Source: Candidatus Xenobia bacterium (GTDB taxonomy: Bacteria; Vulcanimicrobiota; Xenobia; Xenobiales; QWHO01). From it: DNA of 64,000 bases. The notes under the pieces are model-generated. The model searched no databases. It was not told the origin of the DNA and saw only the letters and a list, made by a program, of their open reading frames with translations. The stretch covers positions 21,468 to 85,467 of the forward strand of contig BTUM01000026.1 in assembly GCA_045863235.1 (NCBI GenBank), read 5' to 3'. The position numbers and the translations under genes are program-made. Of this stretch, positions 1 to 64,000 are shown piece after piece (the first letter of the stretch is position 1; each line of letters opens with the position of its first letter).

Positions 1-2
1 AG

Positions 3-110
3 CCGACCTCCCCCGAGATCGACCAGGTGCTGCAAGAAGGCAAAGCGAGCGGAGAGCCGATCTACCGGCTGGTCACCGTCAAGATGCTGGCCCGCAAGCT
101 CAAAAGGTAA
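3..110 (+). CDS. 3' end of a gene truncated by the window edge, product unknown
   Basis: Open frame PTSPEIDQVLQEGKASGEPIYRLVTVKMLARKLKR* with GC3-rich codons, TAA at 108-110. Confidence 0.6.
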   Translation, partial: PTSPEIDQVLQEGKASGEPIYRLVTVKMLARKLKR

Positions 111-130
111 GGCCTCGACCTGTTGCCAAA

Positions 131-316
131 TTGCACTCCTTCGGCGCGGAGCCCCATCTCTGTCCGGGCTCCATCCTGGCCCGTCAAGAGGCGATGCTGG
201 CCCTGAAAGCCCTGCTCGAGCGCTTTCCAAGCCTGCGGCTCGACCCCGAAGGCCCTTCCTGCTTCATCCATCAAGCCGGAATGCTCGACCCCGGCTCTTT
301 GCCGATTTGTTTCTGA
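131..316 (+). pseudogene. Cytochrome P450 C-terminal remnant
   Basis: HSFGAEPHLCPGSILARQEAMLALKALLERFPSLRL matches a degenerate FGxGxHxCxG heme-ligand motif plus L helix; no N-terminal ~350 aa. Confidence 0.7.
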
Positions 317-407
317 GAACTTTCAGGGTGGCTTGGTAGCCTGGGCTTGACTCGGAAAATGCATGCCATGCGCCGAGGGCGCTGGCAGAAGAGGGAGACC
401 CAACAGC

Positions 408-2702
408 ATGAAGGTGCAGCAGTTCCAGATCGGCGATCTCGCCCTTGATCCCAAGCGCGTCAACGCCCAGACCATCGAGACGCTGGGCAAGCGGGCCAAG
501 GAGCTCTCTGACGTGGAGGGCTCGGGAGATACGGTCAAGCTGCTGAGGAAATGGTACAAGGAAGGCGAGATCAGCGAAGACGAGTACGCCGCCATCAAGA
601 AGTTCGGCACCGCCGCCAACAAGGTCAAAGGCGAGCTGAACGACCAGTGGTGGGACGCCAAGAAGGGCTCGGGCGGCGAGGAGAAGATGGCCGAGCTCGA
701 CGCCAAGATGCTGCCCTTCCGGGTCTTCCTGCATACCCAGTACAGCGTAAGCGACGCCCTGCGCGAGGCCCAGGGGAGAGCCCTGGTGGCCAGCATCGCG
801 GGCGCCTCCTTCGGCCCCATCGGCACGGTGGCCGCCTATGCCGCCTGGAACGACCTCAAGGGCGATGCCGCCAAGGCGGTCATCGACACCATGAAGGGTC
901 TCGAGTCGGGCGACAGCCCCATGATCGTGCCGGGCAACAAAGTGCAGCAGGTCCACCAGGAGAAGCTCTGGCCGGCGGTCATGAGCCTGCTCGAAGAGGG
1001 CCTGGAAGCGGCCAAGAAGGGCAAGCCGGTGGAGGTGGACGCTCAGTACTACGAGCTGACCTCGGCCGACGTGCTGGGCAAGATGCGCGAGATCGCCGAG
1101 GCCGGCGGCCCCCTGCGCGTCAACCTCGACCCCGCCTTGCGGCTCACCTACCCCGACGACAAGGGCCAGTTCGACGTGGACGACGTGCCCCACAAGTTCC
1201 GCTCCATCCTGCAGCTGACTCAGCTGTGCCAGCAAGAGCACCTGAACGTGGGTGTGTCCATGTTCCCCGCCTCCAAGCTGCTGGAGGATTCGGGCAACCT
1301 GATGCACCGCAAGATCCTGCGGGTGGGCGACAAGGTGCTCTTCTCAGGCATGAACGCCAACCTGGGCTCGGGCGAGAACGTGGATGCCGGCTACATCGTG
1401 GAGGGTCCGGCCGCCCGCCGGTTGACCGAGAACCTCAAGCGCGACTGCGAGAACTCGCTGGGCGTGAGCAGCCAGGAGATCTTCGGCGAGAACCACTACA
1501 AAGAGTGGGCCGAGGCCCCCATGGTCATGGGCACCCGCGGCCTGACAGCCATCCTCGACTGCTTGCAAGGGGTAGAGCCGGCCGGCAAGGAGATGGCCCC
1601 CGTCAAGAGCTGGCCCGAGCTCAACGAGCGCTGCGACAAAGCTGGCGTCGACCTGACCAAGTTCTTCGACATCCCCGAGGAAGAGTTCCTGACCCGCATG
1701 CAGGGCCTGCTCGAAGGCGAGAAGCTGCCCCTCTCGGCCCACGGCAAGGAGATGTGCGGCAAGCTCTTCGAGATGACCATGGATGCCATCAACAACGCCG
1801 GCAACCAGAAGCGCGCCGCCGACATCAAGCCACCCAAGGGCGACCCGAAGGGCGACACGGTGGTAGCCATCGCCGACCTGCCCGCCGAGCGCGAGGCGAT
1901 GATGCTGCACGCCATCAGCCAGGCAGAGAAGTTTGTCTATCTGCCGGGCTTCGTGGTGACGCGCGGCGTGGCCGCCGCCATCGCCGCCCGCGCAGAAGAG
2001 CTGAAGGCCCAGGGCAAGACCCTGGACGTCAAGGTCATCGCCGATCCGGGCGTCTATCCCCGCGGCGACACCCCCAACTCGTGGGGCGTCAAGTTCCTCG
2101 AGGACAAGGGCATCGTGCCGCGCTGGGCTCTGCTCCAGCGCAGTGGCTGGCACGACCGCAAGATCCACGCCAAGCAGCTCATCACCGACAAGCACGAGAT
2201 GTTCGGCAGCACTAACTTCTCCAAAAAGGGCATGCAAGACAACTGGGAGACCTCGGGCCTGGTCACCTTCGACGAGAAGGACCCCGACTCGATCCGCAAC
2301 CGCGAGGAGTCGGTGCGCGGCTTCCTGCACCTTTGGGAGAACGAGACCTTCGAGCTCAACTCGATCGACCTGGCCAGCGCCTGGAAGAATCGGGTCAAGA
2401 CCGAAGACAAGCCGGCCCAGGTCGAGGAAGCGCGCAACGGCGCCATCAAGAAGATCATCCAGCAGATCGAGCTGGTGGAGGAAGAGAGTGCCCGCTGGAT
2501 GGAGCGCCAGGCGGCCGACCCCAAAATCGCGAGCCGCATCGAGGAGCTGAAGGCCGAAGGCTACGCCGAGGGCTACGCCATCTGCGACGGCGTGCGCGAC
2601 GTGCTGGGCGACGAGAAGTACTATGGAGAGCTGGCCAAGCTGCCCGAGCGCCAGAAGCTCGAGCAGATGAGGCCCCGCATCCGACCCTCGGCGGAGGAAT
2701 GA
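408..2702 (+). CDS. Large phospholipase D superfamily protein (two HKD motifs), paralog 1
   Basis: MHRKILRVGD..SGMN and IHAKQLITD..GSTNFS; GGGAG RBS before ATG 408; no Sec signal. Confidence 0.85.
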   Translation: MKVQQFQIGDLALDPKRVNAQTIETLGKRAKELSDVEGSGDTVKLLRKWYKEGEISEDEYAAIKKFGTAANKVKGELNDQWWDAKKGSGGEEKMAELDAKMLPFRVFLHTQYSVSDALREAQGRALVASIAGASFGPIGTVAAYAAWNDLKGDAAKAVIDTMKGLESGDSPMIVPGNKVQQVHQEKLWPAVMSLLEEGLEAAKKGKPVEVDAQYYELTSADVLGKMREIAEAGGPLRVNLDPALRLTYPDDKGQFDVDDVPHKFRSILQLTQLCQQEHLNVGVSMFPASKLLEDSGNLMHRKILRVGDKVLFSGMNANLGSGENVDAGYIVEGPAARRLTENLKRDCENSLGVSSQEIFGENHYKEWAEAPMVMGTRGLTAILDCLQGVEPAGKEMAPVKSWPELNERCDKAGVDLTKFFDIPEEEFLTRMQGLLEGEKLPLSAHGKEMCGKLFEMTMDAINNAGNQKRAADIKPPKGDPKGDTVVAIADLPAEREAMMLHAISQAEKFVYLPGFVVTRGVAAAIAARAEELKAQGKTLDVKVIADPGVYPRGDTPNSWGVKFLEDKGIVPRWALLQRSGWHDRKIHAKQLITDKHEMFGSTNFSKKGMQDNWETSGLVTFDEKDPDSIRNREESVRGFLHLWENETFELNSIDLASAWKNRVKTEDKPAQVEEARNGAIKKIIQQIELVEEESARWMERQAADPKIASRIEELKAEGYAEGYAICDGVRDVLGDEKYYGELAKLPERQKLEQMRPRIRPSAEE

Positions 2703-3847
2703 AACGCCTGCTCATTGCCCTGGCGCTGTTGGTGGGCGCGGGCTGCTCGGACCTGGCTGTTCAGCCGGGCGCGGTGCAGGCCGCGCCCCCTTCGGTTGTC
2801 CAGTTGGGCGCACTCATCAATCAGGACCCGCTGGGCGACCCGGATACCCAGGTCGCCATCCAACTGGCTCTGGAAGACGTCAACCTCTGGTCGGACACCG
2901 ACTTCTCGCTGCAGGTGGTGGGCACCGGCTCGGACCCCGCGCGGGCCGTGGCCGGACTGGAAGTGCTGCGCCAGGCGGGCGTTCGCCTGGTGGTGGGCCC
3001 GGAAACCTCCGACGAGCTTGCCTCCCTGATCGAGCCAGCCCGGGCGGCCGGCATCACGCTCATCAGTCACTGCTCCACAGCCGGGTCGCTGGCCGTGGCC
3101 GGCGACGACGTCTTCCGGCTCGTGCCCACCGACGCCAGCCAGATGCGGGTGGTGGCCGAGCGGATGCAAGCGGCGGGGATCACCTCAGTGGCCCTCATGC
3201 TCCGTGACGACATCTTTGGCCAGGACCTCTCGGCCAGCCTCAAGCGCGAGCTGGCGGCCCGGGGCATCACCCTGGCCGGCGAGGTGAGCTATCCGCCCGA
3301 AGCGACCGACCTGTCTGCCCAACTGACCGCGCTCGAGGCCGCCGCAGGCCAGGCGGTGGAGCTGATCGCCTTCGGCACCGATGGAGCCCGGGTGCTCGAG
3401 CAGGCGTCCGCCAGACCCGCGCTGCGAGCGGTGCGCTGGTTCGGCTCGGACGGCACGGCCATCAGCCGCGAGATCGCCACCAACCCGGTGGCGGCCCAGA
3501 TGGCGGTCGATACGGGCTTTGAGAACCCGGTCTTCGCCGCCCCTCAGAACAACAAGACCGAGCGGATCACCGCCCGCATCCGGGCCCGCTCGGGGGTGGA
3601 GACCCCCCACGTCTGCTCTCTGACGAGCTATGACGGGGTGTGGTTGGCGGCCCTGACGGCCCTGGCCCGGCCGGCCGGCCCGAGCGGCCCCGCCCTGATG
3701 ATCACGGCCGACAACTTCTTCGGCGCCTCCGGCTGGACCGAGCTCGATGCCAACGGGGACCGCCTCTCCGGCGAGTACCAGATCTTCATGCTGGAGAATA
3801 CGGGGTCCGGCTTTGAATGGGTCGGCCCGGTGAGAGTGACGATTTGA
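2699..3847 (+). CDS. Lipoprotein, periplasmic-binding-protein type 1 (LivJ/ANF-receptor-like) substrate-binding protein
   Basis: MKRLLIALALLVGAGC lipobox; VVGPETS, FRLVPTD, YDGVWL, GWTELDANGDR motifs; ATGA overlap with the PLD stop. Confidence 0.85.
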   Translation: MKRLLIALALLVGAGCSDLAVQPGAVQAAPPSVVQLGALINQDPLGDPDTQVAIQLALEDVNLWSDTDFSLQVVGTGSDPARAVAGLEVLRQAGVRLVVGPETSDELASLIEPARAAGITLISHCSTAGSLAVAGDDVFRLVPTDASQMRVVAERMQAAGITSVALMLRDDIFGQDLSASLKRELAARGITLAGEVSYPPEATDLSAQLTALEAAAGQAVELIAFGTDGARVLEQASARPALRAVRWFGSDGTAISREIATNPVAAQMAVDTGFENPVFAAPQNNKTERITARIRARSGVETPHVCSLTSYDGVWLAALTALARPAGPSGPALMITADNFFGASGWTELDANGDRLSGEYQIFMLENTGSGFEWVGPVRVTI

Positions 3848-3860
3848 ACGGGAGCAAGTG

Positions 3861-3956
3861 ATGGAAGCGAACTATTTGATCAAGCAGGTGCTGGGCTCGA
3901 CCGTGGTGATCGGCCTGTTTTTCCTGGTGCTGTGGTATTTCCGGAAGGCACGATGA
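3861..3956 (+). CDS. Small single-pass membrane protein (31 aa)
   Basis: MEANYLIKQVLGSTVVIGLFFLVLWYFRKAR*; GGAG RBS at 3851; TGA overlaps the next ATG (ATGA). Confidence 0.6.
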   Translation: MEANYLIKQVLGSTVVIGLFFLVLWYFRKAR

Positions 3957-5542
3957 TCTCCGCCGTCCAGCGGCCCTTCTCTGCCCCTGTTGCCAGCGTG
4001 GGCGACTTCTATGAGCGCTCCCTGCATCAGCTGAAGTCCGCTCCCTACGGCGACCAGAGGGACGCGGTGGGAGAGAAGGTCTTGCAGGAGCTGGCCCGGC
4101 AGCCTGGTCTGGCCGAGGTGGCCCGCGCCGGCCAGCGCTGGGGCCTGGCCCAGGACGACTATGCCCTCAAGCAGCTGCTGGAGATGGTCCGCCAGGGCGA
4201 GCGCGACCTGCGCAAACTGGCCAGCTCCTGCACACCGTTGATGGCGCCCTTCTCGGTGAAACGACAGCAGCTGGAGGAGTTCGCCTCAGACTCTGAGGTG
4301 GGCTGGCTGGGGCGACTGGGCGGCCAGTTGTGCGATGCCACCAGGAGCGAGAACCTGAAGGAAACGATCTGGAGGGATGCGCTCTGGCAGCCGGCCGATT
4401 CCAGCCCGCTCCAATTCGTGTGGCTGCTGAACACACATATGAAGTACACCAGCCTGGCCGAGAAGAACGCCATGGCCGAGCCGATCTTCGAAGCCATGCG
4501 CGAGCATCCGACGGACCGCTGGGTGGTGGAGGCATTGGAAGAGTGGGAGCTGACCCTGGACTGGCCCACTCTCGAAAAGGGGCTCGACTGCTGGAGCAAG
4601 GGTCCCGACGACCTGGCCCGCAAGGTGACTCCCGAGGTGGCCTTTGCGGTGCAACAAAAGCAGCTGGCCCGCCTGCCGGTCGCGCAGGCGGTGCACGCCG
4701 CCGTGACGACGCCCGAGAAGAAGAAGGTTGCCTGGTCGATGGCCCTGAGCGCTACCGAGGAACAATTCGTGAAGCGCTACGTGGGATATCACTACTCCAC
4801 CAGCCAGGCGGAGGACCAGGCCGTCTTCGAGGCCGTCCGACCCGTCCTGCAGAACACGATGTCGGGCCAGCTGCTGGAGCGTTGGGGTCTCACCAGCTTG
4901 CAGGCCCTGAAACTGGCCGTGAGTCAGCCGCAGCCTGCGGATACCTGGCAGTTCGCGCTGGGAGCCACCTCGGCCGCCGACAACGTGGCTCAGGAGCGCC
5001 AGCTGGCGGAGCTGGACGCCCCTACCGGCAGACTGGCCAGCCAGCTCTTTCCCGCCCTGAACTCCGACCAGCGCCATAAAGTCTGGCAACAGGCCGTTCG
5101 AGGCCGCGATTCGGACGAGGACCAGGCGCGCACCGTGCTGCTGGGCGCCCTGAGCGCGGCCGGGGTGAACGAAGGGCAATCGTTGCCCCTGGTAAGCGCA
5201 TTCTGGCAAGATTTCGAGTCCACCAGCGAACAGGTCGCACACGTGCAGAGGCTGCACCGCATTGCGCGGGGGGAAGGGCTTCAGTTTGTTCTGGAGCAGC
5301 TGCTCGCTCGCCCCATCATGAGCGACCGGCTGCGAGAGGACCTGACGGCCCTGCGCGGGCAGGCGGTCGGCTGGGACCAGCTCAAGCCTCTGCTCGAGCG
5401 CATGAAGCAGGAAGCCAAAGAAGAGGACTTGATTCGCCATATGGCTCGCGAGCGCGATCCAGGCGCGGGAATCAAGGAAGAGCCCGACGCGGTGCGGGTG
5501 GGAGGAATTCGTTTGCCCAAGCGAGGGACCGGCGCGGTCTGA
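3953..5542 (+). CDS. Hypothetical helical protein with C-terminal VxVGGxxL motif
   Basis: 529-aa ORF with typical codon bias, coupled start; ends IKEEPDAVRVGGIRLPKRGTGAV. Confidence 0.75.
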   Translation: MISAVQRPFSAPVASVGDFYERSLHQLKSAPYGDQRDAVGEKVLQELARQPGLAEVARAGQRWGLAQDDYALKQLLEMVRQGERDLRKLASSCTPLMAPFSVKRQQLEEFASDSEVGWLGRLGGQLCDATRSENLKETIWRDALWQPADSSPLQFVWLLNTHMKYTSLAEKNAMAEPIFEAMREHPTDRWVVEALEEWELTLDWPTLEKGLDCWSKGPDDLARKVTPEVAFAVQQKQLARLPVAQAVHAAVTTPEKKKVAWSMALSATEEQFVKRYVGYHYSTSQAEDQAVFEAVRPVLQNTMSGQLLERWGLTSLQALKLAVSQPQPADTWQFALGATSAADNVAQERQLAELDAPTGRLASQLFPALNSDQRHKVWQQAVRGRDSDEDQARTVLLGALSAAGVNEGQSLPLVSAFWQDFESTSEQVAHVQRLHRIARGEGLQFVLEQLLARPIMSDRLREDLTALRGQAVGWDQLKPLLERMKQEAKEEDLIRHMARERDPGAGIKEEPDAVRVGGIRLPKRGTGAV

Positions 5543-5561
5543 AGCGAACCAAGGCCGGACT

Positions 5562-6380
5562 ATGCCCTGGGTTGTTTGCGTTCTGGAAGATGATGCCGAC
5601 ATGCGTGAGGTTCTCGCTGACGTACTCGAGCAAGACGACCTCTACTCGGTGCATGCCGCCCCCTCGCCCGGACGGGCCCTGCAGTTGGCCGAGAAGCTAC
5701 AGTTCGACCTGGTGGTGGCCGACGTGCGCATGGCTGAGATGGATGGCATCGAGTGCCTGGCCGAGCTGCGCAAGAACCAGCCTCACCTGCGCAGCATCGT
5801 GATGACCGGCTACGCGTCCGAGGATGCCCCGGGCCGGGCCATTCAGGTGGAGGCGGAAGACTATCTCTACAAGCCGTTTCGGCTGAACGAGTTCCTCACC
5901 ACCGTGCGCCAGGTGCTGGAAACCAAGAAGCAGCAAGCCATGTACGCCGGCCTGCTGTCAGCCTACCACCGCTCCCGCAAGCGGCCCACCCAGGCCGACT
6001 CGCCTGAGGCCTGGCGCGACCGTGTCTTCCGTGCCTTTTACGTGGGAGTGCGCTCGGGCTGGCTGGAACTGCCGGCGGCCCTGGAGGCTTGGGATCGGCT
6101 CGAGCGCCTTGAGTCTTCCGGCGATGACTTCACCGGGGCCAGCTCGGCCGGCTATCAGAAGCTGCTCGACCTGGTGCTTCAACCCGAGAAGCTGCTGGCC
6201 AGCCCCTTCCGGCCCGATCGCGCAACCGCTAAAGAGTTCGAGACATTCTTCAGGCGGGTCAAGCAGGGCCAGATTCCCCCCGAGCTGATCAAGCTAGGGC
6301 CGCTGCTGCGCAAGCTCGACAGCGTTTCCTTGCGCGAGTTCCCGGATTTGAAGGGCCTCTACGACCAGACCTGGGGCTAA
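5562..6380 (+). CDS. Response regulator (REC domain plus unknown C-terminal domain)
   Basis: VLEDD, DLVVADVRMAEMDG, MTGY, YLYKPF. Confidence 0.85.
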   Translation: MPWVVCVLEDDADMREVLADVLEQDDLYSVHAAPSPGRALQLAEKLQFDLVVADVRMAEMDGIECLAELRKNQPHLRSIVMTGYASEDAPGRAIQVEAEDYLYKPFRLNEFLTTVRQVLETKKQQAMYAGLLSAYHRSRKRPTQADSPEAWRDRVFRAFYVGVRSGWLELPAALEAWDRLERLESSGDDFTGASSAGYQKLLDLVLQPEKLLASPFRPDRATAKEFETFFRRVKQGQIPPELIKLGPLLRKLDSVSLREFPDLKGLYDQTWG

Positions 6381-6424
6381 CCGGGGAGTGGACCTTCCGG
6401 CCGCGCGACCCCCACAACCTTGTG

Positions 6425-6799
6425 CTACACTTGCACCACGAGCTCGGGTTTGCCCATTGCCCGCGCCACCGCGTTGAAGACTGCCGCGTCGTCGTGGAAG
6501 CCGCCCGGAGTGAAGTCGGGCTCCTCATCGTCCATGTTGACGTAGTAGGACACCGCCGCCAGCACCCAGCTGCGCTGGGGCTCTTCCTTGAGGGGGAGCT
6601 CCAGCAGGCTCAGCAAGCCCTGGCCGATGCCCACGGCCACGTCCTCGTCGAACTCGGTGGTGCGGGCCGTCTTGGCGATGCGCGAAAGGTGCACCTTGAC
6701 ACCCAGCCGCAGCTCCTCCGGAGTGCGGGTCATGCCCAGATTCAAAATTTCGACGAACGGGGCTTTGTAGGCCTCGGGAAAATCGGCGGGAAGCTGCAT
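6425..6799 (-). CDS. YkvA/DUF1232-like protein
   Basis: AAVSYYVNMDDEEPDFTPGGFHDDAAVF resembles the YkvA Y..xxD.xPD...G..DD motif; start uncertain (ORF extends to 6868). Confidence 0.6.
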   Translation of the reverse strand: MQLPADFPEAYKAPFVEILNLGMTRTPEELRLGVKVHLSRIAKTARTTEFDEDVAVGIGQGLLSLLELPLKEEPQRSWVLAAVSYYVNMDDEEPDFTPGGFHDDAAVFNAVARAMGKPELVVQV

Positions 6800-6821
6800 G
6801 TCAGGCTGTTTGCTTTGCACC

Positions 6822-7547
6822 TCAACTTTCCCTGTCGGGTAGTTTCCAGCTTTCCCGATAGCGCTCATACTCGCTCTGAGGCAGCTGGATCAGCACCGGC
6901 TGGGCATCTTTGCGCAGCCACTCGGCCAGGGACCGCATGTAAGTGGGCGTGGTGGCGGTGCAGCCGGCAGTGCCCGTGTTGGGGCCCATCCAGATGTGCA
7001 TGAAGATGCACGAGCCGGCTCCCTTCACGGGGGGCGAGGTGTTGTGCTCGACCACGATGCCGATCTTGTAGTCGGGGATGAGCATGCGCTCGGCGCTCTT
7101 CCAGTCTTTCACGATGCCCGGCCCGGGTTGGACGATCTGGTTGTAGTAGCGCGACTCCGGGTCATCCACCCCGGCCGTGTCCGAGCGCATCTCCTGGTAG
7201 GGCAGGGTGCCCGGCCCGAACTGCTGGCGCGAGCCAAACATGCGCCTGAGGGCGAAGATGCCGGCGGGAGCGCAGCCGTCCCCCTCGCGCTTGATGCGAG
7301 CACGGTTGGCTTCGACAGGGTGCAGTCCCCGTCCCCAGGCCATGCCTTTGTCGCCGACCACCACGGGCATGGGTGAGCCCACCTGACGCCACGCGCCCGA
7401 TTCGGTGCGCTCCCAGCGGGTGAGAGTGGCCTGCACCGAATCCCAGGCAGGGCTGACCACCAGCAGGGCCTGCCTGGCTTTCTCCAGGTCGGGAAGCTGC
7501 GCCAGCCCGGGCAGGGCCAGGCAGAGCAGGAGCAACAGATTGCGCAT
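6822..7547 (-). CDS. Secreted L,D-transpeptidase-like (YkuD family) protein
   Basis: Signal peptide; KREGDGCAPAG, GSCIFMH..GTAGC catalytic His/Cys. Confidence 0.85.
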   Translation of the reverse strand: MRNLLLLLCLALPGLAQLPDLEKARQALLVVSPAWDSVQATLTRWERTESGAWRQVGSPMPVVVGDKGMAWGRGLHPVEANRARIKREGDGCAPAGIFALRRMFGSRQQFGPGTLPYQEMRSDTAGVDDPESRYYNQIVQPGPGIVKDWKSAERMLIPDYKIGIVVEHNTSPPVKGAGSCIFMHIWMGPNTGTAGCTATTPTYMRSLAEWLRKDAQPVLIQLPQSEYERYRESWKLPDRES

Positions 7548-7564
7548 GGCTGCCTGGTTCGAGG

Positions 7565-9886
7565 CTAGCGGACTCCCGCCCCTTCCGTCTGGATCCGCAG
7601 CAGTCGCTGGTAAGCCGGGCTCGACTCGCGCAGCTCGGCCATGCGCTCCTCGCCCAGCGCTTCCATGGTGGCGTAGCCACGGGGGAACCCATTGCGGACT
7701 TGCTCTTCGATCCGGTAGCGCAGCTGCGGGTTCTGCTTCACCTCATCCTGCACCCGCGCTCCCACATCCTCCTCGTAGGCCTGGATGCCGCGCAGGAAGC
7801 TGCGGGTGACCCGGTTGCGATAGCTGTCGCGCAGCAATTCGCCCTCGGCCCCCTGGCGGTCGCCGTACTTCTGCTCAGCCAGGGCGCGCGTGTCCAGGGC
7901 CAGCGACTCGCGATTCCAGAGCCGATCGAAGTCGCCGTTCACCTCCTCGAGCTTGGCTGCCGAATCGGGGCCGTCGTCAAAGAAGGTCAGGTCGGACATC
8001 TCCCAGTTGTCGCGCAAGCCCTTGTGCGAGAAGTTGGTGCTGCCGGTGAGCATCATCTTGTCGGTCAGGATCATCTTGGCGTGCACCTTGCGGTCGTGGT
8101 CGCCGTCGGTGCGGTCGAGCACCGCCCAGCGCACCGGCACGCCTCGATCCTCCAGCATTTTGAAGGATTTCTCGTTGGGCGTGCCGCCGTACTGGTACAT
8201 CCCCGGATCGAGCACCACCTGCACCTCGAACGGTTTGCCCTCGGCCTGCATCCGATCGCGCTTGTCCGCGAGCAAGCGCGCCATGTCGGCGTTGAGCACG
8301 AAGGCCGACACCTTGACGAACTTGTCGGCCGAGTCGATGGAGTGCAGGATCAGCGCCTGGCGCTCGGCCGAGGTATCGCCCACGGCCACGGTATCCGCCC
8401 CCGTGGCGGCCTCCGAGGGCGGACGCGAGGTCTGCAGCTTCTGCAGATTGGCCGGAGCGTTCATGCGACCCACCGCTTGCTCGAGCCCGTCGGCGAGCAG
8501 GGTGCGACCTTTCTGGGTGAGGGTGACCCCGCCTCGGCCCTCGAGCAGGAAGGCCCGCTCGTCGGCCGGGCTGACCTTGCCATCCCCATCGGCATCGGGG
8601 ATCTCAGCCAGCTGGCCGATGGTGACGCCCTGATAGCCGGCCGACTCGATGGCCCGGTCGACCCGCTCGGCCTGAGTCATGCCGCCCCGCGGCGGCACCC
8701 CCGTCTGGGACTCGAGCAGGTCGAGCAGGCCGCGCCGCTGCACCTTGACGGGCAGCTCGGAGGTGCGCAGTTCGTCGAGCTGGGTGCCGTAAATTTCCTC
8801 CACGCCCCGGCCGGCCGAGAGCTCCACATCGCGCTGGAATCCCTGGCTCAGTTTGGTGGCGGCCGGCCCTCGAATGGTGGTGGCGAAGTCCACGTTCTCG
8901 CTGGAGCTGGCGTTGGAGTTCATGCCCCCGAAGACGGTGTCGTCTCCCACCCGCAGCAACTTGCGGTGCATGATCTCGGCCCGGGCCCCCAGAACTTCTT
9001 TGTTGGCGAAGAGTTGAACCGCCGCCTGGCCCTGCGAGCCCACTTCCAGCCGACGGGTCGCGTTCAAGCGCGCCGTCAGGCTGGTGGCGTCGAGCTCCTC
9101 GCCCTGCTTGGAGAGCGTGCCGGCGTCGAGCAGCACGCGAACGTTGGCGCCACCACGAGAGGCGCGCGAGAGCTTCTCGAGCATCTCGGGGCTGGCCATC
9201 TCGTAGTACTGGGCCTCCACCTCGACCGGCTGGCCGTCGCGCACCGGGTTCTTCACCGCCCCGTCGAGCAGCTCCATCTTCTTGTGCCAGATCTCCTGGC
9301 GGGTCAGGGCCTCGACCTGATTGCCCTTCAGCTTGTAGGGTGAATCGGGCTGCTCCAGGCTGCGGGTGATACGGGCCACCTCCTGCATCTCGCCCACCGG
9401 CACGTCGCTGTGCTGAAAGTAGGTCTGCTCGATGGGGGTCAAATCGCCCCCGCCCGCCTTCTCCCAGCGCATCTGGCGGGTCATCGCCTGCAGGTGCTCG
9501 CGCGCGTCCTGGGTCTGGACGAGCTGCTGGTGGACCTCGGCGGCCTCGGCCAGGGGGCCGTTCTTGAGCTCCTTGCGGCGAGCCTTCAGATCGCGCAGGG
9601 TAAGGCCGTATTCCTTGTCGCGCCTGCGGGCCTCGGCCAGACTGGGCAGGGCCTCTTCCGGGTCGGGCAGCTGCAGGGCCAGCTCAGGGCTGGGGGTCGG
9701 GGCGGCCGGCTGCTCGTTCTCCCAAGGATACTGGGCGGCAGCGGTGGTGGCCGTCGGGCCCGCTCCCGCCGTAAAAGTATCCCGGGGCCCCTGAGCTTCC
9801 GTGGTGATGGGTGCGGTACGCACCGGAGCCGACGACTTCAGGGTCGGCAGGAGCGGAGCCAAGCGGGTATCGCCGAGAACGTCCAC
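7565..9886 (-). CDS. Large phospholipase D superfamily protein, paralog 2
   Basis: MHRKLLRVGD..GGMN and VHAKMILTD..GSTNFS; colinear with 408..2702. Confidence 0.85.
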   Translation of the reverse strand: MDVLGDTRLAPLLPTLKSSAPVRTAPITTEAQGPRDTFTAGAGPTATTAAAQYPWENEQPAAPTPSPELALQLPDPEEALPSLAEARRRDKEYGLTLRDLKARRKELKNGPLAEAAEVHQQLVQTQDAREHLQAMTRQMRWEKAGGGDLTPIEQTYFQHSDVPVGEMQEVARITRSLEQPDSPYKLKGNQVEALTRQEIWHKKMELLDGAVKNPVRDGQPVEVEAQYYEMASPEMLEKLSRASRGGANVRVLLDAGTLSKQGEELDATSLTARLNATRRLEVGSQGQAAVQLFANKEVLGARAEIMHRKLLRVGDDTVFGGMNSNASSSENVDFATTIRGPAATKLSQGFQRDVELSAGRGVEEIYGTQLDELRTSELPVKVQRRGLLDLLESQTGVPPRGGMTQAERVDRAIESAGYQGVTIGQLAEIPDADGDGKVSPADERAFLLEGRGGVTLTQKGRTLLADGLEQAVGRMNAPANLQKLQTSRPPSEAATGADTVAVGDTSAERQALILHSIDSADKFVKVSAFVLNADMARLLADKRDRMQAEGKPFEVQVVLDPGMYQYGGTPNEKSFKMLEDRGVPVRWAVLDRTDGDHDRKVHAKMILTDKMMLTGSTNFSHKGLRDNWEMSDLTFFDDGPDSAAKLEEVNGDFDRLWNRESLALDTRALAEQKYGDRQGAEGELLRDSYRNRVTRSFLRGIQAYEEDVGARVQDEVKQNPQLRYRIEEQVRNGFPRGYATMEALGEERMAELRESSPAYQRLLRIQTEGAGVR

Positions 9887-9920
9887 TGTCCTTGCTTATC
9901 ACGCAGCAAGGCCGGGGCGT

Positions 9921-10847
9921 CTACCCTGGCCTGAGTGAGCGAGCGACAGGCTCGAACACGTGCTCGGCCAGCACGATGATCAGAGCGCCCAGCAACAGCC
10001 CGAATGCACCCGAGATGCTTGCGCCGGTCAACCAGCCCAGCAGACCATGGGCGTGCGTGAAATGCGCCAGCCCGGTCAGGCCGAATTCCCCGAGCCCGTG
10101 AATCACGATACCCCCGCCCACCCAGAGCATCGCCGCCGTGCCCACCAACCCGAGCAGCGCCAGGAAACGCGGAATGACCGCGACGATCAGCCGACCGAGC
10201 GAGCCCACCGGCCCGGAGTGGGCTCGCGCCATGGCCGCGCCGGCGTCATCGGCCTTCACGATGATGGCCACCGCGCCATACACCAGGGCGGTAATGCCGA
10301 TCGCCACCGCCGCCAGCACCACAGCCTGCATGACGATGGAAGAACTCGATACGGTGGCCAGCGAGATGGCCATGATCTCGGCCGACAGGATGAAGTCGGT
10401 CCGAATCGCGCCCGCGACCCGGGCATCCTCCAGTGCCTGCGGCTCGGTGGGCGCGGCGCCAAACTTCTCCTCGTGGTGGTGGGCGGCGTGAGGGCTGACC
10501 ATCTCCCAGGCCTTCTCGGCGCCTTCGTAGCAAAGAAAAGCGCCACCGAGCACCAGGAGCGGAGTGATGAGGCCGGGCGCGAAGGCGCTGAGCGCGAGCG
10601 CGGCCGGGAGCAGAATGAGCAGCTTGTTGCGCAGTGAGCCAACGGCGATGCGCTTGATGATTGGAATCTCGCGCGCGGCCGCGAAACCGACCACGTAGCG
10701 CGGCGTGACGGCGGCATCGTCGATCACCACGCCAGCTGCCTTAGCGCTGGCCTTGGCAGCCTGGGCGGCGACATCGTCGAGCGAAGCCGCCGCGATCTTG
10801 GCGATGGCCGCGATGTCGTCGAGCAGAGCCAGAAGACCGGTCGCCAA
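9921..10847 (-). CDS. DUF808 (YedI-like) inner membrane protein
   Basis: GLLALLDD, KAAGVVIDDAAVTP, GAIRTDFILSAEIM, GTAAMLWVGG. Confidence 0.9.
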   Translation of the reverse strand: MATGLLALLDDIAAIAKIAAASLDDVAAQAAKASAKAAGVVIDDAAVTPRYVVGFAAAREIPIIKRIAVGSLRNKLLILLPAALALSAFAPGLITPLLVLGGAFLCYEGAEKAWEMVSPHAAHHHEEKFGAAPTEPQALEDARVAGAIRTDFILSAEIMAISLATVSSSSIVMQAVVLAAVAIGITALVYGAVAIIVKADDAGAAMARAHSGPVGSLGRLIVAVIPRFLALLGLVGTAAMLWVGGGIVIHGLGEFGLTGLAHFTHAHGLLGWLTGASISGAFGLLLGALIIVLAEHVFEPVARSLRPG

Positions 10848-11085
10848 GGCTCAGCGCGCTCTCCCCAGCGTCAGGAGGACCTGGGGGACTGCAGAAACTG
10901 CGCTCAACGCGTCTTTCGGGGGATCATCCACCAGCACTTCATATGACGCTCGGGGTCGGGAACCTCTACCTGGAGCCGATCAAAAACTGTTTACATGCCG
11001 GCAACCCGACTGTTACAAAGCTCCCCTTAACCTCCCCCGATTCTCCGTGAAAACACGATCAAAGCCCTCAGGGAAGGACCATGCC

Positions 11086-12543
11086 ATGACCAACGCAGTG
11101 GGAGCGCCTCAGGCCCAGAACTTCGTCGCCATCAACCCCGAGCAGCAGCTCAGGGTGCAGCAGGCCACCGTGCAGGCCAACGGACCCACCCAGGGCGACC
11201 CCTGGTCGGGAGTGCAGGCCCGCCGTGCCGCCGACGAGCGCCATGACGCCTACCGTGGCATCGTAGGCAACCAGGCCAACGGCCAGACCGCACCCACCAA
11301 CGCTCCGGCCAGCAAGGGCGCGCTGATGGACAAGCCCATCGGCCAGATGACCGACGAGGAGCTCAAGCAGGTCTTCGGCAGTGACGCCGACCGCATGAAG
11401 GCGCTGGGTGCCAAGCAACCGAACCTGACGGCCGGCATGCTCCAGCCGCTGCGTAAGGATCCGCAGGGCCTGGACAGCGTGGTGACGATGCTCACCGAGC
11501 GCCCCGACCTCAAGTTCGAGGACCTGGTCACCAAGGACCAGAAGGGCAACATGAACATCAACGGCACCATCCGCGACGAGCGCTCGCGCGAGCTGATGCT
11601 GCAGCGCACCGACATCAAGCCGGCCGCCCTCTCGAGCATGGCCGGCAGCTTCGCCCAGACCCTCAAGCAGCCGGCCCTGGTCAAGGAGGCCTACAATACC
11701 TCCCTCGAGCTCTTGAAGACCCGCACCGACGTGTCCCCGCAGGACCTGGGAGCCTTGATGGGCCGAATGTCCAAGGGCGTCAACCAGAACTCGGCTGGCG
11801 GCGGTCAGGAGGGCGGTGGGATGAACGCCGCTGCCACGCTGGACATGTTCAAGACGGGTGCCCGGCTGATGACCACCCGCCACGACATCGGCGTACAGGA
11901 CGTGGGCCGGATGTCAGACGCCGTCGCCCAGCTCGGCGGCAAGAAAGATGACCAGTCGGGCATGAAGATCGCCAACGCCTTCTCACAGGGCGCTGACTTC
12001 TTGATCAGCCGCCCCGGCTCGAGCGTCAACGACGTGGTCAACCTGGCCGGCACCATCAAGCAGCGCGTTCCCGGCCAGGAGGGAGCTGACGCCGACAACC
12101 GGTTCGCCCTGTTCGGCCAGAGCATGCAGCTGATGAAGGACATGCCCCAGATGAACGCCGATGGAGTGGCTGCCCTGATCGAGAAGTCGAGCGAGGGCCC
12201 GCCGCCGCGCCAGGGCCAGGATCTGGTCAACGCCTTCAACACCCAGTCCACCAACCTGCTCAACGGGCGGGCCAACGTGGGGCTGGCCACCGACCGCCTG
12301 CACCGGCCCGACGCCCAGGGCCAGCGCCGTCAGGACGGCGAGATCTTGATGGACAAGAATGGACGCGAGAAGGGGGCCACCGGCCCCGCGCTGACGGCCC
12401 AGCAGGCTGGCACCGTCAACCAGCCGGTGGCCAACGTGCCCGGGCGCAACGGCAATCAGTGGGCCGACAACGGCGTGGTCGACCGGCGTTTTGCGGCGGT
12501 GCAGCAGCCGCCCGCTCAGACCTCGTTCAACGCCCTGGCTTAG
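11086..12543 (+). CDS. Hypothetical protein with internal helical repeats
   Basis: GGAAGGA RBS, strong codon bias, recurring L-x-x-R-x-D-[ILV] units. Confidence 0.8.
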   Translation: MTNAVGAPQAQNFVAINPEQQLRVQQATVQANGPTQGDPWSGVQARRAADERHDAYRGIVGNQANGQTAPTNAPASKGALMDKPIGQMTDEELKQVFGSDADRMKALGAKQPNLTAGMLQPLRKDPQGLDSVVTMLTERPDLKFEDLVTKDQKGNMNINGTIRDERSRELMLQRTDIKPAALSSMAGSFAQTLKQPALVKEAYNTSLELLKTRTDVSPQDLGALMGRMSKGVNQNSAGGGQEGGGMNAAATLDMFKTGARLMTTRHDIGVQDVGRMSDAVAQLGGKKDDQSGMKIANAFSQGADFLISRPGSSVNDVVNLAGTIKQRVPGQEGADADNRFALFGQSMQLMKDMPQMNADGVAALIEKSSEGPPPRQGQDLVNAFNTQSTNLLNGRANVGLATDRLHRPDAQGQRRQDGEILMDKNGREKGATGPALTAQQAGTVNQPVANVPGRNGNQWADNGVVDRRFAAVQQPPAQTSFNALA

Positions 12544-12989
12544 GCCGCCGCGCTCTCCAGCTCAGAAGTGCACTGAGGGCAACGCGTGGCCTTCTTGGAA
12601 ACGTTCGAAATGCAGAAGGGGCATTCGCGCGTGTCGGGAGGGGGCGGCTCGACCGGCTTTTGACGGCGCATCCGCTCGATCGACTTGACCATGAAGAACA
12701 CGGCCAGGGCCACGATCAAAAACTGGATCAGCGCATTGATGAAGACCCCGTAGTTGATGGTGGCGGCGCCCGCCTTCTGGGCCTCGGCCAGGGTTGGATA
12801 GGTGGTATCTCCCAGCGTGATGAAGAGGTTGGTGAAGTCCACCCCGCCCAGCGCTTTGCCGATGGGGGGCATGAGGATGTCCTTGACCAGCGAGTCGACG
12901 ATCTTGCCGAAGGCGCCGCCGATCATCACGCCCACCGCCATGTCCACCACGTTGCCGCGGTTGAGAAAATCACGAAATTCTTTCCACAT
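12540..12989 (-). CDS. mscL: Large-conductance mechanosensitive channel with C-terminal zinc ribbon
   Basis: MWKEFRDFLNRGNVVDMAVGVMIGGAFGKIV; CPFC..CPQC tail. Confidence 0.95.
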   Translation of the reverse strand: MWKEFRDFLNRGNVVDMAVGVMIGGAFGKIVDSLVKDILMPPIGKALGGVDFTNLFITLGDTTYPTLAEAQKAGAATINYGVFINALIQFLIVALAVFFMVKSIERMRRQKPVEPPPPDTRECPFCISNVSKKATRCPQCTSELESAAA

Positions 12990-13015
12990 GAGGCGGCCGG
13001 TTCGTCCGTGCGGCG

Positions 13016-13825
13016 TCAGTGCCCTCCGAGCAGGGCCAGAACGATCTCGAGCGCGATCAAAGCGATGATGGTGAGCTCGAGCACCGCCGAGCGGCGGGTG
13101 TTGGCCAGGTCGACCAGAACCTCGGCCGACTCGTGGATCAGCCTCAGCTTGTACTCCAGCGTGCGAAAGCGCGACTGCAGCTCGAAGTTGGCGCGCAGCT
13201 CGTTGAACAGGAGATCCAGGCCCGGATCCTCCCAGACGATGTCGGGCGAGTCGAGAATGGAGAGGCGGCTCACGATGTCTCGCCGGGTCGAAAGGCCCAC
13301 CCCGATGTAGCGCAACATCTCGCCGCTCTTGAGACGCCGCCAGCTCCCGCTGGCCATGGAGTCGGCCACCACCGAGGCCTGGTCGAGCAGCTTCTCGACC
13401 GACTTCTCGAAGTGCTCCAGCGTGGTGGACTGGGCCAGCACCAGGGCCGCCAGCTTCAGCTTGGCGGGGGTGATCTGCTGCAAGACCATGCGGTCGAAAG
13501 CGACCCGCTCCTTGCCGTCCGGCTGCAGCTCCACCAGGAAGTCGTCGGTTGCCTGATCGCAGGGCCCTTCGGCCAGGGGCAAGAGCTCCTTCACAAAGAT
13601 CGGGATCTGGGCCGCATCCACGTCCACGAACACGGCTGAGCCGAAGCTGAACAGGTAGACCCGCCCCTGGCCCAGGCTCAGGCACAGGTCCGACTTGCCC
13701 GCCTCCAGCACGCGATCGACGAAGGCTCGCGAGCACTTCTCGATGGGCAGGGTACGCGCGAGGTGCACCGACTCCATGCGCAGCTGGCGGCCCGAAGCGG
13801 CGGGGTGACTCGACAGGACATCCAT
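13016..13825 (-). CDS. RMD1/DUF155 family protein
   Basis: VYLFSFGSAVF, LAQSTTL..FE, LDSPDIVWE, FELQSRFRTLEYKL, LELTIIALIALEI. Confidence 0.85.
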   Translation of the reverse strand: MDVLSSHPAASGRQLRMESVHLARTLPIEKCSRAFVDRVLEAGKSDLCLSLGQGRVYLFSFGSAVFVDVDAAQIPIFVKELLPLAEGPCDQATDDFLVELQPDGKERVAFDRMVLQQITPAKLKLAALVLAQSTTLEHFEKSVEKLLDQASVVADSMASGSWRRLKSGEMLRYIGVGLSTRRDIVSRLSILDSPDIVWEDPGLDLLFNELRANFELQSRFRTLEYKLRLIHESAEVLVDLANTRRSAVLELTIIALIALEIVLALLGGH

Positions 13826-13995
13826 GCCCCCATGGTAGCCTGTCGCAGGCCAATCGCGCAAGCGATGACGAACCTCAGCGAGCAATTCGGGCGGCCGGGG
13901 CCCTGGTCTTCAGACTGCACCGTGTTGGCCGGATTCCCGACAGCTGATCTCGATCATCGTCCTCCCAGACCTCGTGGGGCTAGACTGATGGCAAG

Positions 13996-15024
13996 ATGAA
14001 GCTCACCGTTTCCGGGGGCAACGACATCAGCGAAGGGGCCGTATTGATGGCCCTGCTGGGCTGGATCTTCCTGGGGGGCACGCTGTTCGTCGGGTCCGCC
14101 CTGACGGTCTTCTATCCGCTGTTCGAGGGATGGGGCGTGCTGGTGGCAGTACTGCTGGTGGCCGTCCTGGGCGGCGCGCTGCAAAGCCGAATGAGCTCGG
14201 TGGGCCTCGAGGTCCAGGGGCGCACCCTGCGGCGGCGGGCCGGCCTGACGGGCGAGAATACCCTGCAGATCAGTGCGGACGATCAGGTGGAGATCACCTC
14301 CTCCCAGCGGGAGTACCGAGACGCCCGGGGGAACCGCCACACGGTCGAGGTGTGGGCGGTGGGTCTTCAGGGCAGCGAGCTGTTCGTGAAGCAAGACGCC
14401 TACTTCGAAGCGCGCACGGTGGCCGAGAAGCTGGCCCGGAGCCTGCGCATCCCCCTGACCGACCGCACCGGGGACCAGCAGGGAACCCTGCCTCCCGAGG
14501 ACCTGGATCTTCCCCTGCCCGACCGGCTGGCCCGCTATCCCGAGTTGCGCCTCCCCCACGTCGACCTTCCCTGCGATGTGTCCATGGAAGAAGCTCCCGA
14601 CGGGAGCTTCCACTGGAGGCCCCCACTGACTCTGGCCCTGGGAGCCGCGGTGTTGGCCTGCGCCATCCTGTGGCTCTTGGGAACGGGACTGGACTGGCCT
14701 TCTCTTCCTATGACCGGCATCTCGGTCGCCCTGTTGATCCTGGCCCCCAGCGTCCGGTTCAGCCTGAAGGCAGAGCCCCAGCGGGTGGTCTATCGCACCC
14801 ATGTGCTGGGCCTGCCCTTGTTGCGAGAGGGCCTGGCCCGGACCGAGCTGGAGGAGCTCCGGCTGCGCCCCCGTCGATCCCTGTGGGGTGGATCCGAGCT
14901 GCTCTTGATTTCGGACCGTCACGTCATCGCGCTCAGAACCTGGTCCGGCGCCAGCGAGGAAGGTGCCCTGGGCTGGCTGGGCTTCCAGCTCCAGGAGAGG
15001 CTCCTCAAAGGTTCGACAGGCTAG
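13996..15024 (+). CDS. Hypothetical membrane protein (two TM pairs)
   Basis: 342-aa ORF with four hydrophobic segments. Confidence 0.7.
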   Translation: MKLTVSGGNDISEGAVLMALLGWIFLGGTLFVGSALTVFYPLFEGWGVLVAVLLVAVLGGALQSRMSSVGLEVQGRTLRRRAGLTGENTLQISADDQVEITSSQREYRDARGNRHTVEVWAVGLQGSELFVKQDAYFEARTVAEKLARSLRIPLTDRTGDQQGTLPPEDLDLPLPDRLARYPELRLPHVDLPCDVSMEEAPDGSFHWRPPLTLALGAAVLACAILWLLGTGLDWPSLPMTGISVALLILAPSVRFSLKAEPQRVVYRTHVLGLPLLREGLARTELEELRLRPRRSLWGGSELLLISDRHVIALRTWSGASEEGALGWLGFQLQERLLKGSTG

Positions 15025-15268
15025 TGTAGGCCGAATCGCCTGGACACGGAGCGGCAGCGCCGAGTGCGCAGGAGGGTGGAGCCTTCGCGCTGTGCGCATG
15101 CGCACCCAGTCAGCGACACACGGGAACGTGTGCTCGATCCGGGGATTGCGCCCCCAGCAGTCAGGTTGGCTTACGGCTCCACCAGACCGACCGCCCTCGA
15201 CTCGTTCCACCCGGCGATGACCTCCCAACAGGGGTCTCGGCGCCCGAACGTAGAAGGCACCTGACCTT

Positions 15269-16067
<799 letters not shown>

Positions 16068-16075
<8 letters not shown>

Positions 16076-17087
16076 GCTGGCCCGGCGCACGCTGGAGCTG
16101 GTCTCGATTCCCAGCGTGACCCGCGAGGAAGGCGAACTGTGCCGCTACGTCCAGGAGTGGGCGGGAGTGGAGCCGGTGTGGCGCTGCAACTTGATCCTGC
16201 AGAGCGAGTCGCGCGGCCGTCCTCGGGTGGGGCTGTTCGGCCATCTGGACACGGTGCTACCCTCCTCCGACCAGCCCCTCGGTATCATCGAAGGACAGGT
16301 CTACGGCTGCGGCGCCAGCGACATGAAGGCCGGGCTGGCTTTCATGATGGCGGCCTGGGAGCGGCGCGAAGAATGGTCTTGCGACCTGGTGGCGGTGTTC
16401 TATGACCGCGAGGAGGGTCCGAGCGAGGAGAACGGGCTGGAGTTCATCCTAGACCGCGTGCCCCCACTCGACCTGGCGGTGGTGCTCGAGCCCACCGCCA
16501 ACCAGGTGCAGAAGGGATGCGTGGGATCGCTGCACGCCCGGGTCAGCGTGGCCGGAAAGCGAGCCCACTCGGCCCGCCCCTGGCAGGGCGAGAACGCGCT
16601 GTACAAGGCCCTGCCCTTGCTGGAGAAGCTGCGCTCGGTAGGGGTGCGCGAGGTGGAGGTGGGGGGGCTGATCTTCCGCGAGGTGGTCACGCCCACCACT
16701 GCCGCCACCGTCAACTCACGCAACGTGGTGCCTGACCATTTCGAGCTGAACGTGAACTATCGCTTCGCACCCGGAAAGTCCCCCGTTCAGGCCGAGGAAG
16801 AGTTGCGCTCGCTGGTGGGCGATCTGGGCCGGGTGGAAGTGTTGGACGTCGCTCCCTCGGGCCGGGTGGCCTCCCACCCGCTCCTGGAGAGCTGGATCGC
16901 CGCCTTCGGCCTGAAGGTCGAGCCCAAACAGGCCTGGACCGACGTGGCCCGACTCAGCGAGCGGGGCATCCCGGCCGTCAACTTCGGGCCCGGCGACCCG
17001 GCCCAGGCTCACCAGGCCCGCGAGCACGTGAGCGTAGCCGCGCTGGAGCAGGGGTGGCCGTTGTTGGAAAGGCTGCTGCGGTCATGA
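16068..17087 (+). CDS. dapE: Succinyl-diaminopimelate desuccinylase (M20)
   Basis: GHLDTV, GASDMKAG, REEG, HSARPWQGENA, WTDVAR, GPGDPAQAH; follows dapD. Confidence 0.9.
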
Positions 17088-18202
17088 ACCCGCGCCTGAC
17101 CACCCTCGAGCCCTCCCTGATCCGTGAGCTGAACGCGCGCAAGCGTCCGGGCGATCTCGACCTGGGGCTGGGCGAGCCGGTGCTCCCCCCCGACCAGCGC
17201 GCCCTGGACGCGGGCCTGCGCTGGCTGGCCGAGAACGGATGCCGTTACTCCCCCAACCTGGGCTTCCCCGAGGTCCGCGCCGCCGTGGGAGCTTACCTGG
17301 GGCGCCCGGCTGAGGAGATCTGCCTGACCAACGGCTCGCAGCAGGCTCTGCACCTTGCCATGGTGACCGCCCTCGACCCGGAGCGAGACGAGGTGCTGGT
17401 GATCGAGCCGGGCTACCCGGCCTACGCCAAGATCGCCCAGATGCTCGGTCTTGCGGTGCGCACGGTGGGGCTCGATCCCGAGCGGCACTTCGCCCCTGAG
17501 GCAGCTCGCGTGCTGAATGCGCTGCGCCCCGAGACGCGGCTGGTGGTGCTGGCCAGCCCCAACAATCCCACCGCCCGCATCTGGCCCGCCAACGAGCTCC
17601 AGGAACTGTGCGCCGGGCTGGGTGAGCGGTGGCTGGTGTTCGACGAGGTTTACCGTGAGCTTTACTACACCCCCGAGCCCCCGCCCCGTCCGAGCCACCA
17701 GCGCGCGCTGCTGGTGGGCGGTCTGTCCAAGTGCGCCTCGCTGACGGGGCTGCGGATGGGCTGGCTGGGCGCTCCGACCGAGCTGATGCCCCTGGTGCTG
17801 CGGGCCCACCAGCTCATCACCACGGCCGCCAGCACCTTCGCCCAGCAGGTGGCCCTGGAGCTTCTGACCCACCGACGCCTGGGCGATCAGCGTCCGCTCT
17901 ACCGCGAGCGGCTGGACACGCTGCTGGAGGCTCTGCGGGCCACCGGGCTGGAGTTCGTGGAGCCGGAGGGGGCTTTCTACTGCCTGGTGCGGGTGGGCCG
18001 CCCGTCGCTTGCGGCCGCCCTGGAGTTGCTGGAGCAAGAGCGCGTGGTCACCGTTCCGGGCGTTGCCTTCGGGGCCGAGGGCTGGCTGCGGCTCTCCTGG
18101 GCCGGCCCCGCCGAGGATGTGCGCGAGGGGGTGGCGCGGCTGGCGCGATGGACTACCGGAGCTCGACCCGCAGACGGCCCGGGGCCCTCAGGGGATCTTT
18201 AG
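17084..18202 (+). CDS. PLP-dependent class I/II aminotransferase, probably DapC-type
   Basis: SPNNPT, DEVY, GLSKCASLTGLRMGW; ATGA-coupled to dapE. Confidence 0.85.
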   Translation: MNPRLTTLEPSLIRELNARKRPGDLDLGLGEPVLPPDQRALDAGLRWLAENGCRYSPNLGFPEVRAAVGAYLGRPAEEICLTNGSQQALHLAMVTALDPERDEVLVIEPGYPAYAKIAQMLGLAVRTVGLDPERHFAPEAARVLNALRPETRLVVLASPNNPTARIWPANELQELCAGLGERWLVFDEVYRELYYTPEPPPRPSHQRALLVGGLSKCASLTGLRMGWLGAPTELMPLVLRAHQLITTAASTFAQQVALELLTHRRLGDQRPLYRERLDTLLEALRATGLEFVEPEGAFYCLVRVGRPSLAAALELLEQERVVTVPGVAFGAEGWLRLSWAGPAEDVREGVARLARWTTGARPADGPGPSGDL

Positions 18203-18763
18203 CTCCATCCGGTCGAGATCGGCGGGGCCCAGGATCGGGCTGTAGAACAGGCTGGTCGGGTCTTTGCTGCGTTGCCTCCCGAGCAGCAGCTCGGCGGCGT
18301 AGCGGGCCAACATCTTGTCCCGGCGCGAGTCGGTATCAAGTCGCGCCAGCGAGAGCACCGCACCCTTCTTGCCTCGAACTCCGTAACAATAGCGCCAGTC
18401 AGGCTGGCTCGGGGTGTAGCAGTCCTGGCCGACCACCAGCAGAGTGGCCTCGCTGGCCTGCTTGTCCACAAAGGCCAGAATCTGGTCAGCGTCGAGCTGG
18501 CCTCGCTCGGCGTTGAGCCAGGAAGGCTGGAAACTGGCGCTGTACATCGAGCGCACTTCGACTCCGGTGTTTTGTCGCAGGCTCTCGGCGCAATCCAGGA
18601 GTGGGCGGTCCTCCTCGCGCACCACCAGCAACACCAGAGACTTGCCTTCCAGGCCGAGCTTTCCCGGTTTCTCAGGCGGGGCTGTGACCGGCTTGAGCCA
18701 CCACGCACCCAGGGCAACCACGACAATGACCAGGAAAAGCTCACCCAGACGCTTGAGGTGCAT
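18188..18763 (-). CDS. Membrane-anchored archaemetzincin (M54)-like protein lacking HExxH
   Basis: RGQLDADQIL, DCYTP..YCYG, AVLSLARL, DPTSLFYS..DLD follow the M54 order; zinc motif absent. Confidence 0.6.
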   Translation of the reverse strand: MHLKRLGELFLVIVVVALGAWWLKPVTAPPEKPGKLGLEGKSLVLLVVREEDRPLLDCAESLRQNTGVEVRSMYSASFQPSWLNAERGQLDADQILAFVDKQASEATLLVVGQDCYTPSQPDWRYCYGVRGKKGAVLSLARLDTDSRRDKMLARYAAELLLGRQRSKDPTSLFYSPILGPADLDRMELKIP

Positions 18764-18809
18764 TGAGCCTATGATAGGAGAATCCAGACCTCCTGTCACG
18801 ACCTGAGGG

Positions 18810-20192
18810 TCAGTTGCTGTAGAGGTCCTCGAGATCGTGGACCCGAACACCTGCCGGAAGTCGCCCAGGCTCCTTCCGGCCAACGAACAGCCTCCTGCCG
18901 ATGGTGGCGTTGCGAGCATTGGGGTAAGCGTTCACCTTCCGCTCCAGCTCCGTTGCTGCCGCAACCAGGCCGGGGCTTCGACCCCACCTGCACTCTCCCA
19001 GGTCGGTCCAGTTGTCCTCACGCAGCCCAACGACGTCGATCTGGGTCGTCTTATCCCAGTATTCCCCAATCTCCCAGGCAGCGGTGATTCCCTCGCGAGC
19101 ATACAACCCCGCCAGCGCCTCCCGGCACAGTCCCTCGAAGCAGCGACCGAAATAGGCTGGCAAATGGGGCTTGACGAGCTGATGAAAGGCTCGATCCGGC
19201 CCCAGAGCGGCGATCTGGCTTCGATTCGGAAATACGAATCGAAACCAGAACCGCAGCAACGGGTCGTCCAGGGCAAAGCGGACTTTCCGAGGCGCCCTGG
19301 GACCAGCCACAAGGGGCGAGAGACGTCGCAGATATCCCAACTCGACCAGCTGCTGGAGATAGTAGGGAACCGACCTCTCCGGCAAAGTGGTCACCCGCGC
19401 CAGCTCCGGGATTCTGGCCGAGGCGGTGGCCAGTGCAGATAAGAGCGCATAGTAGTTGTGAACGTCCCGCAACTCCTCGCGCAACAGGAAATCCGGCTCG
19501 TTGTGGAGAGGGGAGAACTCCTCGAGCACCTGCCGGCTCAGGTTGCTGTCAATCGAGGCTGCCGGATCAAAGCACTTGAGATACTGAGGCACCCCACCGC
19601 AAACGAAATAGACCCTGGCTGAATCGACGAGGGAATAGTCTGGGTGAAAGAGACGCGCCTCCGAGTATCCAAAGGGCTTCAGATGCAACTGGGCAGTGCG
19701 ACGGCCAAAGAGCGGACTCTTGCGCCCAAGCACCTCACGTTCCATGAAGCCGACGTAGGAGCCTGAAACAATCAGCATGATTCGGCCCGTTCGCGACCAG
19801 TCACGGTCCCAGAGCTCCTGCAGAATGGAGGGCAACTCGGGACTTTCCTGCACGATCCACTGAAACTCGTCCAGGGCCAGCACCAGTTTCTCAGGGCGGC
19901 TCCAACTTCCGACAGCCACTTGCAGTGCTTCCCGCCAGCCGGGAAGCTCGGCGTGCTCGAGGAGCGGCTGGCCGACCACCCCGGCGGCGACCTGCAAGAA
20001 CTCCCGGAGCTGCAGTCGAGCTGGGGCCTGCTTGCCCACGAAGTAAAGGCCTGGTCGCGACTGCAGGAAACGGAGAATGAGGGCACTCTTGCCGATCCGT
20101 CGACGACCGTAAACGGGCACAAGGGAACTCTCCAGGCCCTCGTAAGAAGTTCGCAGGAGCTTGAGCTCCCGGACGCGCCCAATAAAACTCAA
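18810..20192 (-). CDS. Archaeal-type AAA ATPase with wHTH and DUF234/PD-(D/E)xK C-terminus
   Basis: FIGRVREL, YGRRRIGKS Walker A, LALDEFQ Walker B, SPLFGRRT, GGVPQYL, RFWFRFV, IDVVG..GECRW; TTG start. Confidence 0.9.
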   Translation of the reverse strand: MSFIGRVRELKLLRTSYEGLESSLVPVYGRRRIGKSALILRFLQSRPGLYFVGKQAPARLQLREFLQVAAGVVGQPLLEHAELPGWREALQVAVGSWSRPEKLVLALDEFQWIVQESPELPSILQELWDRDWSRTGRIMLIVSGSYVGFMEREVLGRKSPLFGRRTAQLHLKPFGYSEARLFHPDYSLVDSARVYFVCGGVPQYLKCFDPAASIDSNLSRQVLEEFSPLHNEPDFLLREELRDVHNYYALLSALATASARIPELARVTTLPERSVPYYLQQLVELGYLRRLSPLVAGPRAPRKVRFALDDPLLRFWFRFVFPNRSQIAALGPDRAFHQLVKPHLPAYFGRCFEGLCREALAGLYAREGITAAWEIGEYWDKTTQIDVVGLREDNWTDLGECRWGRSPGLVAAATELERKVNAYPNARNATIGRRLFVGRKEPGRLPAGVRVHDLEDLYSN

Positions 20193-20201
20193 CGTAACGC
20201 A

Positions 20202-20267
20202 ATCCTATAAAACAAGTTTTAACTTGTCAAGTTTAAACTTGACAAGTTGCGAGTTGCGTCGTACCCT
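20202..20267. promoter_or_regulatory. Back-to-back sigma70 promoters sharing a 28-bp palindrome
   Basis: Minus strand TTGACA-N17-TAGGAT; plus strand TTGACA(20239)-N17-TACCCT; palindrome AACTTGTCAAGTTTAAACTTGACAAGTT at 20221-20248. Confidence 0.75.
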
Positions 20268-20326
20268 CACCAGGAGTTCAGCCCCACTCGAGGAAGAATT
20301 TCTCGACCTCAAGCGACCGGGTACCC

Positions 20327-20728
20327 ATGCGCATTCTCTGCTTGCTGCTCCTCCTGGCCACCCTTTCCGCAGCTCAGCCTGGCGGCTACAGCCTGGACGG
20401 ACTGCACCCGGGCATGGAGGCCAGCCAGGTGCCCTGGCTCGAGCCCTCGGCAAAGGACGGACAACACTCCCACCAGGGCACCACGGTGGAGCTTCTCGCC
20501 GGGCGAGTGGTGGGGGTCTGGGGCCGGAGCCTCCAGAGCCAGCAGAAGAACGTGGTCAAGCTCGGCGATCCCGACCCTCAATCGGTCCTTGGCAAGCCTG
20601 ATCGGACCCTCTACGGGTGCGGCCCCGACGGGGGCCAGCAAGTGCTCTTTTACGACCGGCACGGCCTGCTGGTGACCGTTGAGAACGGGAAGAATGTGGT
20701 CGGTCTCTGCCTGCAGAGCTCGCGTTGA
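20327..20728 (+). CDS. Secreted hypothetical protein
   Basis: Signal peptide MRILCLLLLLATLSAAQ; LGKPD motif. Confidence 0.7.
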   Translation: MRILCLLLLLATLSAAQPGGYSLDGLHPGMEASQVPWLEPSAKDGQHSHQGTTVELLAGRVVGVWGRSLQSQQKNVVKLGDPDPQSVLGKPDRTLYGCGPDGGQQVLFYDRHGLLVTVENGKNVVGLCLQSSR

Positions 20729-20747
20729 GCATGCTACAATAGCCAGC

Positions 20748-22085
20748 ATGGAGATCACCGGCACCGCTCAGAGCTACCATATCTACCATCCCCGCTCGGC
20801 CGCCCAGTCCGGCGCTACGCCCCTGACCCCGGGCCTCTGGCAGACCCAGTTGCAGAAGCTCGTCGGCATCTTGCAGGGCGGTCCAGAGCCCAGCCCTACC
20901 CCGCCTGTGGCCAAAGTGGAAGGGCGCGACGGCAGAGTGCTGGGCGAGAAGAATTTTCTCAAAGCCGACCAGTATCCCGGCCTGCACAGCAAGAGGCTGC
21001 AAGACAAGCGCACCAGCAATCCTCAACCGCTCATCGAGGGGGCGCCCAACTATCGCGAGTTGGGCGAGGGCATCCACGGCACCGCCCAGCCCACCGTGGA
21101 CGGGATGCGGCGCGTGCTCGAGCAGGCCGGAGCCGGACCCGACGGCGAGAAGAAGGCGGTCTGGACCAACATGCGCGAGGAGCCGGTGGTCTACATCAAC
21201 GGCCAGCCCTTCAACCTGCGCCACGTCAAAGCGCCCTTCTACAACCAGGCCTCGCCGGGCCGCTCGGCCGGCGAGGTGGAGAAGATGGAGCGCGACCTCA
21301 AGCAGGACGTGCTCAACGAGGCGCGCCGAAACGGCGGCATGATCACCCTGCACGACGAGGAGGCCGGGCCTCCGCCCAGAGTGGTCGAGAAGCAGGTCAA
21401 AATCGAGAGTGTGCAGACCGTCTCGGAGGTCTACGACCAGCTCAAGGCCGAGGGCTACAAGGTGGACTACCAGCGCATCCCGGTCACCGACATGAAAAAG
21501 CCCGAGGACCAGGACATCGACGAGCTGGTGGGGGCGCTCAAGAAGGCCGATCCAGAGGCGGCGCTGATCTTCAACTGCCACGCCGGACAGGGACGCACCA
21601 CCACGGCCATGGTGCTGGCCAGCCTGATGAAGCGGGCCTCCGCGGGCGAAGAGGGGGATCTGCTCAAGGACCCCGCCGTGCGGGCCGACATCAAGGAGCA
21701 GGGTAAGCACACCCCCAGCAACTACCGCGAGATCCTGCGCAGCTTCAAGGACGCCCGCAAGCTGGTGCAGGATCAGGACAGCGTGGACAAGGTGGTGGAG
21801 AAGTACGGCGACGTGCACGACCTCAAGAAGGCGGTGGGCAAGGCCCGCCAGGAGGCGCATGCGGCTGACACGCCCGAGGAGAAACAGGCAGCGCGCGAGC
21901 GCGTCTCGGACTACCTCGAGCGCTACCACACCCTGGTCTCGTTCGAGGCCTACGCGCGCGAGCAGGGGCCCGACTTCAAGCTCCCCTACTCGGAGTGGAA
22001 GAGCCGCAACCCGGAGCTGGAAGAGGGCCTCAAGCGCGTCCAGTTGGCCCTGGCGGGGCGCGGTCAAGAGTCTCAGGTCGCTTGA
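20748..22085 (+). CDS. Paladin/PTP-like phytase family Cys phosphatase
   Basis: GAPNYR, GTAQPT, WTNMREEPVVYING, YQRIPVTD, FNCHAGQGRTTTAM (CX5R). Confidence 0.9.
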   Translation: MEITGTAQSYHIYHPRSAAQSGATPLTPGLWQTQLQKLVGILQGGPEPSPTPPVAKVEGRDGRVLGEKNFLKADQYPGLHSKRLQDKRTSNPQPLIEGAPNYRELGEGIHGTAQPTVDGMRRVLEQAGAGPDGEKKAVWTNMREEPVVYINGQPFNLRHVKAPFYNQASPGRSAGEVEKMERDLKQDVLNEARRNGGMITLHDEEAGPPPRVVEKQVKIESVQTVSEVYDQLKAEGYKVDYQRIPVTDMKKPEDQDIDELVGALKKADPEAALIFNCHAGQGRTTTAMVLASLMKRASAGEEGDLLKDPAVRADIKEQGKHTPSNYREILRSFKDARKLVQDQDSVDKVVEKYGDVHDLKKAVGKARQEAHAADTPEEKQAARERVSDYLERYHTLVSFEAYAREQGPDFKLPYSEWKSRNPELEEGLKRVQLALAGRGQESQVA

Positions 22086-22681
22086 GCGAGAGCGAGCTCG
22101 ACCTGCGCCTGGAGTGGCGCGAGGAAGAGGAGGCCCTGGCCGAGCGCCAGGACCGCTTTCAGGGCGACCTCGCGGAAGACGAGAGCGCGGTCACTGTGCT
22201 CAACCCCACGGTGGAGGGCCCCGAGCCTCCTCGGCCCGAGGAGTTCGAGTATTCCGAGCACCGCGCCCGCGCCCTGGAACGAGCGCTGGGACGGCTGCAG
22301 GGCATCACTCGCCCGCCCTTCGTGGCGTACCTGGTCCAGCTGAAGGAGGAGCTCCCCCGGCTCGCTCCGGCCGAGCGCCAGGCCCGCCTCGACGGCGCCG
22401 AGGCCTGGCTCTCGAGCCAGCTGGCGTTCTGGCAGGTGGGGCCGGTGGAGCACGAATCGCCCGAGCAGGTGGAAGCCTTCAACGAGGGGCTGTCGGCCGG
22501 TGGCGACGCGCTGGGGCTGGGCCTGGAGGTGGTGGAGCTCTTCAGAGCCGGGGACCTCACCCTGGTGGACGTGTTGCTCGAGCAGATCGAAAGCCTGCTG
22601 ACCCGGGCCCGCGAAACGCTGGAGGCAGGCGCATTGACCGACGCCGAAACGGTGCCTGCAGCGCAGGAAACGACGTCTTGA
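22082..22681 (+). CDS. Hypothetical acidic helical protein
   Basis: TTG overlapping the phosphatase TGA; good codon bias. Confidence 0.7.
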   Translation: MSESELDLRLEWREEEEALAERQDRFQGDLAEDESAVTVLNPTVEGPEPPRPEEFEYSEHRARALERALGRLQGITRPPFVAYLVQLKEELPRLAPAERQARLDGAEAWLSSQLAFWQVGPVEHESPEQVEAFNEGLSAGGDALGLGLEVVELFRAGDLTLVDVLLEQIESLLTRARETLEAGALTDAETVPAAQETTS

Positions 22682-22737
22682 GAGGCCCGAGCGGGACGAA
22701 GCACCGAGGCCGAAGCTCGAGCAATCTTCACCGAGTT

Positions 22738-22971
22738 ATGCCGCGCTGCCCCCACGAGCTCCAGGAGTTGGTGGACCAGATGTCTCCCGAAGGCAAGCTG
22801 CTTCTCGCTCAGAGGCGTTCTCAAGCGGTGGCCGCTCTGCTCCTTCGGGAGGACACGAGCAGGTGCTTCCTTACCTGGCGCCTGCCTGGCCAGACGGCGA
22901 CGGCTCCCCGCGCTGACTGCCGAGCCTGGGCGGGACTGACCCTGGACATCCCGATCAGGTTGATCCGCTGA
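22738..22971 (+). CDS. Possible small hypothetical protein
   Basis: 77-aa ORF filling the gap; weak codon bias, no RBS. Confidence 0.25.
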   Translation: MPRCPHELQELVDQMSPEGKLLLAQRRSQAVAALLLREDTSRCFLTWRLPGQTATAPRADCRAWAGLTLDIPIRLIR

Positions 22972-22977
22972 CCCGGC

Positions 22978-24681
22978 TCAGCTCGGGTTGGGCACCTCTT
23001 CCGGCTTCTCGTCGGGCTTCTGCTCGGGCTTCTGCTCGGGGGCAGGGGTCTCTTCAGGCTTTTTTTCTTCCTTTGCAGGCGCCTCGGCGGCCTGCCGCAT
23101 GGCCTCCTGCAGAGCTTTGAGAACGTCCTGGTTGGCCGCCACCGGCTTGCCGCGGTCGAGAGCCATCAAGATGGCTTCGTGCGGGTCCACCATCCCGGCG
23201 CCCTGATGGTTCTTGGGCACCCGGCCCGGCAGCGGGTCGGCGGAGCTCTTGAGGATCTCTTTCACCTCGTCGGGGGTCAGGTCGGGGTTGGCTTCCAGCA
23301 TCTCAGCCACCACGCCGGCCACGATGGGCGTGGCCATCGAGGTGCCCGGCATTCCCACGTAAGCCTTGTCGGGCGAGAGCGGCATGCGGGATGTGACCCG
23401 CAGCAGCCGGTTGAACTCGTTCTTGGCGGTCTCGCCGCCTTCGCGAATCTTGCCCATGGTCTCGGGGCCGATGCCCATCAGGGCAAACTGCGAGTCGGGC
23501 ACTCGGGCCAGCTCTTCGGCCGGGAGGCTCGAGAGCCACTTCACCGTGCCGTGCACCACCTGGAAGCGAGCCGCCTGGGCCTCCGAGCTGGTACCCGGGG
23601 AGAGTGGGGCCATGATGGCCTCGCCGGGCGCGACCAGGTCGGGCTTGCTGGCCCCGTACTTGGTGGGACCGCGGCTGGAGAACTCGGTGATCGAGTCATC
23701 GCCCGGGTCGGGGGTATTCTGATCGTCCACCGCTCCCACCGTGATGGCGTGAGGACTGTCTCCCGGGGCTTTGACGGTCTTGCGATCGGGGCCGTCGTTG
23801 CCGGCCGCGGCCACCACCACCAGGCCCGCCTCGTAGGCCTTCTGCACCGCCTGGTCGACCGGATCGTCCTGATATTTCTTGCGGGCCGTGTGGCCGAGCG
23901 ACAGGTTGATCACCCGGATGCCCAGGCGGTCCTTGTTCTCGATGCAGAACTGGATGCCCTTGATGATGTCGGAGGTCTTGCCCGAGCCGTCCTCGCCGAG
24001 CACCTTGACGCCCACCAGGTGGGCCTTGGGGGCCGGTCCGCGGTAGATGCCGCCGCTCAAGAGGCCGCTGCCGGCGGCGTCGCCGGCCACGTGGGTGCCG
24101 TGCCCGTGGTCGTCATAGGGAGTGGAGCGCCCGTTCACCATGTCGGCGAAGGCCACCAGGCGGTTGTAGGGGGTGTTGAAGTCGGGGTGAGGATAGATGC
24201 CCGTATCCAGGATGGCGATGCCCACGCCCTCCCCCTGGAACTTGCGGGTGAGCGGCGTGTCGAAGCGAGGAGCGAGCTGGGGCAGGCGCGACTTGAACTC
24301 GGGCTCCTTCTTGGTCTCGGCCTCCTTCTTCTCGGCCGCTTCCTCTTCTTCGTCCTTGGGCGAGGGGTCCCACGGCATCGGAGGCAGGTAGCGGTCCTGC
24401 TGGTCGAGATGGACGCGGTAGCCCTGCTTCTCGAGATCTTTGACCTGCTTGTCGGTCAGGTCGGCCAGCACGCCGCCGATGAGGCCGAGCTCTTCCTTGA
24501 CCTTGATGCCCAGGTCGACGAGCTGGATCTTGGAGGTGGTCTTGAAGATGCCCTCTTCGGGCGCAACCAGGATGTAGGACTTGGTCGGGGTGGAAGGGGC
24601 GGACAGGTCCATCCGATCCAGCCCGATGGTCGACCTCTGCGCGGGGGTTCGGGTAGAGGTCGAGAGCCTGGCTGCGTCCAT
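22978..24681 (-). CDS. S8 subtilisin-like serine protease (AprX-like)
   Basis: IAILDTGI, HGHGTHVAG, AAGNDG, GTSMATP; AAGGAG RBS. Confidence 0.95.
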   Translation of the reverse strand: MDAARLSTSTRTPAQRSTIGLDRMDLSAPSTPTKSYILVAPEEGIFKTTSKIQLVDLGIKVKEELGLIGGVLADLTDKQVKDLEKQGYRVHLDQQDRYLPPMPWDPSPKDEEEEAAEKKEAETKKEPEFKSRLPQLAPRFDTPLTRKFQGEGVGIAILDTGIYPHPDFNTPYNRLVAFADMVNGRSTPYDDHGHGTHVAGDAAGSGLLSGGIYRGPAPKAHLVGVKVLGEDGSGKTSDIIKGIQFCIENKDRLGIRVINLSLGHTARKKYQDDPVDQAVQKAYEAGLVVVAAAGNDGPDRKTVKAPGDSPHAITVGAVDDQNTPDPGDDSITEFSSRGPTKYGASKPDLVAPGEAIMAPLSPGTSSEAQAARFQVVHGTVKWLSSLPAEELARVPDSQFALMGIGPETMGKIREGGETAKNEFNRLLRVTSRMPLSPDKAYVGMPGTSMATPIVAGVVAEMLEANPDLTPDEVKEILKSSADPLPGRVPKNHQGAGMVDPHEAILMALDRGKPVAANQDVLKALQEAMRQAAEAPAKEEKKPEETPAPEQKPEQKPDEKPEEVPNPS

Positions 24682-24925
24682 CGGGTCGGGTCTCCTTCGG
24701 TGGTGAAGTCCGGGAGCGGCTCTGCAACCGCGTTCCCAGCCCCCTCGGCCCACAGGATACGAAAAAAGACCCGACCGGAGGGTTACCCGGATGTTACTTC
24801 TGCGTTGCAGCCGGGTTCACAGTCCGGAAACGTACGTTCCCTTTCGGTTACCTCCGCCCGAGCTCGGAGCCGCCCGTGACTCTCGAGGCGAGACTCCTCA
24901 GCGCTCCGAACGCTTATCGGGCACG

Positions 24926-25846
24926 CTATCTCAGGCGCTGGAGACCGTTGATCAACTCGATCAGCTTCTGCACTTCCGAGCCCAGGAACTCACCGTCGGT
25001 TTGGACGCGGCTCTTGATCTCGGTCAGGGTGGCCTGGTACACGACCGCCTGCAAGCCGGGCTCGGAAAGCTCCTTACCGGTGTCCAGGGCGGTGCGGGTC
25101 AGGTCGGTCAGGGTGTCGAGATAGGCGCGCACGGCTTCGCGCGGCAACCCGGAGGCGTTCTCATCCACTCTTGATGGGAGAGTCAGCACTTGCTCCAGGG
25201 CCGCCTTGTAGCCCTCGGCCTTGACCTGGTCGAAGATTCCCGCCGGACCCAGGGGCGTGGCCTCGATCGCGTCGCCCACCTTCAGGGCGCTGCGGGCCAC
25301 CTCTTGATGGCGACGGGCGGCACCGGGCAGATTCTCGCCCTCGGCGATCTGCTCCAGGGCCGACTCCATGGCCTGGTTCATGCGGGCCGGATCGCCCCCC
25401 AGCTTGTACTCCGCCAGCCCCTTCTGGGCCCACTCGGCGATGCTGGGAACGTCCGAGGCGGCCAGCCGGGTCAGCACCTGCTGGTAGTAACCCGAAGAGA
25501 GCATCTGGCGCGCTTCGGTCTGCTTGCCGTCCTTGACCAGCTGGCTGACGCGCGAAGCGAGCGAGGTCACATTGGTGCTCTCGCCCGGGGGCGGAGGCGG
25601 CGGGTCGGTGGGACCCCCGCAGCCGGAGAGCACCCCGCCCAGCACCAGCGCCAGTCCCACCCCGCCGGCCAGGCGCAGGCCCAGGGAGCGAGCCGGCTCG
25701 GCCTGACCCTCGGCCTTGCGGGGCAGCGGCACCGGAGGTGCCGGGCCCAGCTCGACCTGATCGGGAGCGACTTCGCCGTGAAAGGGAGCCTGGAGGCTGG
25801 CGCCGGTAGGCCGTTGAGGAAGATACGAGCCGGGGGAGATGATCAT
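24926..25846 (-). CDS. Hypothetical protein with Pro-rich leader and internal TM/lipobox-like segment
   Basis: MIISPGSYLPQRP..DQVELG..LALVLGGVLSGC. Confidence 0.7.
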   Translation of the reverse strand: MIISPGSYLPQRPTGASLQAPFHGEVAPDQVELGPAPPVPLPRKAEGQAEPARSLGLRLAGGVGLALVLGGVLSGCGGPTDPPPPPPGESTNVTSLASRVSQLVKDGKQTEARQMLSSGYYQQVLTRLAASDVPSIAEWAQKGLAEYKLGGDPARMNQAMESALEQIAEGENLPGAARRHQEVARSALKVGDAIEATPLGPAGIFDQVKAEGYKAALEQVLTLPSRVDENASGLPREAVRAYLDTLTDLTRTALDTGKELSEPGLQAVVYQATLTEIKSRVQTDGEFLGSEVQKLIELINGLQRLR

Positions 25847-26034
25847 AGCCCTCTGATCCTGGCTCAAGTGCCTGAAAGGAAGCTGAATTGTCGCCCCTCC
25901 TGACGTCGCAAACTTCGTCGCCCTGACCGTGCCACGAAACCTGCAACCGCTTCCCAGGCAGGGCGGTGCGGGTTGCAACGCGTTCGCAACTGACAGGGCC
26001 CAGACTCCAACCACTTGATGTGGGAGGTTCGTAT

Positions 26035-26472
26035 ATGACGACCAAGATGATGAGACTGGGCGACATCGCTCAGCAGCGTGAGACGGTGACCATCGAGCGC
26101 AGTGCCAGCGTCGCCCAGGCCGCCGAGAAGATGGCCCGGGCCAACAAAGGAGCCGTGCTGGTGGAATCAAGCGGCAGGCTGCAGGGCATCTTCACCGAGC
26201 GCGACCTGCTCGTGCGCGTGGTGGCCCGCGGGCTCGACCCCAAGACCACGGCCGTGGAATCGGTCATGACCAGCAAACTGGTGGTCGGCAATGCCGACGA
26301 CCCCTACCAGTGGGGCCTGGACCGGATGTTGCAGGCCCGCTGCCGCCACCTGCCCCTGGTGCAGGGCGACCGCGTGGTAGGAATGGTTTCTCGCCGTGAC
26401 CTGATGAGCGCCGAGATCCAGGAGCTGACCGCCGAGCTCGAGCGCATCGATCCTTCGTCGCTGTTCATGTAG
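26035..26472 (+). CDS. CBS-pair domain protein
   Basis: GIFTERDLL, RHLPLV..VGMVSRRDL; GGGAGG RBS. Confidence 0.9.
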   Translation: MTTKMMRLGDIAQQRETVTIERSASVAQAAEKMARANKGAVLVESSGRLQGIFTERDLLVRVVARGLDPKTTAVESVMTSKLVVGNADDPYQWGLDRMLQARCRHLPLVQGDRVVGMVSRRDLMSAEIQELTAELERIDPSSLFM

Positions 26473-26539
26473 CACATTTGCAACAGCGACCCCCTAGTCT
26501 CCGAACCAGAGCAACCGAACTTGAAAGGAATGACGATAA

Positions 26540-26809
26540 ATGACTAACGTGACCAAAGAGATGAAGAGCTTCCAGGACGCCATCAACGAGTCCACCAAGC
26601 AGGCCATCGCCAGCGCGATGTGGGTGCAGGATCAGACCGACGCCCAGATCCGCAGCTACCTTGACGTGCGCAAGTCCTACCGCGACGAGGCCACCAAAGT
26701 GGCCAGGGGGATGACCGAGCAGTTCTTCGCCAACCAGGAAGCTTTCCAGAAGCTCGTCCAGAGCTCGATCAGCCTGAGCATCGCCTCGATGCGCTGGCCC
26801 ATCGGCTAG
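26540..26809 (+). CDS. Small amphipathic helical protein, possibly phasin-like
   Basis: GAAAGGA RBS; 89 aa; resemblance to phasins is by composition only. Confidence 0.65.
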   Translation: MTNVTKEMKSFQDAINESTKQAIASAMWVQDQTDAQIRSYLDVRKSYRDEATKVARGMTEQFFANQEAFQKLVQSSISLSIASMRWPIG

Positions 26810-26943
26810 AAATCCCTCCGCACCCCTCTGTGGGTGGCGGCCGGGCTTCTAGCACAATAAATATGCTGGGCGTCGCACAGCCGGAAAACCGGGTTTCCGG
26901 CTCGCGCTCCTGGCGCTTCGGACTTCGGCGCCCTCAGCGCTCC

Positions 26944-26974
26944 AAGGGCCGGCCTTCGGGCCGGCCCTTCTTTG
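26944..26974 (+). terminator. Intrinsic terminator
   Basis: AAGGGCCGGCC-TTCG-GGCCGGCCCTT followed by CTTT. Confidence 0.75.
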
Positions 26975-27062
26975 CCAGGGGAAGCCAAGTCGCTCGAGCT
27001 TACTATCTTTACAGCTGGCCCGTCTGCTCTCTCCGGCCCGCGCGTGTCCTGAAGAGGGCGCC

Positions 27063-28796
27063 TTAAGGCGAGGGCGCTCCGGGAGTGGCAGCGGGCGGCT
27101 CGTCGTGTTGGGTGGTGTAGCGACCGGCCTGGTAACCGGCCACCAGCACCAGCAACAGGAGAATCAGCAGCAAGAGCGTGCGCCGCAGTGGCCTGGGAGC
27201 CTCGTCCTCGTCCGGCTCGGGCGCCGACTGAGCCGGCGCCCGAAACGAAGCCGGCGGGCGCGGCCCTTTCGACGGTTGCTGCTTCCCGGACGACGGCTTC
27301 TCGGAGCCCGCAGGCCGGGGTTTCTCGGGGCCCGAGACAGCAGGCTGTGGCCCCGACGACGGTTTCTCGGGGCCCGAGGCCGCAGGCTGTGGCCCCGACG
27401 ACCGGGGTTTCTCGGGTCCCGAGACCGCAGGTCGCTCCGACGACGAGGGAGTCGGCCGTTTCTCCGACTCAGGCGCCTGAGCCGGCTTCTCCGGCCGAAC
27501 CGGAGGTGGACTCTCCTCGTCCTCGGTGTTGGGCAGAGGCACGCCACCCAGCACCTCCTCATCCGGTCCCGCGGGAGCGGCCGCCGCAGGCGTCTGCTTC
27601 AGAGCGATAGGCACGGGGATCTCGTCTGAGCTCGAGACGGGCATGGCCGGCACGGGACGTGAGCGGGGGAAGGAGGCGCCCGAAAGCCGGGGTGGCACCA
27701 CCTGGTGGCGCACTCCCTCGCTACGCTTGGGAAAGACAGGAGGCCGAGGACGGGGAACCCAGCGGGGGGGACCCTCGGCCGGGGACCGCCCCTCGGCCGG
27801 CGGCGAAGGAGTAAACGGCCGAACCGGCGCCACCGGCATGGGCGCAGCCGGAGCCAGCGGGGGCAACCCCCCCCAGGGAACCGGCTCGGCCGGCTCGGAC
27901 TCCGGCACCGGCTCGCTGGCGACCGTCGTTACGGGGACCGGCTCGACCAGCTCGACCACGGACAGGGCCGTCGGAAGGAAGGTTCCCTTGCGCTCCAGCC
28001 AGGACTGCAGGGCCTCGCCCATTTCGCGAGCGCTCTGAAAGCGCTTTTCGGGCAGAAAGGCGCAGGCCCGGTCGACCAGCGAGGCCAGCTCCTCCTCGGC
28101 CTCGGGATAAAGGTCGTGCAAGGGCGGAATTCCCAGCGGGACGGGCGGCTCGCCCGAAAGCAGCTGACTCAGGGTAGCGCCCAGCGAATAAAGGTCTGAG
28201 CGAGCGTCGGCCCGGCCCTGGGTCAACTCCAGGGGAGAGTAGCCCCCGGCGGCCTGAGCTGTCATGGGGGGGCGGGGACCGGGCCGGGCCAGCCCGTAGC
28301 CCACCAGCCGCACCGAGCCGGTGCTCGCATCGCGGATCAGGTTGGCCGGCTTGATGTCCCCGTGCAGGATCGGAGGCTCGAGCCCGTGCATCTCGTCGAG
28401 CACCTCGAGCACGTCCAGGATCTGGTAGATCAGCTCCTCGGCCGGCATGGGCTGCCCGCTGGCAGCCACACACTCGGCCAGCTCCTGCTCCAGCGTCACG
28501 CCCTCCACGAAGTCGGTCACGATATAGGCGAGCCCGTTGAGGTAGTGAAAGTCGCGCAGGCGAGCCAGGCTGGGATGCTGCACTCGGGTCAGGAGCTTCT
28601 TCTCCTCCTCGAACCAGGCCAGAATCTCCATGAGCTCGCTGGAGGGAAGCTCGGGCACGGAGCATTCGCGCAAAACGCACTGCGACCCGCCCAGCCGACA
28701 GTCCTCGGCCAGGTAGGTCGAACCGCTCTTTCTCGAGTGCAGGGGTCGGAGGATTCGATAACGGTCCCCCACCACCACCCCTGGCTGCAGTGCCAC
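27063..28796 (-). CDS. Hanks-type Ser/Thr kinase-like protein (probable pseudokinase) with Pro-rich linker and C-terminal TM
   Basis: HGDIKPANL, YSPLE, SDLYSLG, KRFQSA; GTG start inferred. Confidence 0.85.
   Translation of the reverse strand: MALQPGVVVGDRYRILRPLHSRKSGSTYLAEDCRLGGSQCVLRECSVPELPSSELMEILAWFEEEKKLLTRVQHPSLARLRDFHYLNGLAYIVTDFVEGVTLEQELAECVAASGQPMPAEELIYQILDVLEVLDEMHGLEPPILHGDIKPANLIRDASTGSVRLVGYGLARPGPRPPMTAQAAGGYSPLELTQGRADARSDLYSLGATLSQLLSGEPPVPLGIPPLHDLYPEAEEELASLVDRACAFLPEKRFQSAREMGEALQSWLERKGTFLPTALSVVELVEPVPVTTVASEPVPESEPAEPVPWGGLPPLAPAAPMPVAPVRPFTPSPPAEGRSPAEGPPRWVPRPRPPVFPKRSEGVRHQVVPPRLSGASFPRSRPVPAMPVSSSDEIPVPIALKQTPAAAAPAGPDEEVLGGVPLPNTEDEESPPPVRPEKPAQAPESEKRPTPSSSERPAVSGPEKPRSSGPQPAASGPEKPSSGPQPAVSGPEKPRPAGSEKPSSGKQQPSKGPRPPASFRAPAQSAPEPDEDEAPRPLRRTLLLLILLLLVLVAGYQAGRYTTQHDEPPAATPGAPSP
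27319..27431. repeat. ~2.6 copies of a 42-bp coding tandem repeat (SGPEKP-SSGPQPA)
   Basis: GGTTTCTCGGGGCCCGAG..GCAGGCTGTGGCCCCGACGAC at 27319 and 27361, partial at 27406. Confidence 0.85.
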
Positions 28797-28834
28797 AGCT
28801 CTCGTGTTCTGCGCCTGCGGGAGGAGGCCCTCCG

Positions 28835-29218
28835 TTACCAGATGCCGAGGTAGGCTTTGGCTTCCTCGCTGGCGTGCACGCTCGGGTCCCAGCGGGGCTT
28901 CCAGACCAGCTTGACGTCGCATTCCTGAACGCCGGTCAAGCGCTTGACCGTCATCCAGACGGCGCTGGTGATCTCAGGGCCCATCGGGCAGCCCGGACTG
29001 GTGAGCGTCATGTTGACGTCGACCGTCTTGTCGCTCTTGGGCAGAATCTGGTAGATCAGGCCAAGGTCGACGATGTTGATCCCGATCTCGGGGTCGATCA
29101 CCTCCTTGAGGGCCTCCCGGATCTCGGCCGCGGGGGGCAATCCCTCCACGGTCGGCCCGTCGTCCAGCGGAACCACCGTCGTCGAGGTGGTGGTCGTCTC
29201 GGTCTCCTGCTCACTCAT
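28835..29218 (-). CDS. sufT: SufT/PaaD-like (DUF59) Fe-S assembly factor
   Basis: DPEIGINIVDLGLIY, MTLTSPGCP, PRWDP. Confidence 0.9.
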   Translation of the reverse strand: MSEQETETTTTSTTVVPLDDGPTVEGLPPAAEIREALKEVIDPEIGINIVDLGLIYQILPKSDKTVDVNMTLTSPGCPMGPEITSAVWMTVKRLTGVQECDVKLVWKPRWDPSVHASEEAKAYLGIW

Positions 29219-29646
29219 CGCGCTTCCTCCAGAGCCCCCAGCATGGTATTCCAGGCCAGTAAGGCACACTTGACGCGCACCGGGTACTGGCGCACGCCAT
29301 CCAAGGCTTCCAACTCGCCCAGCTGCTCGGGGCAAGGGTCGGTATCGTTGCGGTTCAGCATCCGCTTCTTGAAGGTGTCGGCCAGCTCGCGCACCTCGGC
29401 CAGGGTCTTGCCCTCGATGAGCGAGGTGAGCATGGAGGCCGAGGCCAGGCTGATGGAGCAACCCACCCCCTCGAAGGCGGCCTTGACCACCCGATCGTCC
29501 TGGACGTCAAGCTCCACCGTCACAGCGTCTCCACAGGTCGGGTTGACCCCCTCCTGGCGAAAGGTGGGGGTCTCGAGCTTGCCCTTGCAGCGGGGATGGG
29601 CGTAGTGCTCGAGGATGATCTCACGATACAGGTCGTCTGAGATCAA
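29215..29646 (-). CDS. sufU: SUF system NifU-family sulfur transfer protein
   Basis: LYREIILEHY, NPTCGD, GCSISLASAS, RVKCALLAW. Confidence 0.95.
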   Translation of the reverse strand: MISDDLYREIILEHYAHPRCKGKLETPTFRQEGVNPTCGDAVTVELDVQDDRVVKAAFEGVGCSISLASASMLTSLIEGKTLAEVRELADTFKKRMLNRNDTDPCPEQLGELEALDGVRQYPVRVKCALLAWNTMLGALEEAR

Positions 29647-30869
29647 AAGAGCACCCCCTTGAACACCTGAGAAGCCTTCTCCAGCGCCACGGCCAGCCGG
29701 TCAATGTCAGAGCGGGTATTGTAGAGCGAGAGGCTGGCCCGGGCGGTGCCGCTCATGCCGATGCGGCGCATCAGAGGTTGGCAGCAGTGGTGACCGGCCC
29801 GAATGCAGATGTTCTCGCGGTCGAGCAAGGTGGCCAGGTCGTGGGGGTGAATGCCCCGATAGGCAAAACTCATGGCTCCACTGTGCTGCTCCAGGGGGGG
29901 GGCAAGCAGCTCGAAGCCTTCCAGGGCGCCCAGGCGCTCGCGGGCGTAGGTTAGCAGGTCGAGCTCGTGCGCCCGCACGTTGGCCATGCCGACTTCGAGC
30001 AGGTACTCGGCCGCCGCCCCCATGCCCAGCACGCCCGCGATATTCGGGGTCCCAGCCTCGAACTTGAAGGGAAGGTCGTTGAAGGTGCAGCGCTCGCGCC
30101 ACACCTCGCGGATCATGTCGCCCCCGAAACGGAAGGGCGGCATGGCTTCGAGCAGCTCGCGCCGGCTCCACAGCATGCCGGTGCCAGTGGGACCCAGCAT
30201 CTTGTGGCCCGAGAAGGCCATGAAGTCACAGCCCAGCTCCTCCACTGCGCAGGGCAAATGGGGCACGCCCTGGGCCGCATCCAACAGCACGGTGGCGCCG
30301 GCCGCCCGGGCCCGACGACAGATTTCCTGCACCGGGCTGATGCTGCCGAACACGTTGGAGACCCAGGTGAAGGCCACCAGGCGCGCTCCCTCCAGCAACT
30401 CGTCCAGGTTGTCCAGCTCCAGGGTGCCATCCGGTCGGGGCTCGATCCAGCGCAACTGGGCCTGCTGGCGGGCGGCCAGGTTCTGCCAGGGCACCAGGTT
30501 CGAGTGGTGCTCGAGGCCTGTCAGCACGATGGGATCGCCAGGCAGAATGTTCTGCTCGCCCCAGGTATAGGCCACCAGGTTGATGGCGTCAGTGGTGCCC
30601 GAGGTCCAGATGCAGCAATCGGGGTCGCTGGCGCCGATCAAGCGGGCCACCGAGTGGCGGGCCAGCTCGTAGCGTCGGGTGGCCTCCTCGGACATGCGGT
30701 ACAAGCCGCGATGGATGTTGGCGCAGCACTCCTCGTAATAGGAGCGCTCGGCTTCCAACACCGAGCGTGGCTTGAGCGAGGTGGCGGCGCTGTCAAGATA
30801 GACCAGCTCGGGCTGGTTTCCCAACAGCGGGAAGTCGGACCGCCGGGACAGCTCCACCTTGACGCTCAC
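29643..30869 (-). CDS. sufS: Cysteine desulfurase
   Basis: YLDSAATS, EHHSN, SGHKMLGPTG, FEAGTP, RAGHHCCQP. Confidence 0.95.
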   Translation of the reverse strand: MSVKVELSRRSDFPLLGNQPELVYLDSAATSLKPRSVLEAERSYYEECCANIHRGLYRMSEEATRRYELARHSVARLIGASDPDCCIWTSGTTDAINLVAYTWGEQNILPGDPIVLTGLEHHSNLVPWQNLAARQQAQLRWIEPRPDGTLELDNLDELLEGARLVAFTWVSNVFGSISPVQEICRRARAAGATVLLDAAQGVPHLPCAVEELGCDFMAFSGHKMLGPTGTGMLWSRRELLEAMPPFRFGGDMIREVWRERCTFNDLPFKFEAGTPNIAGVLGMGAAAEYLLEVGMANVRAHELDLLTYARERLGALEGFELLAPPLEQHSGAMSFAYRGIHPHDLATLLDRENICIRAGHHCCQPLMRRIGMSGTARASLSLYNTRSDIDRLAVALEKASQVFKGVLF

Positions 30870-30870
30870 G

Positions 30871-31176
30871 TCAATCGACCTCCACCTTGAGCTGCCCCTG
30901 GACCTCCTCCACCGGATAGGTGGAGATGCTCACCACGGCCGGCATGCAGAGCGGCTTGCCGGTGCGCACGTCAAAGCGCGCGCCGTGGCGGGGGCACTCG
31001 ATCTCGCATCCCTCCAGGCTCCCCCCCGAGAGGGGTCCGTCGTCGTGCGAGCAGCGATTCTCCACCGCGTAGTAGCGGCCTTCCACCCGGCAGATGACCA
31101 CCTGCTCGTAGGGAGTGTCCACCACCCTCAGCTGCCCATCCTGAAGATCGGCCGCGCCGGCCGGATAGCTGGCCAT
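30871..31176 (-). CDS. Rieske [2Fe-2S] ferredoxin
   Basis: CSH..CPRH motif within the suf operon. Confidence 0.9.
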   Translation of the reverse strand: MASYPAGAADLQDGQLRVVDTPYEQVVICRVEGRYYAVENRCSHDDGPLSGGSLEGCEIECPRHGARFDVRTGKPLCMPAVVSISTYPVEEVQGQLKVEVD

Positions 31177-32345
31177 CAGCCCAGTGCCTGCGCCAGCACC
31201 TTCTCCATCTGCTCATTGAGCCAGCCCACCAGCTCCTCGTGCTCGAGCCGGCCATAGACTTCCTGGTAGAAGCCGGTGACCAGCAGGTGCTCGGCCTGCG
31301 TCTTGGTGAGTCCACGCGAGCGCAGGTAGAATTGCTGGTTAGGATCATAGGTGGCGAAGGTGGCGCCGTGGGTGCAGCGCACGTCGTTGGCGCTGATCTC
31401 GAGCTTGGGCATCGCGTCGGCGCGGGCCTTGTCGGAGAGCAGCAGGTTGCGGTTGCGCTGGTAAGCGTCGGTCTTCTGGGCCCCGTGAGCCACGGCGATG
31501 TTGCCCGCAAAGACCGAGCGAGCCCGACCGGTGAGGGCGACATGGAACAGCACGTCCGAGGTGGTGTGGGCCACGTTGTGATAGTGCAACGCGTCCGTGT
31601 CCAGGTGCTGGCGGCCCTGACCGAAGATCAGGCCCAGCATCTCGGACTTGCAGCCCTCGCCGTCCAGGTCGCCTTCCATGAAGTTCTTGCCCATCTGGCC
31701 ACCCACGCCGACGAACAGGACCCGCAGGTGGGAGTCCTTGTCCAGGCGAGCGCGCAGGATGGGCAGGTAGCGTGTGTTGGCGCCCCAGTTATGGTACACC
31801 ACGTAGTCCAGCCTGGCCCCCGCCTCCAGGAAGAGCTCGGTGACCGGGATGACCAGCGTGTCTTGATCCGAGGAGGTATAGCTCTCCACCACGATGCCCC
31901 GAGAGAAGCGACCGGCCCGGATCAGGCTGCGCGGAAAGGCCGCCCCGCCCCTGGGAACCTGATGCTCGAAGTGGAGCGGGCTCTGCAGCACTTGCTCTTT
32001 GCCCAGTTGCACGAAGGCTCCGTTGGACCAGAAGGCCTCGTTGAGCTTGGTGAAGACGTTGCGAGGAGCCAGCTGGCCCAGCTCGGCCTGCACCGGAGCG
32101 CTCCTCAAATCTCCGTGCAGCACGCCTTCGGGCAAGGCCGCGGTGCCCAGCAAGCTGGAGCTGGTGATCACCTCCGACCAGGACAACTGGCCGGGATGGA
32201 ACTTCTCGGGGGGGGTGCGCCGCCAGGCCTCATCCTTCGAGCTGGGGAAGGGCAGCTCGAGGGCTTCCTGGTAGGCTTTCTTGCGCTCGGGAGAGGCGTC
32301 CTCACCCGGCTTGAGCGCGATGGATTCAAGAACTGCGGTAGCCAT
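31176..32345 (-). CDS. sufD: Fe-S assembly protein SufD
   Basis: EAWRRT, AQKTDAYQ..NLLLS, PKLEI..DVRCTHGAT. Confidence 0.95.
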   Translation of the reverse strand: MATAVLESIALKPGEDASPERKKAYQEALELPFPSSKDEAWRRTPPEKFHPGQLSWSEVITSSSLLGTAALPEGVLHGDLRSAPVQAELGQLAPRNVFTKLNEAFWSNGAFVQLGKEQVLQSPLHFEHQVPRGGAAFPRSLIRAGRFSRGIVVESYTSSDQDTLVIPVTELFLEAGARLDYVVYHNWGANTRYLPILRARLDKDSHLRVLFVGVGGQMGKNFMEGDLDGEGCKSEMLGLIFGQGRQHLDTDALHYHNVAHTTSDVLFHVALTGRARSVFAGNIAVAHGAQKTDAYQRNRNLLLSDKARADAMPKLEISANDVRCTHGATFATYDPNQQFYLRSRGLTKTQAEHLLVTGFYQEVYGRLEHEELVGWLNEQMEKVLAQALG

Positions 32346-33754
32346 CAGCCGATCGAGCCCTCCATTTCCAACTGGATCAGCCGGTTGAGCTCGACCGCGT
32401 ATTCCAGAGGCAGCTCCTTGATGAACGGCTCGAAAAACCCGTTCACGATCATGGCGATGGCGTCGTTCTCGGACAGGCCGCGGCTCATCAGGTAGAAGAG
32501 TTGCTCGTCGCCCACCTTGCTGACCGTCGCCTCGTGGCCGATCTGCACGTCTTTGTTGTCGATCTCCATGTAGGGATAGGTGTCCGAGCGCGACTCCTCA
32601 TCGAGCAAGAGCGCGTCGCAGCGCACGTTGCACTTGATGTCGTGGGCGCCGGGGTAGACCTTGACCAGCCCGCGGTAGGAAGTGCGCCCCCCGTCCTTGG
32701 AGATGGATTTGCTGAGCACGGTGGAGGCCGTGTTGGGAGCCACGTGCACCATCTTGGCGCCGGCGTCCTGATGCTGGCCTTTGCCGGCGTAGGCGATGGA
32801 CAGCACCTCTCCGCGCGCCCCCTCCTCCATCAGGTAGACGGCCGGGTACTTCATGGTCAGCTTGGACCCGAGGTTGCCGTCCACCCACTCGACGGTTGCG
32901 TTCTTGAAGGCCTGGGCCCGCTTGGTGACCAGGTTGTAGACATTGTTGGACCAGTTTTGAATGGTCGTGTAGCGGATGGTGGAGCCTTCCATGGCGATCA
33001 GCTCGACCACCGCCGAGTGCAGCGAGTCGGTCGAGTAGATCGGGGCCGTGCACCCTTCGATGTAGTGCACGTAGGAGCCCGGCTCGGTGATGATCAGAGT
33101 GCGCTCGAACTGGCCCATGTTCTGGGCGTTGATGCGGAAATAAGCCTGCAGCGGGATCTCCACCCGGACGCCTTTGGGCACCAGGATGAAGGAGCCGCCG
33201 CTCCACACGGCCGTGTTGAGGGCAGAAAACTTGTTGTCCTCGGTAGGGATGACGGTGCCGAAGTACTTCCTGACGATGTCGGGATACTCGCGCAGGGCCG
33301 AGTCCATGTCCAGGAAGATGACGCCCTCTTTCTCGAGGTCCTCGCGGATCGAGTGATAGACGACCTCGGACTCGTACTGGGCGCTCACTCCGGCCAGGAA
33401 CTTGCGCTCGGCCTCGGGGATGCCCAGCTTGTCGAAGGTATTCTTGATGTACTCGGGGACGTCGTCCCAGTTCTTCTCGCTCTTCTCGGAGGGGCGCACG
33501 TAGTAGTGGATGTTCTCGAAGTCGATCTCCTTGAGCTCTCCGCCCCATTCGGGCAGGGGCTTGGAGTGGAACACCTCCAGGGCGTGCAGGCGGATGTCCA
33601 GCATCCACTGGGGCTCTCCCTTCATGCGAGACATCTCTAAGACCAGCTCGCGGGTGAGGCCCTTGCCTGACTTGAAGACGTAATCCTCAGCGTCGTGGAA
33701 ACCGTACTTGTATTCGTTGCCAATCTCCTGGAGGGTGGCGGCGTCGGAACTCAT
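32345..33754 (-). CDS. sufB: Fe-S assembly protein SufB
   Basis: [29 protein letters not shown]. Confidence 0.97.
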
Positions 33755-33766
33755 AGCTTCTCCTCC

Positions 33767-34537
33767 TTATGCGCCGGCCGGCACGGCGTGGGCTTGCAGC
33801 AGCTCGTCATAGCCGCGCTCCTCCAGCGTCAGAGCCAGCTCGGGACCACCACTCTGGACCAGCTTGCCGTTGACCAGGACGTGCACGAAGTGCGGCTTGA
33901 TGTGGTTGAGCAGCCGCTGGTAGTGGGTGATCACCAGCACGCCCATCTCCGGGTTGATCAACTGGTTGACCCCGTCGGCCACGATGCGAAGAGCGTCGAT
34001 GTCGAGCCCGGAGTCGGTCTCGTCGAGCAGGGACAGCTTGGGGTTGAGCAGCGCCATCTGCAAGATCTCACAGCGCTTTTTCTCGCCCCCCGAGAAGCCC
34101 TCGTTGACGTAACGCTTGGCGAAGTCCTGATTGATGCCCAGCTCCTTCATGCGGCTCAGCAGCTCCTTGCGGAACTCGAGCGGCTTGACGTTCTCGGCCC
34201 CCCGGATGGCCTTCAAGGAGGCCTGCAGGAAGTTGGCCAGAGTCACACCGGGAATCGAGGTGGGGTATTGGAAGGCCAGGAAGATGCCCAGCTTGGCCCG
34301 CTCGTCGGCCTCGAGCTCGCCGAGCTCCTCTCCTTCAAACAAGATGCGACCCTTCGTCACCTCGTAGTTGGGGTGGCCCATGATGGTGTTGGACAGGGTG
34401 GACTTGCCCGATCCATTGGGGCCCATCAGGGCGTGAATCTCGCCTTTCCTCACGGTCAGGTTGACTCCGCGAAGAATCTCCTTCCCCTCCACTTCCACAT
34501 GCAGATCTTCAATCTGCAGCAACGGCGCGTCGGCCAT
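33767..34537 (-). CDS. sufC: Fe-S assembly ATPase SufC
   Basis: [38 protein letters not shown]. Confidence 0.97.
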
Positions 34538-34540
34538 AGG

Positions 34541-34984
34541 TCACCTCTCCAGTCGAATGCTGACCAGTACTGGATGCGACCCCGCCAGGTCTTCCAGCGT
34601 GGTGCCATCGAGCACGGTCAGCAGAGTATTCTCAAGTTGATGGCAGAGCCTCCGGCTAAGGCACTGCGAGGCGGTGCGGCAGTCGCTCGAGCGATGCTCG
34701 GGCTGGCTGCAGAGCACCGGCTCGAGCTCGCCCTCGACCGCGCGCACGATGTCTCCCACCGTGATGCGGGCCGGTGGCTGCGCCAACCGATAGCCTCCCT
34801 TGGGACCCCGATTGGCCTCGACTAACCCCTTGCGCCGCAGCCGGTTCAGGATCTGCTCGAGGTAGCGGCGGGGGATGGCATTCTCTTCAGCCAGGACGGC
34901 CACGGTTTGAGCCGGCTGATCGAAGCGATGAGCCAGGGCGATGGCCGCCCTGAGCCCGTAGCTGCTTCTGGTCGACAGCTTCAT
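34541..34984 (-). CDS. Rrf2-family (IscR-like) transcriptional regulator
   Basis: MKLSTRSSYGLRA, YLEQIL, RGPKGGY, C-terminal Cys cluster; first gene of the suf operon. Confidence 0.9.
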   Translation of the reverse strand: MKLSTRSSYGLRAAIALAHRFDQPAQTVAVLAEENAIPRRYLEQILNRLRRKGLVEANRGPKGGYRLAQPPARITVGDIVRAVEGELEPVLCSQPEHRSSDCRTASQCLSRRLCHQLENTLLTVLDGTTLEDLAGSHPVLVSIRLER

Positions 34985-35023
34985 CAAAGCCGTGGGTTCC
35001 CTCCACTTCTCAAGCTTGAGGGC

Positions 35024-35076
35024 ATTCTACGTAATCTTGACCTCAACTGTCAATATTGACTGCAGCGGTCAAGATT
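35024..35076 (-). promoter_or_regulatory. suf operon promoter overlapped by tandem IscR type-1-like operators
   Basis: Minus strand TTGACA-N18-TAGAAT; two TTGAC-N7-GTCAA sites in AATCTTGACC..GTCAATATTGAC..GGTCAAGATT. Confidence 0.8.
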
Positions 35077-35169
35077 CCTTTCTCCAGGGGACCTGGGGAG
35101 TCTAATCGATCGAAGCAGAACTGGCAAGGAGCGAGGTGGAGAAGCGCAAGCCTGACCCGGCCGAAGGAG

Positions 35170-37317
35170 TCAGCCCTTTCGGGCCGGTCCGACCGGGGGG
35201 CGGGCGCTGGCCACCTGATAGGCAACAAGCTTCTGCTCGTTGGCGCGGGCGGCCAGATCGCGGGCCACGGGATGGCTGACCTGGTGCCCGATGGCGCGGA
35301 AGGTGTCGCTGCAGACCAGAATCTCGAAGTTGTCGGTCTGGCCGATCAACCGCTGGACCAGAGAGACGGGCCGACCCACCACTGTGTATTCGAGCCGATC
35401 ACGCGGGCCGAGCATGCCCTCGAGGGCCTCCCCGGAGGCGATGGCCATGCCCACGCCCAGCTCGGCGGAGGGGTCATCTTTGGCCAGCTTGGCGAACTCG
35501 TTCAAGCAATCGTTGGCGCAGGCCAGAGCCTGCGCCGGGTCGCAGGGGCTGTCTAATCCGAAGACGGCCAGCATGCGCTCGCCCATCACCTTGCTGAGGA
35601 TTCCCTTGTGCTCGACGATGGCGGTGGCCATCGCCTCGAAGAAGCGGTTGGCCAGGGCGGCTGTCTCATCCGGCTCGTGAGAGGAGCCGTACTGACTGAG
35701 GTTGCGCAGCTCCACCATGAGCACCGACAAGAACACCCGACCGGCGTTGCGCCGTTTGACGGGGGCCGAGCCTCCCCCGGCTCCGTGCAGCGCTTTGGCC
35801 CACTCGGAGCGGTCCACCCGGGCCAGCATGTCCAGGGCACGTTTCTCCAGGTCGGGCAGGCGCAGCTGGCGCCCAATCTGGATCGCCTCTTTGAACCGAT
35901 TCACGGCCGAGTTCCGATTGCCGGCGTCCTCAAAGGCCTGGGCCAGCTCCATGGTGCACCAGACCGTGTAGAAGCCGGGCTCCTGCCCCAGCATGACCAG
36001 CGACTTCTCCAGTTGACGGCGGGCCGCGTCGGCCTGGCCTTCGTGCCGCAACACCACGCCCTCGAACATCTCGGCCAGCCCGATCTCGAAGGGCCGACCC
36101 AGCCGCTGGGCCGTTTCCTTGAGCTGCTCAAGACACGAGCGAGACTGGGTGGTCTTGCCCTGCTCGATGAAGCACTGCACCTGCTGCAGCAGGGTCTGGC
36201 ACAGGCCCACCTTGTCGTTGGCGTTGTGGAAGAGTTGCCCGGCGTCTTCCAGGCAGGCTTCCGAGCGCATGTAATTGCCCAGCAGGCGCTGGATGCGGCC
36301 CACATGCATGAGGCCGTAGGCGCGGCCGCGGGGGTCCTGGTTGTTGGTGGCCAGTTGCAGGCCCTGCTCGAAGAACTCGGCGGCTTTCTCATACTGTCCT
36401 TCGGCCAGCAAGATCTCGCCGATGCGGGCGCAGACCTCGCTCTCCTCGCGGCCGAAACTGCCGGTGCCGCATTGCACTTTGGCTTCCTCGTAGTAGAGCA
36501 GCGCCTGGCGATAGTCGGTCAACCGATAGTGAACCTGGCCGAGCAGCAGACCGGTGCTCAGGATGCCGTGGGGAGCCCCGCACTGCTGGTAGATCTCGAG
36601 CGCCTGACGCAGCTCCTGGGTCGACTCCTGGAGCTGCTTCTTGTGCATGTGCAGCTCACCCCGGCCCCGGTAGCAGCGCGCCTCGGCCAGCTTGAAGCCG
36701 ATGTGCTTGCAGACCGTCTCGGCATTGGCGTAAGCTTTCAGGGCCTCTTCCCCCTTGCCCTCGCGGAAGAAGGCCATTCCCTGGCTGTTGTATAGCTCTG
36801 CCGTGATCACCAGGTCTTCGGTCTGGGCCGGCCCGGCTCGCAGGGCTTCAAACGACTTCAGATAAAGGTCGTGGGCTACCTTGATCTGGCCCATGAGGCA
36901 GAGAAAGTCGCCTCGCAGCAGCAGTCGGACCGCTTCCAGGCGGTGCACCAGACGCTGGTCGGGCAGATTGAGCTTGGGAATGCGGTCGAGCATGTTGGGG
37001 CCGCCCCGAAGGTCGCGCAGCTCGGCCTGCATGCGAACCTCCATGAAGCTGGCCACATGCTCGAGGTCGGGGAACCGTCCCCGGAAACGGGCTCGCAGAT
37101 GCCCGAGCGTGTGGCTGGCGCCCTTCATGTTGTAGAGCTGCACCCGGCAAGCGGCCAGCCAGATCAGGGCCAGAGCCACGTCGCGATCACTCCCGCCCGG
37201 TTGGCCGACTCTCTTCTCGAACCAGCGCTGGGCGGTCTCAAGCGAACGCTTCTCCGGATCTTCTTGATCCAGCACATGTCCCATCAGAGCCAATATGGGT
37301 CGCTCGAGATCTGGCAT
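35170..37317 (-). CDS. TPR-repeat protein with C-terminal degenerate class III nucleotide cyclase domain
   Basis: Multiple TPR helices; VLMVELRN, KVMGERMLAVFG, GMLGPRDRLEYTVVG. Confidence 0.85.
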   Translation of the reverse strand: MPDLERPILALMGHVLDQEDPEKRSLETAQRWFEKRVGQPGGSDRDVALALIWLAACRVQLYNMKGASHTLGHLRARFRGRFPDLEHVASFMEVRMQAELRDLRGGPNMLDRIPKLNLPDQRLVHRLEAVRLLLRGDFLCLMGQIKVAHDLYLKSFEALRAGPAQTEDLVITAELYNSQGMAFFREGKGEEALKAYANAETVCKHIGFKLAEARCYRGRGELHMHKKQLQESTQELRQALEIYQQCGAPHGILSTGLLLGQVHYRLTDYRQALLYYEEAKVQCGTGSFGREESEVCARIGEILLAEGQYEKAAEFFEQGLQLATNNQDPRGRAYGLMHVGRIQRLLGNYMRSEACLEDAGQLFHNANDKVGLCQTLLQQVQCFIEQGKTTQSRSCLEQLKETAQRLGRPFEIGLAEMFEGVVLRHEGQADAARRQLEKSLVMLGQEPGFYTVWCTMELAQAFEDAGNRNSAVNRFKEAIQIGRQLRLPDLEKRALDMLARVDRSEWAKALHGAGGGSAPVKRRNAGRVFLSVLMVELRNLSQYGSSHEPDETAALANRFFEAMATAIVEHKGILSKVMGERMLAVFGLDSPCDPAQALACANDCLNEFAKLAKDDPSAELGVGMAIASGEALEGMLGPRDRLEYTVVGRPVSLVQRLIGQTDNFEILVCSDTFRAIGHQVSHPVARDLAARANEQKLVAYQVASARPPVGPARKG

Positions 37318-37484
37318 ACCTCCTTAGAATTTTGGCTACCTGGCTCGCCTTCCTGCGTTCTCGTGTTAAAGATTTCGAAACACTTTCGAAACAGGCTCGC
37401 AACCAGCTGCTCATCTCCCGTTCACACCGCAGGCGTAGGCTGGAATTGGGTCCGGACCCGCACTATTCCAAAGGAGTCAATTCC

Positions 37485-37772
37485 ATGCAAGAAACCATCG
37501 ACGTCCCCATCTGTGTGTCCCGGGTCGTTCCCTTCGAGCCGCTGGAAGGGAGCAAGGCCCTGGCGGCCGTGCTGTTGACCGTCGGGCCGTTGTCGGTCTG
37601 GTGCCGGATCTTTGTGGACCCCAAAGGCCAACCTTTCCTGTCGATGCCCTCGCGCAAGGGGAAGGAGGACCGCTACTACCAGGCGGCCTACTTCTCCGAC
37701 CGTCGCTTCCATGAGCAGGCCGAGCGCCTGGCTGTCGAGGCCTACCGCAAGAGCGACATCTCCAACAACTGA
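37485..37772 (+). CDS. SpoVG-family nucleic-acid-binding protein
   Basis: FLSMPSRK..Y....F..R, VEAY; AAGGAG RBS. Confidence 0.75.
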   Translation: MQETIDVPICVSRVVPFEPLEGSKALAAVLLTVGPLSVWCRIFVDPKGQPFLSMPSRKGKEDRYYQAAYFSDRRFHEQAERLAVEAYRKSDISNN

Positions 37773-37857
37773 TGGGTTGAGCGTTCCGTGCTGAAGGTTT
37801 TGCCTCTCCTTCGGCAACGACAAACCCGCAGCACTTCACGATATCCATTAGTCAGGT

Positions 37858-37887
37858 AGGGCGCGCCCCCTGCGGGGCGCGCCCTTT
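37858..37887 (+). terminator. Intrinsic terminator
   Basis: AGGGCGCGCCCC-CTGC-GGGGCGCGCCCT followed by TT. Confidence 0.7.
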
Positions 37888-37926
37888 CCAGGTTCTTTCA
37901 GCCTCGGGTGCGAATCTTAGCCGACA

Positions 37927-39366
37927 GTGAACATCCCTCATCGCACTCCCCCCACCCGAGTCCACCTGGTCACCTGGATGGACGCCACCGAGGCCGTCAT
38001 CGAGCCGATGGCGGTGGATAGCCTCAACAGCATCGAAGACGCCCGGGCCATCGCGGGCAACCAGTTCACCGGGGAGATGATGCTCGAGCGCAAGGTCATG
38101 CCGTTCGGTCGAAAGATGGCCACGGGGGTGGTCAAACTGGGAGCGCTGGTGGCAGCCGGAGCGAGCGTGGCTCTGGGCGCGGGCCTGGCCATAAGCGGGA
38201 GTCCGCTGCTGGGGCTGGGACTGGCCGCCGCCGGAGCGGGCGTGATCCACAAATTTGGCACCTCCCTCTTCCTGCGGGGCGCCGGGCACGTCTACTCGGC
38301 AATGCTGGGCAGAAAGATGGCCGAGCCCGCCTGGAGCGGCGTGCGCACCTACGAGGTGACGGCCAACACCTCCAAGGCGCTCGACTCCAGACTGGTGTCC
38401 GAGAAACCTCTCGAGACCAGGCGCGACCTGCCTTCCATCAGCGACTTTCTGGCCAACGGAATGAAAAAGTATCCCAAGGAAGACATCACGGTCGTGCACA
38501 TGATGGGTCACGGGCTGGGCTATCGCCAGACGGCCGGATTGCCTTACCAGGAGTATCGGACGGTGGTGGACGAGACGGTGCAGAAAGCCGGCCGTCCCAT
38601 CGACGTGCTGTTGCTCGAGTCGTGCCTGGAAGGCAACCTCGAAGCCGTGGCCGGCATCGGGGACAGGGCACGCTTCGTGCTGGTCAGCCAGGAAACCATC
38701 AATGCCGGGGCCGTGGGGGAGCTGCTCTTGAGCACGACCGCTCGCACTACCGGCACGACCTTCACGCCCGAGAAGTGGGGCAAGACCATGGTGGAGTCAG
38801 CCCGGGTCATGGGCGGATCCTCCCAGCCCGAGACGCTGGCCCTGGTGGATACCCGGAAACTGCCCGCGGTCACGCAAGCCCTGGACGAGCTGGGGGCTCT
38901 GCTGCAGGCCGAGGTCGGCTCCAACGCCGAGGCCCTGACCGCGGCCGTGAAGGCCACCCAGCTCTATCCCAAGGATTGGCCCCACCGCTCCACCGGCGAG
39001 AAACTGGGGATGGGCGACCTGGGCCACTTCTGTCGCAATCTGCAGCGGGTCTACATGGGGAAGTCGATCACCCGGAAAAGCGGCCTGGGGCCCTTCAAGT
39101 CACAAACCGACGTCTCGTTTCCACAGGCCGCCGCCTCGCCGCGCGCGGCCGCCATCCTGGAGGCGGCCGTGAAAGTGCGCGAGCTGGTGGACGAAGCGGT
39201 CGTCGCGCGCCACACCGTGCAGCGCTATGACGAGGCCTGCGGCCTCTCGGTGCAGCTCCCCACCAGCTCGCTGGCGCGCCTCGACAAGAAGTTCATGCCT
39301 TTTGCCGACAGCGCGGCGCCGCCAAACTGGCAGGGTTTCGTGCGTACCATGAGCGCCCGGGTTTGA
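37927..39366 (+). CDS. Clostripain-related (C11) cysteine peptidase with N-terminal TM hairpin
   Basis: MMGHGLGY His, DVLLLESCLEG Cys, SQE, TLALVD, DLGHF, GLSVQLP. Confidence 0.8.
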   Translation: MNIPHRTPPTRVHLVTWMDATEAVIEPMAVDSLNSIEDARAIAGNQFTGEMMLERKVMPFGRKMATGVVKLGALVAAGASVALGAGLAISGSPLLGLGLAAAGAGVIHKFGTSLFLRGAGHVYSAMLGRKMAEPAWSGVRTYEVTANTSKALDSRLVSEKPLETRRDLPSISDFLANGMKKYPKEDITVVHMMGHGLGYRQTAGLPYQEYRTVVDETVQKAGRPIDVLLLESCLEGNLEAVAGIGDRARFVLVSQETINAGAVGELLLSTTARTTGTTFTPEKWGKTMVESARVMGGSSQPETLALVDTRKLPAVTQALDELGALLQAEVGSNAEALTAAVKATQLYPKDWPHRSTGEKLGMGDLGHFCRNLQRVYMGKSITRKSGLGPFKSQTDVSFPQAAASPRAAAILEAAVKVRELVDEAVVARHTVQRYDEACGLSVQLPTSSLARLDKKFMPFADSAAPPNWQGFVRTMSARV

Positions 39367-39490
39367 AGGCCGGGGAAACGACCACCAGGTCGATGTCGCT
39401 GTCGATCCAGTGGTCTCCCCGGGCGCGCGAGCCGAAGACGGCCAGGCACTCCACCGGCAGTCTCGGCTGCAGGGCCTGAAGATAGCGGGT
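39365..39490 (-). pseudogene. Remnant of a minimal nucleotidyltransferase (MNT, antitoxin-type)
   Basis: Own translation: TRYLQALQPRLPVECLAVFGSRARGDHWIDSDIDLVVVSPAF; no nearby start codon, C-terminal half missing. Confidence 0.75.
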
Positions 39491-40674
39491 TACATCACCC
39501 GGCTGGCCAGGTCGGCCAGGGGCATGAGCACCGACAGCACCAGCCCGCCCACCAGCAGGCCCATCACCAGGATCAGGCCCGGCTCGAGGTAGCGCACCAT
39601 CAGAGCCCGGCGCCGCTCCAACTCGCGATCATAGAAGCTGGCGGCCGACTTGAGCATGGGCTCGAGCTCGCCCGAGCGAACGCCGGTCTTGAGGAATTGC
39701 TGCAAGAGCGGGGGCACCAGGTAGCTTCGCGAGATCGCGTCGGCGATGCTCTCGCCTCGCTCGACGGCCGTCTCGGCGTGGCGCAGCTCGAGGTCCATGG
39801 CCAGGTTGCCCACCACCTCGCGGCTCATGGACAGGGCTCGCAGGAGGGGCACTCCCGCCCCGTGCAGCATGCCCAGCGTGCGGGCCCAGCGAGACATCAG
39901 CCCGCAGCGCTCCAGCGGACCCAGCAGGGGCAAGCGCAAGCGCAGGTGGTCCAGGGTCACCGGGGGTGTGAGCCGTCGCACCAGGTAGACCAGCAAGCCC
40001 ACCCCGACCACCACCAGGGGTCCGTAGGTGCGCAGGATGCCCCCCACGGCCACCACCAGCCGGGTGATCGGGGGCAAGGGCGCTTCGATTGCGCCGTACA
40101 TCTCGTTGAGCACCGGCGTCAAAAAGGCCAGCAGCCCGAAGAAGAGCAAACTGGAGAGCACCACCAGCATGATCGGGTAGGTGAGGGCGCTCGCCAGGGC
40201 TCGCTGGTGCTCGAGATCGCGGGCCAGGAACTCGGCGTAACGCTCGAGGATCTCGGCCGGCTTGCCCGCTTCCTCGCCGGCCTGCACCATGCGCACCAGC
40301 ATGGGCGGAAAGATGCCCTCTTCCGCCATCGAGCCGGCCAGCGTCTCGCCCTCGCGCAGGCGCACCCGCACGCGAGCGAAGGCGCGCCCGAGCTTGACGC
40401 TCTCGGCGTTGTGGGAAAGCGAGTCCAGGGCCTCGTCCATGGGGATGCTCGAGCGCAGCAGGGCAGCCAGTTGCAGAATGCCGTAGGCCAGGGCGTCATC
40501 GGCTTTGGCCCCGGTGGAACGAGCCCGGGCAGCGCCCACGTCTTCCTGCACCTGGGTGGGGAACAGCCCGCGTCCGCGCAGCTTCTCGTAGGCTCCTGCC
40601 CGCGAGCCGGCGTCCACCAGGCCGCGCAGGGCGCGACCGGCCGGGTCGGTGGCCTGGTAATGGTAGAGCGGCAT
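39490..40674 (-). CDS. gspF: Type II secretion inner membrane platform protein F
   Basis: MPLYHYQA, VREGETLA-like, AGEEAG, ALTYP, LEPGLIL. Confidence 0.9.
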   Translation of the reverse strand: MPLYHYQATDPAGRALRGLVDAGSRAGAYEKLRGRGLFPTQVQEDVGAARARSTGAKADDALAYGILQLAALLRSSIPMDEALDSLSHNAESVKLGRAFARVRVRLREGETLAGSMAEEGIFPPMLVRMVQAGEEAGKPAEILERYAEFLARDLEHQRALASALTYPIMLVVLSSLLFFGLLAFLTPVLNEMYGAIEAPLPPITRLVVAVGGILRTYGPLVVVGVGLLVYLVRRLTPPVTLDHLRLRLPLLGPLERCGLMSRWARTLGMLHGAGVPLLRALSMSREVVGNLAMDLELRHAETAVERGESIADAISRSYLVPPLLQQFLKTGVRSGELEPMLKSAASFYDRELERRRALMVRYLEPGLILVMGLLVGGLVLSVLMPLADLASRVM

Positions 40675-40679
40675 CCTCG

Positions 40680-42131
40680 CTACATCCGCGAGACGCGCAG
40701 AGCTTCCTCGCTCGAGGTCAGCCCACGCGAGACCTTGATCCCGGCATCCTCCACCAGCGAGCGCATGCCGCGCTCCTGGGCGGCCCGACGCAGCGCCCGG
40801 GCATCTTCCGAGCGAGCGATGCGGCTGGCCAGGTCGGAGTCGACCACCATCAGCTCGAAGACGCCCATGCGGCCCTTGTAGCCGGTATTGAGACAGGCGG
40901 CGCAGCCTCCGGGGCGGTGAAACTGAGGATTCTCGGGCATGCTGGCGAAGCCCAGCTGGCGCAGCTCGGTGGCCTCCGGCTTGTAGGGCTTCTTGCAGTG
41001 CGGACAGAGGCGCCGCACCAGGCGCTGGGCCATCACCCCTAGAAGCGAGCTGGACAAAAGATAAGGCGGAACGCCCAGGTCGAGCAGTCGCGAAGCGGCC
41101 GTGGGGGCGTCGTTGGTGTGCAGGGTGGACAGCACCATGTGGCCGGTGAGCGCGGCGTGGATGGCGATCTCAGCCGTCTCGGGGTCGCGAATCTCGCCCA
41201 CCATCAGGATGTCGGGGTCTTGCCGCAGCACCGAGCGCAGGCCGGCCGCGAAGGTCACCCCGATCTTCTCGTTGACCTGGATCTGGCCCACGCCGGCCAC
41301 CTGGTACTCGACCGGGTCCTCGATGGTGATGATGTTGCAGTGGGGCGAGCGCAGCGTCTGCAGGAACGCGTAGAGGGTGGTGGTCTTGCCCGAGCCGGTG
41401 GGTCCGGTCACCAGCACCAGGCCGTAGGGGTGGCTCAGAATGTCGCTGATGACCTTCTGCTCGGTGGGCGTGAAGCCGAGCTGATCCATCGAGAAGAGCC
41501 GGATGTCTTTCTCCAGCAGTCGCAGCACCACCCGCTCGCCGTGCAGGGTGGGCACGCACGACACGCGCACGTCGATGTGCCGCTCGCCCGAGTGCACGTG
41601 CAGACGACCGTCCTGGGGCCGCCGGGTCTCGGCCAGGTCGAGCCGGGCCATCACCTTGAGCCGGGCCGCCATCTGGGCGTGGCGTGAGCGGGGCACGCGG
41701 TGGATCTCGTGCAGCACGCCGTCCACGCGCATGCGCACCAGCGACTCCTCCTCGTAAGGCTCGACGTGAATATCGGAGGCGCCGTTTTGCATGGCCTCCA
41801 GGAAGATGGCGTTGATCAGTCGCACCACCGGGGCGCCGGCGGCTTCGGTGAGGAGGTCTTGCGAGGTGGGCACCTCGATGTTGGGCGTACCGTCCTCGCC
41901 GCCGGAGCGAGAGCGGGTATCCTCGACGAGCATCCGGCGCAGGCCGTCCTCGATCTCGTCCAGGCTCATCACCACGGCCCGCACGTCCTTGCGCAGGGCC
42001 AGCCGGATGTCCTCGAGCAGATCACGGGGCGTGCCCTGGTGGATGCCGACAGTGACCCGATCGAGCGCGTCCTCGATGGGAAGGATGCGGTGGCGCTGCC
42101 AGAAGTCGAGCGGAATCTCGCTCTTGATCAA
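40680..42131 (-). CDS. gspE: Type II secretion ATPase E
   Basis: ASDIHVEP, PQDGR, GPTGSGKTTT, LRQDPD, tetracysteine motif. Confidence 0.95.
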   Translation of the reverse strand: MIKSEIPLDFWQRHRILPIEDALDRVTVGIHQGTPRDLLEDIRLALRKDVRAVVMSLDEIEDGLRRMLVEDTRSRSGGEDGTPNIEVPTSQDLLTEAAGAPVVRLINAIFLEAMQNGASDIHVEPYEEESLVRMRVDGVLHEIHRVPRSRHAQMAARLKVMARLDLAETRRPQDGRLHVHSGERHIDVRVSCVPTLHGERVVLRLLEKDIRLFSMDQLGFTPTEQKVISDILSHPYGLVLVTGPTGSGKTTTLYAFLQTLRSPHCNIITIEDPVEYQVAGVGQIQVNEKIGVTFAAGLRSVLRQDPDILMVGEIRDPETAEIAIHAALTGHMVLSTLHTNDAPTAASRLLDLGVPPYLLSSSLLGVMAQRLVRRLCPHCKKPYKPEATELRQLGFASMPENPQFHRPGGCAACLNTGYKGRMGVFELMVVDSDLASRIARSEDARALRRAAQERGMRSLVEDAGIKVSRGLTSSEEALRVSRM

Positions 42132-44602
42132 GGCGCCTTTTGCTCCAGCCGAAGCTGGCGCGGAACCGGCAGGCGCGCCACCAGCTCATCGCCCACGTAG
42201 GCGCGCACGTCGAACTCGTAGACCCCGGCTTTCTCGGGGAAGCGCACGGCCGGCAGGGAAATGTCCGCCTCCTGGCCCGAGGGCAGCTCGAGCTTTTGCT
42301 CTTCCAGGCGCACCTGGCGCCCGTCGGGGGTGATCAGGTAGCCCACCAGGGTGACGGTGGTATCCGCGCCGCGCGAGTTCAGCACCGAGACCACCGGCAG
42401 GCCCACGCCCCCGAGCTGCAGGGGCGAGTCGAAGCGGAAGTCGCCCAGCGAGATCCCCGTTCCCCGGCTGGCGCCGGGCTGGGTCTCCGGGGTCACATAG
42501 GGGTCATAGGGGTCGGGCTTGATGGTCGGCTGGGGCTCGGTCTGCTGCTCGCCCGGCTCCTGGTTGCCGCGCAGGAACTTTTGATAGGGCCGATCGACAT
42601 CCTCCAGACCCTTGCTGGAGTCGACGATGTGAGGGGTGATGGAGATGAAGAGGGTGGTCTTGTCCTCTTCCTTGCGCATGTCGCGGAACACCGCGCCGAT
42701 GAGCGGGATGTCGCCGAGCAGGGGCACCTTCTTCATCGTCTCCACGGTCTTCTTGGAGATGAGGCCGCCGATCATGACCGTCTCGCCGTCGCCCAGCGTG
42801 AGCGTGGTGTTCACGTTGCGATTGGAGATGATGGGCACCACGTAGCCGAAGCCGCCCAGGTTCTGCTGCAGGAAGTCCGTGACTTCCTGGATCTTCTGCT
42901 TGATCTCCAGGCGCACCCGGGTGGACTGGGAGATGTTGGGGGTGACCTTGAGCTGGATGCCCACCTCGCGGTAGTCGTAGGTGACCAGCGGCTGACCGAA
43001 GGTGTCGAAACGAGCCCCGGTGGCGAACGGCACCACCTGGCCCACGTTGATCTCGGCTTCCTTGTGGTCTTCAGTCAGCACGCGCGGAGCCGAGATCAAG
43101 TTGAAGTCGGAGTTCTCACGCAGAGCCGAGATCAAGCCGAAGGCTTCCGGCACCTCGACGTCCCGGCCGCCGACGTTGATGGTGCGAGTGCCCGAGGCCA
43201 CCGCGCCCACCAGGAAGTTGCCCGAGGCCAGGAAGCTGAGCAAGCCCTCCTCGGTGACCCCGCCCTGGAAGGCCGACAGAACGCCGCCGGGTGTGATCAC
43301 CTGGAAGTTGGACTTCTGGGTCAGGATGCGGCCGAGCGAGACTTCGGCCACCACGCAGGTCACCAGCACTTGCTTGCGAGCAAGGTCCAGCCGGCTGATG
43401 ACGGGGACCAGGTCGTCATACTCGGAAGGCGAGACGAACAGCACCAGCGAGTTGGTCTCGGCATCGGCGGCCACCTTGGCGCTTACGAAGGTGCGCGAGC
43501 GCACCGGCTCGTCCTTGCCGGTGGCGTTGACCGAATAGCTCGGGTAAGGCTGATTGACGTCGGGCTGGCCGGGCGCTCCCGGGCTGGGCACCGCCGAGGG
43601 GGTGGGCGCGGTACCCGGCACGTTGCTTCCCTGCTTGTTCTCCTGATCGCTCTGAGCCTTCCGCTCCTGGAGCATCTCGGAGAGGATCTTGGCCACGTCC
43701 TCGGCCTTGGCGTTCTGCAGCGAGTAAACGAAAAAGCGCGGCTTCTCGATGACGTCGGGGGCGGCCGTAGGGATGTCCAGGCGGGTCATCAGCTTCTTGA
43801 TCTGCTGGATCTGGTCGGCCGGGCCCTGGATCAGGACCGCGTTGGCCGGCGGGAAGGCCTGGATGACCGTGTCCGTTCCCGACTTGACGTAGAGCTGCTG
43901 CAGCACGGGCACCAGCTTCTCCGCCTCGGCGTAGCGGGGGAAGAGAATGGACTGGTGAGACTTGGGCGAGACCGTGTCCATGTGCTTGGCCAGTTGGGCG
44001 ATACGGGAGACCACGTCGGCCCGGTCAGCGATCACCAGGGCCTTGCCCGGCACGTAGGCTGACATGAAGCCGGTCTCGGTCAGAAGCGGCCGGACCACGT
44101 TCTGCAGGGTATCCGGATTGGCTTGCTTGAGGATCAACAGGGCCAGCACCGGCTCTTGCCGGCTGGTCACCGTGGAGCCCGGGTTGGTGATCAGGGGGGC
44201 TTCGCGGCGCCCCTCGGCCAGGGGAAGAACCTGCACGAAGTTGCCCCGGTCGCGAACCGTGAAGCCGTAGCGGATCAGGGAGGTCTTGAAGATGTCCCAG
44301 GCCTCGTCCGGGGTCACCTCGCGCGAGGAGAGGACCGTCACCTTGCCCTGCACCCGATCGTCCACCACGATGTTGCGCCCCGTGAGCACCGACATGATCT
44401 TGGCCATGTCCTTGATGTCGAGGCTCTCGTAATTCATGAGCAACCGACCGCTGCGGAGCTGATCGGCCATTTCGGGAGAGATCAGCGGCCCTTTCGGTTT
44501 GGGCGGTTGCGGCGGCTGGGCATAAGCGCCGCCCGTCAGGCTAAGCAAAATGCTCACCATGACCAGCAAGAATGCTATTTTGCTGCGGGGTTGAGGCTCC
44601 AT
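42128..44602 (-). CDS. gspD: Type II secretion secretin D with extra C-terminal beta domain
   Basis: Signal peptide, N0-N3 domains, VPLLGDIPLIGAVF secretin motif. Confidence 0.93.
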   Translation of the reverse strand: MEPQPRSKIAFLLVMVSILLSLTGGAYAQPPQPPKPKGPLISPEMADQLRSGRLLMNYESLDIKDMAKIMSVLTGRNIVVDDRVQGKVTVLSSREVTPDEAWDIFKTSLIRYGFTVRDRGNFVQVLPLAEGRREAPLITNPGSTVTSRQEPVLALLILKQANPDTLQNVVRPLLTETGFMSAYVPGKALVIADRADVVSRIAQLAKHMDTVSPKSHQSILFPRYAEAEKLVPVLQQLYVKSGTDTVIQAFPPANAVLIQGPADQIQQIKKLMTRLDIPTAAPDVIEKPRFFVYSLQNAKAEDVAKILSEMLQERKAQSDQENKQGSNVPGTAPTPSAVPSPGAPGQPDVNQPYPSYSVNATGKDEPVRSRTFVSAKVAADAETNSLVLFVSPSEYDDLVPVISRLDLARKQVLVTCVVAEVSLGRILTQKSNFQVITPGGVLSAFQGGVTEEGLLSFLASGNFLVGAVASGTRTINVGGRDVEVPEAFGLISALRENSDFNLISAPRVLTEDHKEAEINVGQVVPFATGARFDTFGQPLVTYDYREVGIQLKVTPNISQSTRVRLEIKQKIQEVTDFLQQNLGGFGYVVPIISNRNVNTTLTLGDGETVMIGGLISKKTVETMKKVPLLGDIPLIGAVFRDMRKEEDKTTLFISITPHIVDSSKGLEDVDRPYQKFLRGNQEPGEQQTEPQPTIKPDPYDPYVTPETQPGASRGTGISLGDFRFDSPLQLGGVGLPVVSVLNSRGADTTVTLVGYLITPDGRQVRLEEQKLELPSGQEADISLPAVRFPEKAGVYEFDVRAYVGDELVARLPVPRQLRLEQKAP

Positions 44603-45309
44603 GTCGGCTTGGCCCAGGTCCCTCCCAGGCGCACCGATCCTTTAATATTTCCGGCCTGCATGTCAAGTACCCCGGCCAGCAAAGGGGAGGGCTGATCGGG
44701 CGCCGAGCGAATCTCCACGCTGCCCGCGCCCGTTAAATTTTCTCCCGAGAGGCGCACCTCGGCCAGGATCTCGGTGCCCGGGCCGGGCTTGGAGGGACGG
44801 ATCTGCACCGGAGCCCCCAGTTCGACTCCACCGAGCGGGATGGGCAGCGGCACGTTCAGCTTGGGCAGCACCATCCCGATGTCCCCTTTCCCCTCCAAGG
44901 TGGCCAGGGAGTAGCTGAAATTCTTCACCGTCACCAGAGCATCGCCCAGGTCGGCGCTGCCGGTGGTGACCTTGAGCGACCGGGCGGTAATCGAGAGCAA
45001 GCGCGAGCGGTCGAGGGTGAGACTGGCGCTGCCCTCGCTCTGGCGCACGGTGGCCGAAAGGCCTCCAAAGGTGGGGCGCAGGGTGGCTCGGGTCAGCTCC
45101 ACGCGGCTGTTACCCGGCATGCGCACCCGCACATTGCGAAGCTCCACCCCAAGCGGACCGGCGTCCTCGCCGTCCCAGGCGATCTGGGCCCCGGTGGCCT
45201 GGCTGATCTGATAGAGCGAACGCTTGACGGCCGCCTCGTAAGGGAACCGCAACACCAGAAAGAGCAAGAACAAGACCAGCCCCACCACGATCTTCCCAAG
45301 GACGCTCAC
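44575..45309 (-). CDS. gspN: Type II secretion protein N
   Basis: N-terminal TM then LRFPYE, beta-rich, ends GTWAKP; position in cluster. Confidence 0.7.
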   Translation of the reverse strand: MSVLGKIVVGLVLFLLFLVLRFPYEAAVKRSLYQISQATGAQIAWDGEDAGPLGVELRNVRVRMPGNSRVELTRATLRPTFGGLSATVRQSEGSASLTLDRSRLLSITARSLKVTTGSADLGDALVTVKNFSYSLATLEGKGDIGMVLPKLNVPLPIPLGGVELGAPVQIRPSKPGPGTEILAEVRLSGENLTGAGSVEIRSAPDQPSPLLAGVLDMQAGNIKGSVRLGGTWAKPTWSLNPAAK

Positions 45310-45743
45310 GGGCGGCCGCCCACCTCGAGCACCAGGTTGACGGTCCAACTGCCGTCCCCGTCCGGATCGGACAAAATCAAGTGGGGAATGCGCAGAGCCA
45401 CCTGCGTGAACTGGGAGAAAAGCTCCGAGACCTCGACCGGGCTCATGCGCCGCAGCCGAATCGTGATTCCGGTCTTGGTGGGCTGGTTGTTCTCGACCTT
45501 CTCCTGGAATTTCTTGAGCGGGTTGGCAGCCAGCCAGCCGGGCAGATCCGGGGTGGGGGCCGGGCGGGTCTTGAGCAGAGCCGGGTCGATCCCCGACACC
45601 AGCGTCTCGGCCCGCTGGCGAGCCAGATCCAGAGTGTCGATCTCCAGCGCCAACCGGGCGTTGGCCTGCCCCCGGACGATGCCGTAAATCAGGCCCAGCA
45701 AAATGATGGAAGCCGTGAGAATGAGGGGCAGGCGCTGTCTCAC
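45306..45743 (-). CDS. gspM: Type II secretion protein M-like
   Basis: TM, coiled coil and small alpha/beta domain between gspL and gspN. Confidence 0.6.
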   Translation of the reverse strand: MRQRLPLILTASIILLGLIYGIVRGQANARLALEIDTLDLARQRAETLVSGIDPALLKTRPAPTPDLPGWLAANPLKKFQEKVENNQPTKTGITIRLRRMSPVEVSELFSQFTQVALRIPHLILSDPDGDGSWTVNLVLEVGGRP

Positions 45744-47062
45744 TCGCGCACCCTCCCCTCGATCATGAAGCGCACCTTGCCACTGGAGAGGTTCTCGGTG
45801 CGGGGCATCTCCACCGCCTCGAACACCTTCGAGAGGTTCTGGCGCACTTCGTCGGCAGCCTGGATGGAGTCGGCCTGGCCCTCGAGCTGGAACTTGCCCG
45901 AGTCAAGCTGAATGCGACGCAGCAGGGCCTCCGAGCCGAGCGGCTCCTTGAGAGAGGCCACCACCTCGGCCAGCGCCTCGGGGGAGAGCTGCCGGTCCTT
46001 GCGCGCGGTCGTGAGACGCGCCTGAAGCTGAGTGATCTGCTGCTCGGGATGCTCCTTGGGATTGGTCCCCAATCCCCGCATGGTGGCCGCGAACGCCTGG
46101 CGGGCCTGAGTCCGCTGCCCGAGCAGCAGGCGATGGCGCGTCTCCAGGTCGGCCACCAGCAGAGCCAGCAGCACGCAGGCGGCGATCCAGGCTCGTCCCA
46201 GCGTGACCGGAGAGGATCGAGCGCTGACCCGGGGCTCCTGCAGGCGGACCCGCGGCTGGTTGGGACGCACCGCCAGCGCGGCGCCATAAGCTGGAACGTG
46301 CTCGTAGGGCGAGAGGGAATCAGGCAGCGGGAAGAGCTGCGGCTCCACGCCGAGCTTGGCCTTGAGCAGGGAATTGAGCCCCGGCATGGCCGCCCCGCCC
46401 CCGCACAGCAGAACGTGCTCGTAGGGCAGAGGGGTGGGGAGGAAGGCCTCCTCGAGCAAATCGTCCACCATCTGGCGGCACTCGGCCAGCTCCAACCCGC
46501 GCTCGCGCTTCTGCTTCTCAGCGTCGGTGTGGGTCAGGTTGCGCTTGCTGGCCAGCAGGGCGGTCAGGCTGATGCCGCCGCGCATCAACACGCGCACCCA
46601 CTCCAGCTGGCCGTCTTGAATGCCGCAGAATGTGGTTCGCGAGGCGCCCAGGTCGATCACCAGGGCGCTCTGCACCCCGGCCGCCAGGGCGGCCCGGAGG
46701 TAGGTGAGCGGCTCGGCGTCCAGGCTGGCCTGATCGCCCACGTCGCGGCGCAACCGCTCGAGCCGGTCGAGTGGAGCCACCACAACCCAGGCCTGGCCTC
46801 CCTGCTCGGTCCAGTCCCAGGCCGCCTCCTCGAGCGGGAATGGCAGCGAGAAGGAGAGCTCCTCGCGCAGCACGCGCCGGCGCACCTCGCGGCCGGCGGG
46901 GGGCACCGAAAGCCTTCGGAAGGTGCACAGGTCGGACGGGACCGAGGCGTTGGCCCGGGCCGGTGGATCCCCCTCCACCTCCCTGGCGGCGCCCCAAAGC
47001 AAACCCACCGAGACCTGACGGGTCCCGGTGGTTCCTACATCCAGACCGGTTTTGCGGAGCAT
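45740..47062 (-). CDS. gspL: Type II secretion protein L (PilM-like actin fold fused to PilN-like domain)
   Basis: GLDVG, LPFPLEE, IDLGASRT, LCGGGA, then TM and LEGQA. Confidence 0.8.
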   Translation of the reverse strand: MLRKTGLDVGTTGTRQVSVGLLWGAAREVEGDPPARANASVPSDLCTFRRLSVPPAGREVRRRVLREELSFSLPFPLEEAAWDWTEQGGQAWVVVAPLDRLERLRRDVGDQASLDAEPLTYLRAALAAGVQSALVIDLGASRTTFCGIQDGQLEWVRVLMRGGISLTALLASKRNLTHTDAEKQKRERGLELAECRQMVDDLLEEAFLPTPLPYEHVLLCGGGAAMPGLNSLLKAKLGVEPQLFPLPDSLSPYEHVPAYGAALAVRPNQPRVRLQEPRVSARSSPVTLGRAWIAACVLLALLVADLETRHRLLLGQRTQARQAFAATMRGLGTNPKEHPEQQITQLQARLTTARKDRQLSPEALAEVVASLKEPLGSEALLRRIQLDSGKFQLEGQADSIQAADEVRQNLSKVFEAVEMPRTENLSSGKVRFMIEGRVRE

Positions 47063-47064
47063 GA

Positions 47065-48093
47065 CTACAGACGAGTCCATTCGACCACTTTGAGCGAACC
47101 TCCCTCGCGTCGCACCACGACATCGAGCTGCATGCGGCCCGGCATCTGATCGATGGCCACGCGAATGCGGAAGAACGAGCTCTCGAAACCCACCAGGCTG
47201 CCCACGCGGAAGGCCATGTCGGCGTTCATGCCCGCAATGTTGCGCAGATCCTGCTCGGATTTGAGCGGACTTTGCTCTCTCTGACTCAAGATTTCCTGCA
47301 CGACGGCCTCGTTCATGCTGTCGTCCAGGGCCAGTAAAACCTCACCCGGGGCGGTGTTGGCGTTGATTCGTCCGCCCGACCAGACGCTCATCCAATCCGA
47401 CCATTTGCTGGTGTTGGCCTGGGGCGCCAACGAAGGGGAGGCCGAGGGCGAGGGGGTGGGTACTCCCAGCTTGCGCCGAAATTCCTCGATCTCGAGCTGC
47501 CCGCCGCCCCCGAGCGAGGCCAGCGGATCCTTCTCGTAACCGCGCGGCGGTGGCAGATTGGGGGGATTTTCCCAGCCCCGCAAGTACTGCAGCTCTTCCA
47601 ATGAGTCCAGGCGAGCGTTCTTGACCAGAGCCTGGCCGTAGTCGCCCTGCTCGGCTCCCTGGGGGCGGCGCAGCGAATCCGGGTCCATCCAGTCTTGCAG
47701 CGAATCCAGGGCCAATTGCGGCGGAGTGCCGGCCCGCTCGAGAAAGCGGACCAGGGCCGAGCGCAGCTTGCGGTTGTTCTCCTCCGAGGGGGTGGCCAGC
47801 TCGTTGAGGGGGAAACGCCGATCCTCGTCGGTGATCTCCAGGGTGAACTCGCGCCCGTCGAAAGGCAGCGTCTGCTTGCCCAGGGCCCAGAAGTCCCCGA
47901 AGCCGTCGTAGTCGTTGTCGTCGGCTCGCAAGAGCTCCATGGCCATCTCCACCACCGACCGGGCGGCCAGGTAGTTGCGCTCGCGCAACTCGGCGTGGCG
48001 ATAAAGCGCCGAAGTGGAGATCCAGGCATCCCCCAGGATCGTGGCCAGGGTGATGGCCACCATCAAGATGATGAGCACCATGACGATCACCAT
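47065..48093 (-). CDS. gspK: Type II secretion minor pseudopilin K
   Basis: ITDEDRRFPLN, DWMDPD, LEELQYL, GRINANTAP. Confidence 0.9.
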   Translation of the reverse strand: MVIVMVLIILMVAITLATILGDAWISTSALYRHAELRERNYLAARSVVEMAMELLRADDNDYDGFGDFWALGKQTLPFDGREFTLEITDEDRRFPLNELATPSEENNRKLRSALVRFLERAGTPPQLALDSLQDWMDPDSLRRPQGAEQGDYGQALVKNARLDSLEELQYLRGWENPPNLPPPRGYEKDPLASLGGGGQLEIEEFRRKLGVPTPSPSASPSLAPQANTSKWSDWMSVWSGGRINANTAPGEVLLALDDSMNEAVVQEILSQREQSPLKSEQDLRNIAGMNADMAFRVGSLVGFESSFFRIRVAIDQMPGRMQLDVVVRREGGSLKVVEWTRL

Positions 48094-48695
48094 CGGCCGC
48101 TCCCCAGCCCGGGGATCACGGTCGTGGTGAAGGTGGACTCGTCATGGTAGGTCAAGAGCACCCGCACCGCTTTGGGCGGCTCGGGGGCGTCCCACTCGCG
48201 CTGGAAGATGCGCCCATCGGGCGAATAATCGAGCCGCATCTCTTTCACGCTCTTGTCCAGGGGCTTGAAAGGGGCTTCCTCCTGCTCGGTCCAGGGTCGC
48301 AAGCCTCGCAGATCGCGGGTGCGGAACTCCCGGTAGGCCAGGTAGCTCTTGCCCTGCTCATCTTCCAGCACCCGGTAGGTGGCCTCGACCATTCCCCTGT
48401 TGTCCTGGCCGGCGCTCGTGATCAGGCTCATGGCCTCCTCGGCTTCGCCCGGCAGGCGCCCTCCTTTGAGGCAGGAGCCTTCGTTGGGCACGAACAGACA
48501 GCGGATCTGCCAGCGCAGCAGCTCGATGGTGCGCAGGCGCTCCTGCCGGGCCAGGCAGGCGGAGGTGCCGAAGCGGCTGGCCCGGCTGAGCTGCACGGTG
48601 CTGTAGCCGACCAGCAGGTAGAGCAGGGCGACCAGGCCAACGACCACCACGATCTCGATCAGGGTGATGGCGCGGGTGTTGGGTCGACTGCGCAT
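48087..48695 (-). CDS. gspJ: Type II secretion minor pseudopilin J
   Basis: RA/ITLIE prepilin-like start, W..PEPPKAVRV end. Confidence 0.75.
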   Translation of the reverse strand: MRSRPNTRAITLIEIVVVVGLVALLYLLVGYSTVQLSRASRFGTSACLARQERLRTIELLRWQIRCLFVPNEGSCLKGGRLPGEAEEAMSLITSAGQDNRGMVEATYRVLEDEQGKSYLAYREFRTRDLRGLRPWTEQEEAPFKPLDKSVKEMRLDYSPDGRIFQREWDAPEPPKAVRVLLTYHDESTFTTTVIPGLGSGRW

Positions 48696-49315
48696 CAGAA
48701 GCCTCCCGACGAGGGAGCCCCGGTCGTGGAGCCACCGCCGGTGGTTCCGCCCGACAGGCCGCCTCCGCTGGTGGTTCCGCCCGACAAGCCCCCCCCGCTG
48801 GTCCCACTCGACAGGCCCCCGCCTCCGGTTCCGCCCGGCCGGGGACTACCTCCGGGCCTGGGGCTGGCTCCTGGGCGTGGAGAGGGCGAGGGGCCTGCGC
48901 CCGGGGGCTCATCCTGCCGCCGGGCTCGCAAACGATAAGCCGAGACCGTCACCGGCAACTGGGTGGTAGGCGTGAGCACCAGGATCACCGCTTCCAGGCG
49001 CGGGTCGGCCGTGGTCACCTCGGAGCTGATCTGCACCTTCCAGGGCTCCCCGTCGCCCGGCTCGCGCGGATAAGGATAGAAGTCACGAGTCTCCTCGCCG
49101 GGGGTGCGCTCGCCCAGGGCCGCTTCCAGCTCGTAAGACGCCAGCAAGAGGTTCTGAAAGCGAGGAGTCAGGCGGGCGACGCCTGCGAGCTCGAGGGCCA
49201 CCGAGCGCAGCAGCACCCCCAGCACCAGCGCAGCCAGGCCCAGGGCGACCAGAACCTCCAGCAAGGTGAAGGCTTTCTGGCTCAACCAGTGAGGGCGAGG
49301 CCGGGTTCTGCGCAC
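48695..49315 (-). CDS. gspI: Type II secretion minor pseudopilin I with Gly/Ser-rich tail
   Basis: KA/FTLLEVLVAL; first gene of the cluster. Confidence 0.75.
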   Translation of the reverse strand: MRRTRPRPHWLSQKAFTLLEVLVALGLAALVLGVLLRSVALELAGVARLTPRFQNLLLASYELEAALGERTPGEETRDFYPYPREPGDGEPWKVQISSEVTTADPRLEAVILVLTPTTQLPVTVSAYRLRARRQDEPPGAGPSPSPRPGASPRPGGSPRPGGTGGGGLSSGTSGGGLSGGTTSGGGLSGGTTGGGSTTGAPSSGGF

Positions 49316-49653
49316 CCGGCCCGGTTCCGCGACGAGTGCGCTTCTCCTTCGCGGCGCAAGCGTGGAGCTCAGGAGCGCCGAGTCGCACAGTCAAGCAGCC
49401 CGAAGGGCGCCTTGCGATCAAGGTTGCTTCAGGGCATCCATCTCTCCGTGGGAGGAACCGCGACGACGACTCTCGGGGGTCGGGCCGCTGACTGAGCTGC
49501 GCTTGAGTGCCCCAACCAGGAGCTCGGGAGCGCCCACGGGGCTCAAACATTTTCTGCTAGAACAACTTCGCCCACCCCGAATTCCCTCCCTTGCCCGACG
49601 CCTCCCCCAAAGGCGCAAGGCTCCCTGGAGCGGAGTGAGGTTCGACGAGACGG

Positions 49654-49680
49654 GTTAACAATCTGGAGCAAATTGTTAAC
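49654..49680. promoter_or_regulatory. Perfect 9-9-9 inverted repeat, candidate operator
   Basis: GTTAACAAT-N9-ATTGTTAAC in the divergent intergenic region. Confidence 0.6.
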
Positions 49681-49821
49681 GGCCGCGTAGGTTTCTTGCA
49701 CACTTGTCTCAAGTTTGGTCCAAACCCGAGAAGATAACCTCAGGTCACAACACACAAAGCTTCGTCGCACGGACTTTGCTGGACGCGGGCGAGGGAGCAC
49801 GGAAAGATGGAGGGCTCGAGA

Positions 49822-50421
49822 ATGGCTGAGGTTGCAAGCGTTGGCTCTGGTTCGGGTGGGGGATCGGCTCCCCGCGTTGAGGCTCCCCGCCCCGCTCCGC
49901 CCGCTCCGCCCGCTCCGCCCGCTCCGCCGTCAGGCGCCGGCGGCGGCACGACGCGAGGTGATCGGGTGAGCATCTCCTCTGAGGCGGGGGAGCCTGCTCA
50001 GGGGTCGAGCATTCCCAACTTCGAGGCCGCCTACCAACCGGGCGGTGCCTGCGTGGCCCCGATGCCGAACGATCCGGTGGCCGACGGACCCTTCCGCTCC
50101 GAGCACGAGCTGGTGCGCCGGCTCATGCGCGGCGAAGCTCCCACGGCTCGGGCGCTGCGTGATCGTCCCATCGACGAGATCATGACCGACATGCTCCGAA
50201 GTCGCACGCCGACCGACGCTGAGACCTTCACGGACGCGGTGCACCTCGACCAGGAGATGGCCCACGCCACCGGCCAGCCCTACCTCACCGACGAACGGCT
50301 GATGAACATGCAGATGCGATCACCCGCTCCCGTGGATGGGGCTTCTGAATCTTACGTGCGCGACCTGAACCGACTGCAGGAGATGCACCAGGCCGGCTGC
50401 ATCCCCTATCCCATGTCCTGA
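49822..50421 (+). CDS. Hypothetical protein with Pro-rich leader and DRVSIS box
   Basis: GGAGG RBS at 49809; 199 aa. Confidence 0.75.
   Translation: MAEVASVGSGSGGGSAPRVEAPRPAPPAPPAPPAPPSGAGGGTTRGDRVSISSEAGEPAQGSSIPNFEAAYQPGGACVAPMPNDPVADGPFRSEHELVRRLMRGEAPTARALRDRPIDEIMTDMLRSRTPTDAETFTDAVHLDQEMAHATGQPYLTDERLMNMQMRSPAPVDGASESYVRDLNRLQEMHQAGCIPYPMS
49891..49926 (+). repeat. 4 x 9-bp coding tandem repeat (PAP)
   Basis: CCCGCTCCG x4. Confidence 0.85.
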
Positions 50422-50469
50422 GGAGCCTGAAAACCGTGCGCCGAGCTACCCCGCTGCATCGTAAGGCGG

Positions 50470-51207
50470 TTACGCCTCCGGATGACCCGGGTTGGCTCGG
50501 CGCGAGAGGCTCACCCCGCCGAATGTAACCCGAGTGGGCGTCTGCTCGACCGCCGCCGTCCGTGCCTGAAAACTCTCCCCCAATTTTACGGCCGCAACCT
50601 GCTTGAGCCGATCAGCAGCGTCCTTGCGAAGAGAGGCTTCCTGGGCCCAGAATTGCTCGCTCTGGATAACCTCGGCTCGAGTCTGGCGGATCAGCTCGGG
50701 ATTGCGACGATTGAGCTGGTCGCAGGCCATGGTGACGGCCAAGCCTACCGTCAGCCCCAGGCCGCTGGTGTAAATGAATGCGGTGATCGGGTCCTCCTGG
50801 AGCCCGTAGAGACACCCGGTCAGGCCAGCCAGGAGCCCCGCCAGCCCGATCAACCAGGCAGACTTGCGGGTCTCCTGGTTGACCCGCTGATTGTGCGGCT
50901 CGGAAAGACCCAGCTCTTTTGGGGACGCAAGCAGATCGGAGAATCTCTGGCGGTGAGTATGAGCCAGGTCGCTCCCCTGCAGGAGCCAGGCGGAAGCCTG
51001 CAGGCTTTCTATCTCGCGATCGGCCCGCTCGTCGTAGCCCCGTAGAATGAACGTCTCCCCGGGCCTCTCCGTGGGACAGAGCAGGTCACTCAGAGTCGTA
51101 GCTCCACCTCGCTCAGTCAGGCGTTGGTCCAACTCGCCGCCCCGCCGTGGTATGGTTCCCAGCTCTCGAACCCAGTTAACCGGGTGGGCGCTCATCGAAG
51201 TTTCCAT
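50470..51207 (-). CDS. Hypothetical two-TM protein with C-terminal VxFGGxxL motif
   Basis: Two hydrophobic helices; ends VEQTPTRVTFGGVSLSRRANPGHPEA; start uncertain. Confidence 0.7.
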   Translation of the reverse strand: METSMSAHPVNWVRELGTIPRRGGELDQRLTERGGATTLSDLLCPTERPGETFILRGYDERADREIESLQASAWLLQGSDLAHTHRQRFSDLLASPKELGLSEPHNQRVNQETRKSAWLIGLAGLLAGLTGCLYGLQEDPITAFIYTSGLGLTVGLAVTMACDQLNRRNPELIRQTRAEVIQSEQFWAQEASLRKDAADRLKQVAAVKLGESFQARTAAVEQTPTRVTFGGVSLSRRANPGHPEA

Positions 51208-51373
51208 GCAGGTCAAGCTTAACCTCACCACCTTGAGATTTCCTTAAATCCATTCGGCCTTCGGCCCGCCCGGGCGGAGGAATTCGGCTCATCCCGGGCC
51301 CTTCGCTCAGCGGAAACCAATCAGCCAGCGAGGCGGCTCACTCGCTCGAGCCGTGCCTGGCCCGGTTTCTCTT

Positions 51374-51919
51374 TCAGGCCTGAGAGCCGGCCCGGCGCAC
51401 GCGCGTGCCCCCGATGGCGACGAAACCCTGTCCCTCTCGGATTCTCTCGGCTCCGTTCGGGACCAGAAGTCGCAGAGGCTGAAGCCGCTCTTCCAGCTCC
51501 CCTTGCTGACCGCGAAGCTCCCTGGCTTCGCGGGCTCTGGCCTGCGCGATCTCTTCGGTCTGGGTCCGCCACTCGCGCTCCCGGAGGTTCCCTGAGGTAG
51601 TCCGGGCCAGAAACGCGATCCCCGCGATGATGCAGGGTCCTGTGGCCATCACAGCGTCGGTGGGGAGCAGGCCCGACCAGGCCCCCAGGGCAGTCACGGC
51701 CGCCACGGTAAACGAAGTCGCGCACAGGGCCATCGGCACCGGGGAAGCCTGCGCGTGGGTGGCTTCCATTTTCTGGCTGATCGAAACGCAGTCTTGGAGT
51801 TGGCGCGACTGGTCGTCCAACTGCTCTGCCAGTGCCGAAAGCAGCGCCAATTCGGTCTCCCGGTCGATCAGGCTCAGTTGGTGAGTTTTCGTCGATGGTT
51901 GCGCAGGGTAGATCTGCAT
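51374..51919 (-). CDS. Hypothetical two-TM protein with C-terminal VxIGGxxV motif
   Basis: Coiled coil, two TM, coiled coil; ends IREGQGFVAIGGTRVRRAGSQA. Confidence 0.75.
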   Translation of the reverse strand: MQIYPAQPSTKTHQLSLIDRETELALLSALAEQLDDQSRQLQDCVSISQKMEATHAQASPVPMALCATSFTVAAVTALGAWSGLLPTDAVMATGPCIIAGIAFLARTTSGNLREREWRTQTEEIAQARAREARELRGQQGELEERLQPLRLLVPNGAERIREGQGFVAIGGTRVRRAGSQA

Positions 51920-52002
51920 CCTGGTTTTAAGTCTAGCTTGCCCAGCCTAAAAGTTCTTGAATCAGCGTCAGGTGACGGGGCCAGCAGGGCTTTACCCTCA
52001 GG

Positions 52003-52113
52003 CGGACCCGCGCCCACGTCCAAGACCCGCTCACCGCCGGTAACGCTGCGGCGCGCAAGCAGATCTCGCCAGGCAGGCATGGCCACCTCGGTAACCGGAC
52101 GCTGAACCAGGAA
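52003..52113 (-). pseudogene. Possible class I SAM-methyltransferase N-terminal remnant
   Basis: PAWRDLLARRSVTGGERVLDVGAGP resembles motif I; similarity ends immediately after. Confidence 0.4.
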
Positions 52114-52166
52114 GCCTGGTGCTCGGAACCGAATGCCCCCCCGCGCTTTGCGCGCGGGAGGATGTC

Positions 52167-53282
52167 TTGTTGAAACGCTGTGCGACTCTGGTCTTGTTGG
52201 TTCTGGTCTCGCTGGGAGCCAGGGCCTCCGAGCCGGAGGAATACCTGATCTACCGCTCTCAGGTGGCGGCCGCCGATCTGCCGCTGGCCTGCCAGTGGAT
52301 GGCGGCCGCCTATGACATTCCCGAGCGCGTGCCCCAGGAGATCCTGCTCAAGGGCTACGACTACGCCGACACGCTGACGGCGCTGGCCTTCATGAGCGAA
52401 GGAGGCTCGCTGAACCGCATCCTGGAGGTGCGCAAGGATCACCTCTGGCCGGAAGTGGCGGAGCACCTGCACATGGATCCCAAGCAGTTGCCCGAACCGA
52501 TCGTGAACATCCTCACCTTCGGGCGCAACTTCCCTCCCCCACCGGTGCTTCGCTTCATGCCCGACGTCCGGCCAGGCCTGGCCGAGAAGATCAGGCTACC
52601 GGCCTTCTCTCCCACCGTTCCCGGGCCCGAGATGGTGGAGGAGTTCCGGCTCAACGGGCGTGACATCGAGAATATTCGTTACGTGCTCAACGACCCATTA
52701 GGCGTGCCCGATGAAGACCTCTTGCTGCCCGCCGGCTACGGACTGCAGACCGGGGACTGGGTCATGGCCGGAGCCATCCAGTTCCTCAAGCCCTTTCCCA
52801 TGCAAACGGTGCTGGAAACCCGTCGAGGCGTCAAGATCGGCTGGCCGGAGATCGCGCTGATCTTCAGCCTGCGCCCGGACGTGTTGACCGAAGGTCCCCT
52901 GGCGGCCATCTACCCGGTCATGTCGGGGACCAGCTACAACGGCGTGCTGGCGGGCCGCAAGCGGGCCTGGTTTCCGGACACCCTGCCCCTGAAGTACGAC
53001 CTGGAGCGCCTGACCGTCAGCGAGAGGGCGGCCCTGGAGCCGCTCATGTGGCGCACCTACCGGGCCACCCCCGGCGAGCTGGCCCTGCTCAAGAAGTCCA
53101 AGCTCGACCTGACCGAGAGCGCCATCGCCCTGGCTCTGACCCGAATGTCCCAGATCGACCTGGAGACCTTCCTGACCCGCCACGCCCAGGGAGAGACCTG
53201 GACTCAGCTGATCCGGCGCTACGCCATCGATACCAAGGGGCAGTGGCCGCTGCTGCGCGCCATCGCCATCCGCGAGCGGTGA
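52167..53282 (+). CDS. Secreted hypothetical protein, coupled to gspC
   Basis: GGAGG RBS, TTG start, signal peptide; GTGA overlap with gspC. Confidence 0.75.
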   Translation: MLKRCATLVLLVLVSLGARASEPEEYLIYRSQVAAADLPLACQWMAAAYDIPERVPQEILLKGYDYADTLTALAFMSEGGSLNRILEVRKDHLWPEVAEHLHMDPKQLPEPIVNILTFGRNFPPPPVLRFMPDVRPGLAEKIRLPAFSPTVPGPEMVEEFRLNGRDIENIRYVLNDPLGVPDEDLLLPAGYGLQTGDWVMAGAIQFLKPFPMQTVLETRRGVKIGWPEIALIFSLRPDVLTEGPLAAIYPVMSGTSYNGVLAGRKRAWFPDTLPLKYDLERLTVSERAALEPLMWRTYRATPGELALLKKSKLDLTESAIALALTRMSQIDLETFLTRHAQGETWTQLIRRYAIDTKGQWPLLRAIAIRER

Positions 53283-54166
53283 AGGCCGCTCTCGGCAAAG
53301 TCCTGAGCTGGATCTGGGTGGTCCTGATCGCCTTTCTGGCCGCCGATCTGACCGCGGCCGCCCTGGAGCAGCGACTGCAGCTGCCCATCCCGGCCGTGTC
53401 GGCCTCGCCCTCCAGAGCCCCCTCGCCCTCCCCGGCGACGACCGCCCAGCCAGCGGCGGCCATCCCCGGCGAGCTGGTGAGCGTGCTCGATACCAGGCCG
53501 CCCGAGCCGGTCATCGAGCCGGGCGACCTCAACGACCCGAATGCCCCGCAAGCGGCTGCCGCGGCCAGCCCGGTCAACGTCCAGCTGAAGGGCACCATCC
53601 TCGGGGCCAGCGGGGTTTCTCTGGCGGTGCTCGACGACGGCAGCGGGGAGACCCGCCTCTTGAGCGTCGGCGAGCAGGTCGGCGACCTGACCCTGACGGA
53701 GGTGACCCAGCACAGTGCGACCTTCAAACGCGGCCAGGAAACGGTCGTGTTGACCCTGCTCGACTCGGGCTCGGGCGGAGGCTCGGGCGCCAACCCCTCC
53801 GCGCCGGTGGCCGTGAACACCCCGGTTGCTCCCGCCCCCAGCCAGGTGAAGCCGCCCGAGACCATGGCCGAGATGCAGGAGCTGCTCAACAATCCAGCCA
53901 CCGCCTCGGAAGGCTTCAAGCTGACCCCCATCAACCGCAAGGGCGAGTCCTACGGGGTGATGCTCGAGTTTCGCAAGCCCGGCAACCTGATGGCCGCCAT
54001 CGGACTGCGCCACGGCGACATCCTGCTCAACGTGAACGGGCGCCCGCTCAAGTCGGGCGAAGACATGTACACCGCTTACCAGGAGATGCGCAACAGCCCC
54101 ACCGTCAGCTTCGAGGTGGATCGGGGCGGCCAGGTGGTGCCCGTCAAGTTCGAGGTCAAGGAGTAG
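53279..54166 (+). CDS. gspC: Type II secretion protein C (TM, HR domain, PDZ)
   Basis: LKGTI..LAVL..GEQV HR domain; IGLRHGDILLNVNG PDZ. Confidence 0.85.
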   Translation: MKAALGKVLSWIWVVLIAFLAADLTAAALEQRLQLPIPAVSASPSRAPSPSPATTAQPAAAIPGELVSVLDTRPPEPVIEPGDLNDPNAPQAAAAASPVNVQLKGTILGASGVSLAVLDDGSGETRLLSVGEQVGDLTLTEVTQHSATFKRGQETVVLTLLDSGSGGGSGANPSAPVAVNTPVAPAPSQVKPPETMAEMQELLNNPATASEGFKLTPINRKGESYGVMLEFRKPGNLMAAIGLRHGDILLNVNGRPLKSGEDMYTAYQEMRNSPTVSFEVDRGGQVVPVKFEVKE

Positions 54167-54988
54167 TCAGGACTTCAGCTCGCGGGCCTGCTCGCGGGTG
54201 ATCTTGCCCAGAGCCAGGTCTTTCACCACCGGATCCTGCCACGAGCGCGGCTCGGCCCCGGTCAGCTTGTGCACTCCGCGCTCGAGGTGACGCCAGAAAT
54301 TGGTTCGAGCCAGGAGCGGATTGAGACTGCCGTTCACGATGCAGTAATACTCATCGAATGGCTGATTGTGGTGCTTGGCGTGATTCTCGCTGGTCTGCGA
54401 GATGCCCGCCTTCTGCAGCACGCGGGCAAGTCCCGGCGGGTTCTCCATGTGCGACCAGCGGTGGGAAGCCTGGGCCAGCACGCCGCCTCCGCAAAAGGCC
54501 AACCCGGCGCTGGCCAGGGCGTAGTGAGGCGTGAAGGCGGCCAGGGCCACCATCGGAAGGGTCATGGCAGCGGCGCTGGGCAGGATGTTCTCCCACACGC
54601 TGACCTCGTCCATACCGCTGGCCCGGTGGTGATCCTGGAACGATTTCGCTGTGCCGCCCACCAGCGGAGTGTTCTCGTCAGGATAGTTGTCGATGGACCA
54701 GTGGAAGACCCCGCTGGCGAAGTCGGCCGCCACCAGGCCTGCCCCGGCGGCTCCCAGGGCCATCGCCCCGGCCGCGATCTTGCCGGCCAGGCCGGGTTGA
54801 GCGGCCACTTCCAGAGCGATGCGCGCGGCCGTGACCAGGGCCGCGGCCTGACAGGTGCGCCCCAGCACTTTGGCCACCAGCTCGCGCCGGCCAGGCTCCA
54901 GGCTGTCTTGGGGCTGAGGCGGCTCCTCCGTGGGGGAAGAGGCGCGAGCGATGAAGGACGGGCCGGGGGCTACAGACAGAACATTCAT
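54167..54988 (-). CDS. CarF/TMEM189 (Kua, FAD4-like) lipid desaturase
   Basis: ADFASGVFHW..D, FQDHH, HRWSH, HAKHH, YCIVNG; GGAG RBS. Confidence 0.9.
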   Translation of the reverse strand: MNVLSVAPGPSFIARASSPTEEPPQPQDSLEPGRRELVAKVLGRTCQAAALVTAARIALEVAAQPGLAGKIAAGAMALGAAGAGLVAADFASGVFHWSIDNYPDENTPLVGGTAKSFQDHHRASGMDEVSVWENILPSAAAMTLPMVALAAFTPHYALASAGLAFCGGGVLAQASHRWSHMENPPGLARVLQKAGISQTSENHAKHHNQPFDEYYCIVNGSLNPLLARTNFWRHLERGVHKLTGAEPRSWQDPVVKDLALGKITREQARELKS

Positions 54989-55090
54989 AACATCTCCATC
55001 TAGCCCTATCGAATCGAAACAAACCTTAAAACAGAGCCATTTCTCCCGATCCACGAAGGATCTATCCGGGATCCCGGAGTAGCCAGTGAG

Positions 55091-55906
55091 GTGAGGCTCG
55101 CTCCCATCCTGCTCATCTTGCTGCTGGCGCTGCCCGGTCTTTCCCAGCGGGCCCACCACAAGTGCGAGGTGGAGGCCATCAAGCGATCGGATGGCTGCGA
55201 CATCTACGTATCCAACCGCTACGGGGTGGAGATCACCGTCACCATCGACGCCGAGCTCGAGAACATGCGCCCCAGCGAGCCCCTTCCGTTCACCGTCACG
55301 GTGCCCGGCCGCAAGCGCGTCATGGTGATGAGCCTGGAGCAGGACGACCCCTCCCTCTCCTGGCGCTACAACTACAAGACCCACTGGTGCTGGGGCAGCA
55401 CCGGGGTGGTCCACGACGACACCGTCGTCTACCGATTGCCCTACGCCTCGGGAGAGGCCTTCCCTGTGCTCCAGGGCTATGACGGGCGCTTCAGCCACTC
55501 GGGCGACAACGCCTGCGCCCTCGATTTCTCGATGCCCGACGGCACCCCCGTGCACGCCGCCCGGGACGGGGTGGTGGTGGATACCGAGGACGGCTACAAG
55601 CTCGGTGGCCATGACCGGAGGCTCGGGGGCAACTACGTGCTGGTCCGCCACTCGGATGGAACCATCGCCGAGTACTTCCACCTCAATCCGGGCGGGGTTG
55701 CCGTGCGGGTCGGGCAGGTCGTCCAGGCGGGCGACCTGCTGGGCTACTCGGGCCATACCGGCTTTGCCGACGGACCCCACCTCCATTTCATGGTCTTCCG
55801 GGCCGTGAACGGCCACCATCGCGAGTCCTTCCCCACCCGCTTCGCGGTCGACGGGGAGAGCGAGCCGGTGCAACTCCTGGAGGGACGCGCCTATCGCTGC
55901 CCCTGA
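55091..55906 (+). CDS. Secreted M23 family metallopeptidase
   Basis: Signal peptide; H..ALDF, GNYV, YFHL, GPHLHF. Confidence 0.92.
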   Translation: MRLAPILLILLLALPGLSQRAHHKCEVEAIKRSDGCDIYVSNRYGVEITVTIDAELENMRPSEPLPFTVTVPGRKRVMVMSLEQDDPSLSWRYNYKTHWCWGSTGVVHDDTVVYRLPYASGEAFPVLQGYDGRFSHSGDNACALDFSMPDGTPVHAARDGVVVDTEDGYKLGGHDRRLGGNYVLVRHSDGTIAEYFHLNPGGVAVRVGQVVQAGDLLGYSGHTGFADGPHLHFMVFRAVNGHHRESFPTRFAVDGESEPVQLLEGRAYRCP

Positions 55907-56781
55907 CCAAAGAGCAGGCAGAAGAGGTAGCCTCCCCCGGCCCGCAAGGCGGCCACGCCCACCTGGCGATAGCCGGGGTGGAGCAGGTTGTCTTTGTGGG
56001 AAGGGCTCTGGAGCATCGTCTGCAAGGCCTCAGCCGGGCTGGGGGCCTGGCTCAGGTTCTCTCCCAGCTTCAGAAACCGAAGCCCCCGGGCCCGCAGCCT
56101 GGCATCCGGCGGCTCGGGGCCGAAGTGGCCGCGCTGGTTCGTCTCCAGCATGCGCTGCACGTATTCTCGTCCCACTTCGGTCATGGTGGGGTTCAGGACC
56201 AGAGGCACCAGGCCCCGCCGGGCCCGCTCGCTGTTCAGGCGACGCAGGATCTCGGCTTCGGCCGGCAGCAAGAAGTCGTCGAGCACCTCGGTGGTCAGCG
56301 GCACCGGCTGTCCCGAGCGGCAGGCGGCCAGCTCGCGGGCCAGCAGCGGGTTGCCCGGGTAGCCCTGGTGCGCAAAGCGGACCACCCCCTCCGGGTCCAC
56401 CACGAACAGGGTGGGCACGGTGGTCACCCCCCAGGCGCGGCTGACGCGCGAAGTGGCGTCCATCAGCACCGGGAAGAAGATTCCCTCCCGGGCCAGCAGC
56501 GGCTCGACCTGGCTGCGCCCCCGGGTATCCACCGAGACGAAGAGGATCACCGGATCGAGCTCGGGATGCTCGGCCACCAGGCGCTTGAGGCGGCGCACTT
56601 CCTCCTTCCACGTATCGCACCAGCAGGCCCAGAAATTGACCAGCACGACCCGGCCTCGGAACTGGCTCAGGCTGACGCGATTGCCATGCAGGTCGGCCAG
56701 GGCGAAATCGGGAGCTGGCTGGCCAGGAACGGGCGCCGCCCAGACCACGCGAAGGAGCAGCAGGACCAGGATCCACCTCAC
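55891..56781 (-). CDS. TlpA-like redoxin fused to CAP (SCP) domain
   Basis: APDFAL, VNFWACWCDTW, TVPT; NSER, GENL, SPSHKDNLL; GTGA-coupled to the macroglobulin. Confidence 0.85.
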   Translation of the reverse strand: MRWILVLLLLRVVWAAPVPGQPAPDFALADLHGNRVSLSQFRGRVVLVNFWACWCDTWKEEVRRLKRLVAEHPELDPVILFVSVDTRGRSQVEPLLAREGIFFPVLMDATSRVSRAWGVTTVPTLFVVDPEGVVRFAHQGYPGNPLLARELAACRSGQPVPLTTEVLDDFLLPAEAEILRRLNSERARRGLVPLVLNPTMTEVGREYVQRMLETNQRGHFGPEPPDARLRARGLRFLKLGENLSQAPSPAEALQTMLQSPSHKDNLLHPGYRQVGVAALRAGGGYLFCLLFGQGQR

Positions 56782-59700
56782 TGGCGCAGGATCTCCAGCA
56801 CCTGACTTTGAGAGCAACCCCACACCTCGGGCCGGTACATCAGGCTGGCTCGCGCCGGTAGAGCCTGAAACCGGCCCGGCGTCTCGGCTCGCTGGCGATA
56901 GACCAGCCGGGTGCGGCCGGCCGGCAGGGAGCTCAGGAAGAACACCGTGCGGTCGTCACGCACCTCGCGCCGATACGGCAAGCCGGCTTCGTCGGGCACC
57001 TCCATCCCGGCCGCGCGAGGGTCCTCCAGCATCAAATACTCCATCGCCTGAGGCGCCTCCAGCACCAGCTCCACCTCGAGCTCATCCTGAGGGTGCACCG
57101 CAGCTGCCAGGGGGGCGCGCTGACCAGGACGACGGTAGGTCCGCTCCACCCTCAGCCCGTGCTGCTCGGCGGCCAGCACGTCCAGCTCGGAGGCCTCGTA
57201 GTAGGTCAGCCGCGCCGAGACAACCGGCAAGCCCGCGCTGGGAGCGAGCTCCAGGCGATGTTGACCGGGCCCGGGCTCGAGCCGGGCGCGGCCCTCGGTC
57301 AGGGCCACGCTCTGACCATCGAGCCGAACCTCGAGGCCCGTGGCGGTAGCCGTCTGGCCGGTGGCAACCAGGTAGCTCGACAGCAAGAAGACGGCCTGGG
57401 CCGAGTCTTTGGTGGATTTCCAGCGCTGGGACAGCACCCAGGCCACCCCGGGCGAGAGCAGCGGATCCTGCGCGTTGTCGTGAACCAGTGCTTGCAGCAC
57501 CAGGCAGGTGGCCTCCAGGTCGTCGTCGGTCCAGCCGTAGGCGGTGCGGCTGGCTGCCTTCCAGTGAGCCAGCGAGCCTTCCCGCACGGCCAGCTGGCGC
57601 AGAGCCGTCAAATCGGGCTTCTGGCCCGCTTGCTGGAGGCCCAGGGCCACCAGAGCGCGACTGTAGGTGGACAGGCTGGCCTCCAGCTCGAGGGCCTTCA
57701 GCTGCTCCAGGGGAGCATGTCCCGCCAGGGCCAGGGCCCAGGCCAGGTAGGCGCGGTCCTCGGGCGAGCTGGCAGCATCCAGGAGCTGGCGAGCGCACTC
57801 GACGCCCGCCTGGAGAACCTCCTCGCGGATGGGCCAGTTGGCCTGGCGGGCCCGCACCAGCCCGGAGATGACGTAACCGGTCAGGAAGGGATTGGTGCGG
57901 TCCTCCTTCCACCAGCCCCAGCCGCCATCTTCGTGCTGGTAGCCGTAGAGCGCCTCCAGACTGGCCGTAACCATGGCTTGCAGCTCGGTCTCGGAAATGG
58001 GGCTCTTGAGATTCAAGCTCTGGAGCGCCTGCGAGGCGGCCAGGGTGGGCACGAAGCGGCTCATGGTCTGCTCCACGCAGCCATAGGGGTAGTCGGCCAG
58101 GTAGCGCAGCGTGTCCGCCACGACCCCGGCCGGCGAGCCGTCCAGGCGCACCTCCAGGCGCACCCGGCGCGCCCCGGCGGGAATGCGGTAGTCGAGCTCG
58201 CGCGGCCCGTCGAGCAGACCGGCGAAGTACTGCTCGCGAGGCAGACCAAACGGCTTGACGGGCACCCGCACCCGCTCCGCATCCCCCTCATTTCCAGCCC
58301 TGGCGCGCGAGAGAAGCTCAACTTCCTCGCTCGACTGCACGGCCAGCCTGGTACGCAGCTCACTCTGACCTCCGGCGGCCACGACGCTCTCGGCGGCGGC
58401 GGGTTGAACGGCCTGGGCCCCCTTCGTCTCCAGCGAGAGCGCCAGCTTCTGGCTCTCTTCGGTGCGATTGTGGGCCACGAGCTTGACGTCGCTCTCATCG
58501 CCCTGCACCCAGAAGCGGGGCGCGAAAGCCTGCACCATGATCGGCAGGCGCACCAGCAACCGGGCGCTGGTCTGACCCACCGAAGCGGGGGGGCTCACGG
58601 CCCGGGCGGTTGCCCGCCAGCTGGTCAGGTTGTCGGGCAGGGGGACCGATACCCGGGCGGTGCCGTCCGCGCCGGTCAGCACCGCCGCCTGCCAGAAGGC
58701 GGTGTCCTGGAAGTTCTCGCGCACCGGCGCCTGAGCTTCGATCGTCTGAAAGCCGGCCACCCACGGCTTGCGGGGGATGGCTTCAAAGCTCTGCACCAGG
58801 TTGGGTCGCTGTGCGTAAAAGAAACGATGGATGTCGCCCGCGTATTCGGCCTTGAGTGCCAGCAAGGCCTCATCCACCACCGCCAGGGCCACGCTGGAGC
58901 GACGCGGCTGCCCCTGCTCTCGGGTCACCAGGGTCAGCTCGGCCGTCTGGGCCGGGCGGAAGTCTTCGCGATCCTTGCTCAGGCTGACCTCGAGGTGGTT
59001 CTGGTCCAGGGGCACCCGCAGCGCAACACTGTCCTCCAGCGAGTACTGAGGCTGCGGCAAGGTGGCCCGGAGCGTGACCGAGGGAGCGTACTCCCGGGTG
59101 ACTTTCAGGTCGACCACGGCCGACTTCCCCGACATCACCACCACCCGTTGATCGAGCAGGCGGCTGCCTTCCACCGTCAGCCAGACGGTGCCGGGGCGAT
59201 CGGCCAGGATCAAGCAGCGCAAGCTCTCGCCCGGTCGGGCGCTGGTGCGTGCGGGGACCAGCTGCAGGGCGGGATAGTCCTGCTCGGAGGCCGTGCCGCT
59301 GATCCAGATCCAGCTCTCCCCTTCAACCTTCTGGCTGACGGCCCGCAAACGCAGAGAACCGGCCGACCGGGGCCGGAAGCTCACGGTCGTCTGCCCCTCG
59401 GCCCCGGTCCGGAAGGGGAGCCGCTCGAGCAGCTTGCGCCCCCTCCAGACCTCCACCTGGCCGCTGGCGGCGTGGGGTTTCCCCAGCCGGTCCAGCGTGC
59501 GCACCTTCAGGGCCACCGGCTGTCCCACCGAGCCCACCCACTGCAGAGGCCTGACATAGACCCCGTAGCGATCCACCGAGCCCAACGTGCTGGCCGTCTG
59601 CTCCACCTCGCGCCCCTCGGCGCCCACAACCTTGACCGAGAGGAAGTAGCGCGCATCGCGCTTGCGCTCCGGGGCGCTCAGGCGGATCACGGCCTTCCCC

Positions 59701-61754
59701 TGCTCATCGGTCACAGCCTCGCCCTCGGTGACGAAAGAACGGTAGCTGCGGTAGTCGGTGGCCAGCGGGTCCTCCTCTCCTTCGGCCGGGTCCGGCTCGC
59801 CGTAGAGCTCGACCTGGCTCAACGTCCAGGAGACTTGAGCACCCTTCACCGGACCTGCGAAGAAGTAGCTGGCGTCAAGCTCGAAGGTCAGGGGCTCCGA
59901 ACCTACGTAAAGAGGCCTGGTGGCCCGCAAGGCGATCTGGAAGGGGGGCTTGCGGAACTCCTGCACCTCGAACGGCAGGCTGTCTGGCCCGGCCGTCAGC
60001 GTGCAGCGGCCCAGGGGCACCTCGGCTGGCAGCGTGAGCTGGCCCTGGATCACCCCGAACTCGTCCGTCGTCAGCGTGGTGTCGAGTAGCTTGCTGTCGG
60101 CCGGATCGCGGATCACCACCGCCACCGGCTCCCCCGTGGCCACCTGCTGGCCCTCGGGCCCGAGCTTCATGGCCACGCCCCGAAAGAACAGCTTGTGGCC
60201 CGGACGATAAAGCGGGCGGTCGGTCTGCAGGTAGATGCGCAACGGACGCTCGGGACCAACCCCGGGGGTGGTCAAACGCAGCTGCTGAGCCCCCAGACGG
60301 GCGTCGACCTGGTAGGCCGGACGACTCTGGCCGGAGGGCAGAGGAAAGCTGAGCTGACCCAGGGCGTCGGTCACTCCCTGGCCCAGACCGGGGACGGTGA
60401 CCGAGACGCCCGCCGCAGGCTTGCGCCGGGCCAGGCTCTGGACCTGCAGGTAAAGCCGCTCGGGACTGAGCTTGCCCAGCAGGGCCAGGTCGGTCAGGCT
60501 GACCTCGGCGCCGGCCTCGTGGCCGGCCCCCCGGGCCACCACCCGGTAGACCCCGGGTCCGGGCACCTTCAGCTTGACCCCCATCGAGTCGGAGCTATAG
60601 CCCACCCGCCATGGCATGCTCTTGCGAGCCACCACTTTCCCGCCCTGGAGGACCTCCAGGTTGACCCCGTTCAGGTAGCGCCCCGAGACGGTAAAGCGCA
60701 CTTCGGGCGGAACCTGGGGCGACTCGGCCGTGACCGACAGCTGGCTGGCGCCGCTGAAGCGCACGGTCCCCGGGCCATCGCCCAGGCCCACCAGGGTGGA
60801 GCGAGCCCCCACTACCACACGCTGGGTCGTGCGCAGGGCCAGCGTCTCGCCCTCGTAGCCCTGGAAAAGCCCCGGGTAGGTGGTCTGATCCACCTTGAGC
60901 TTGGGAATCGGAAAGTCGTAGAAGCTCTTGCCCAGCACCCGGGCCTCGGGGCTGAGACCGCGTCGCACCACCCGGCCGGAATCGAGCTCGAGGAGCAGAT
61001 CGTCCACCTGCAACAGCCCGGGAGCGGCCTGGGACAGGCGTGGCCAGCTGACTTTGTGCTGCCAGAGCAGCTTGCCCTGGCGGTTGTAGAGACGGAGCGC
61101 GTCGGAGCGGTCGGCCACCCGACCCTGGAAGACGCTGGGATCATTCAGCTTGCGACGGACCAGAACCTCGCCGCGGGCGTTGAGCCAGAGCGTCTCCGGA
61201 CCGACCTGCACCACTCCCGGAGCCAGCAACCGGGCATCCTTGAGAGGCAGCCGGACCTCTCCGAAGCCGACCTGGGTGGGCGTGCAGATCCAGAGGCTGG
61301 AGCCCTCGGGCTCGCAGGCGAGAACCTTCTCTGGGTGGCGCTCGAGCTCGACACCTGTGGCCGGATCGAGCGCCACCGGGATCTGTTGCTCCAGCACCCA
61401 GAGCCGACCCCCCTGCAGGCGAGGATTCTGCCCCGCGTGTCGCCAGCGCTCCTGACCGTTAGACAGGTTCAGAGCCACCACACCGCTTCCGCGGCTCACG
61501 ATGACCGCTCCTTGAACAGCCAGGAGGGGCGAGTCAAGGTTCGGAGAGCGCCAGACAATCTTGCCGTCCGAGCTGGCTACACACACCAACTGGTCGCCCG
61601 CCAGCACCAGAACGTTCGATTCTATCGCTACCGCTGCCTGAATGGGACCGGGCAGCTCCAGGGCCCAGGCCACGCCGGAGGGCAGCTCCCGGGCGGCCAC
61701 CAGGCCGGCCAGCAGCCAGAAGAGGAGCAAAATTCTCAAGCGAGAAAGTGACAC
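56778..61754 (-). CDS. Bacterial alpha-2-macroglobulin with N-terminal PQQ-like beta-propeller
   Basis: TDRPLYRPG, EFRKP, VDE, RENFQDTAFW, PDNLTSW, thioester YPYGCVEQ, DGGWGWW; G..W repeats at the N-terminus. Confidence 0.92.
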   Translation of the reverse strand: MSLSRLRILLLFWLLAGLVAARELPSGVAWALELPGPIQAAVAIESNVLVLAGDQLVCVASSDGKIVWRSPNLDSPLLAVQGAVIVSRGSGVVALNLSNGQERWRHAGQNPRLQGGRLWVLEQQIPVALDPATGVELERHPEKVLACEPEGSSLWICTPTQVGFGEVRLPLKDARLLAPGVVQVGPETLWLNARGEVLVRRKLNDPSVFQGRVADRSDALRLYNRQGKLLWQHKVSWPRLSQAAPGLLQVDDLLLELDSGRVVRRGLSPEARVLGKSFYDFPIPKLKVDQTTYPGLFQGYEGETLALRTTQRVVVGARSTLVGLGDGPGTVRFSGASQLSVTAESPQVPPEVRFTVSGRYLNGVNLEVLQGGKVVARKSMPWRVGYSSDSMGVKLKVPGPGVYRVVARGAGHEAGAEVSLTDLALLGKLSPERLYLQVQSLARRKPAAGVSVTVPGLGQGVTDALGQLSFPLPSGQSRPAYQVDARLGAQQLRLTTPGVGPERPLRIYLQTDRPLYRPGHKLFFRGVAMKLGPEGQQVATGEPVAVVIRDPADSKLLDTTLTTDEFGVIQGQLTLPAEVPLGRCTLTAGPDSLPFEVQEFRKPPFQIALRATRPLYVGSEPLTFELDASYFFAGPVKGAQVSWTLSQVELYGEPDPAEGEEDPLATDYRSYRSFVTEGEAVTDEQGKAVIRLSAPERKRDARYFLSVKVVGAEGREVEQTASTLGSVDRYGVYVRPLQWVGSVGQPVALKVRTLDRLGKPHAASGQVEVWRGRKLLERLPFRTGAEGQTTVSFRPRSAGSLRLRAVSQKVEGESWIWISGTASEQDYPALQLVPARTSARPGESLRCLILADRPGTVWLTVEGSRLLDQRVVVMSGKSAVVDLKVTREYAPSVTLRATLPQPQYSLEDSVALRVPLDQNHLEVSLSKDREDFRPAQTAELTLVTREQGQPRRSSVALAVVDEALLALKAEYAGDIHRFFYAQRPNLVQSFEAIPRKPWVAGFQTIEAQAPVRENFQDTAFWQAAVLTGADGTARVSVPLPDNLTSWRATARAVSPPASVGQTSARLLVRLPIMVQAFAPRFWVQGDESDVKLVAHNRTEESQKLALSLETKGAQAVQPAAAESVVAAGGQSELRTRLAVQSSEEVELLSRARAGNEGDAERVRVPVKPFGLPREQYFAGLLDGPRELDYRIPAGARRVRLEVRLDGSPAGVVADTLRYLADYPYGCVEQTMSRFVPTLAASQALQSLNLKSPISETELQAMVTASLEALYGYQHEDGGWGWWKEDRTNPFLTGYVISGLVRARQANWPIREEVLQAGVECARQLLDAASSPEDRAYLAWALALAGHAPLEQLKALELEASLSTYSRALVALGLQQAGQKPDLTALRQLAVREGSLAHWKAASRTAYGWTDDDLEATCLVLQALVHDNAQDPLLSPGVAWVLSQRWKSTKDSAQAVFLLSSYLVATGQTATATGLEVRLDGQSVALTEGRARLEPGPGQHRLELAPSAGLPVVSARLTYYEASELDVLAAEQHGLRVERTYRRPGQRAPLAAAVHPQDELEVELVLEAPQAMEYLMLEDPRAAGMEVPDEAGLPYRREVRDDRTVFFLSSLPAGRTRLVYRQRAETPGRFQALPARASLMYRPEVWGCSQSQVLEILRQ

Positions 61755-61947
61755 GACTTGTACGGGTCCTTCGTGGGGTGGGCGCAGGTTCGGCGCCTCT
61801 GTCCGAGGGCCTGTTGAGTTTTTTTCAGAATGTCTCGAACTGAAAAAGGTTCAATGACATGCTGAAGCGAATAGGACTTTTAAGGGGATCTTAGGTTTTA
61901 TCGAGCGCGGGCCGCAAGGCCCGCTCGACTTGAGCAACGAGAAGTAA

Positions 61948-64000
61948 ATGAGGTCGGACGCAGAGGAAACCAGCGAGCTGGCTGAGTGGCTCCGCCGCAG
62001 GGCAGAGCGACTCGAAGCCCTGGCTGATGAGCAATATAGCGGGATGGCACCAACCCGGATCGAGGAGGAGTCTGACAACCTCCACGAGCTGGTCGGCCAG
62101 ACCGAGAGCCGACTCATGGCTTTGCGCCTGCACAAGCTGCAAGCGCACCTGTCCGACGTCGACACCATTTTACGCGACCTGAAAGCCGATCTGGCCGAAC
62201 GCCAGGAAGGGGGGCGCCCGGCCAACCTGCTCGAGTCGCTGGTGCAGGCCGCCGAGGCCGAACGAGCCCGACTGGCCCGCCTGGTCAACGCCACCCGGGC
62301 CAGCATGGTGGACGTGAGCCGTGAACGGCGCTCGCTGACCCGCTACGAGTCGTTCGAGGACTATGGTCGACCTGACTCCACCCGCCGCGAGAGCGACTAC
62401 CTGCGGCATTTGTTTGGTGAGACTCGGGAAGACCTGCCCATCGTGCGCGAGCGTCCCCGGCGGCGTGAACGCGAGCGGGCGCCCGAGCGGGCTCCTGAGC
62501 GTCGCGAGCCCAAACGTCGCCGCAGCGAGCGCACCGAGTATGACCTGGATGCGGTCCAGGCTCCCAGCCGCGAAGAGCTCGAAGAGCGCCACCGAGAGCG
62601 ACTCGAGCAGGCCAAAGCCAGGCGCGCGGCCGAACAAGAGCGGGCGGAGGCGGCCAGGTTGGCCCGCGAGCAGCAACGCGAGGAGCAGCGTCTGAAGGCG
62701 GCTGAGCGCGAGCGCTTGCAGCGCGAGAAGGAGAAGGATGTTCTGGCCCGGCGCGAGGCCGAGCGCGAGCGTCAGAAACAAGAGCGGGAAGAAAAACGCC
62801 GCCTCCAGGCGGAAGCTGAGCGCGAAGAGAAGGCCAGACGCCTGGCCAAAGTCGAGCAAGAGCGCAGCAGCGCCCGCGAGCGCATGGAGAAACGCCGGCT
62901 CGAGCGCGAGCAGGCCGCCCAGGAAGAGGCCGCTCGCAAGGCCGCCGTGTTGGCCAAACGGGCCGAGAAGCTGAAAGAGCTGGAATCCTCGCGTTCCGAA
63001 GCAGCCGCCCAGGAAGAAGCCAGGAAATCCGAGCGTGAGGCGCGTCGCGCGGCCCGGGCAGCCGAACTGGAGGCCCGTCGAGCCGGCGAGGCCGAGGCCC
63101 AGCAGAAAGCCCTGTCCGAGCGCGAAGCGCGCCGAGCCGAACGTGAGGCGAAGCGCGCCGCCGAGCCGGCCGCGGTCGACGACCGCGAGGCCCGTCGAGC
63201 TGCCCGGCGAGCCGCCCAGGAGCCCGGGCCGGTCAGCGAGCGCGAGACCCGCAGAGCGGCCCGGCAAGCCGAAGAGGCCGCTCCGGCGGACGACCGCGAA
63301 GCTCGCAGAGCGGCCAGACGGGCGGCCCAGGAGGCGGCCGAAGCGCCTCCCGTGGACGACCGTGAGGCCCGCAGAGCAGCCCGGCGCGCTGCCCAGGAGG
63401 AAGCCGAGGCGGCTCCGGTCGGCGACCGTGAGGCCCGCAGGGCGGCCCGGCGAGCCGGTCAGGAGGCGGCCGAAGAGGCGCCGGTCAGCGACCGTGAAGC
63501 CCGCAGAGCAGCCCGGCGCGCGGCTCAGGAAGAAGCCGAAGCCCCGGTCAGCGACCGCGACGCTCGGCGTGCCGCTCGCGAAGCCCGTCGCGCCGAGCGC
63601 CAGGGCGTACCGCGCCCTGAGCTGGCGACTCCCGCCGAGGAAGAAGACGAGATCGCCGCGCTGTTGCGCGACGTGGATGAGGAGATCGGGGGCTCGCCTC
63701 GCCGTCCCCTGGTTGAGCTGACCGACCTCGAAGACGAAGACGTGGAGCTCGCCGAGGTCGAGGTCGCTGAGGAAGAGGCCGCTGAGGTCGAGGAGCAAGA
63801 GGGCGAAGCAGGGGTCGAGGAGTTCGAGCTCGCTGAGCAAGAGGCTGAAATCGAGCCCATCGCGGTCTCCGAAGGCGAGGTCGCAGAGTTCGAGCTCGCC
63901 GAGGAGCCCATCGAGGCCGAAGTCGTCGAGGAAGAGGCCGCCGAAGCCGAGGTCGTCGAGGAAGAGGCCGCCGAGGCCGAGGTCGTCGAGGAAGAGGCCG
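61948..64000 (+). CDS. Large coiled-coil, low-complexity protein, runs off the window
   Basis: Frame open from ATG 61948 (MRSDAEETSELAEW..) to the end; absent from the ORF track because no stop falls in the window. Confidence 0.8.
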   Translation, partial: MRSDAEETSELAEWLRRRAERLEALADEQYSGMAPTRIEEESDNLHELVGQTESRLMALRLHKLQAHLSDVDTILRDLKADLAERQEGGRPANLLESLVQAAEAERARLARLVNATRASMVDVSRERRSLTRYESFEDYGRPDSTRRESDYLRHLFGETREDLPIVRERPRRRERERAPERAPERREPKRRRSERTEYDLDAVQAPSREELEERHRERLEQAKARRAAEQERAEAARLAREQQREEQRLKAAERERLQREKEKDVLARREAERERQKQEREEKRRLQAEAEREEKARRLAKVEQERSSARERMEKRRLEREQAAQEEAARKAAVLAKRAEKLKELESSRSEAAAQEEARKSEREARRAARAAELEARRAGEAEAQQKALSEREARRAEREAKRAAEPAAVDDREARRAARRAAQEPGPVSERETRRAARQAEEAAPADDREARRAARRAAQEAAEAPPVDDREARRAARRAAQEEAEAAPVGDREARRAARRAGQEAAEEAPVSDREARRAARRAAQEEAEAPVSDRDARRAAREARRAERQGVPRPELATPAEEEDEIAALLRDVDEEIGGSPRRPLVELTDLEDEDVELAEVEVAEEEAAEVEEQEGEAGVEEFELAEQEAEIEPIAVSEGEVAEFELAEEPIEAEVVEEEAAEAEVVEEEAAEAEVVEEEA
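63178..63600 (+). repeat. ~7 imperfect 54-66 bp coding repeats (DREARRAARRAAQE..PV)
   Basis: Recurrent GACCGYGARGCYCG.. units. Confidence 0.85.
63913..64000 (+). repeat. 30-bp coding tandem repeat (EAEVVEEEAA)
   Basis: GARGCCGARGTCGTCGAGGAAGAGGCCGCC, ~3 copies up to the window edge. Confidence 0.85.

Follow-up and report, generated by a model that had tools for sequence, protein, structure and literature searches.

This locus raises the question of why three dissimilar proteins should end in the same short motif. The window, by which we mean the whole stretch of 64,000 nucleotides that was analysed, comes from a Candidatus Xenobia bacterium, and the original prediction took the shared tail for a new sorting or export signal. 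The three carriers, their tail modules and a neighbouring operon are as follows.

3953 to 5542, plus strand: orphan carrier of 529 amino acids, no Pfam or Atlas match
5471 to 5524, plus strand: tail module of the 529-residue protein (profile, AlphaFold), basic form, predicted three-stranded beta-meander
39490 to 49315, minus strand: type II secretion operon (GspF, E, D, PilM-like, K and pseudopilin), adjoining two carriers
50470 to 51207 (start may be 51195), minus strand: orphan carrier of 245 amino acids, no Pfam match
50497 to 50550, minus strand: tail module of the 245-residue protein (profile)
51374 to 51919, minus strand: orphan carrier of 181 amino acids, no Pfam match, central two-lobed hydrophobic stretch
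51389 to 51442, minus strand: tail module of the 181-residue protein (profile)

The three peptides translate as claimed and stop 5, 8 and 4 residues short of the stop codon, in open reading frames of 529, 245 (or 241) and 181 amino acids. The carriers are orphans, with a Pfam match in none of the three, and their bodies show no BLAST similarity to each other or to any other tagged protein. Read from its sequence, the 245-residue carrier has a central two-lobed hydrophobic stretch flanked by charged, helical-looking segments; the Atlas model of the 181-residue carrier is mostly long helix. The RNA consists of short, low-depth contigs only, one of them within the 245-residue gene, and says nothing on expression level or start.

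The motif is real and lies far beyond chance. The consensus regular expression has 151 matches in the 108,809 stop-to-stop open reading frames of the genome, 85 of them at fewer than 10 residues from the stop. An HMM built from the three tails only and iterated without regard to position gives 182 matches (174 within 30 amino acids of the stop), and the refined profile at iE<0.1 gives 171, against one in reversed reading frames. When this genome supplies just five of the 56 rows of a profile, the profile recovers 101 proteins, and 98 of its 102 matches are C-terminal. Many copies were expected genome-wide from three in 64 kb, and 177 of the 7,123 called proteins match the profile, in a genome that is 97.6% complete; they make up 2.5% of its genes and 3.9% of its coding residues. 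By our own gene calls, whose starts come from a simple caller, 171 of 178 matches lie inside the last 30 amino acids, a stretch that holds 8.7% of residues. Counts are based on this strict set of 177 unless stated, because two or more of the 193 in a looser set are false positives, among them a PilC paralogue and C37:52195. The tagged proteins are not one family related over their full length; they form 86 unrelated clusters. In relatives 54 of 55 matches are C-terminal. The tail is followed by 0–30 mostly polar residues, seven of the 178 matches are internal with 170–320 further residues behind them, and one protein carries a tandem double tail. The scans of the genome and of its relatives bear out a C-terminal module that is specific to the lineage and shared by many unrelated proteins.

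The module is about 20 residues long, and its conserved part is a hydrophobic strand pattern with a turn; the predicted sheet would have one hydrophobic face. It had been pictured as a two-strand beta-hairpin with a basic tail; the hairpin was not borne out, nor was the basic tail as the essential feature. AlphaFold predicts a three-stranded beta-meander for basic and acidic tails alike (pLDDT about 80–86). The basic charge is dispensable, because in one genus (g6, family f3) the orthologues end in an acidic version with a net charge of -4.4, and the two profiles are homologous at 94.7% probability. An apparent absence of the tail from the whole of family f3 was wrong for the same genus. The tail is, as judged from its coding sequences, kept at the protein level: there are 48 codon spellings among 88 tail cores, and in 26 homologous pairs, some of them duplicated, identity is 0.73 in the core and 0.60 in the body. 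An origin as a DNA repeat or mobile cassette was rejected on the diverse codons and the lack of a recurring neighbour family. At 20 loci of low-copy genomes no neighbour is conserved among those listed.

The tail does not match a described domain in the libraries searched. Pfam returned no family and one chance PDZ row, NCBIfam (111 tails) no family and three single chance rows, and the PHROGs, PDB sequence and Atlas searches no tail match. Searches of PDB and viral folds, which are weak for models of 36–44 residues, gave a best Z of 2.1 and no E under 0.5.

The carriers share a promoter. A TTCAG-N6-TTCAG promoter was found at 121 of 177 carriers and at 254 other genes, and on cross-validation at 113 of 177 tagged genes against 140 of 6,946 others. 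The sites in the window are these.

311 to 342, plus strand: same TTCAG promoter type, 24.0 bits, preceding an untagged phospholipase D-like gene (363/408-2702)
51216 to 51247, minus strand: promoter-like site with TTCAG repeat, 16.0 bits, degenerate, just 5' of the 245-residue gene
51930 to 51961, minus strand: promoter-like site TTCAG-N6-TTCAG-N10-TAnnCT, 20.8 bits, its end 10 nt before the ATG of the 181-residue gene

The 181-residue gene is predicted from this spacing to have a short leader or none. The 529-residue gene has no TTCAG promoter directly upstream, and the site at 311 to 342 could also drive it. The carriers' promoter resembles boxes of the OmpR family in having a 5-6-5 layout ahead of a -10 element; the tandem box of Pseudomonas BqsR is TTAAG(N)6TTAAG, as far as described in PMC4358008. 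Unlike the BqsR box as described there, the carriers' promoter reads TTCAG and serves a regulon of about 375 genes with export-type leaders (PMC4358008). The sole OmpR-type gene with a site was rejected as the regulator, since its repeat is TGTCAC, a different box; it also shows that a few of the 375 regulon assignments are false. The promoter is more widespread across genomes than the tail, and in the tail-bearing genus g8 its strict pattern was not found.

A Sec signal had been judged absent from the carriers, and this agrees with the wider set: none of 130 tagged regulon proteins begins with a Sec-like hydrophobic stretch, compared with 23.7% of other genes, by a crude test that scored N-terminal hydrophobicity only. 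The carrier N-termini as a class are type III-like, rich in S, P and T and poor in charge, a composition that alone is no proof of export. A classifier trained on the N-termini of untagged regulon proteins recognises the tagged ones with an AUC of 0.91 (with promoter) or 0.76 (without promoter). FliK and the rod-binding protein, which were not part of its positive set, also come out above the 5% threshold. The three window N-termini score 0.26, 0.12 and 0.23, below the type III-like threshold of 0.264.

The genome contains a type III or flagellar export apparatus (FlhA, FlhB, FliP/Q/R, FliI/H/J, FliF and the C-ring), with FlhA, FlhB and FliR, Q, Q, P, O, N, N, M, K, J, I, H, G and F in one cluster. 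Flagellin was not found in this genome, and a role in flagellar motility was rejected, as flagellin had no match in eight of the 14 tag-bearing genomes examined. A needle-like subunit of 81 amino acids adjoins the cluster, carries a TTCAG site and is present in all 12 tag-bearing genomes examined for it. The distribution of the flagellar-type exporter is wider than that of the tail. A secretion machine derived from the flagellum is the probable exporter of the carriers.

The tail itself is unlikely to be the export signal that was first proposed, since it is missing from 245 co-regulated proteins whose N-termini are of the same kind. Enzyme families were found in two of 120 tagged and 27 of 82 untagged regulon proteins; the tagged proteins include propellers, MAM-like proteins and stalked membrane proteins. 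With enzymes common among untagged and rare among tagged proteins, the tail probably serves as a second handle, specific to one class of proteins, and not as the export signal. We tentatively favour the reading that it may be a docking handle gripped by one common partner, after export through the flagellum-derived type III machine on a probable N-terminal leader; this reading is far from secure.

The best functional analogy for such a handle is the dockerin–cohesin pair of cellulosomes. A dockerin consists of duplicated helical segments that bind calcium; it sits on Sec-exported enzymes and is held by a cohesin. Like dockerins, which occur on dozens to hundreds of unrelated exported proteins, the tail is a small, mostly C-terminal module behind a linker on many unrelated proteins, with lineage-specific variants. 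Unlike a dockerin, it is a predicted beta-meander on mostly non-enzyme proteins that have no Sec-like signal, and no dockerin family of Pfam matched in any scan of carriers or tails.

The best candidate for the partner, on its genomic distribution, is a TolB-like propeller encoded outside the window (G000 C51:44151-45212). It is single copy, has its own type III-like leader and promoter, and is 51–95% identical between genomes. It occurs in 13 of 16 tag-bearing and three of 235 other genomes, counts in which related genomes are not independent, and in G035 it lies directly 5' of a tagged gene. In the genus with acidic tails, four conserved acidic and four conserved basic columns of the propeller are lost, which is a symmetric charge change. 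The tag-bearing genomes in which it was not found are G104 (64% complete), G040 and G020. The prediction that the three other holders of the propeller carry tails failed (none in G027 or G031, nothing C-terminal in G066). Four candidates had been tried before the propeller, and an equally good explanation of its co-occurrence is that it simply belongs to the same exported class. The needle-like protein was rejected as a partner for its wider distribution; the FlhA-C paralogues and C14:44390 do not track the tail, and the YbjN fold is present in the tail-less genera g4 and g5 and was not found in tail-bearing G035.

The tail may instead be recognised while its carrier is still inside the cell, either by the export gate or by a general chaperone, and so set the order or route of export for a substrate class. 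We consider this possible but unlikely. The flagellar chaperones FlgN, FliS and FliT offer a precedent, as they attach to the C-termini of their substrates and dock these at FlhA (PMC8527033). Five or six FlhA-C paralogues that lack the membrane part are encoded in the genome, along with seven YbjN-fold matches, and the carriers are long (median 440 amino acids against 303). Against this reading, neither of these two groups tracks the tail, and no partner gene recurs beside tagged genes. The tail is like the chaperone sites of FlgK/L (FlgN), FliC (FliS) and FliD (FliT) in being a C-terminal element on substrates of flagellar-type export, but those sites, as far as described in PMC8527033, are disordered and substrate-specific, each substrate having its own chaperone, and occur on three or four structural subunits, and the tail is a single motif, predicted to be folded, that about 180 proteins share in a genome without flagellin.

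It is less probable that the tail serves self-assembly, as a knob of the T4 fibritin foldon type that would trimerise a helical stalk after export or co-assemble different carriers. Foldon and the beta-prism tips of phages are likewise short C-terminal beta elements after a helical stalk, and the segment before the tail is helix-rich (E/Q/A/K/R/L share 0.49 against 0.42–0.44). Judging from the profile columns, the alternating V/I/L would set five hydrophobic side chains on one face, and a charge flip of a whole genus would be easier with no outside partner to follow. However, the tail has no sequence match to these tips and no foldon or beta-prism match in the PDB and viral fold searches, weak as these are for short models. 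The acidic form would repel itself, and a tandem double tail is unexpected for a simple trimer knob.

That the tail is an export signal of another machine, of type II, type IV or some other kind, is improbable. The strict C-terminal bias would suit such a signal, and the basic C-termini are reminiscent of the signals of VirB/D4 substrates. Internal copies and the acidic form argue against it, as does the N-terminal leader already common to carriers and untagged regulon proteins. A link with the type II secretion operon that two carriers adjoin was drawn in the original prediction, and this closeness is what chance gives: a random gene has at least two tagged genes within 12 genes in 15% of cases, and five of 20 GspE/PilB/PilT paralogues have a tagged gene nearby against 36% of random genes. 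A type II substrate has a Sec or Tat signal and gsp association, and the carriers have neither a Sec-like signal nor gsp enrichment. Nine core proteins of F- and I-type type IV systems gave no match, with 22 matches for each of two pilus-ATPase control queries; TssC/VipB and the PF04984 sheath were not found in the genome. Like the type IX CTD and LPXTG, PEP-CTERM and GlyGly-CTERM signals, the tail is one C-terminal element on many unrelated proteins, and its GG and basic residues superficially recall GlyGly-CTERM. All of these need an N-terminal Sec signal; sortase-type signals also need a terminal membrane helix, and the type IX CTD is a beta-sandwich of 70–80 residues. As had been predicted, the tail is none of the LPXTG, PEP-CTERM or GlyGly-CTERM signals, having no membrane helix behind it, no NCBIfam model and no Sec-like start on its carriers, and no type IX CTD family of Pfam was found in 120 full-length carriers.

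Still less credible is a by-product of gene birth, in which shuffling from a common template would spread the tail with no partner. The excess of leaderless-type genes among tagged (124 of 130) over untagged regulon members (132 of 245) suggests a shared template, and the tagged genes are scattered over 83 contigs. This is opposed by the diverse codons, by a core better conserved than the body, by the lack of any 6–8-mer enriched after correction behind the stop, and by the whole tail set having switched charge together in one genus. Targeting inside a eukaryotic host, by nuclear import or acidic-lipid binding, is the least plausible reading: the K/R-rich ends in the genus of the window organism and the two-lobed hydrophobic layout of two window carriers, which we take to resemble that of chlamydial Inc proteins, would fit it, but the g6 orthologues end in the acidic version and what is conserved is the hydrophobic strand pattern with its turn.

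Under the docking reading, one OmpR-type regulator would turn on about 375 genes together, and their products would exit through the flagellin-less exporter. The enzymes, mostly tail-less, would be released, and the tailed propellers, MAM-like proteins and stalked membrane proteins would be held at the cell surface or at the contact with prey or host. The holder would most likely be the co-regulated TolB-like propeller, as cohesins hold dockerins. More speculatively, and in our view rather unlikely as a whole, part of the Vulcanimicrobiota (Eremiobacterota) may have built a two-address export system from flagellar parts. A leader would serve about 375 proteins, and the beta-meander would clip up to about 190 adhesin-like and membrane proteins on a dedicated propeller scaffold that is itself exported. 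The result would be a modular array for contact with prey or host, in which the charges of tag and receptor shift in step from one genus to another, and the untagged enzymes would be released.

The tail provides a sequence handle on mostly orphan genes of an uncultured bacterium, and it divides a large predicted secretome in two. The N-terminus normally directs type III-type export, and a C-terminal module shared by about 180 type III substrates would bring in a second level of sorting or assembly. The basic and acidic tails found in nature form a ready-made swap pair. Marine relatives have been proposed as predators on genomic grounds, as far as set out in PMC9259500; if the docking reading is true, the tail system would be concrete machinery for the proposed predation of this lineage.

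Translation places the three window peptides at 5471-5524 (+), 50497-50550 (-) and 51389-51442 (-), at 5, 8 and 4 residues from their own stops, and the gap-free motif described near the ends of these proteins (529, 245 and 181 amino acids) is confirmed. With tails removed each protein is a singleton BLAST cluster, in keeping with the original description of the three as unrelated. The tail is far more widespread than the window reveals. An HMM built from the three tails, and iterated blind to position, gave 182 matches in this genome (8.36 Mb, GC 65.8%, completeness 97.6%), 174 of them at most 30 residues from the stop. At iE<0.1 the refined profile has 171 matches versus 1 in reversed ORFs. 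It tags 177 of 7,123 proteins in our own gene calls, bearing out the expected many copies, and 171 of 178 matches lie in the last 30 residues, the C-terminal enrichment anticipated for a profile from these tails. As this profile was trained on its own matches, an independent check used a profile of 56 rows, just 5 of them taken from this genome; it recovered 101 proteins (98 of 102 matches C-terminal). In relatives the position is C-terminal in 54 of 55 matches (53 loci).

The refined consensus is [VI]-x-E-x4-V-x-V-G-G-V-R-[VL]-[RK]-[RK]-R. The tail core is encoded by 48 distinct codon strings among 88 cases, and in 26 homologous pairs, some of them duplicates, its conservation is 0.73 versus 0.60 for the body. 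Seven matches in our gene calls are internal, with 170-320 residues behind each, and one distant protein carries two copies in tandem.

No meaningful match was found in Pfam, NCBIfam, PHROGs, PDB sequences, PDB folds, viral folds or the Atlas, in agreement with the proposal that no described domain is involved, and no such tail is described in the literature listings and abstract openings covered, subscription papers being outside that scope. The tail is apparently a C-terminal module not described so far; dockerin, type IX CTD, sortase-type signals, foldon and Inc proteins are systems for comparison. A search of 1.84 billion proteins gave 23 matches, the best stretch being near the end in 21. 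A second gave 11, of which the two named are hypothetical proteins labelled Proteobacteria; their tails are identical to those of a same-class genome, so the protein searches, in which short profiles have low reach, give no evidence of the tail beyond the phylum. Within it, 14 of 251 genomes have at least three basic-profile matches, and five others one weak match each, the single case inspected lying 99 residues from the stop. Same-genus genomes have at least 82-138 basic-profile matches each.

Tagged genes share a promoter, TTCAG-N6-TTCAG-N10-TAnnCT, approximately 6-7 nt ahead of the start. At a cross-validated score of at least 12 bits it precedes 113 of 177 tagged versus 140 of 6,946 other genes (column-shuffled matrices, 0-1 per 2,000). 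Genome-wide there are 418 sites, compared with 19-39 for shuffled matrices; they map to 375 genes, and 121 of these genes are strictly tagged (odds ratio 57). The promoter is present at two of the three window carrier genes, and the window contains these further sites:

311-342, + strand, promoter site
25856-25887, - strand, promoter site
37410-37441, + strand, promoter site
37886-37917, + strand, promoter site

Its layout matches OmpR-family boxes, for example the BqsR box TTAAG(N)6TTAAG (PMC4358008). The promoter also precedes enzymes with type III-like leaders, in the window:

408-2702, phospholipase D-like enzyme
37927/37978-39366, clostripain-like enzyme

Among tagged members of this regulon 124 of 130 genes are predicted leaderless, versus 132 of 245 untagged. 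The strict pattern occurs in genus g5, which lacks tails, and was not detected in genus g8, which has them, so the promoter and the tail can occur apart. A PspA/IM30-family membrane-remodelling protein (C102:21295-22008; L292:8842-9552, -) has the same promoter at 30 bits.

The tail also exists in an acidic form. One genome, G060, seemed tail-less; the genes behind the promoter there include homologues of tagged proteins, and these end in an acidic tail, approximately L-E-x-D-x-E-x-L-x-I-G-D-x-x-V-P-V. The acidic profile has 42 and 32 matches in the two genomes of genus g6, training rows included, and aligns to the basic profile with 94.7% probability. Net charge over the last 22 residues is +2.0 in the basic form versus -4.4 in the acidic, and AlphaFold predicts three strands for both. 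Neither profile finds tails in genera g2 (0/10), g3 (0/2), g4 (0/8), g5 (0/6) or g7 (0/2), where other forms could escape. The near-tail-less genome G084 retains one tail, on a 41-residue frame, and has no carrier propeller family; in genome G050 a homologue of one tagged protein ends ahead of stalk and tail.

Once the tails are removed, BLAST groups the carriers into 86 clusters, the three largest having 34, 25 and 12 members; their genes are spread over 83 contigs, and no neighbour family recurs beside them. A Pfam scan covered 120 of 184 ORFs, namely those lying in multi-gene regions plus the longest of the singles. No family was assigned to 93 of them; another 17 are beta-propellers of the PQQ/PD40 type, six have InhA-like MAM domains, and the rest are one HD, one DUF885 and two weak, probably spurious rows. 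In four carriers an unannotated repeat domain of ~190 residues (unit Y-N-P-x-T-G-x-V-E-W) comes after the tail:

C135:163-2361, tail and repeat carrier
C3:76161-78410, tail and repeat carrier
C32:68044-70086, tail and repeat carrier
C3:123379-125997, tail and repeat carrier

About 12 untagged proteins of 660-780 amino acids have export-type leaders and end in the MAM-like domain of large tagged proteins, among others those at:

C29:46849
C14:118649
C31:25902
C94:17332
C5:160017
C5:163067
C5:178264

The paralogues C22:1469-3586 and C31:23146-24357 have a tail-like motif near residue 385, and their first 35 residues resemble a flagellin N-terminus. In the window, an untagged orphan (49807-50421, +) with a Pro/Gly-rich start and a D-R-V-S-I-S leader motif is convergent on the 245-residue carrier, and a bacterial alpha-2-macroglobulin of 1,658 residues (56778-61754, -) has an N-terminal PQQ-type propeller match.

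None of 130 tagged regulon proteins has a Sec-like start, as originally noted for the three window proteins. Their N-termini are S/P/A/T-rich and charge-poor, and a D-x-V-x-L-S-like motif occurs in 21.5% versus 3.1% of other genes. A classifier trained solely on untagged regulon N-termini separates tagged from other genes with AUC 0.91 with the promoter and 0.76 without; FliK passes it, and the three window proteins fall under its threshold, some just, some well below. TssC, the PF04984 sheath and an F/I-type T4SS core were not found in this genome. The tagged and co-regulated set is probably exported by a type III route, and one cluster likely encodes the apparatus:

C27:54348-79219 (L074, L075), flagellin-less flagellar export cluster in which FliQ, FliN and FliG are duplicated

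It comprises FlhA, FlhB, FliR, two FliQ, FliP, FliO, two FliN, FliM, a rod/hook-type protein, FliK, a lytic transglycosylase, FliJ, FliI, FliH, two FliG and FliF; two genes we take to be FlgB and FliE. Three copies of an 81-residue needle-like gene, one with the promoter, and a 473-residue relative follow; the needle-like protein occurs in 12 of 12 tag-bearing versus 10 of 17 other genomes tested. No flagellin was found in this genome. Several relatives have flagellin and two full-length FlhA, so the cluster looks like a separate exporter. FlhA-family matches in relatives number up to 19; here, membrane-less FlhA cytoplasmic-domain paralogues lie on C80, C3, C1, C106 and C107 (L076-L080), two fused to FliG-N, and a second small cluster on C74 has FlgF/G-like, rod-binding and FliK-like genes and a sigma factor fragment. 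There are also ~45 PilC/GspF-like paralogues and 20 PilB/GspE/PilT-like ATPases, yet only two secretin matches. Predation and diverse secretion systems are proposed for marine relatives (PMC9259500), the examined text of PMC11484240 mentions neither secretion nor flagella, and listings and abstract openings (subscription papers outside scope) give nothing further on secretion by this lineage.

The internal copies, duplication, genus-wide charge change and carrier types fit a handle for one partner. The tail would be a small amphipathic sheet that closes off a stalk in membrane proteins and proteins of binding type, and it may dock on one common partner after export; this is the best reading, though a tentative one. 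Its main rival is that the tail might be recognised while export has yet to begin, much as flagellar chaperones attach to the C-termini of their substrates (PMC8527033); self-trimerisation of the tail comes next. The export signal originally proposed is unlikely, since untagged regulon proteins have the same leader and promoter. The suggested tie to the adjoining gsp operon is rejected as chance proximity to carriers.

Four earlier partner candidates failed before one single-copy gene with its own leader and promoter:

C51:44151-45212 (L279:12828-13886, +), TolB-like propeller

Of 251 genomes 16 have it, made up of 13 among the 16 that bear tags and 3 among the 235 others; at 51-95% identity it is unusually well conserved for a protein predicted to be exported. 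It is not in G084, yet is present in that genome's three tagged congeners, and in genome G035 it lies directly 5' of a tagged gene. Against it, three tag-bearing genomes have no match, the prediction of tails in the three other holders failed, and in the genus with acidic tails its charges shift symmetrically. As the tail's putative partner this propeller is a lead, a candidate and not a result.

Enzyme families account for 27 of 82 scanned untagged regulon proteins (of 245) versus 2 of 120 tagged, paralogues not being independent; they include proteases, nucleases, acyltransferases, phosphodiesterases, a peroxidase and a P450. Within a large set of co-regulated proteins, probably exported by a type III route, the tail thus marks the class that is not enzymes.
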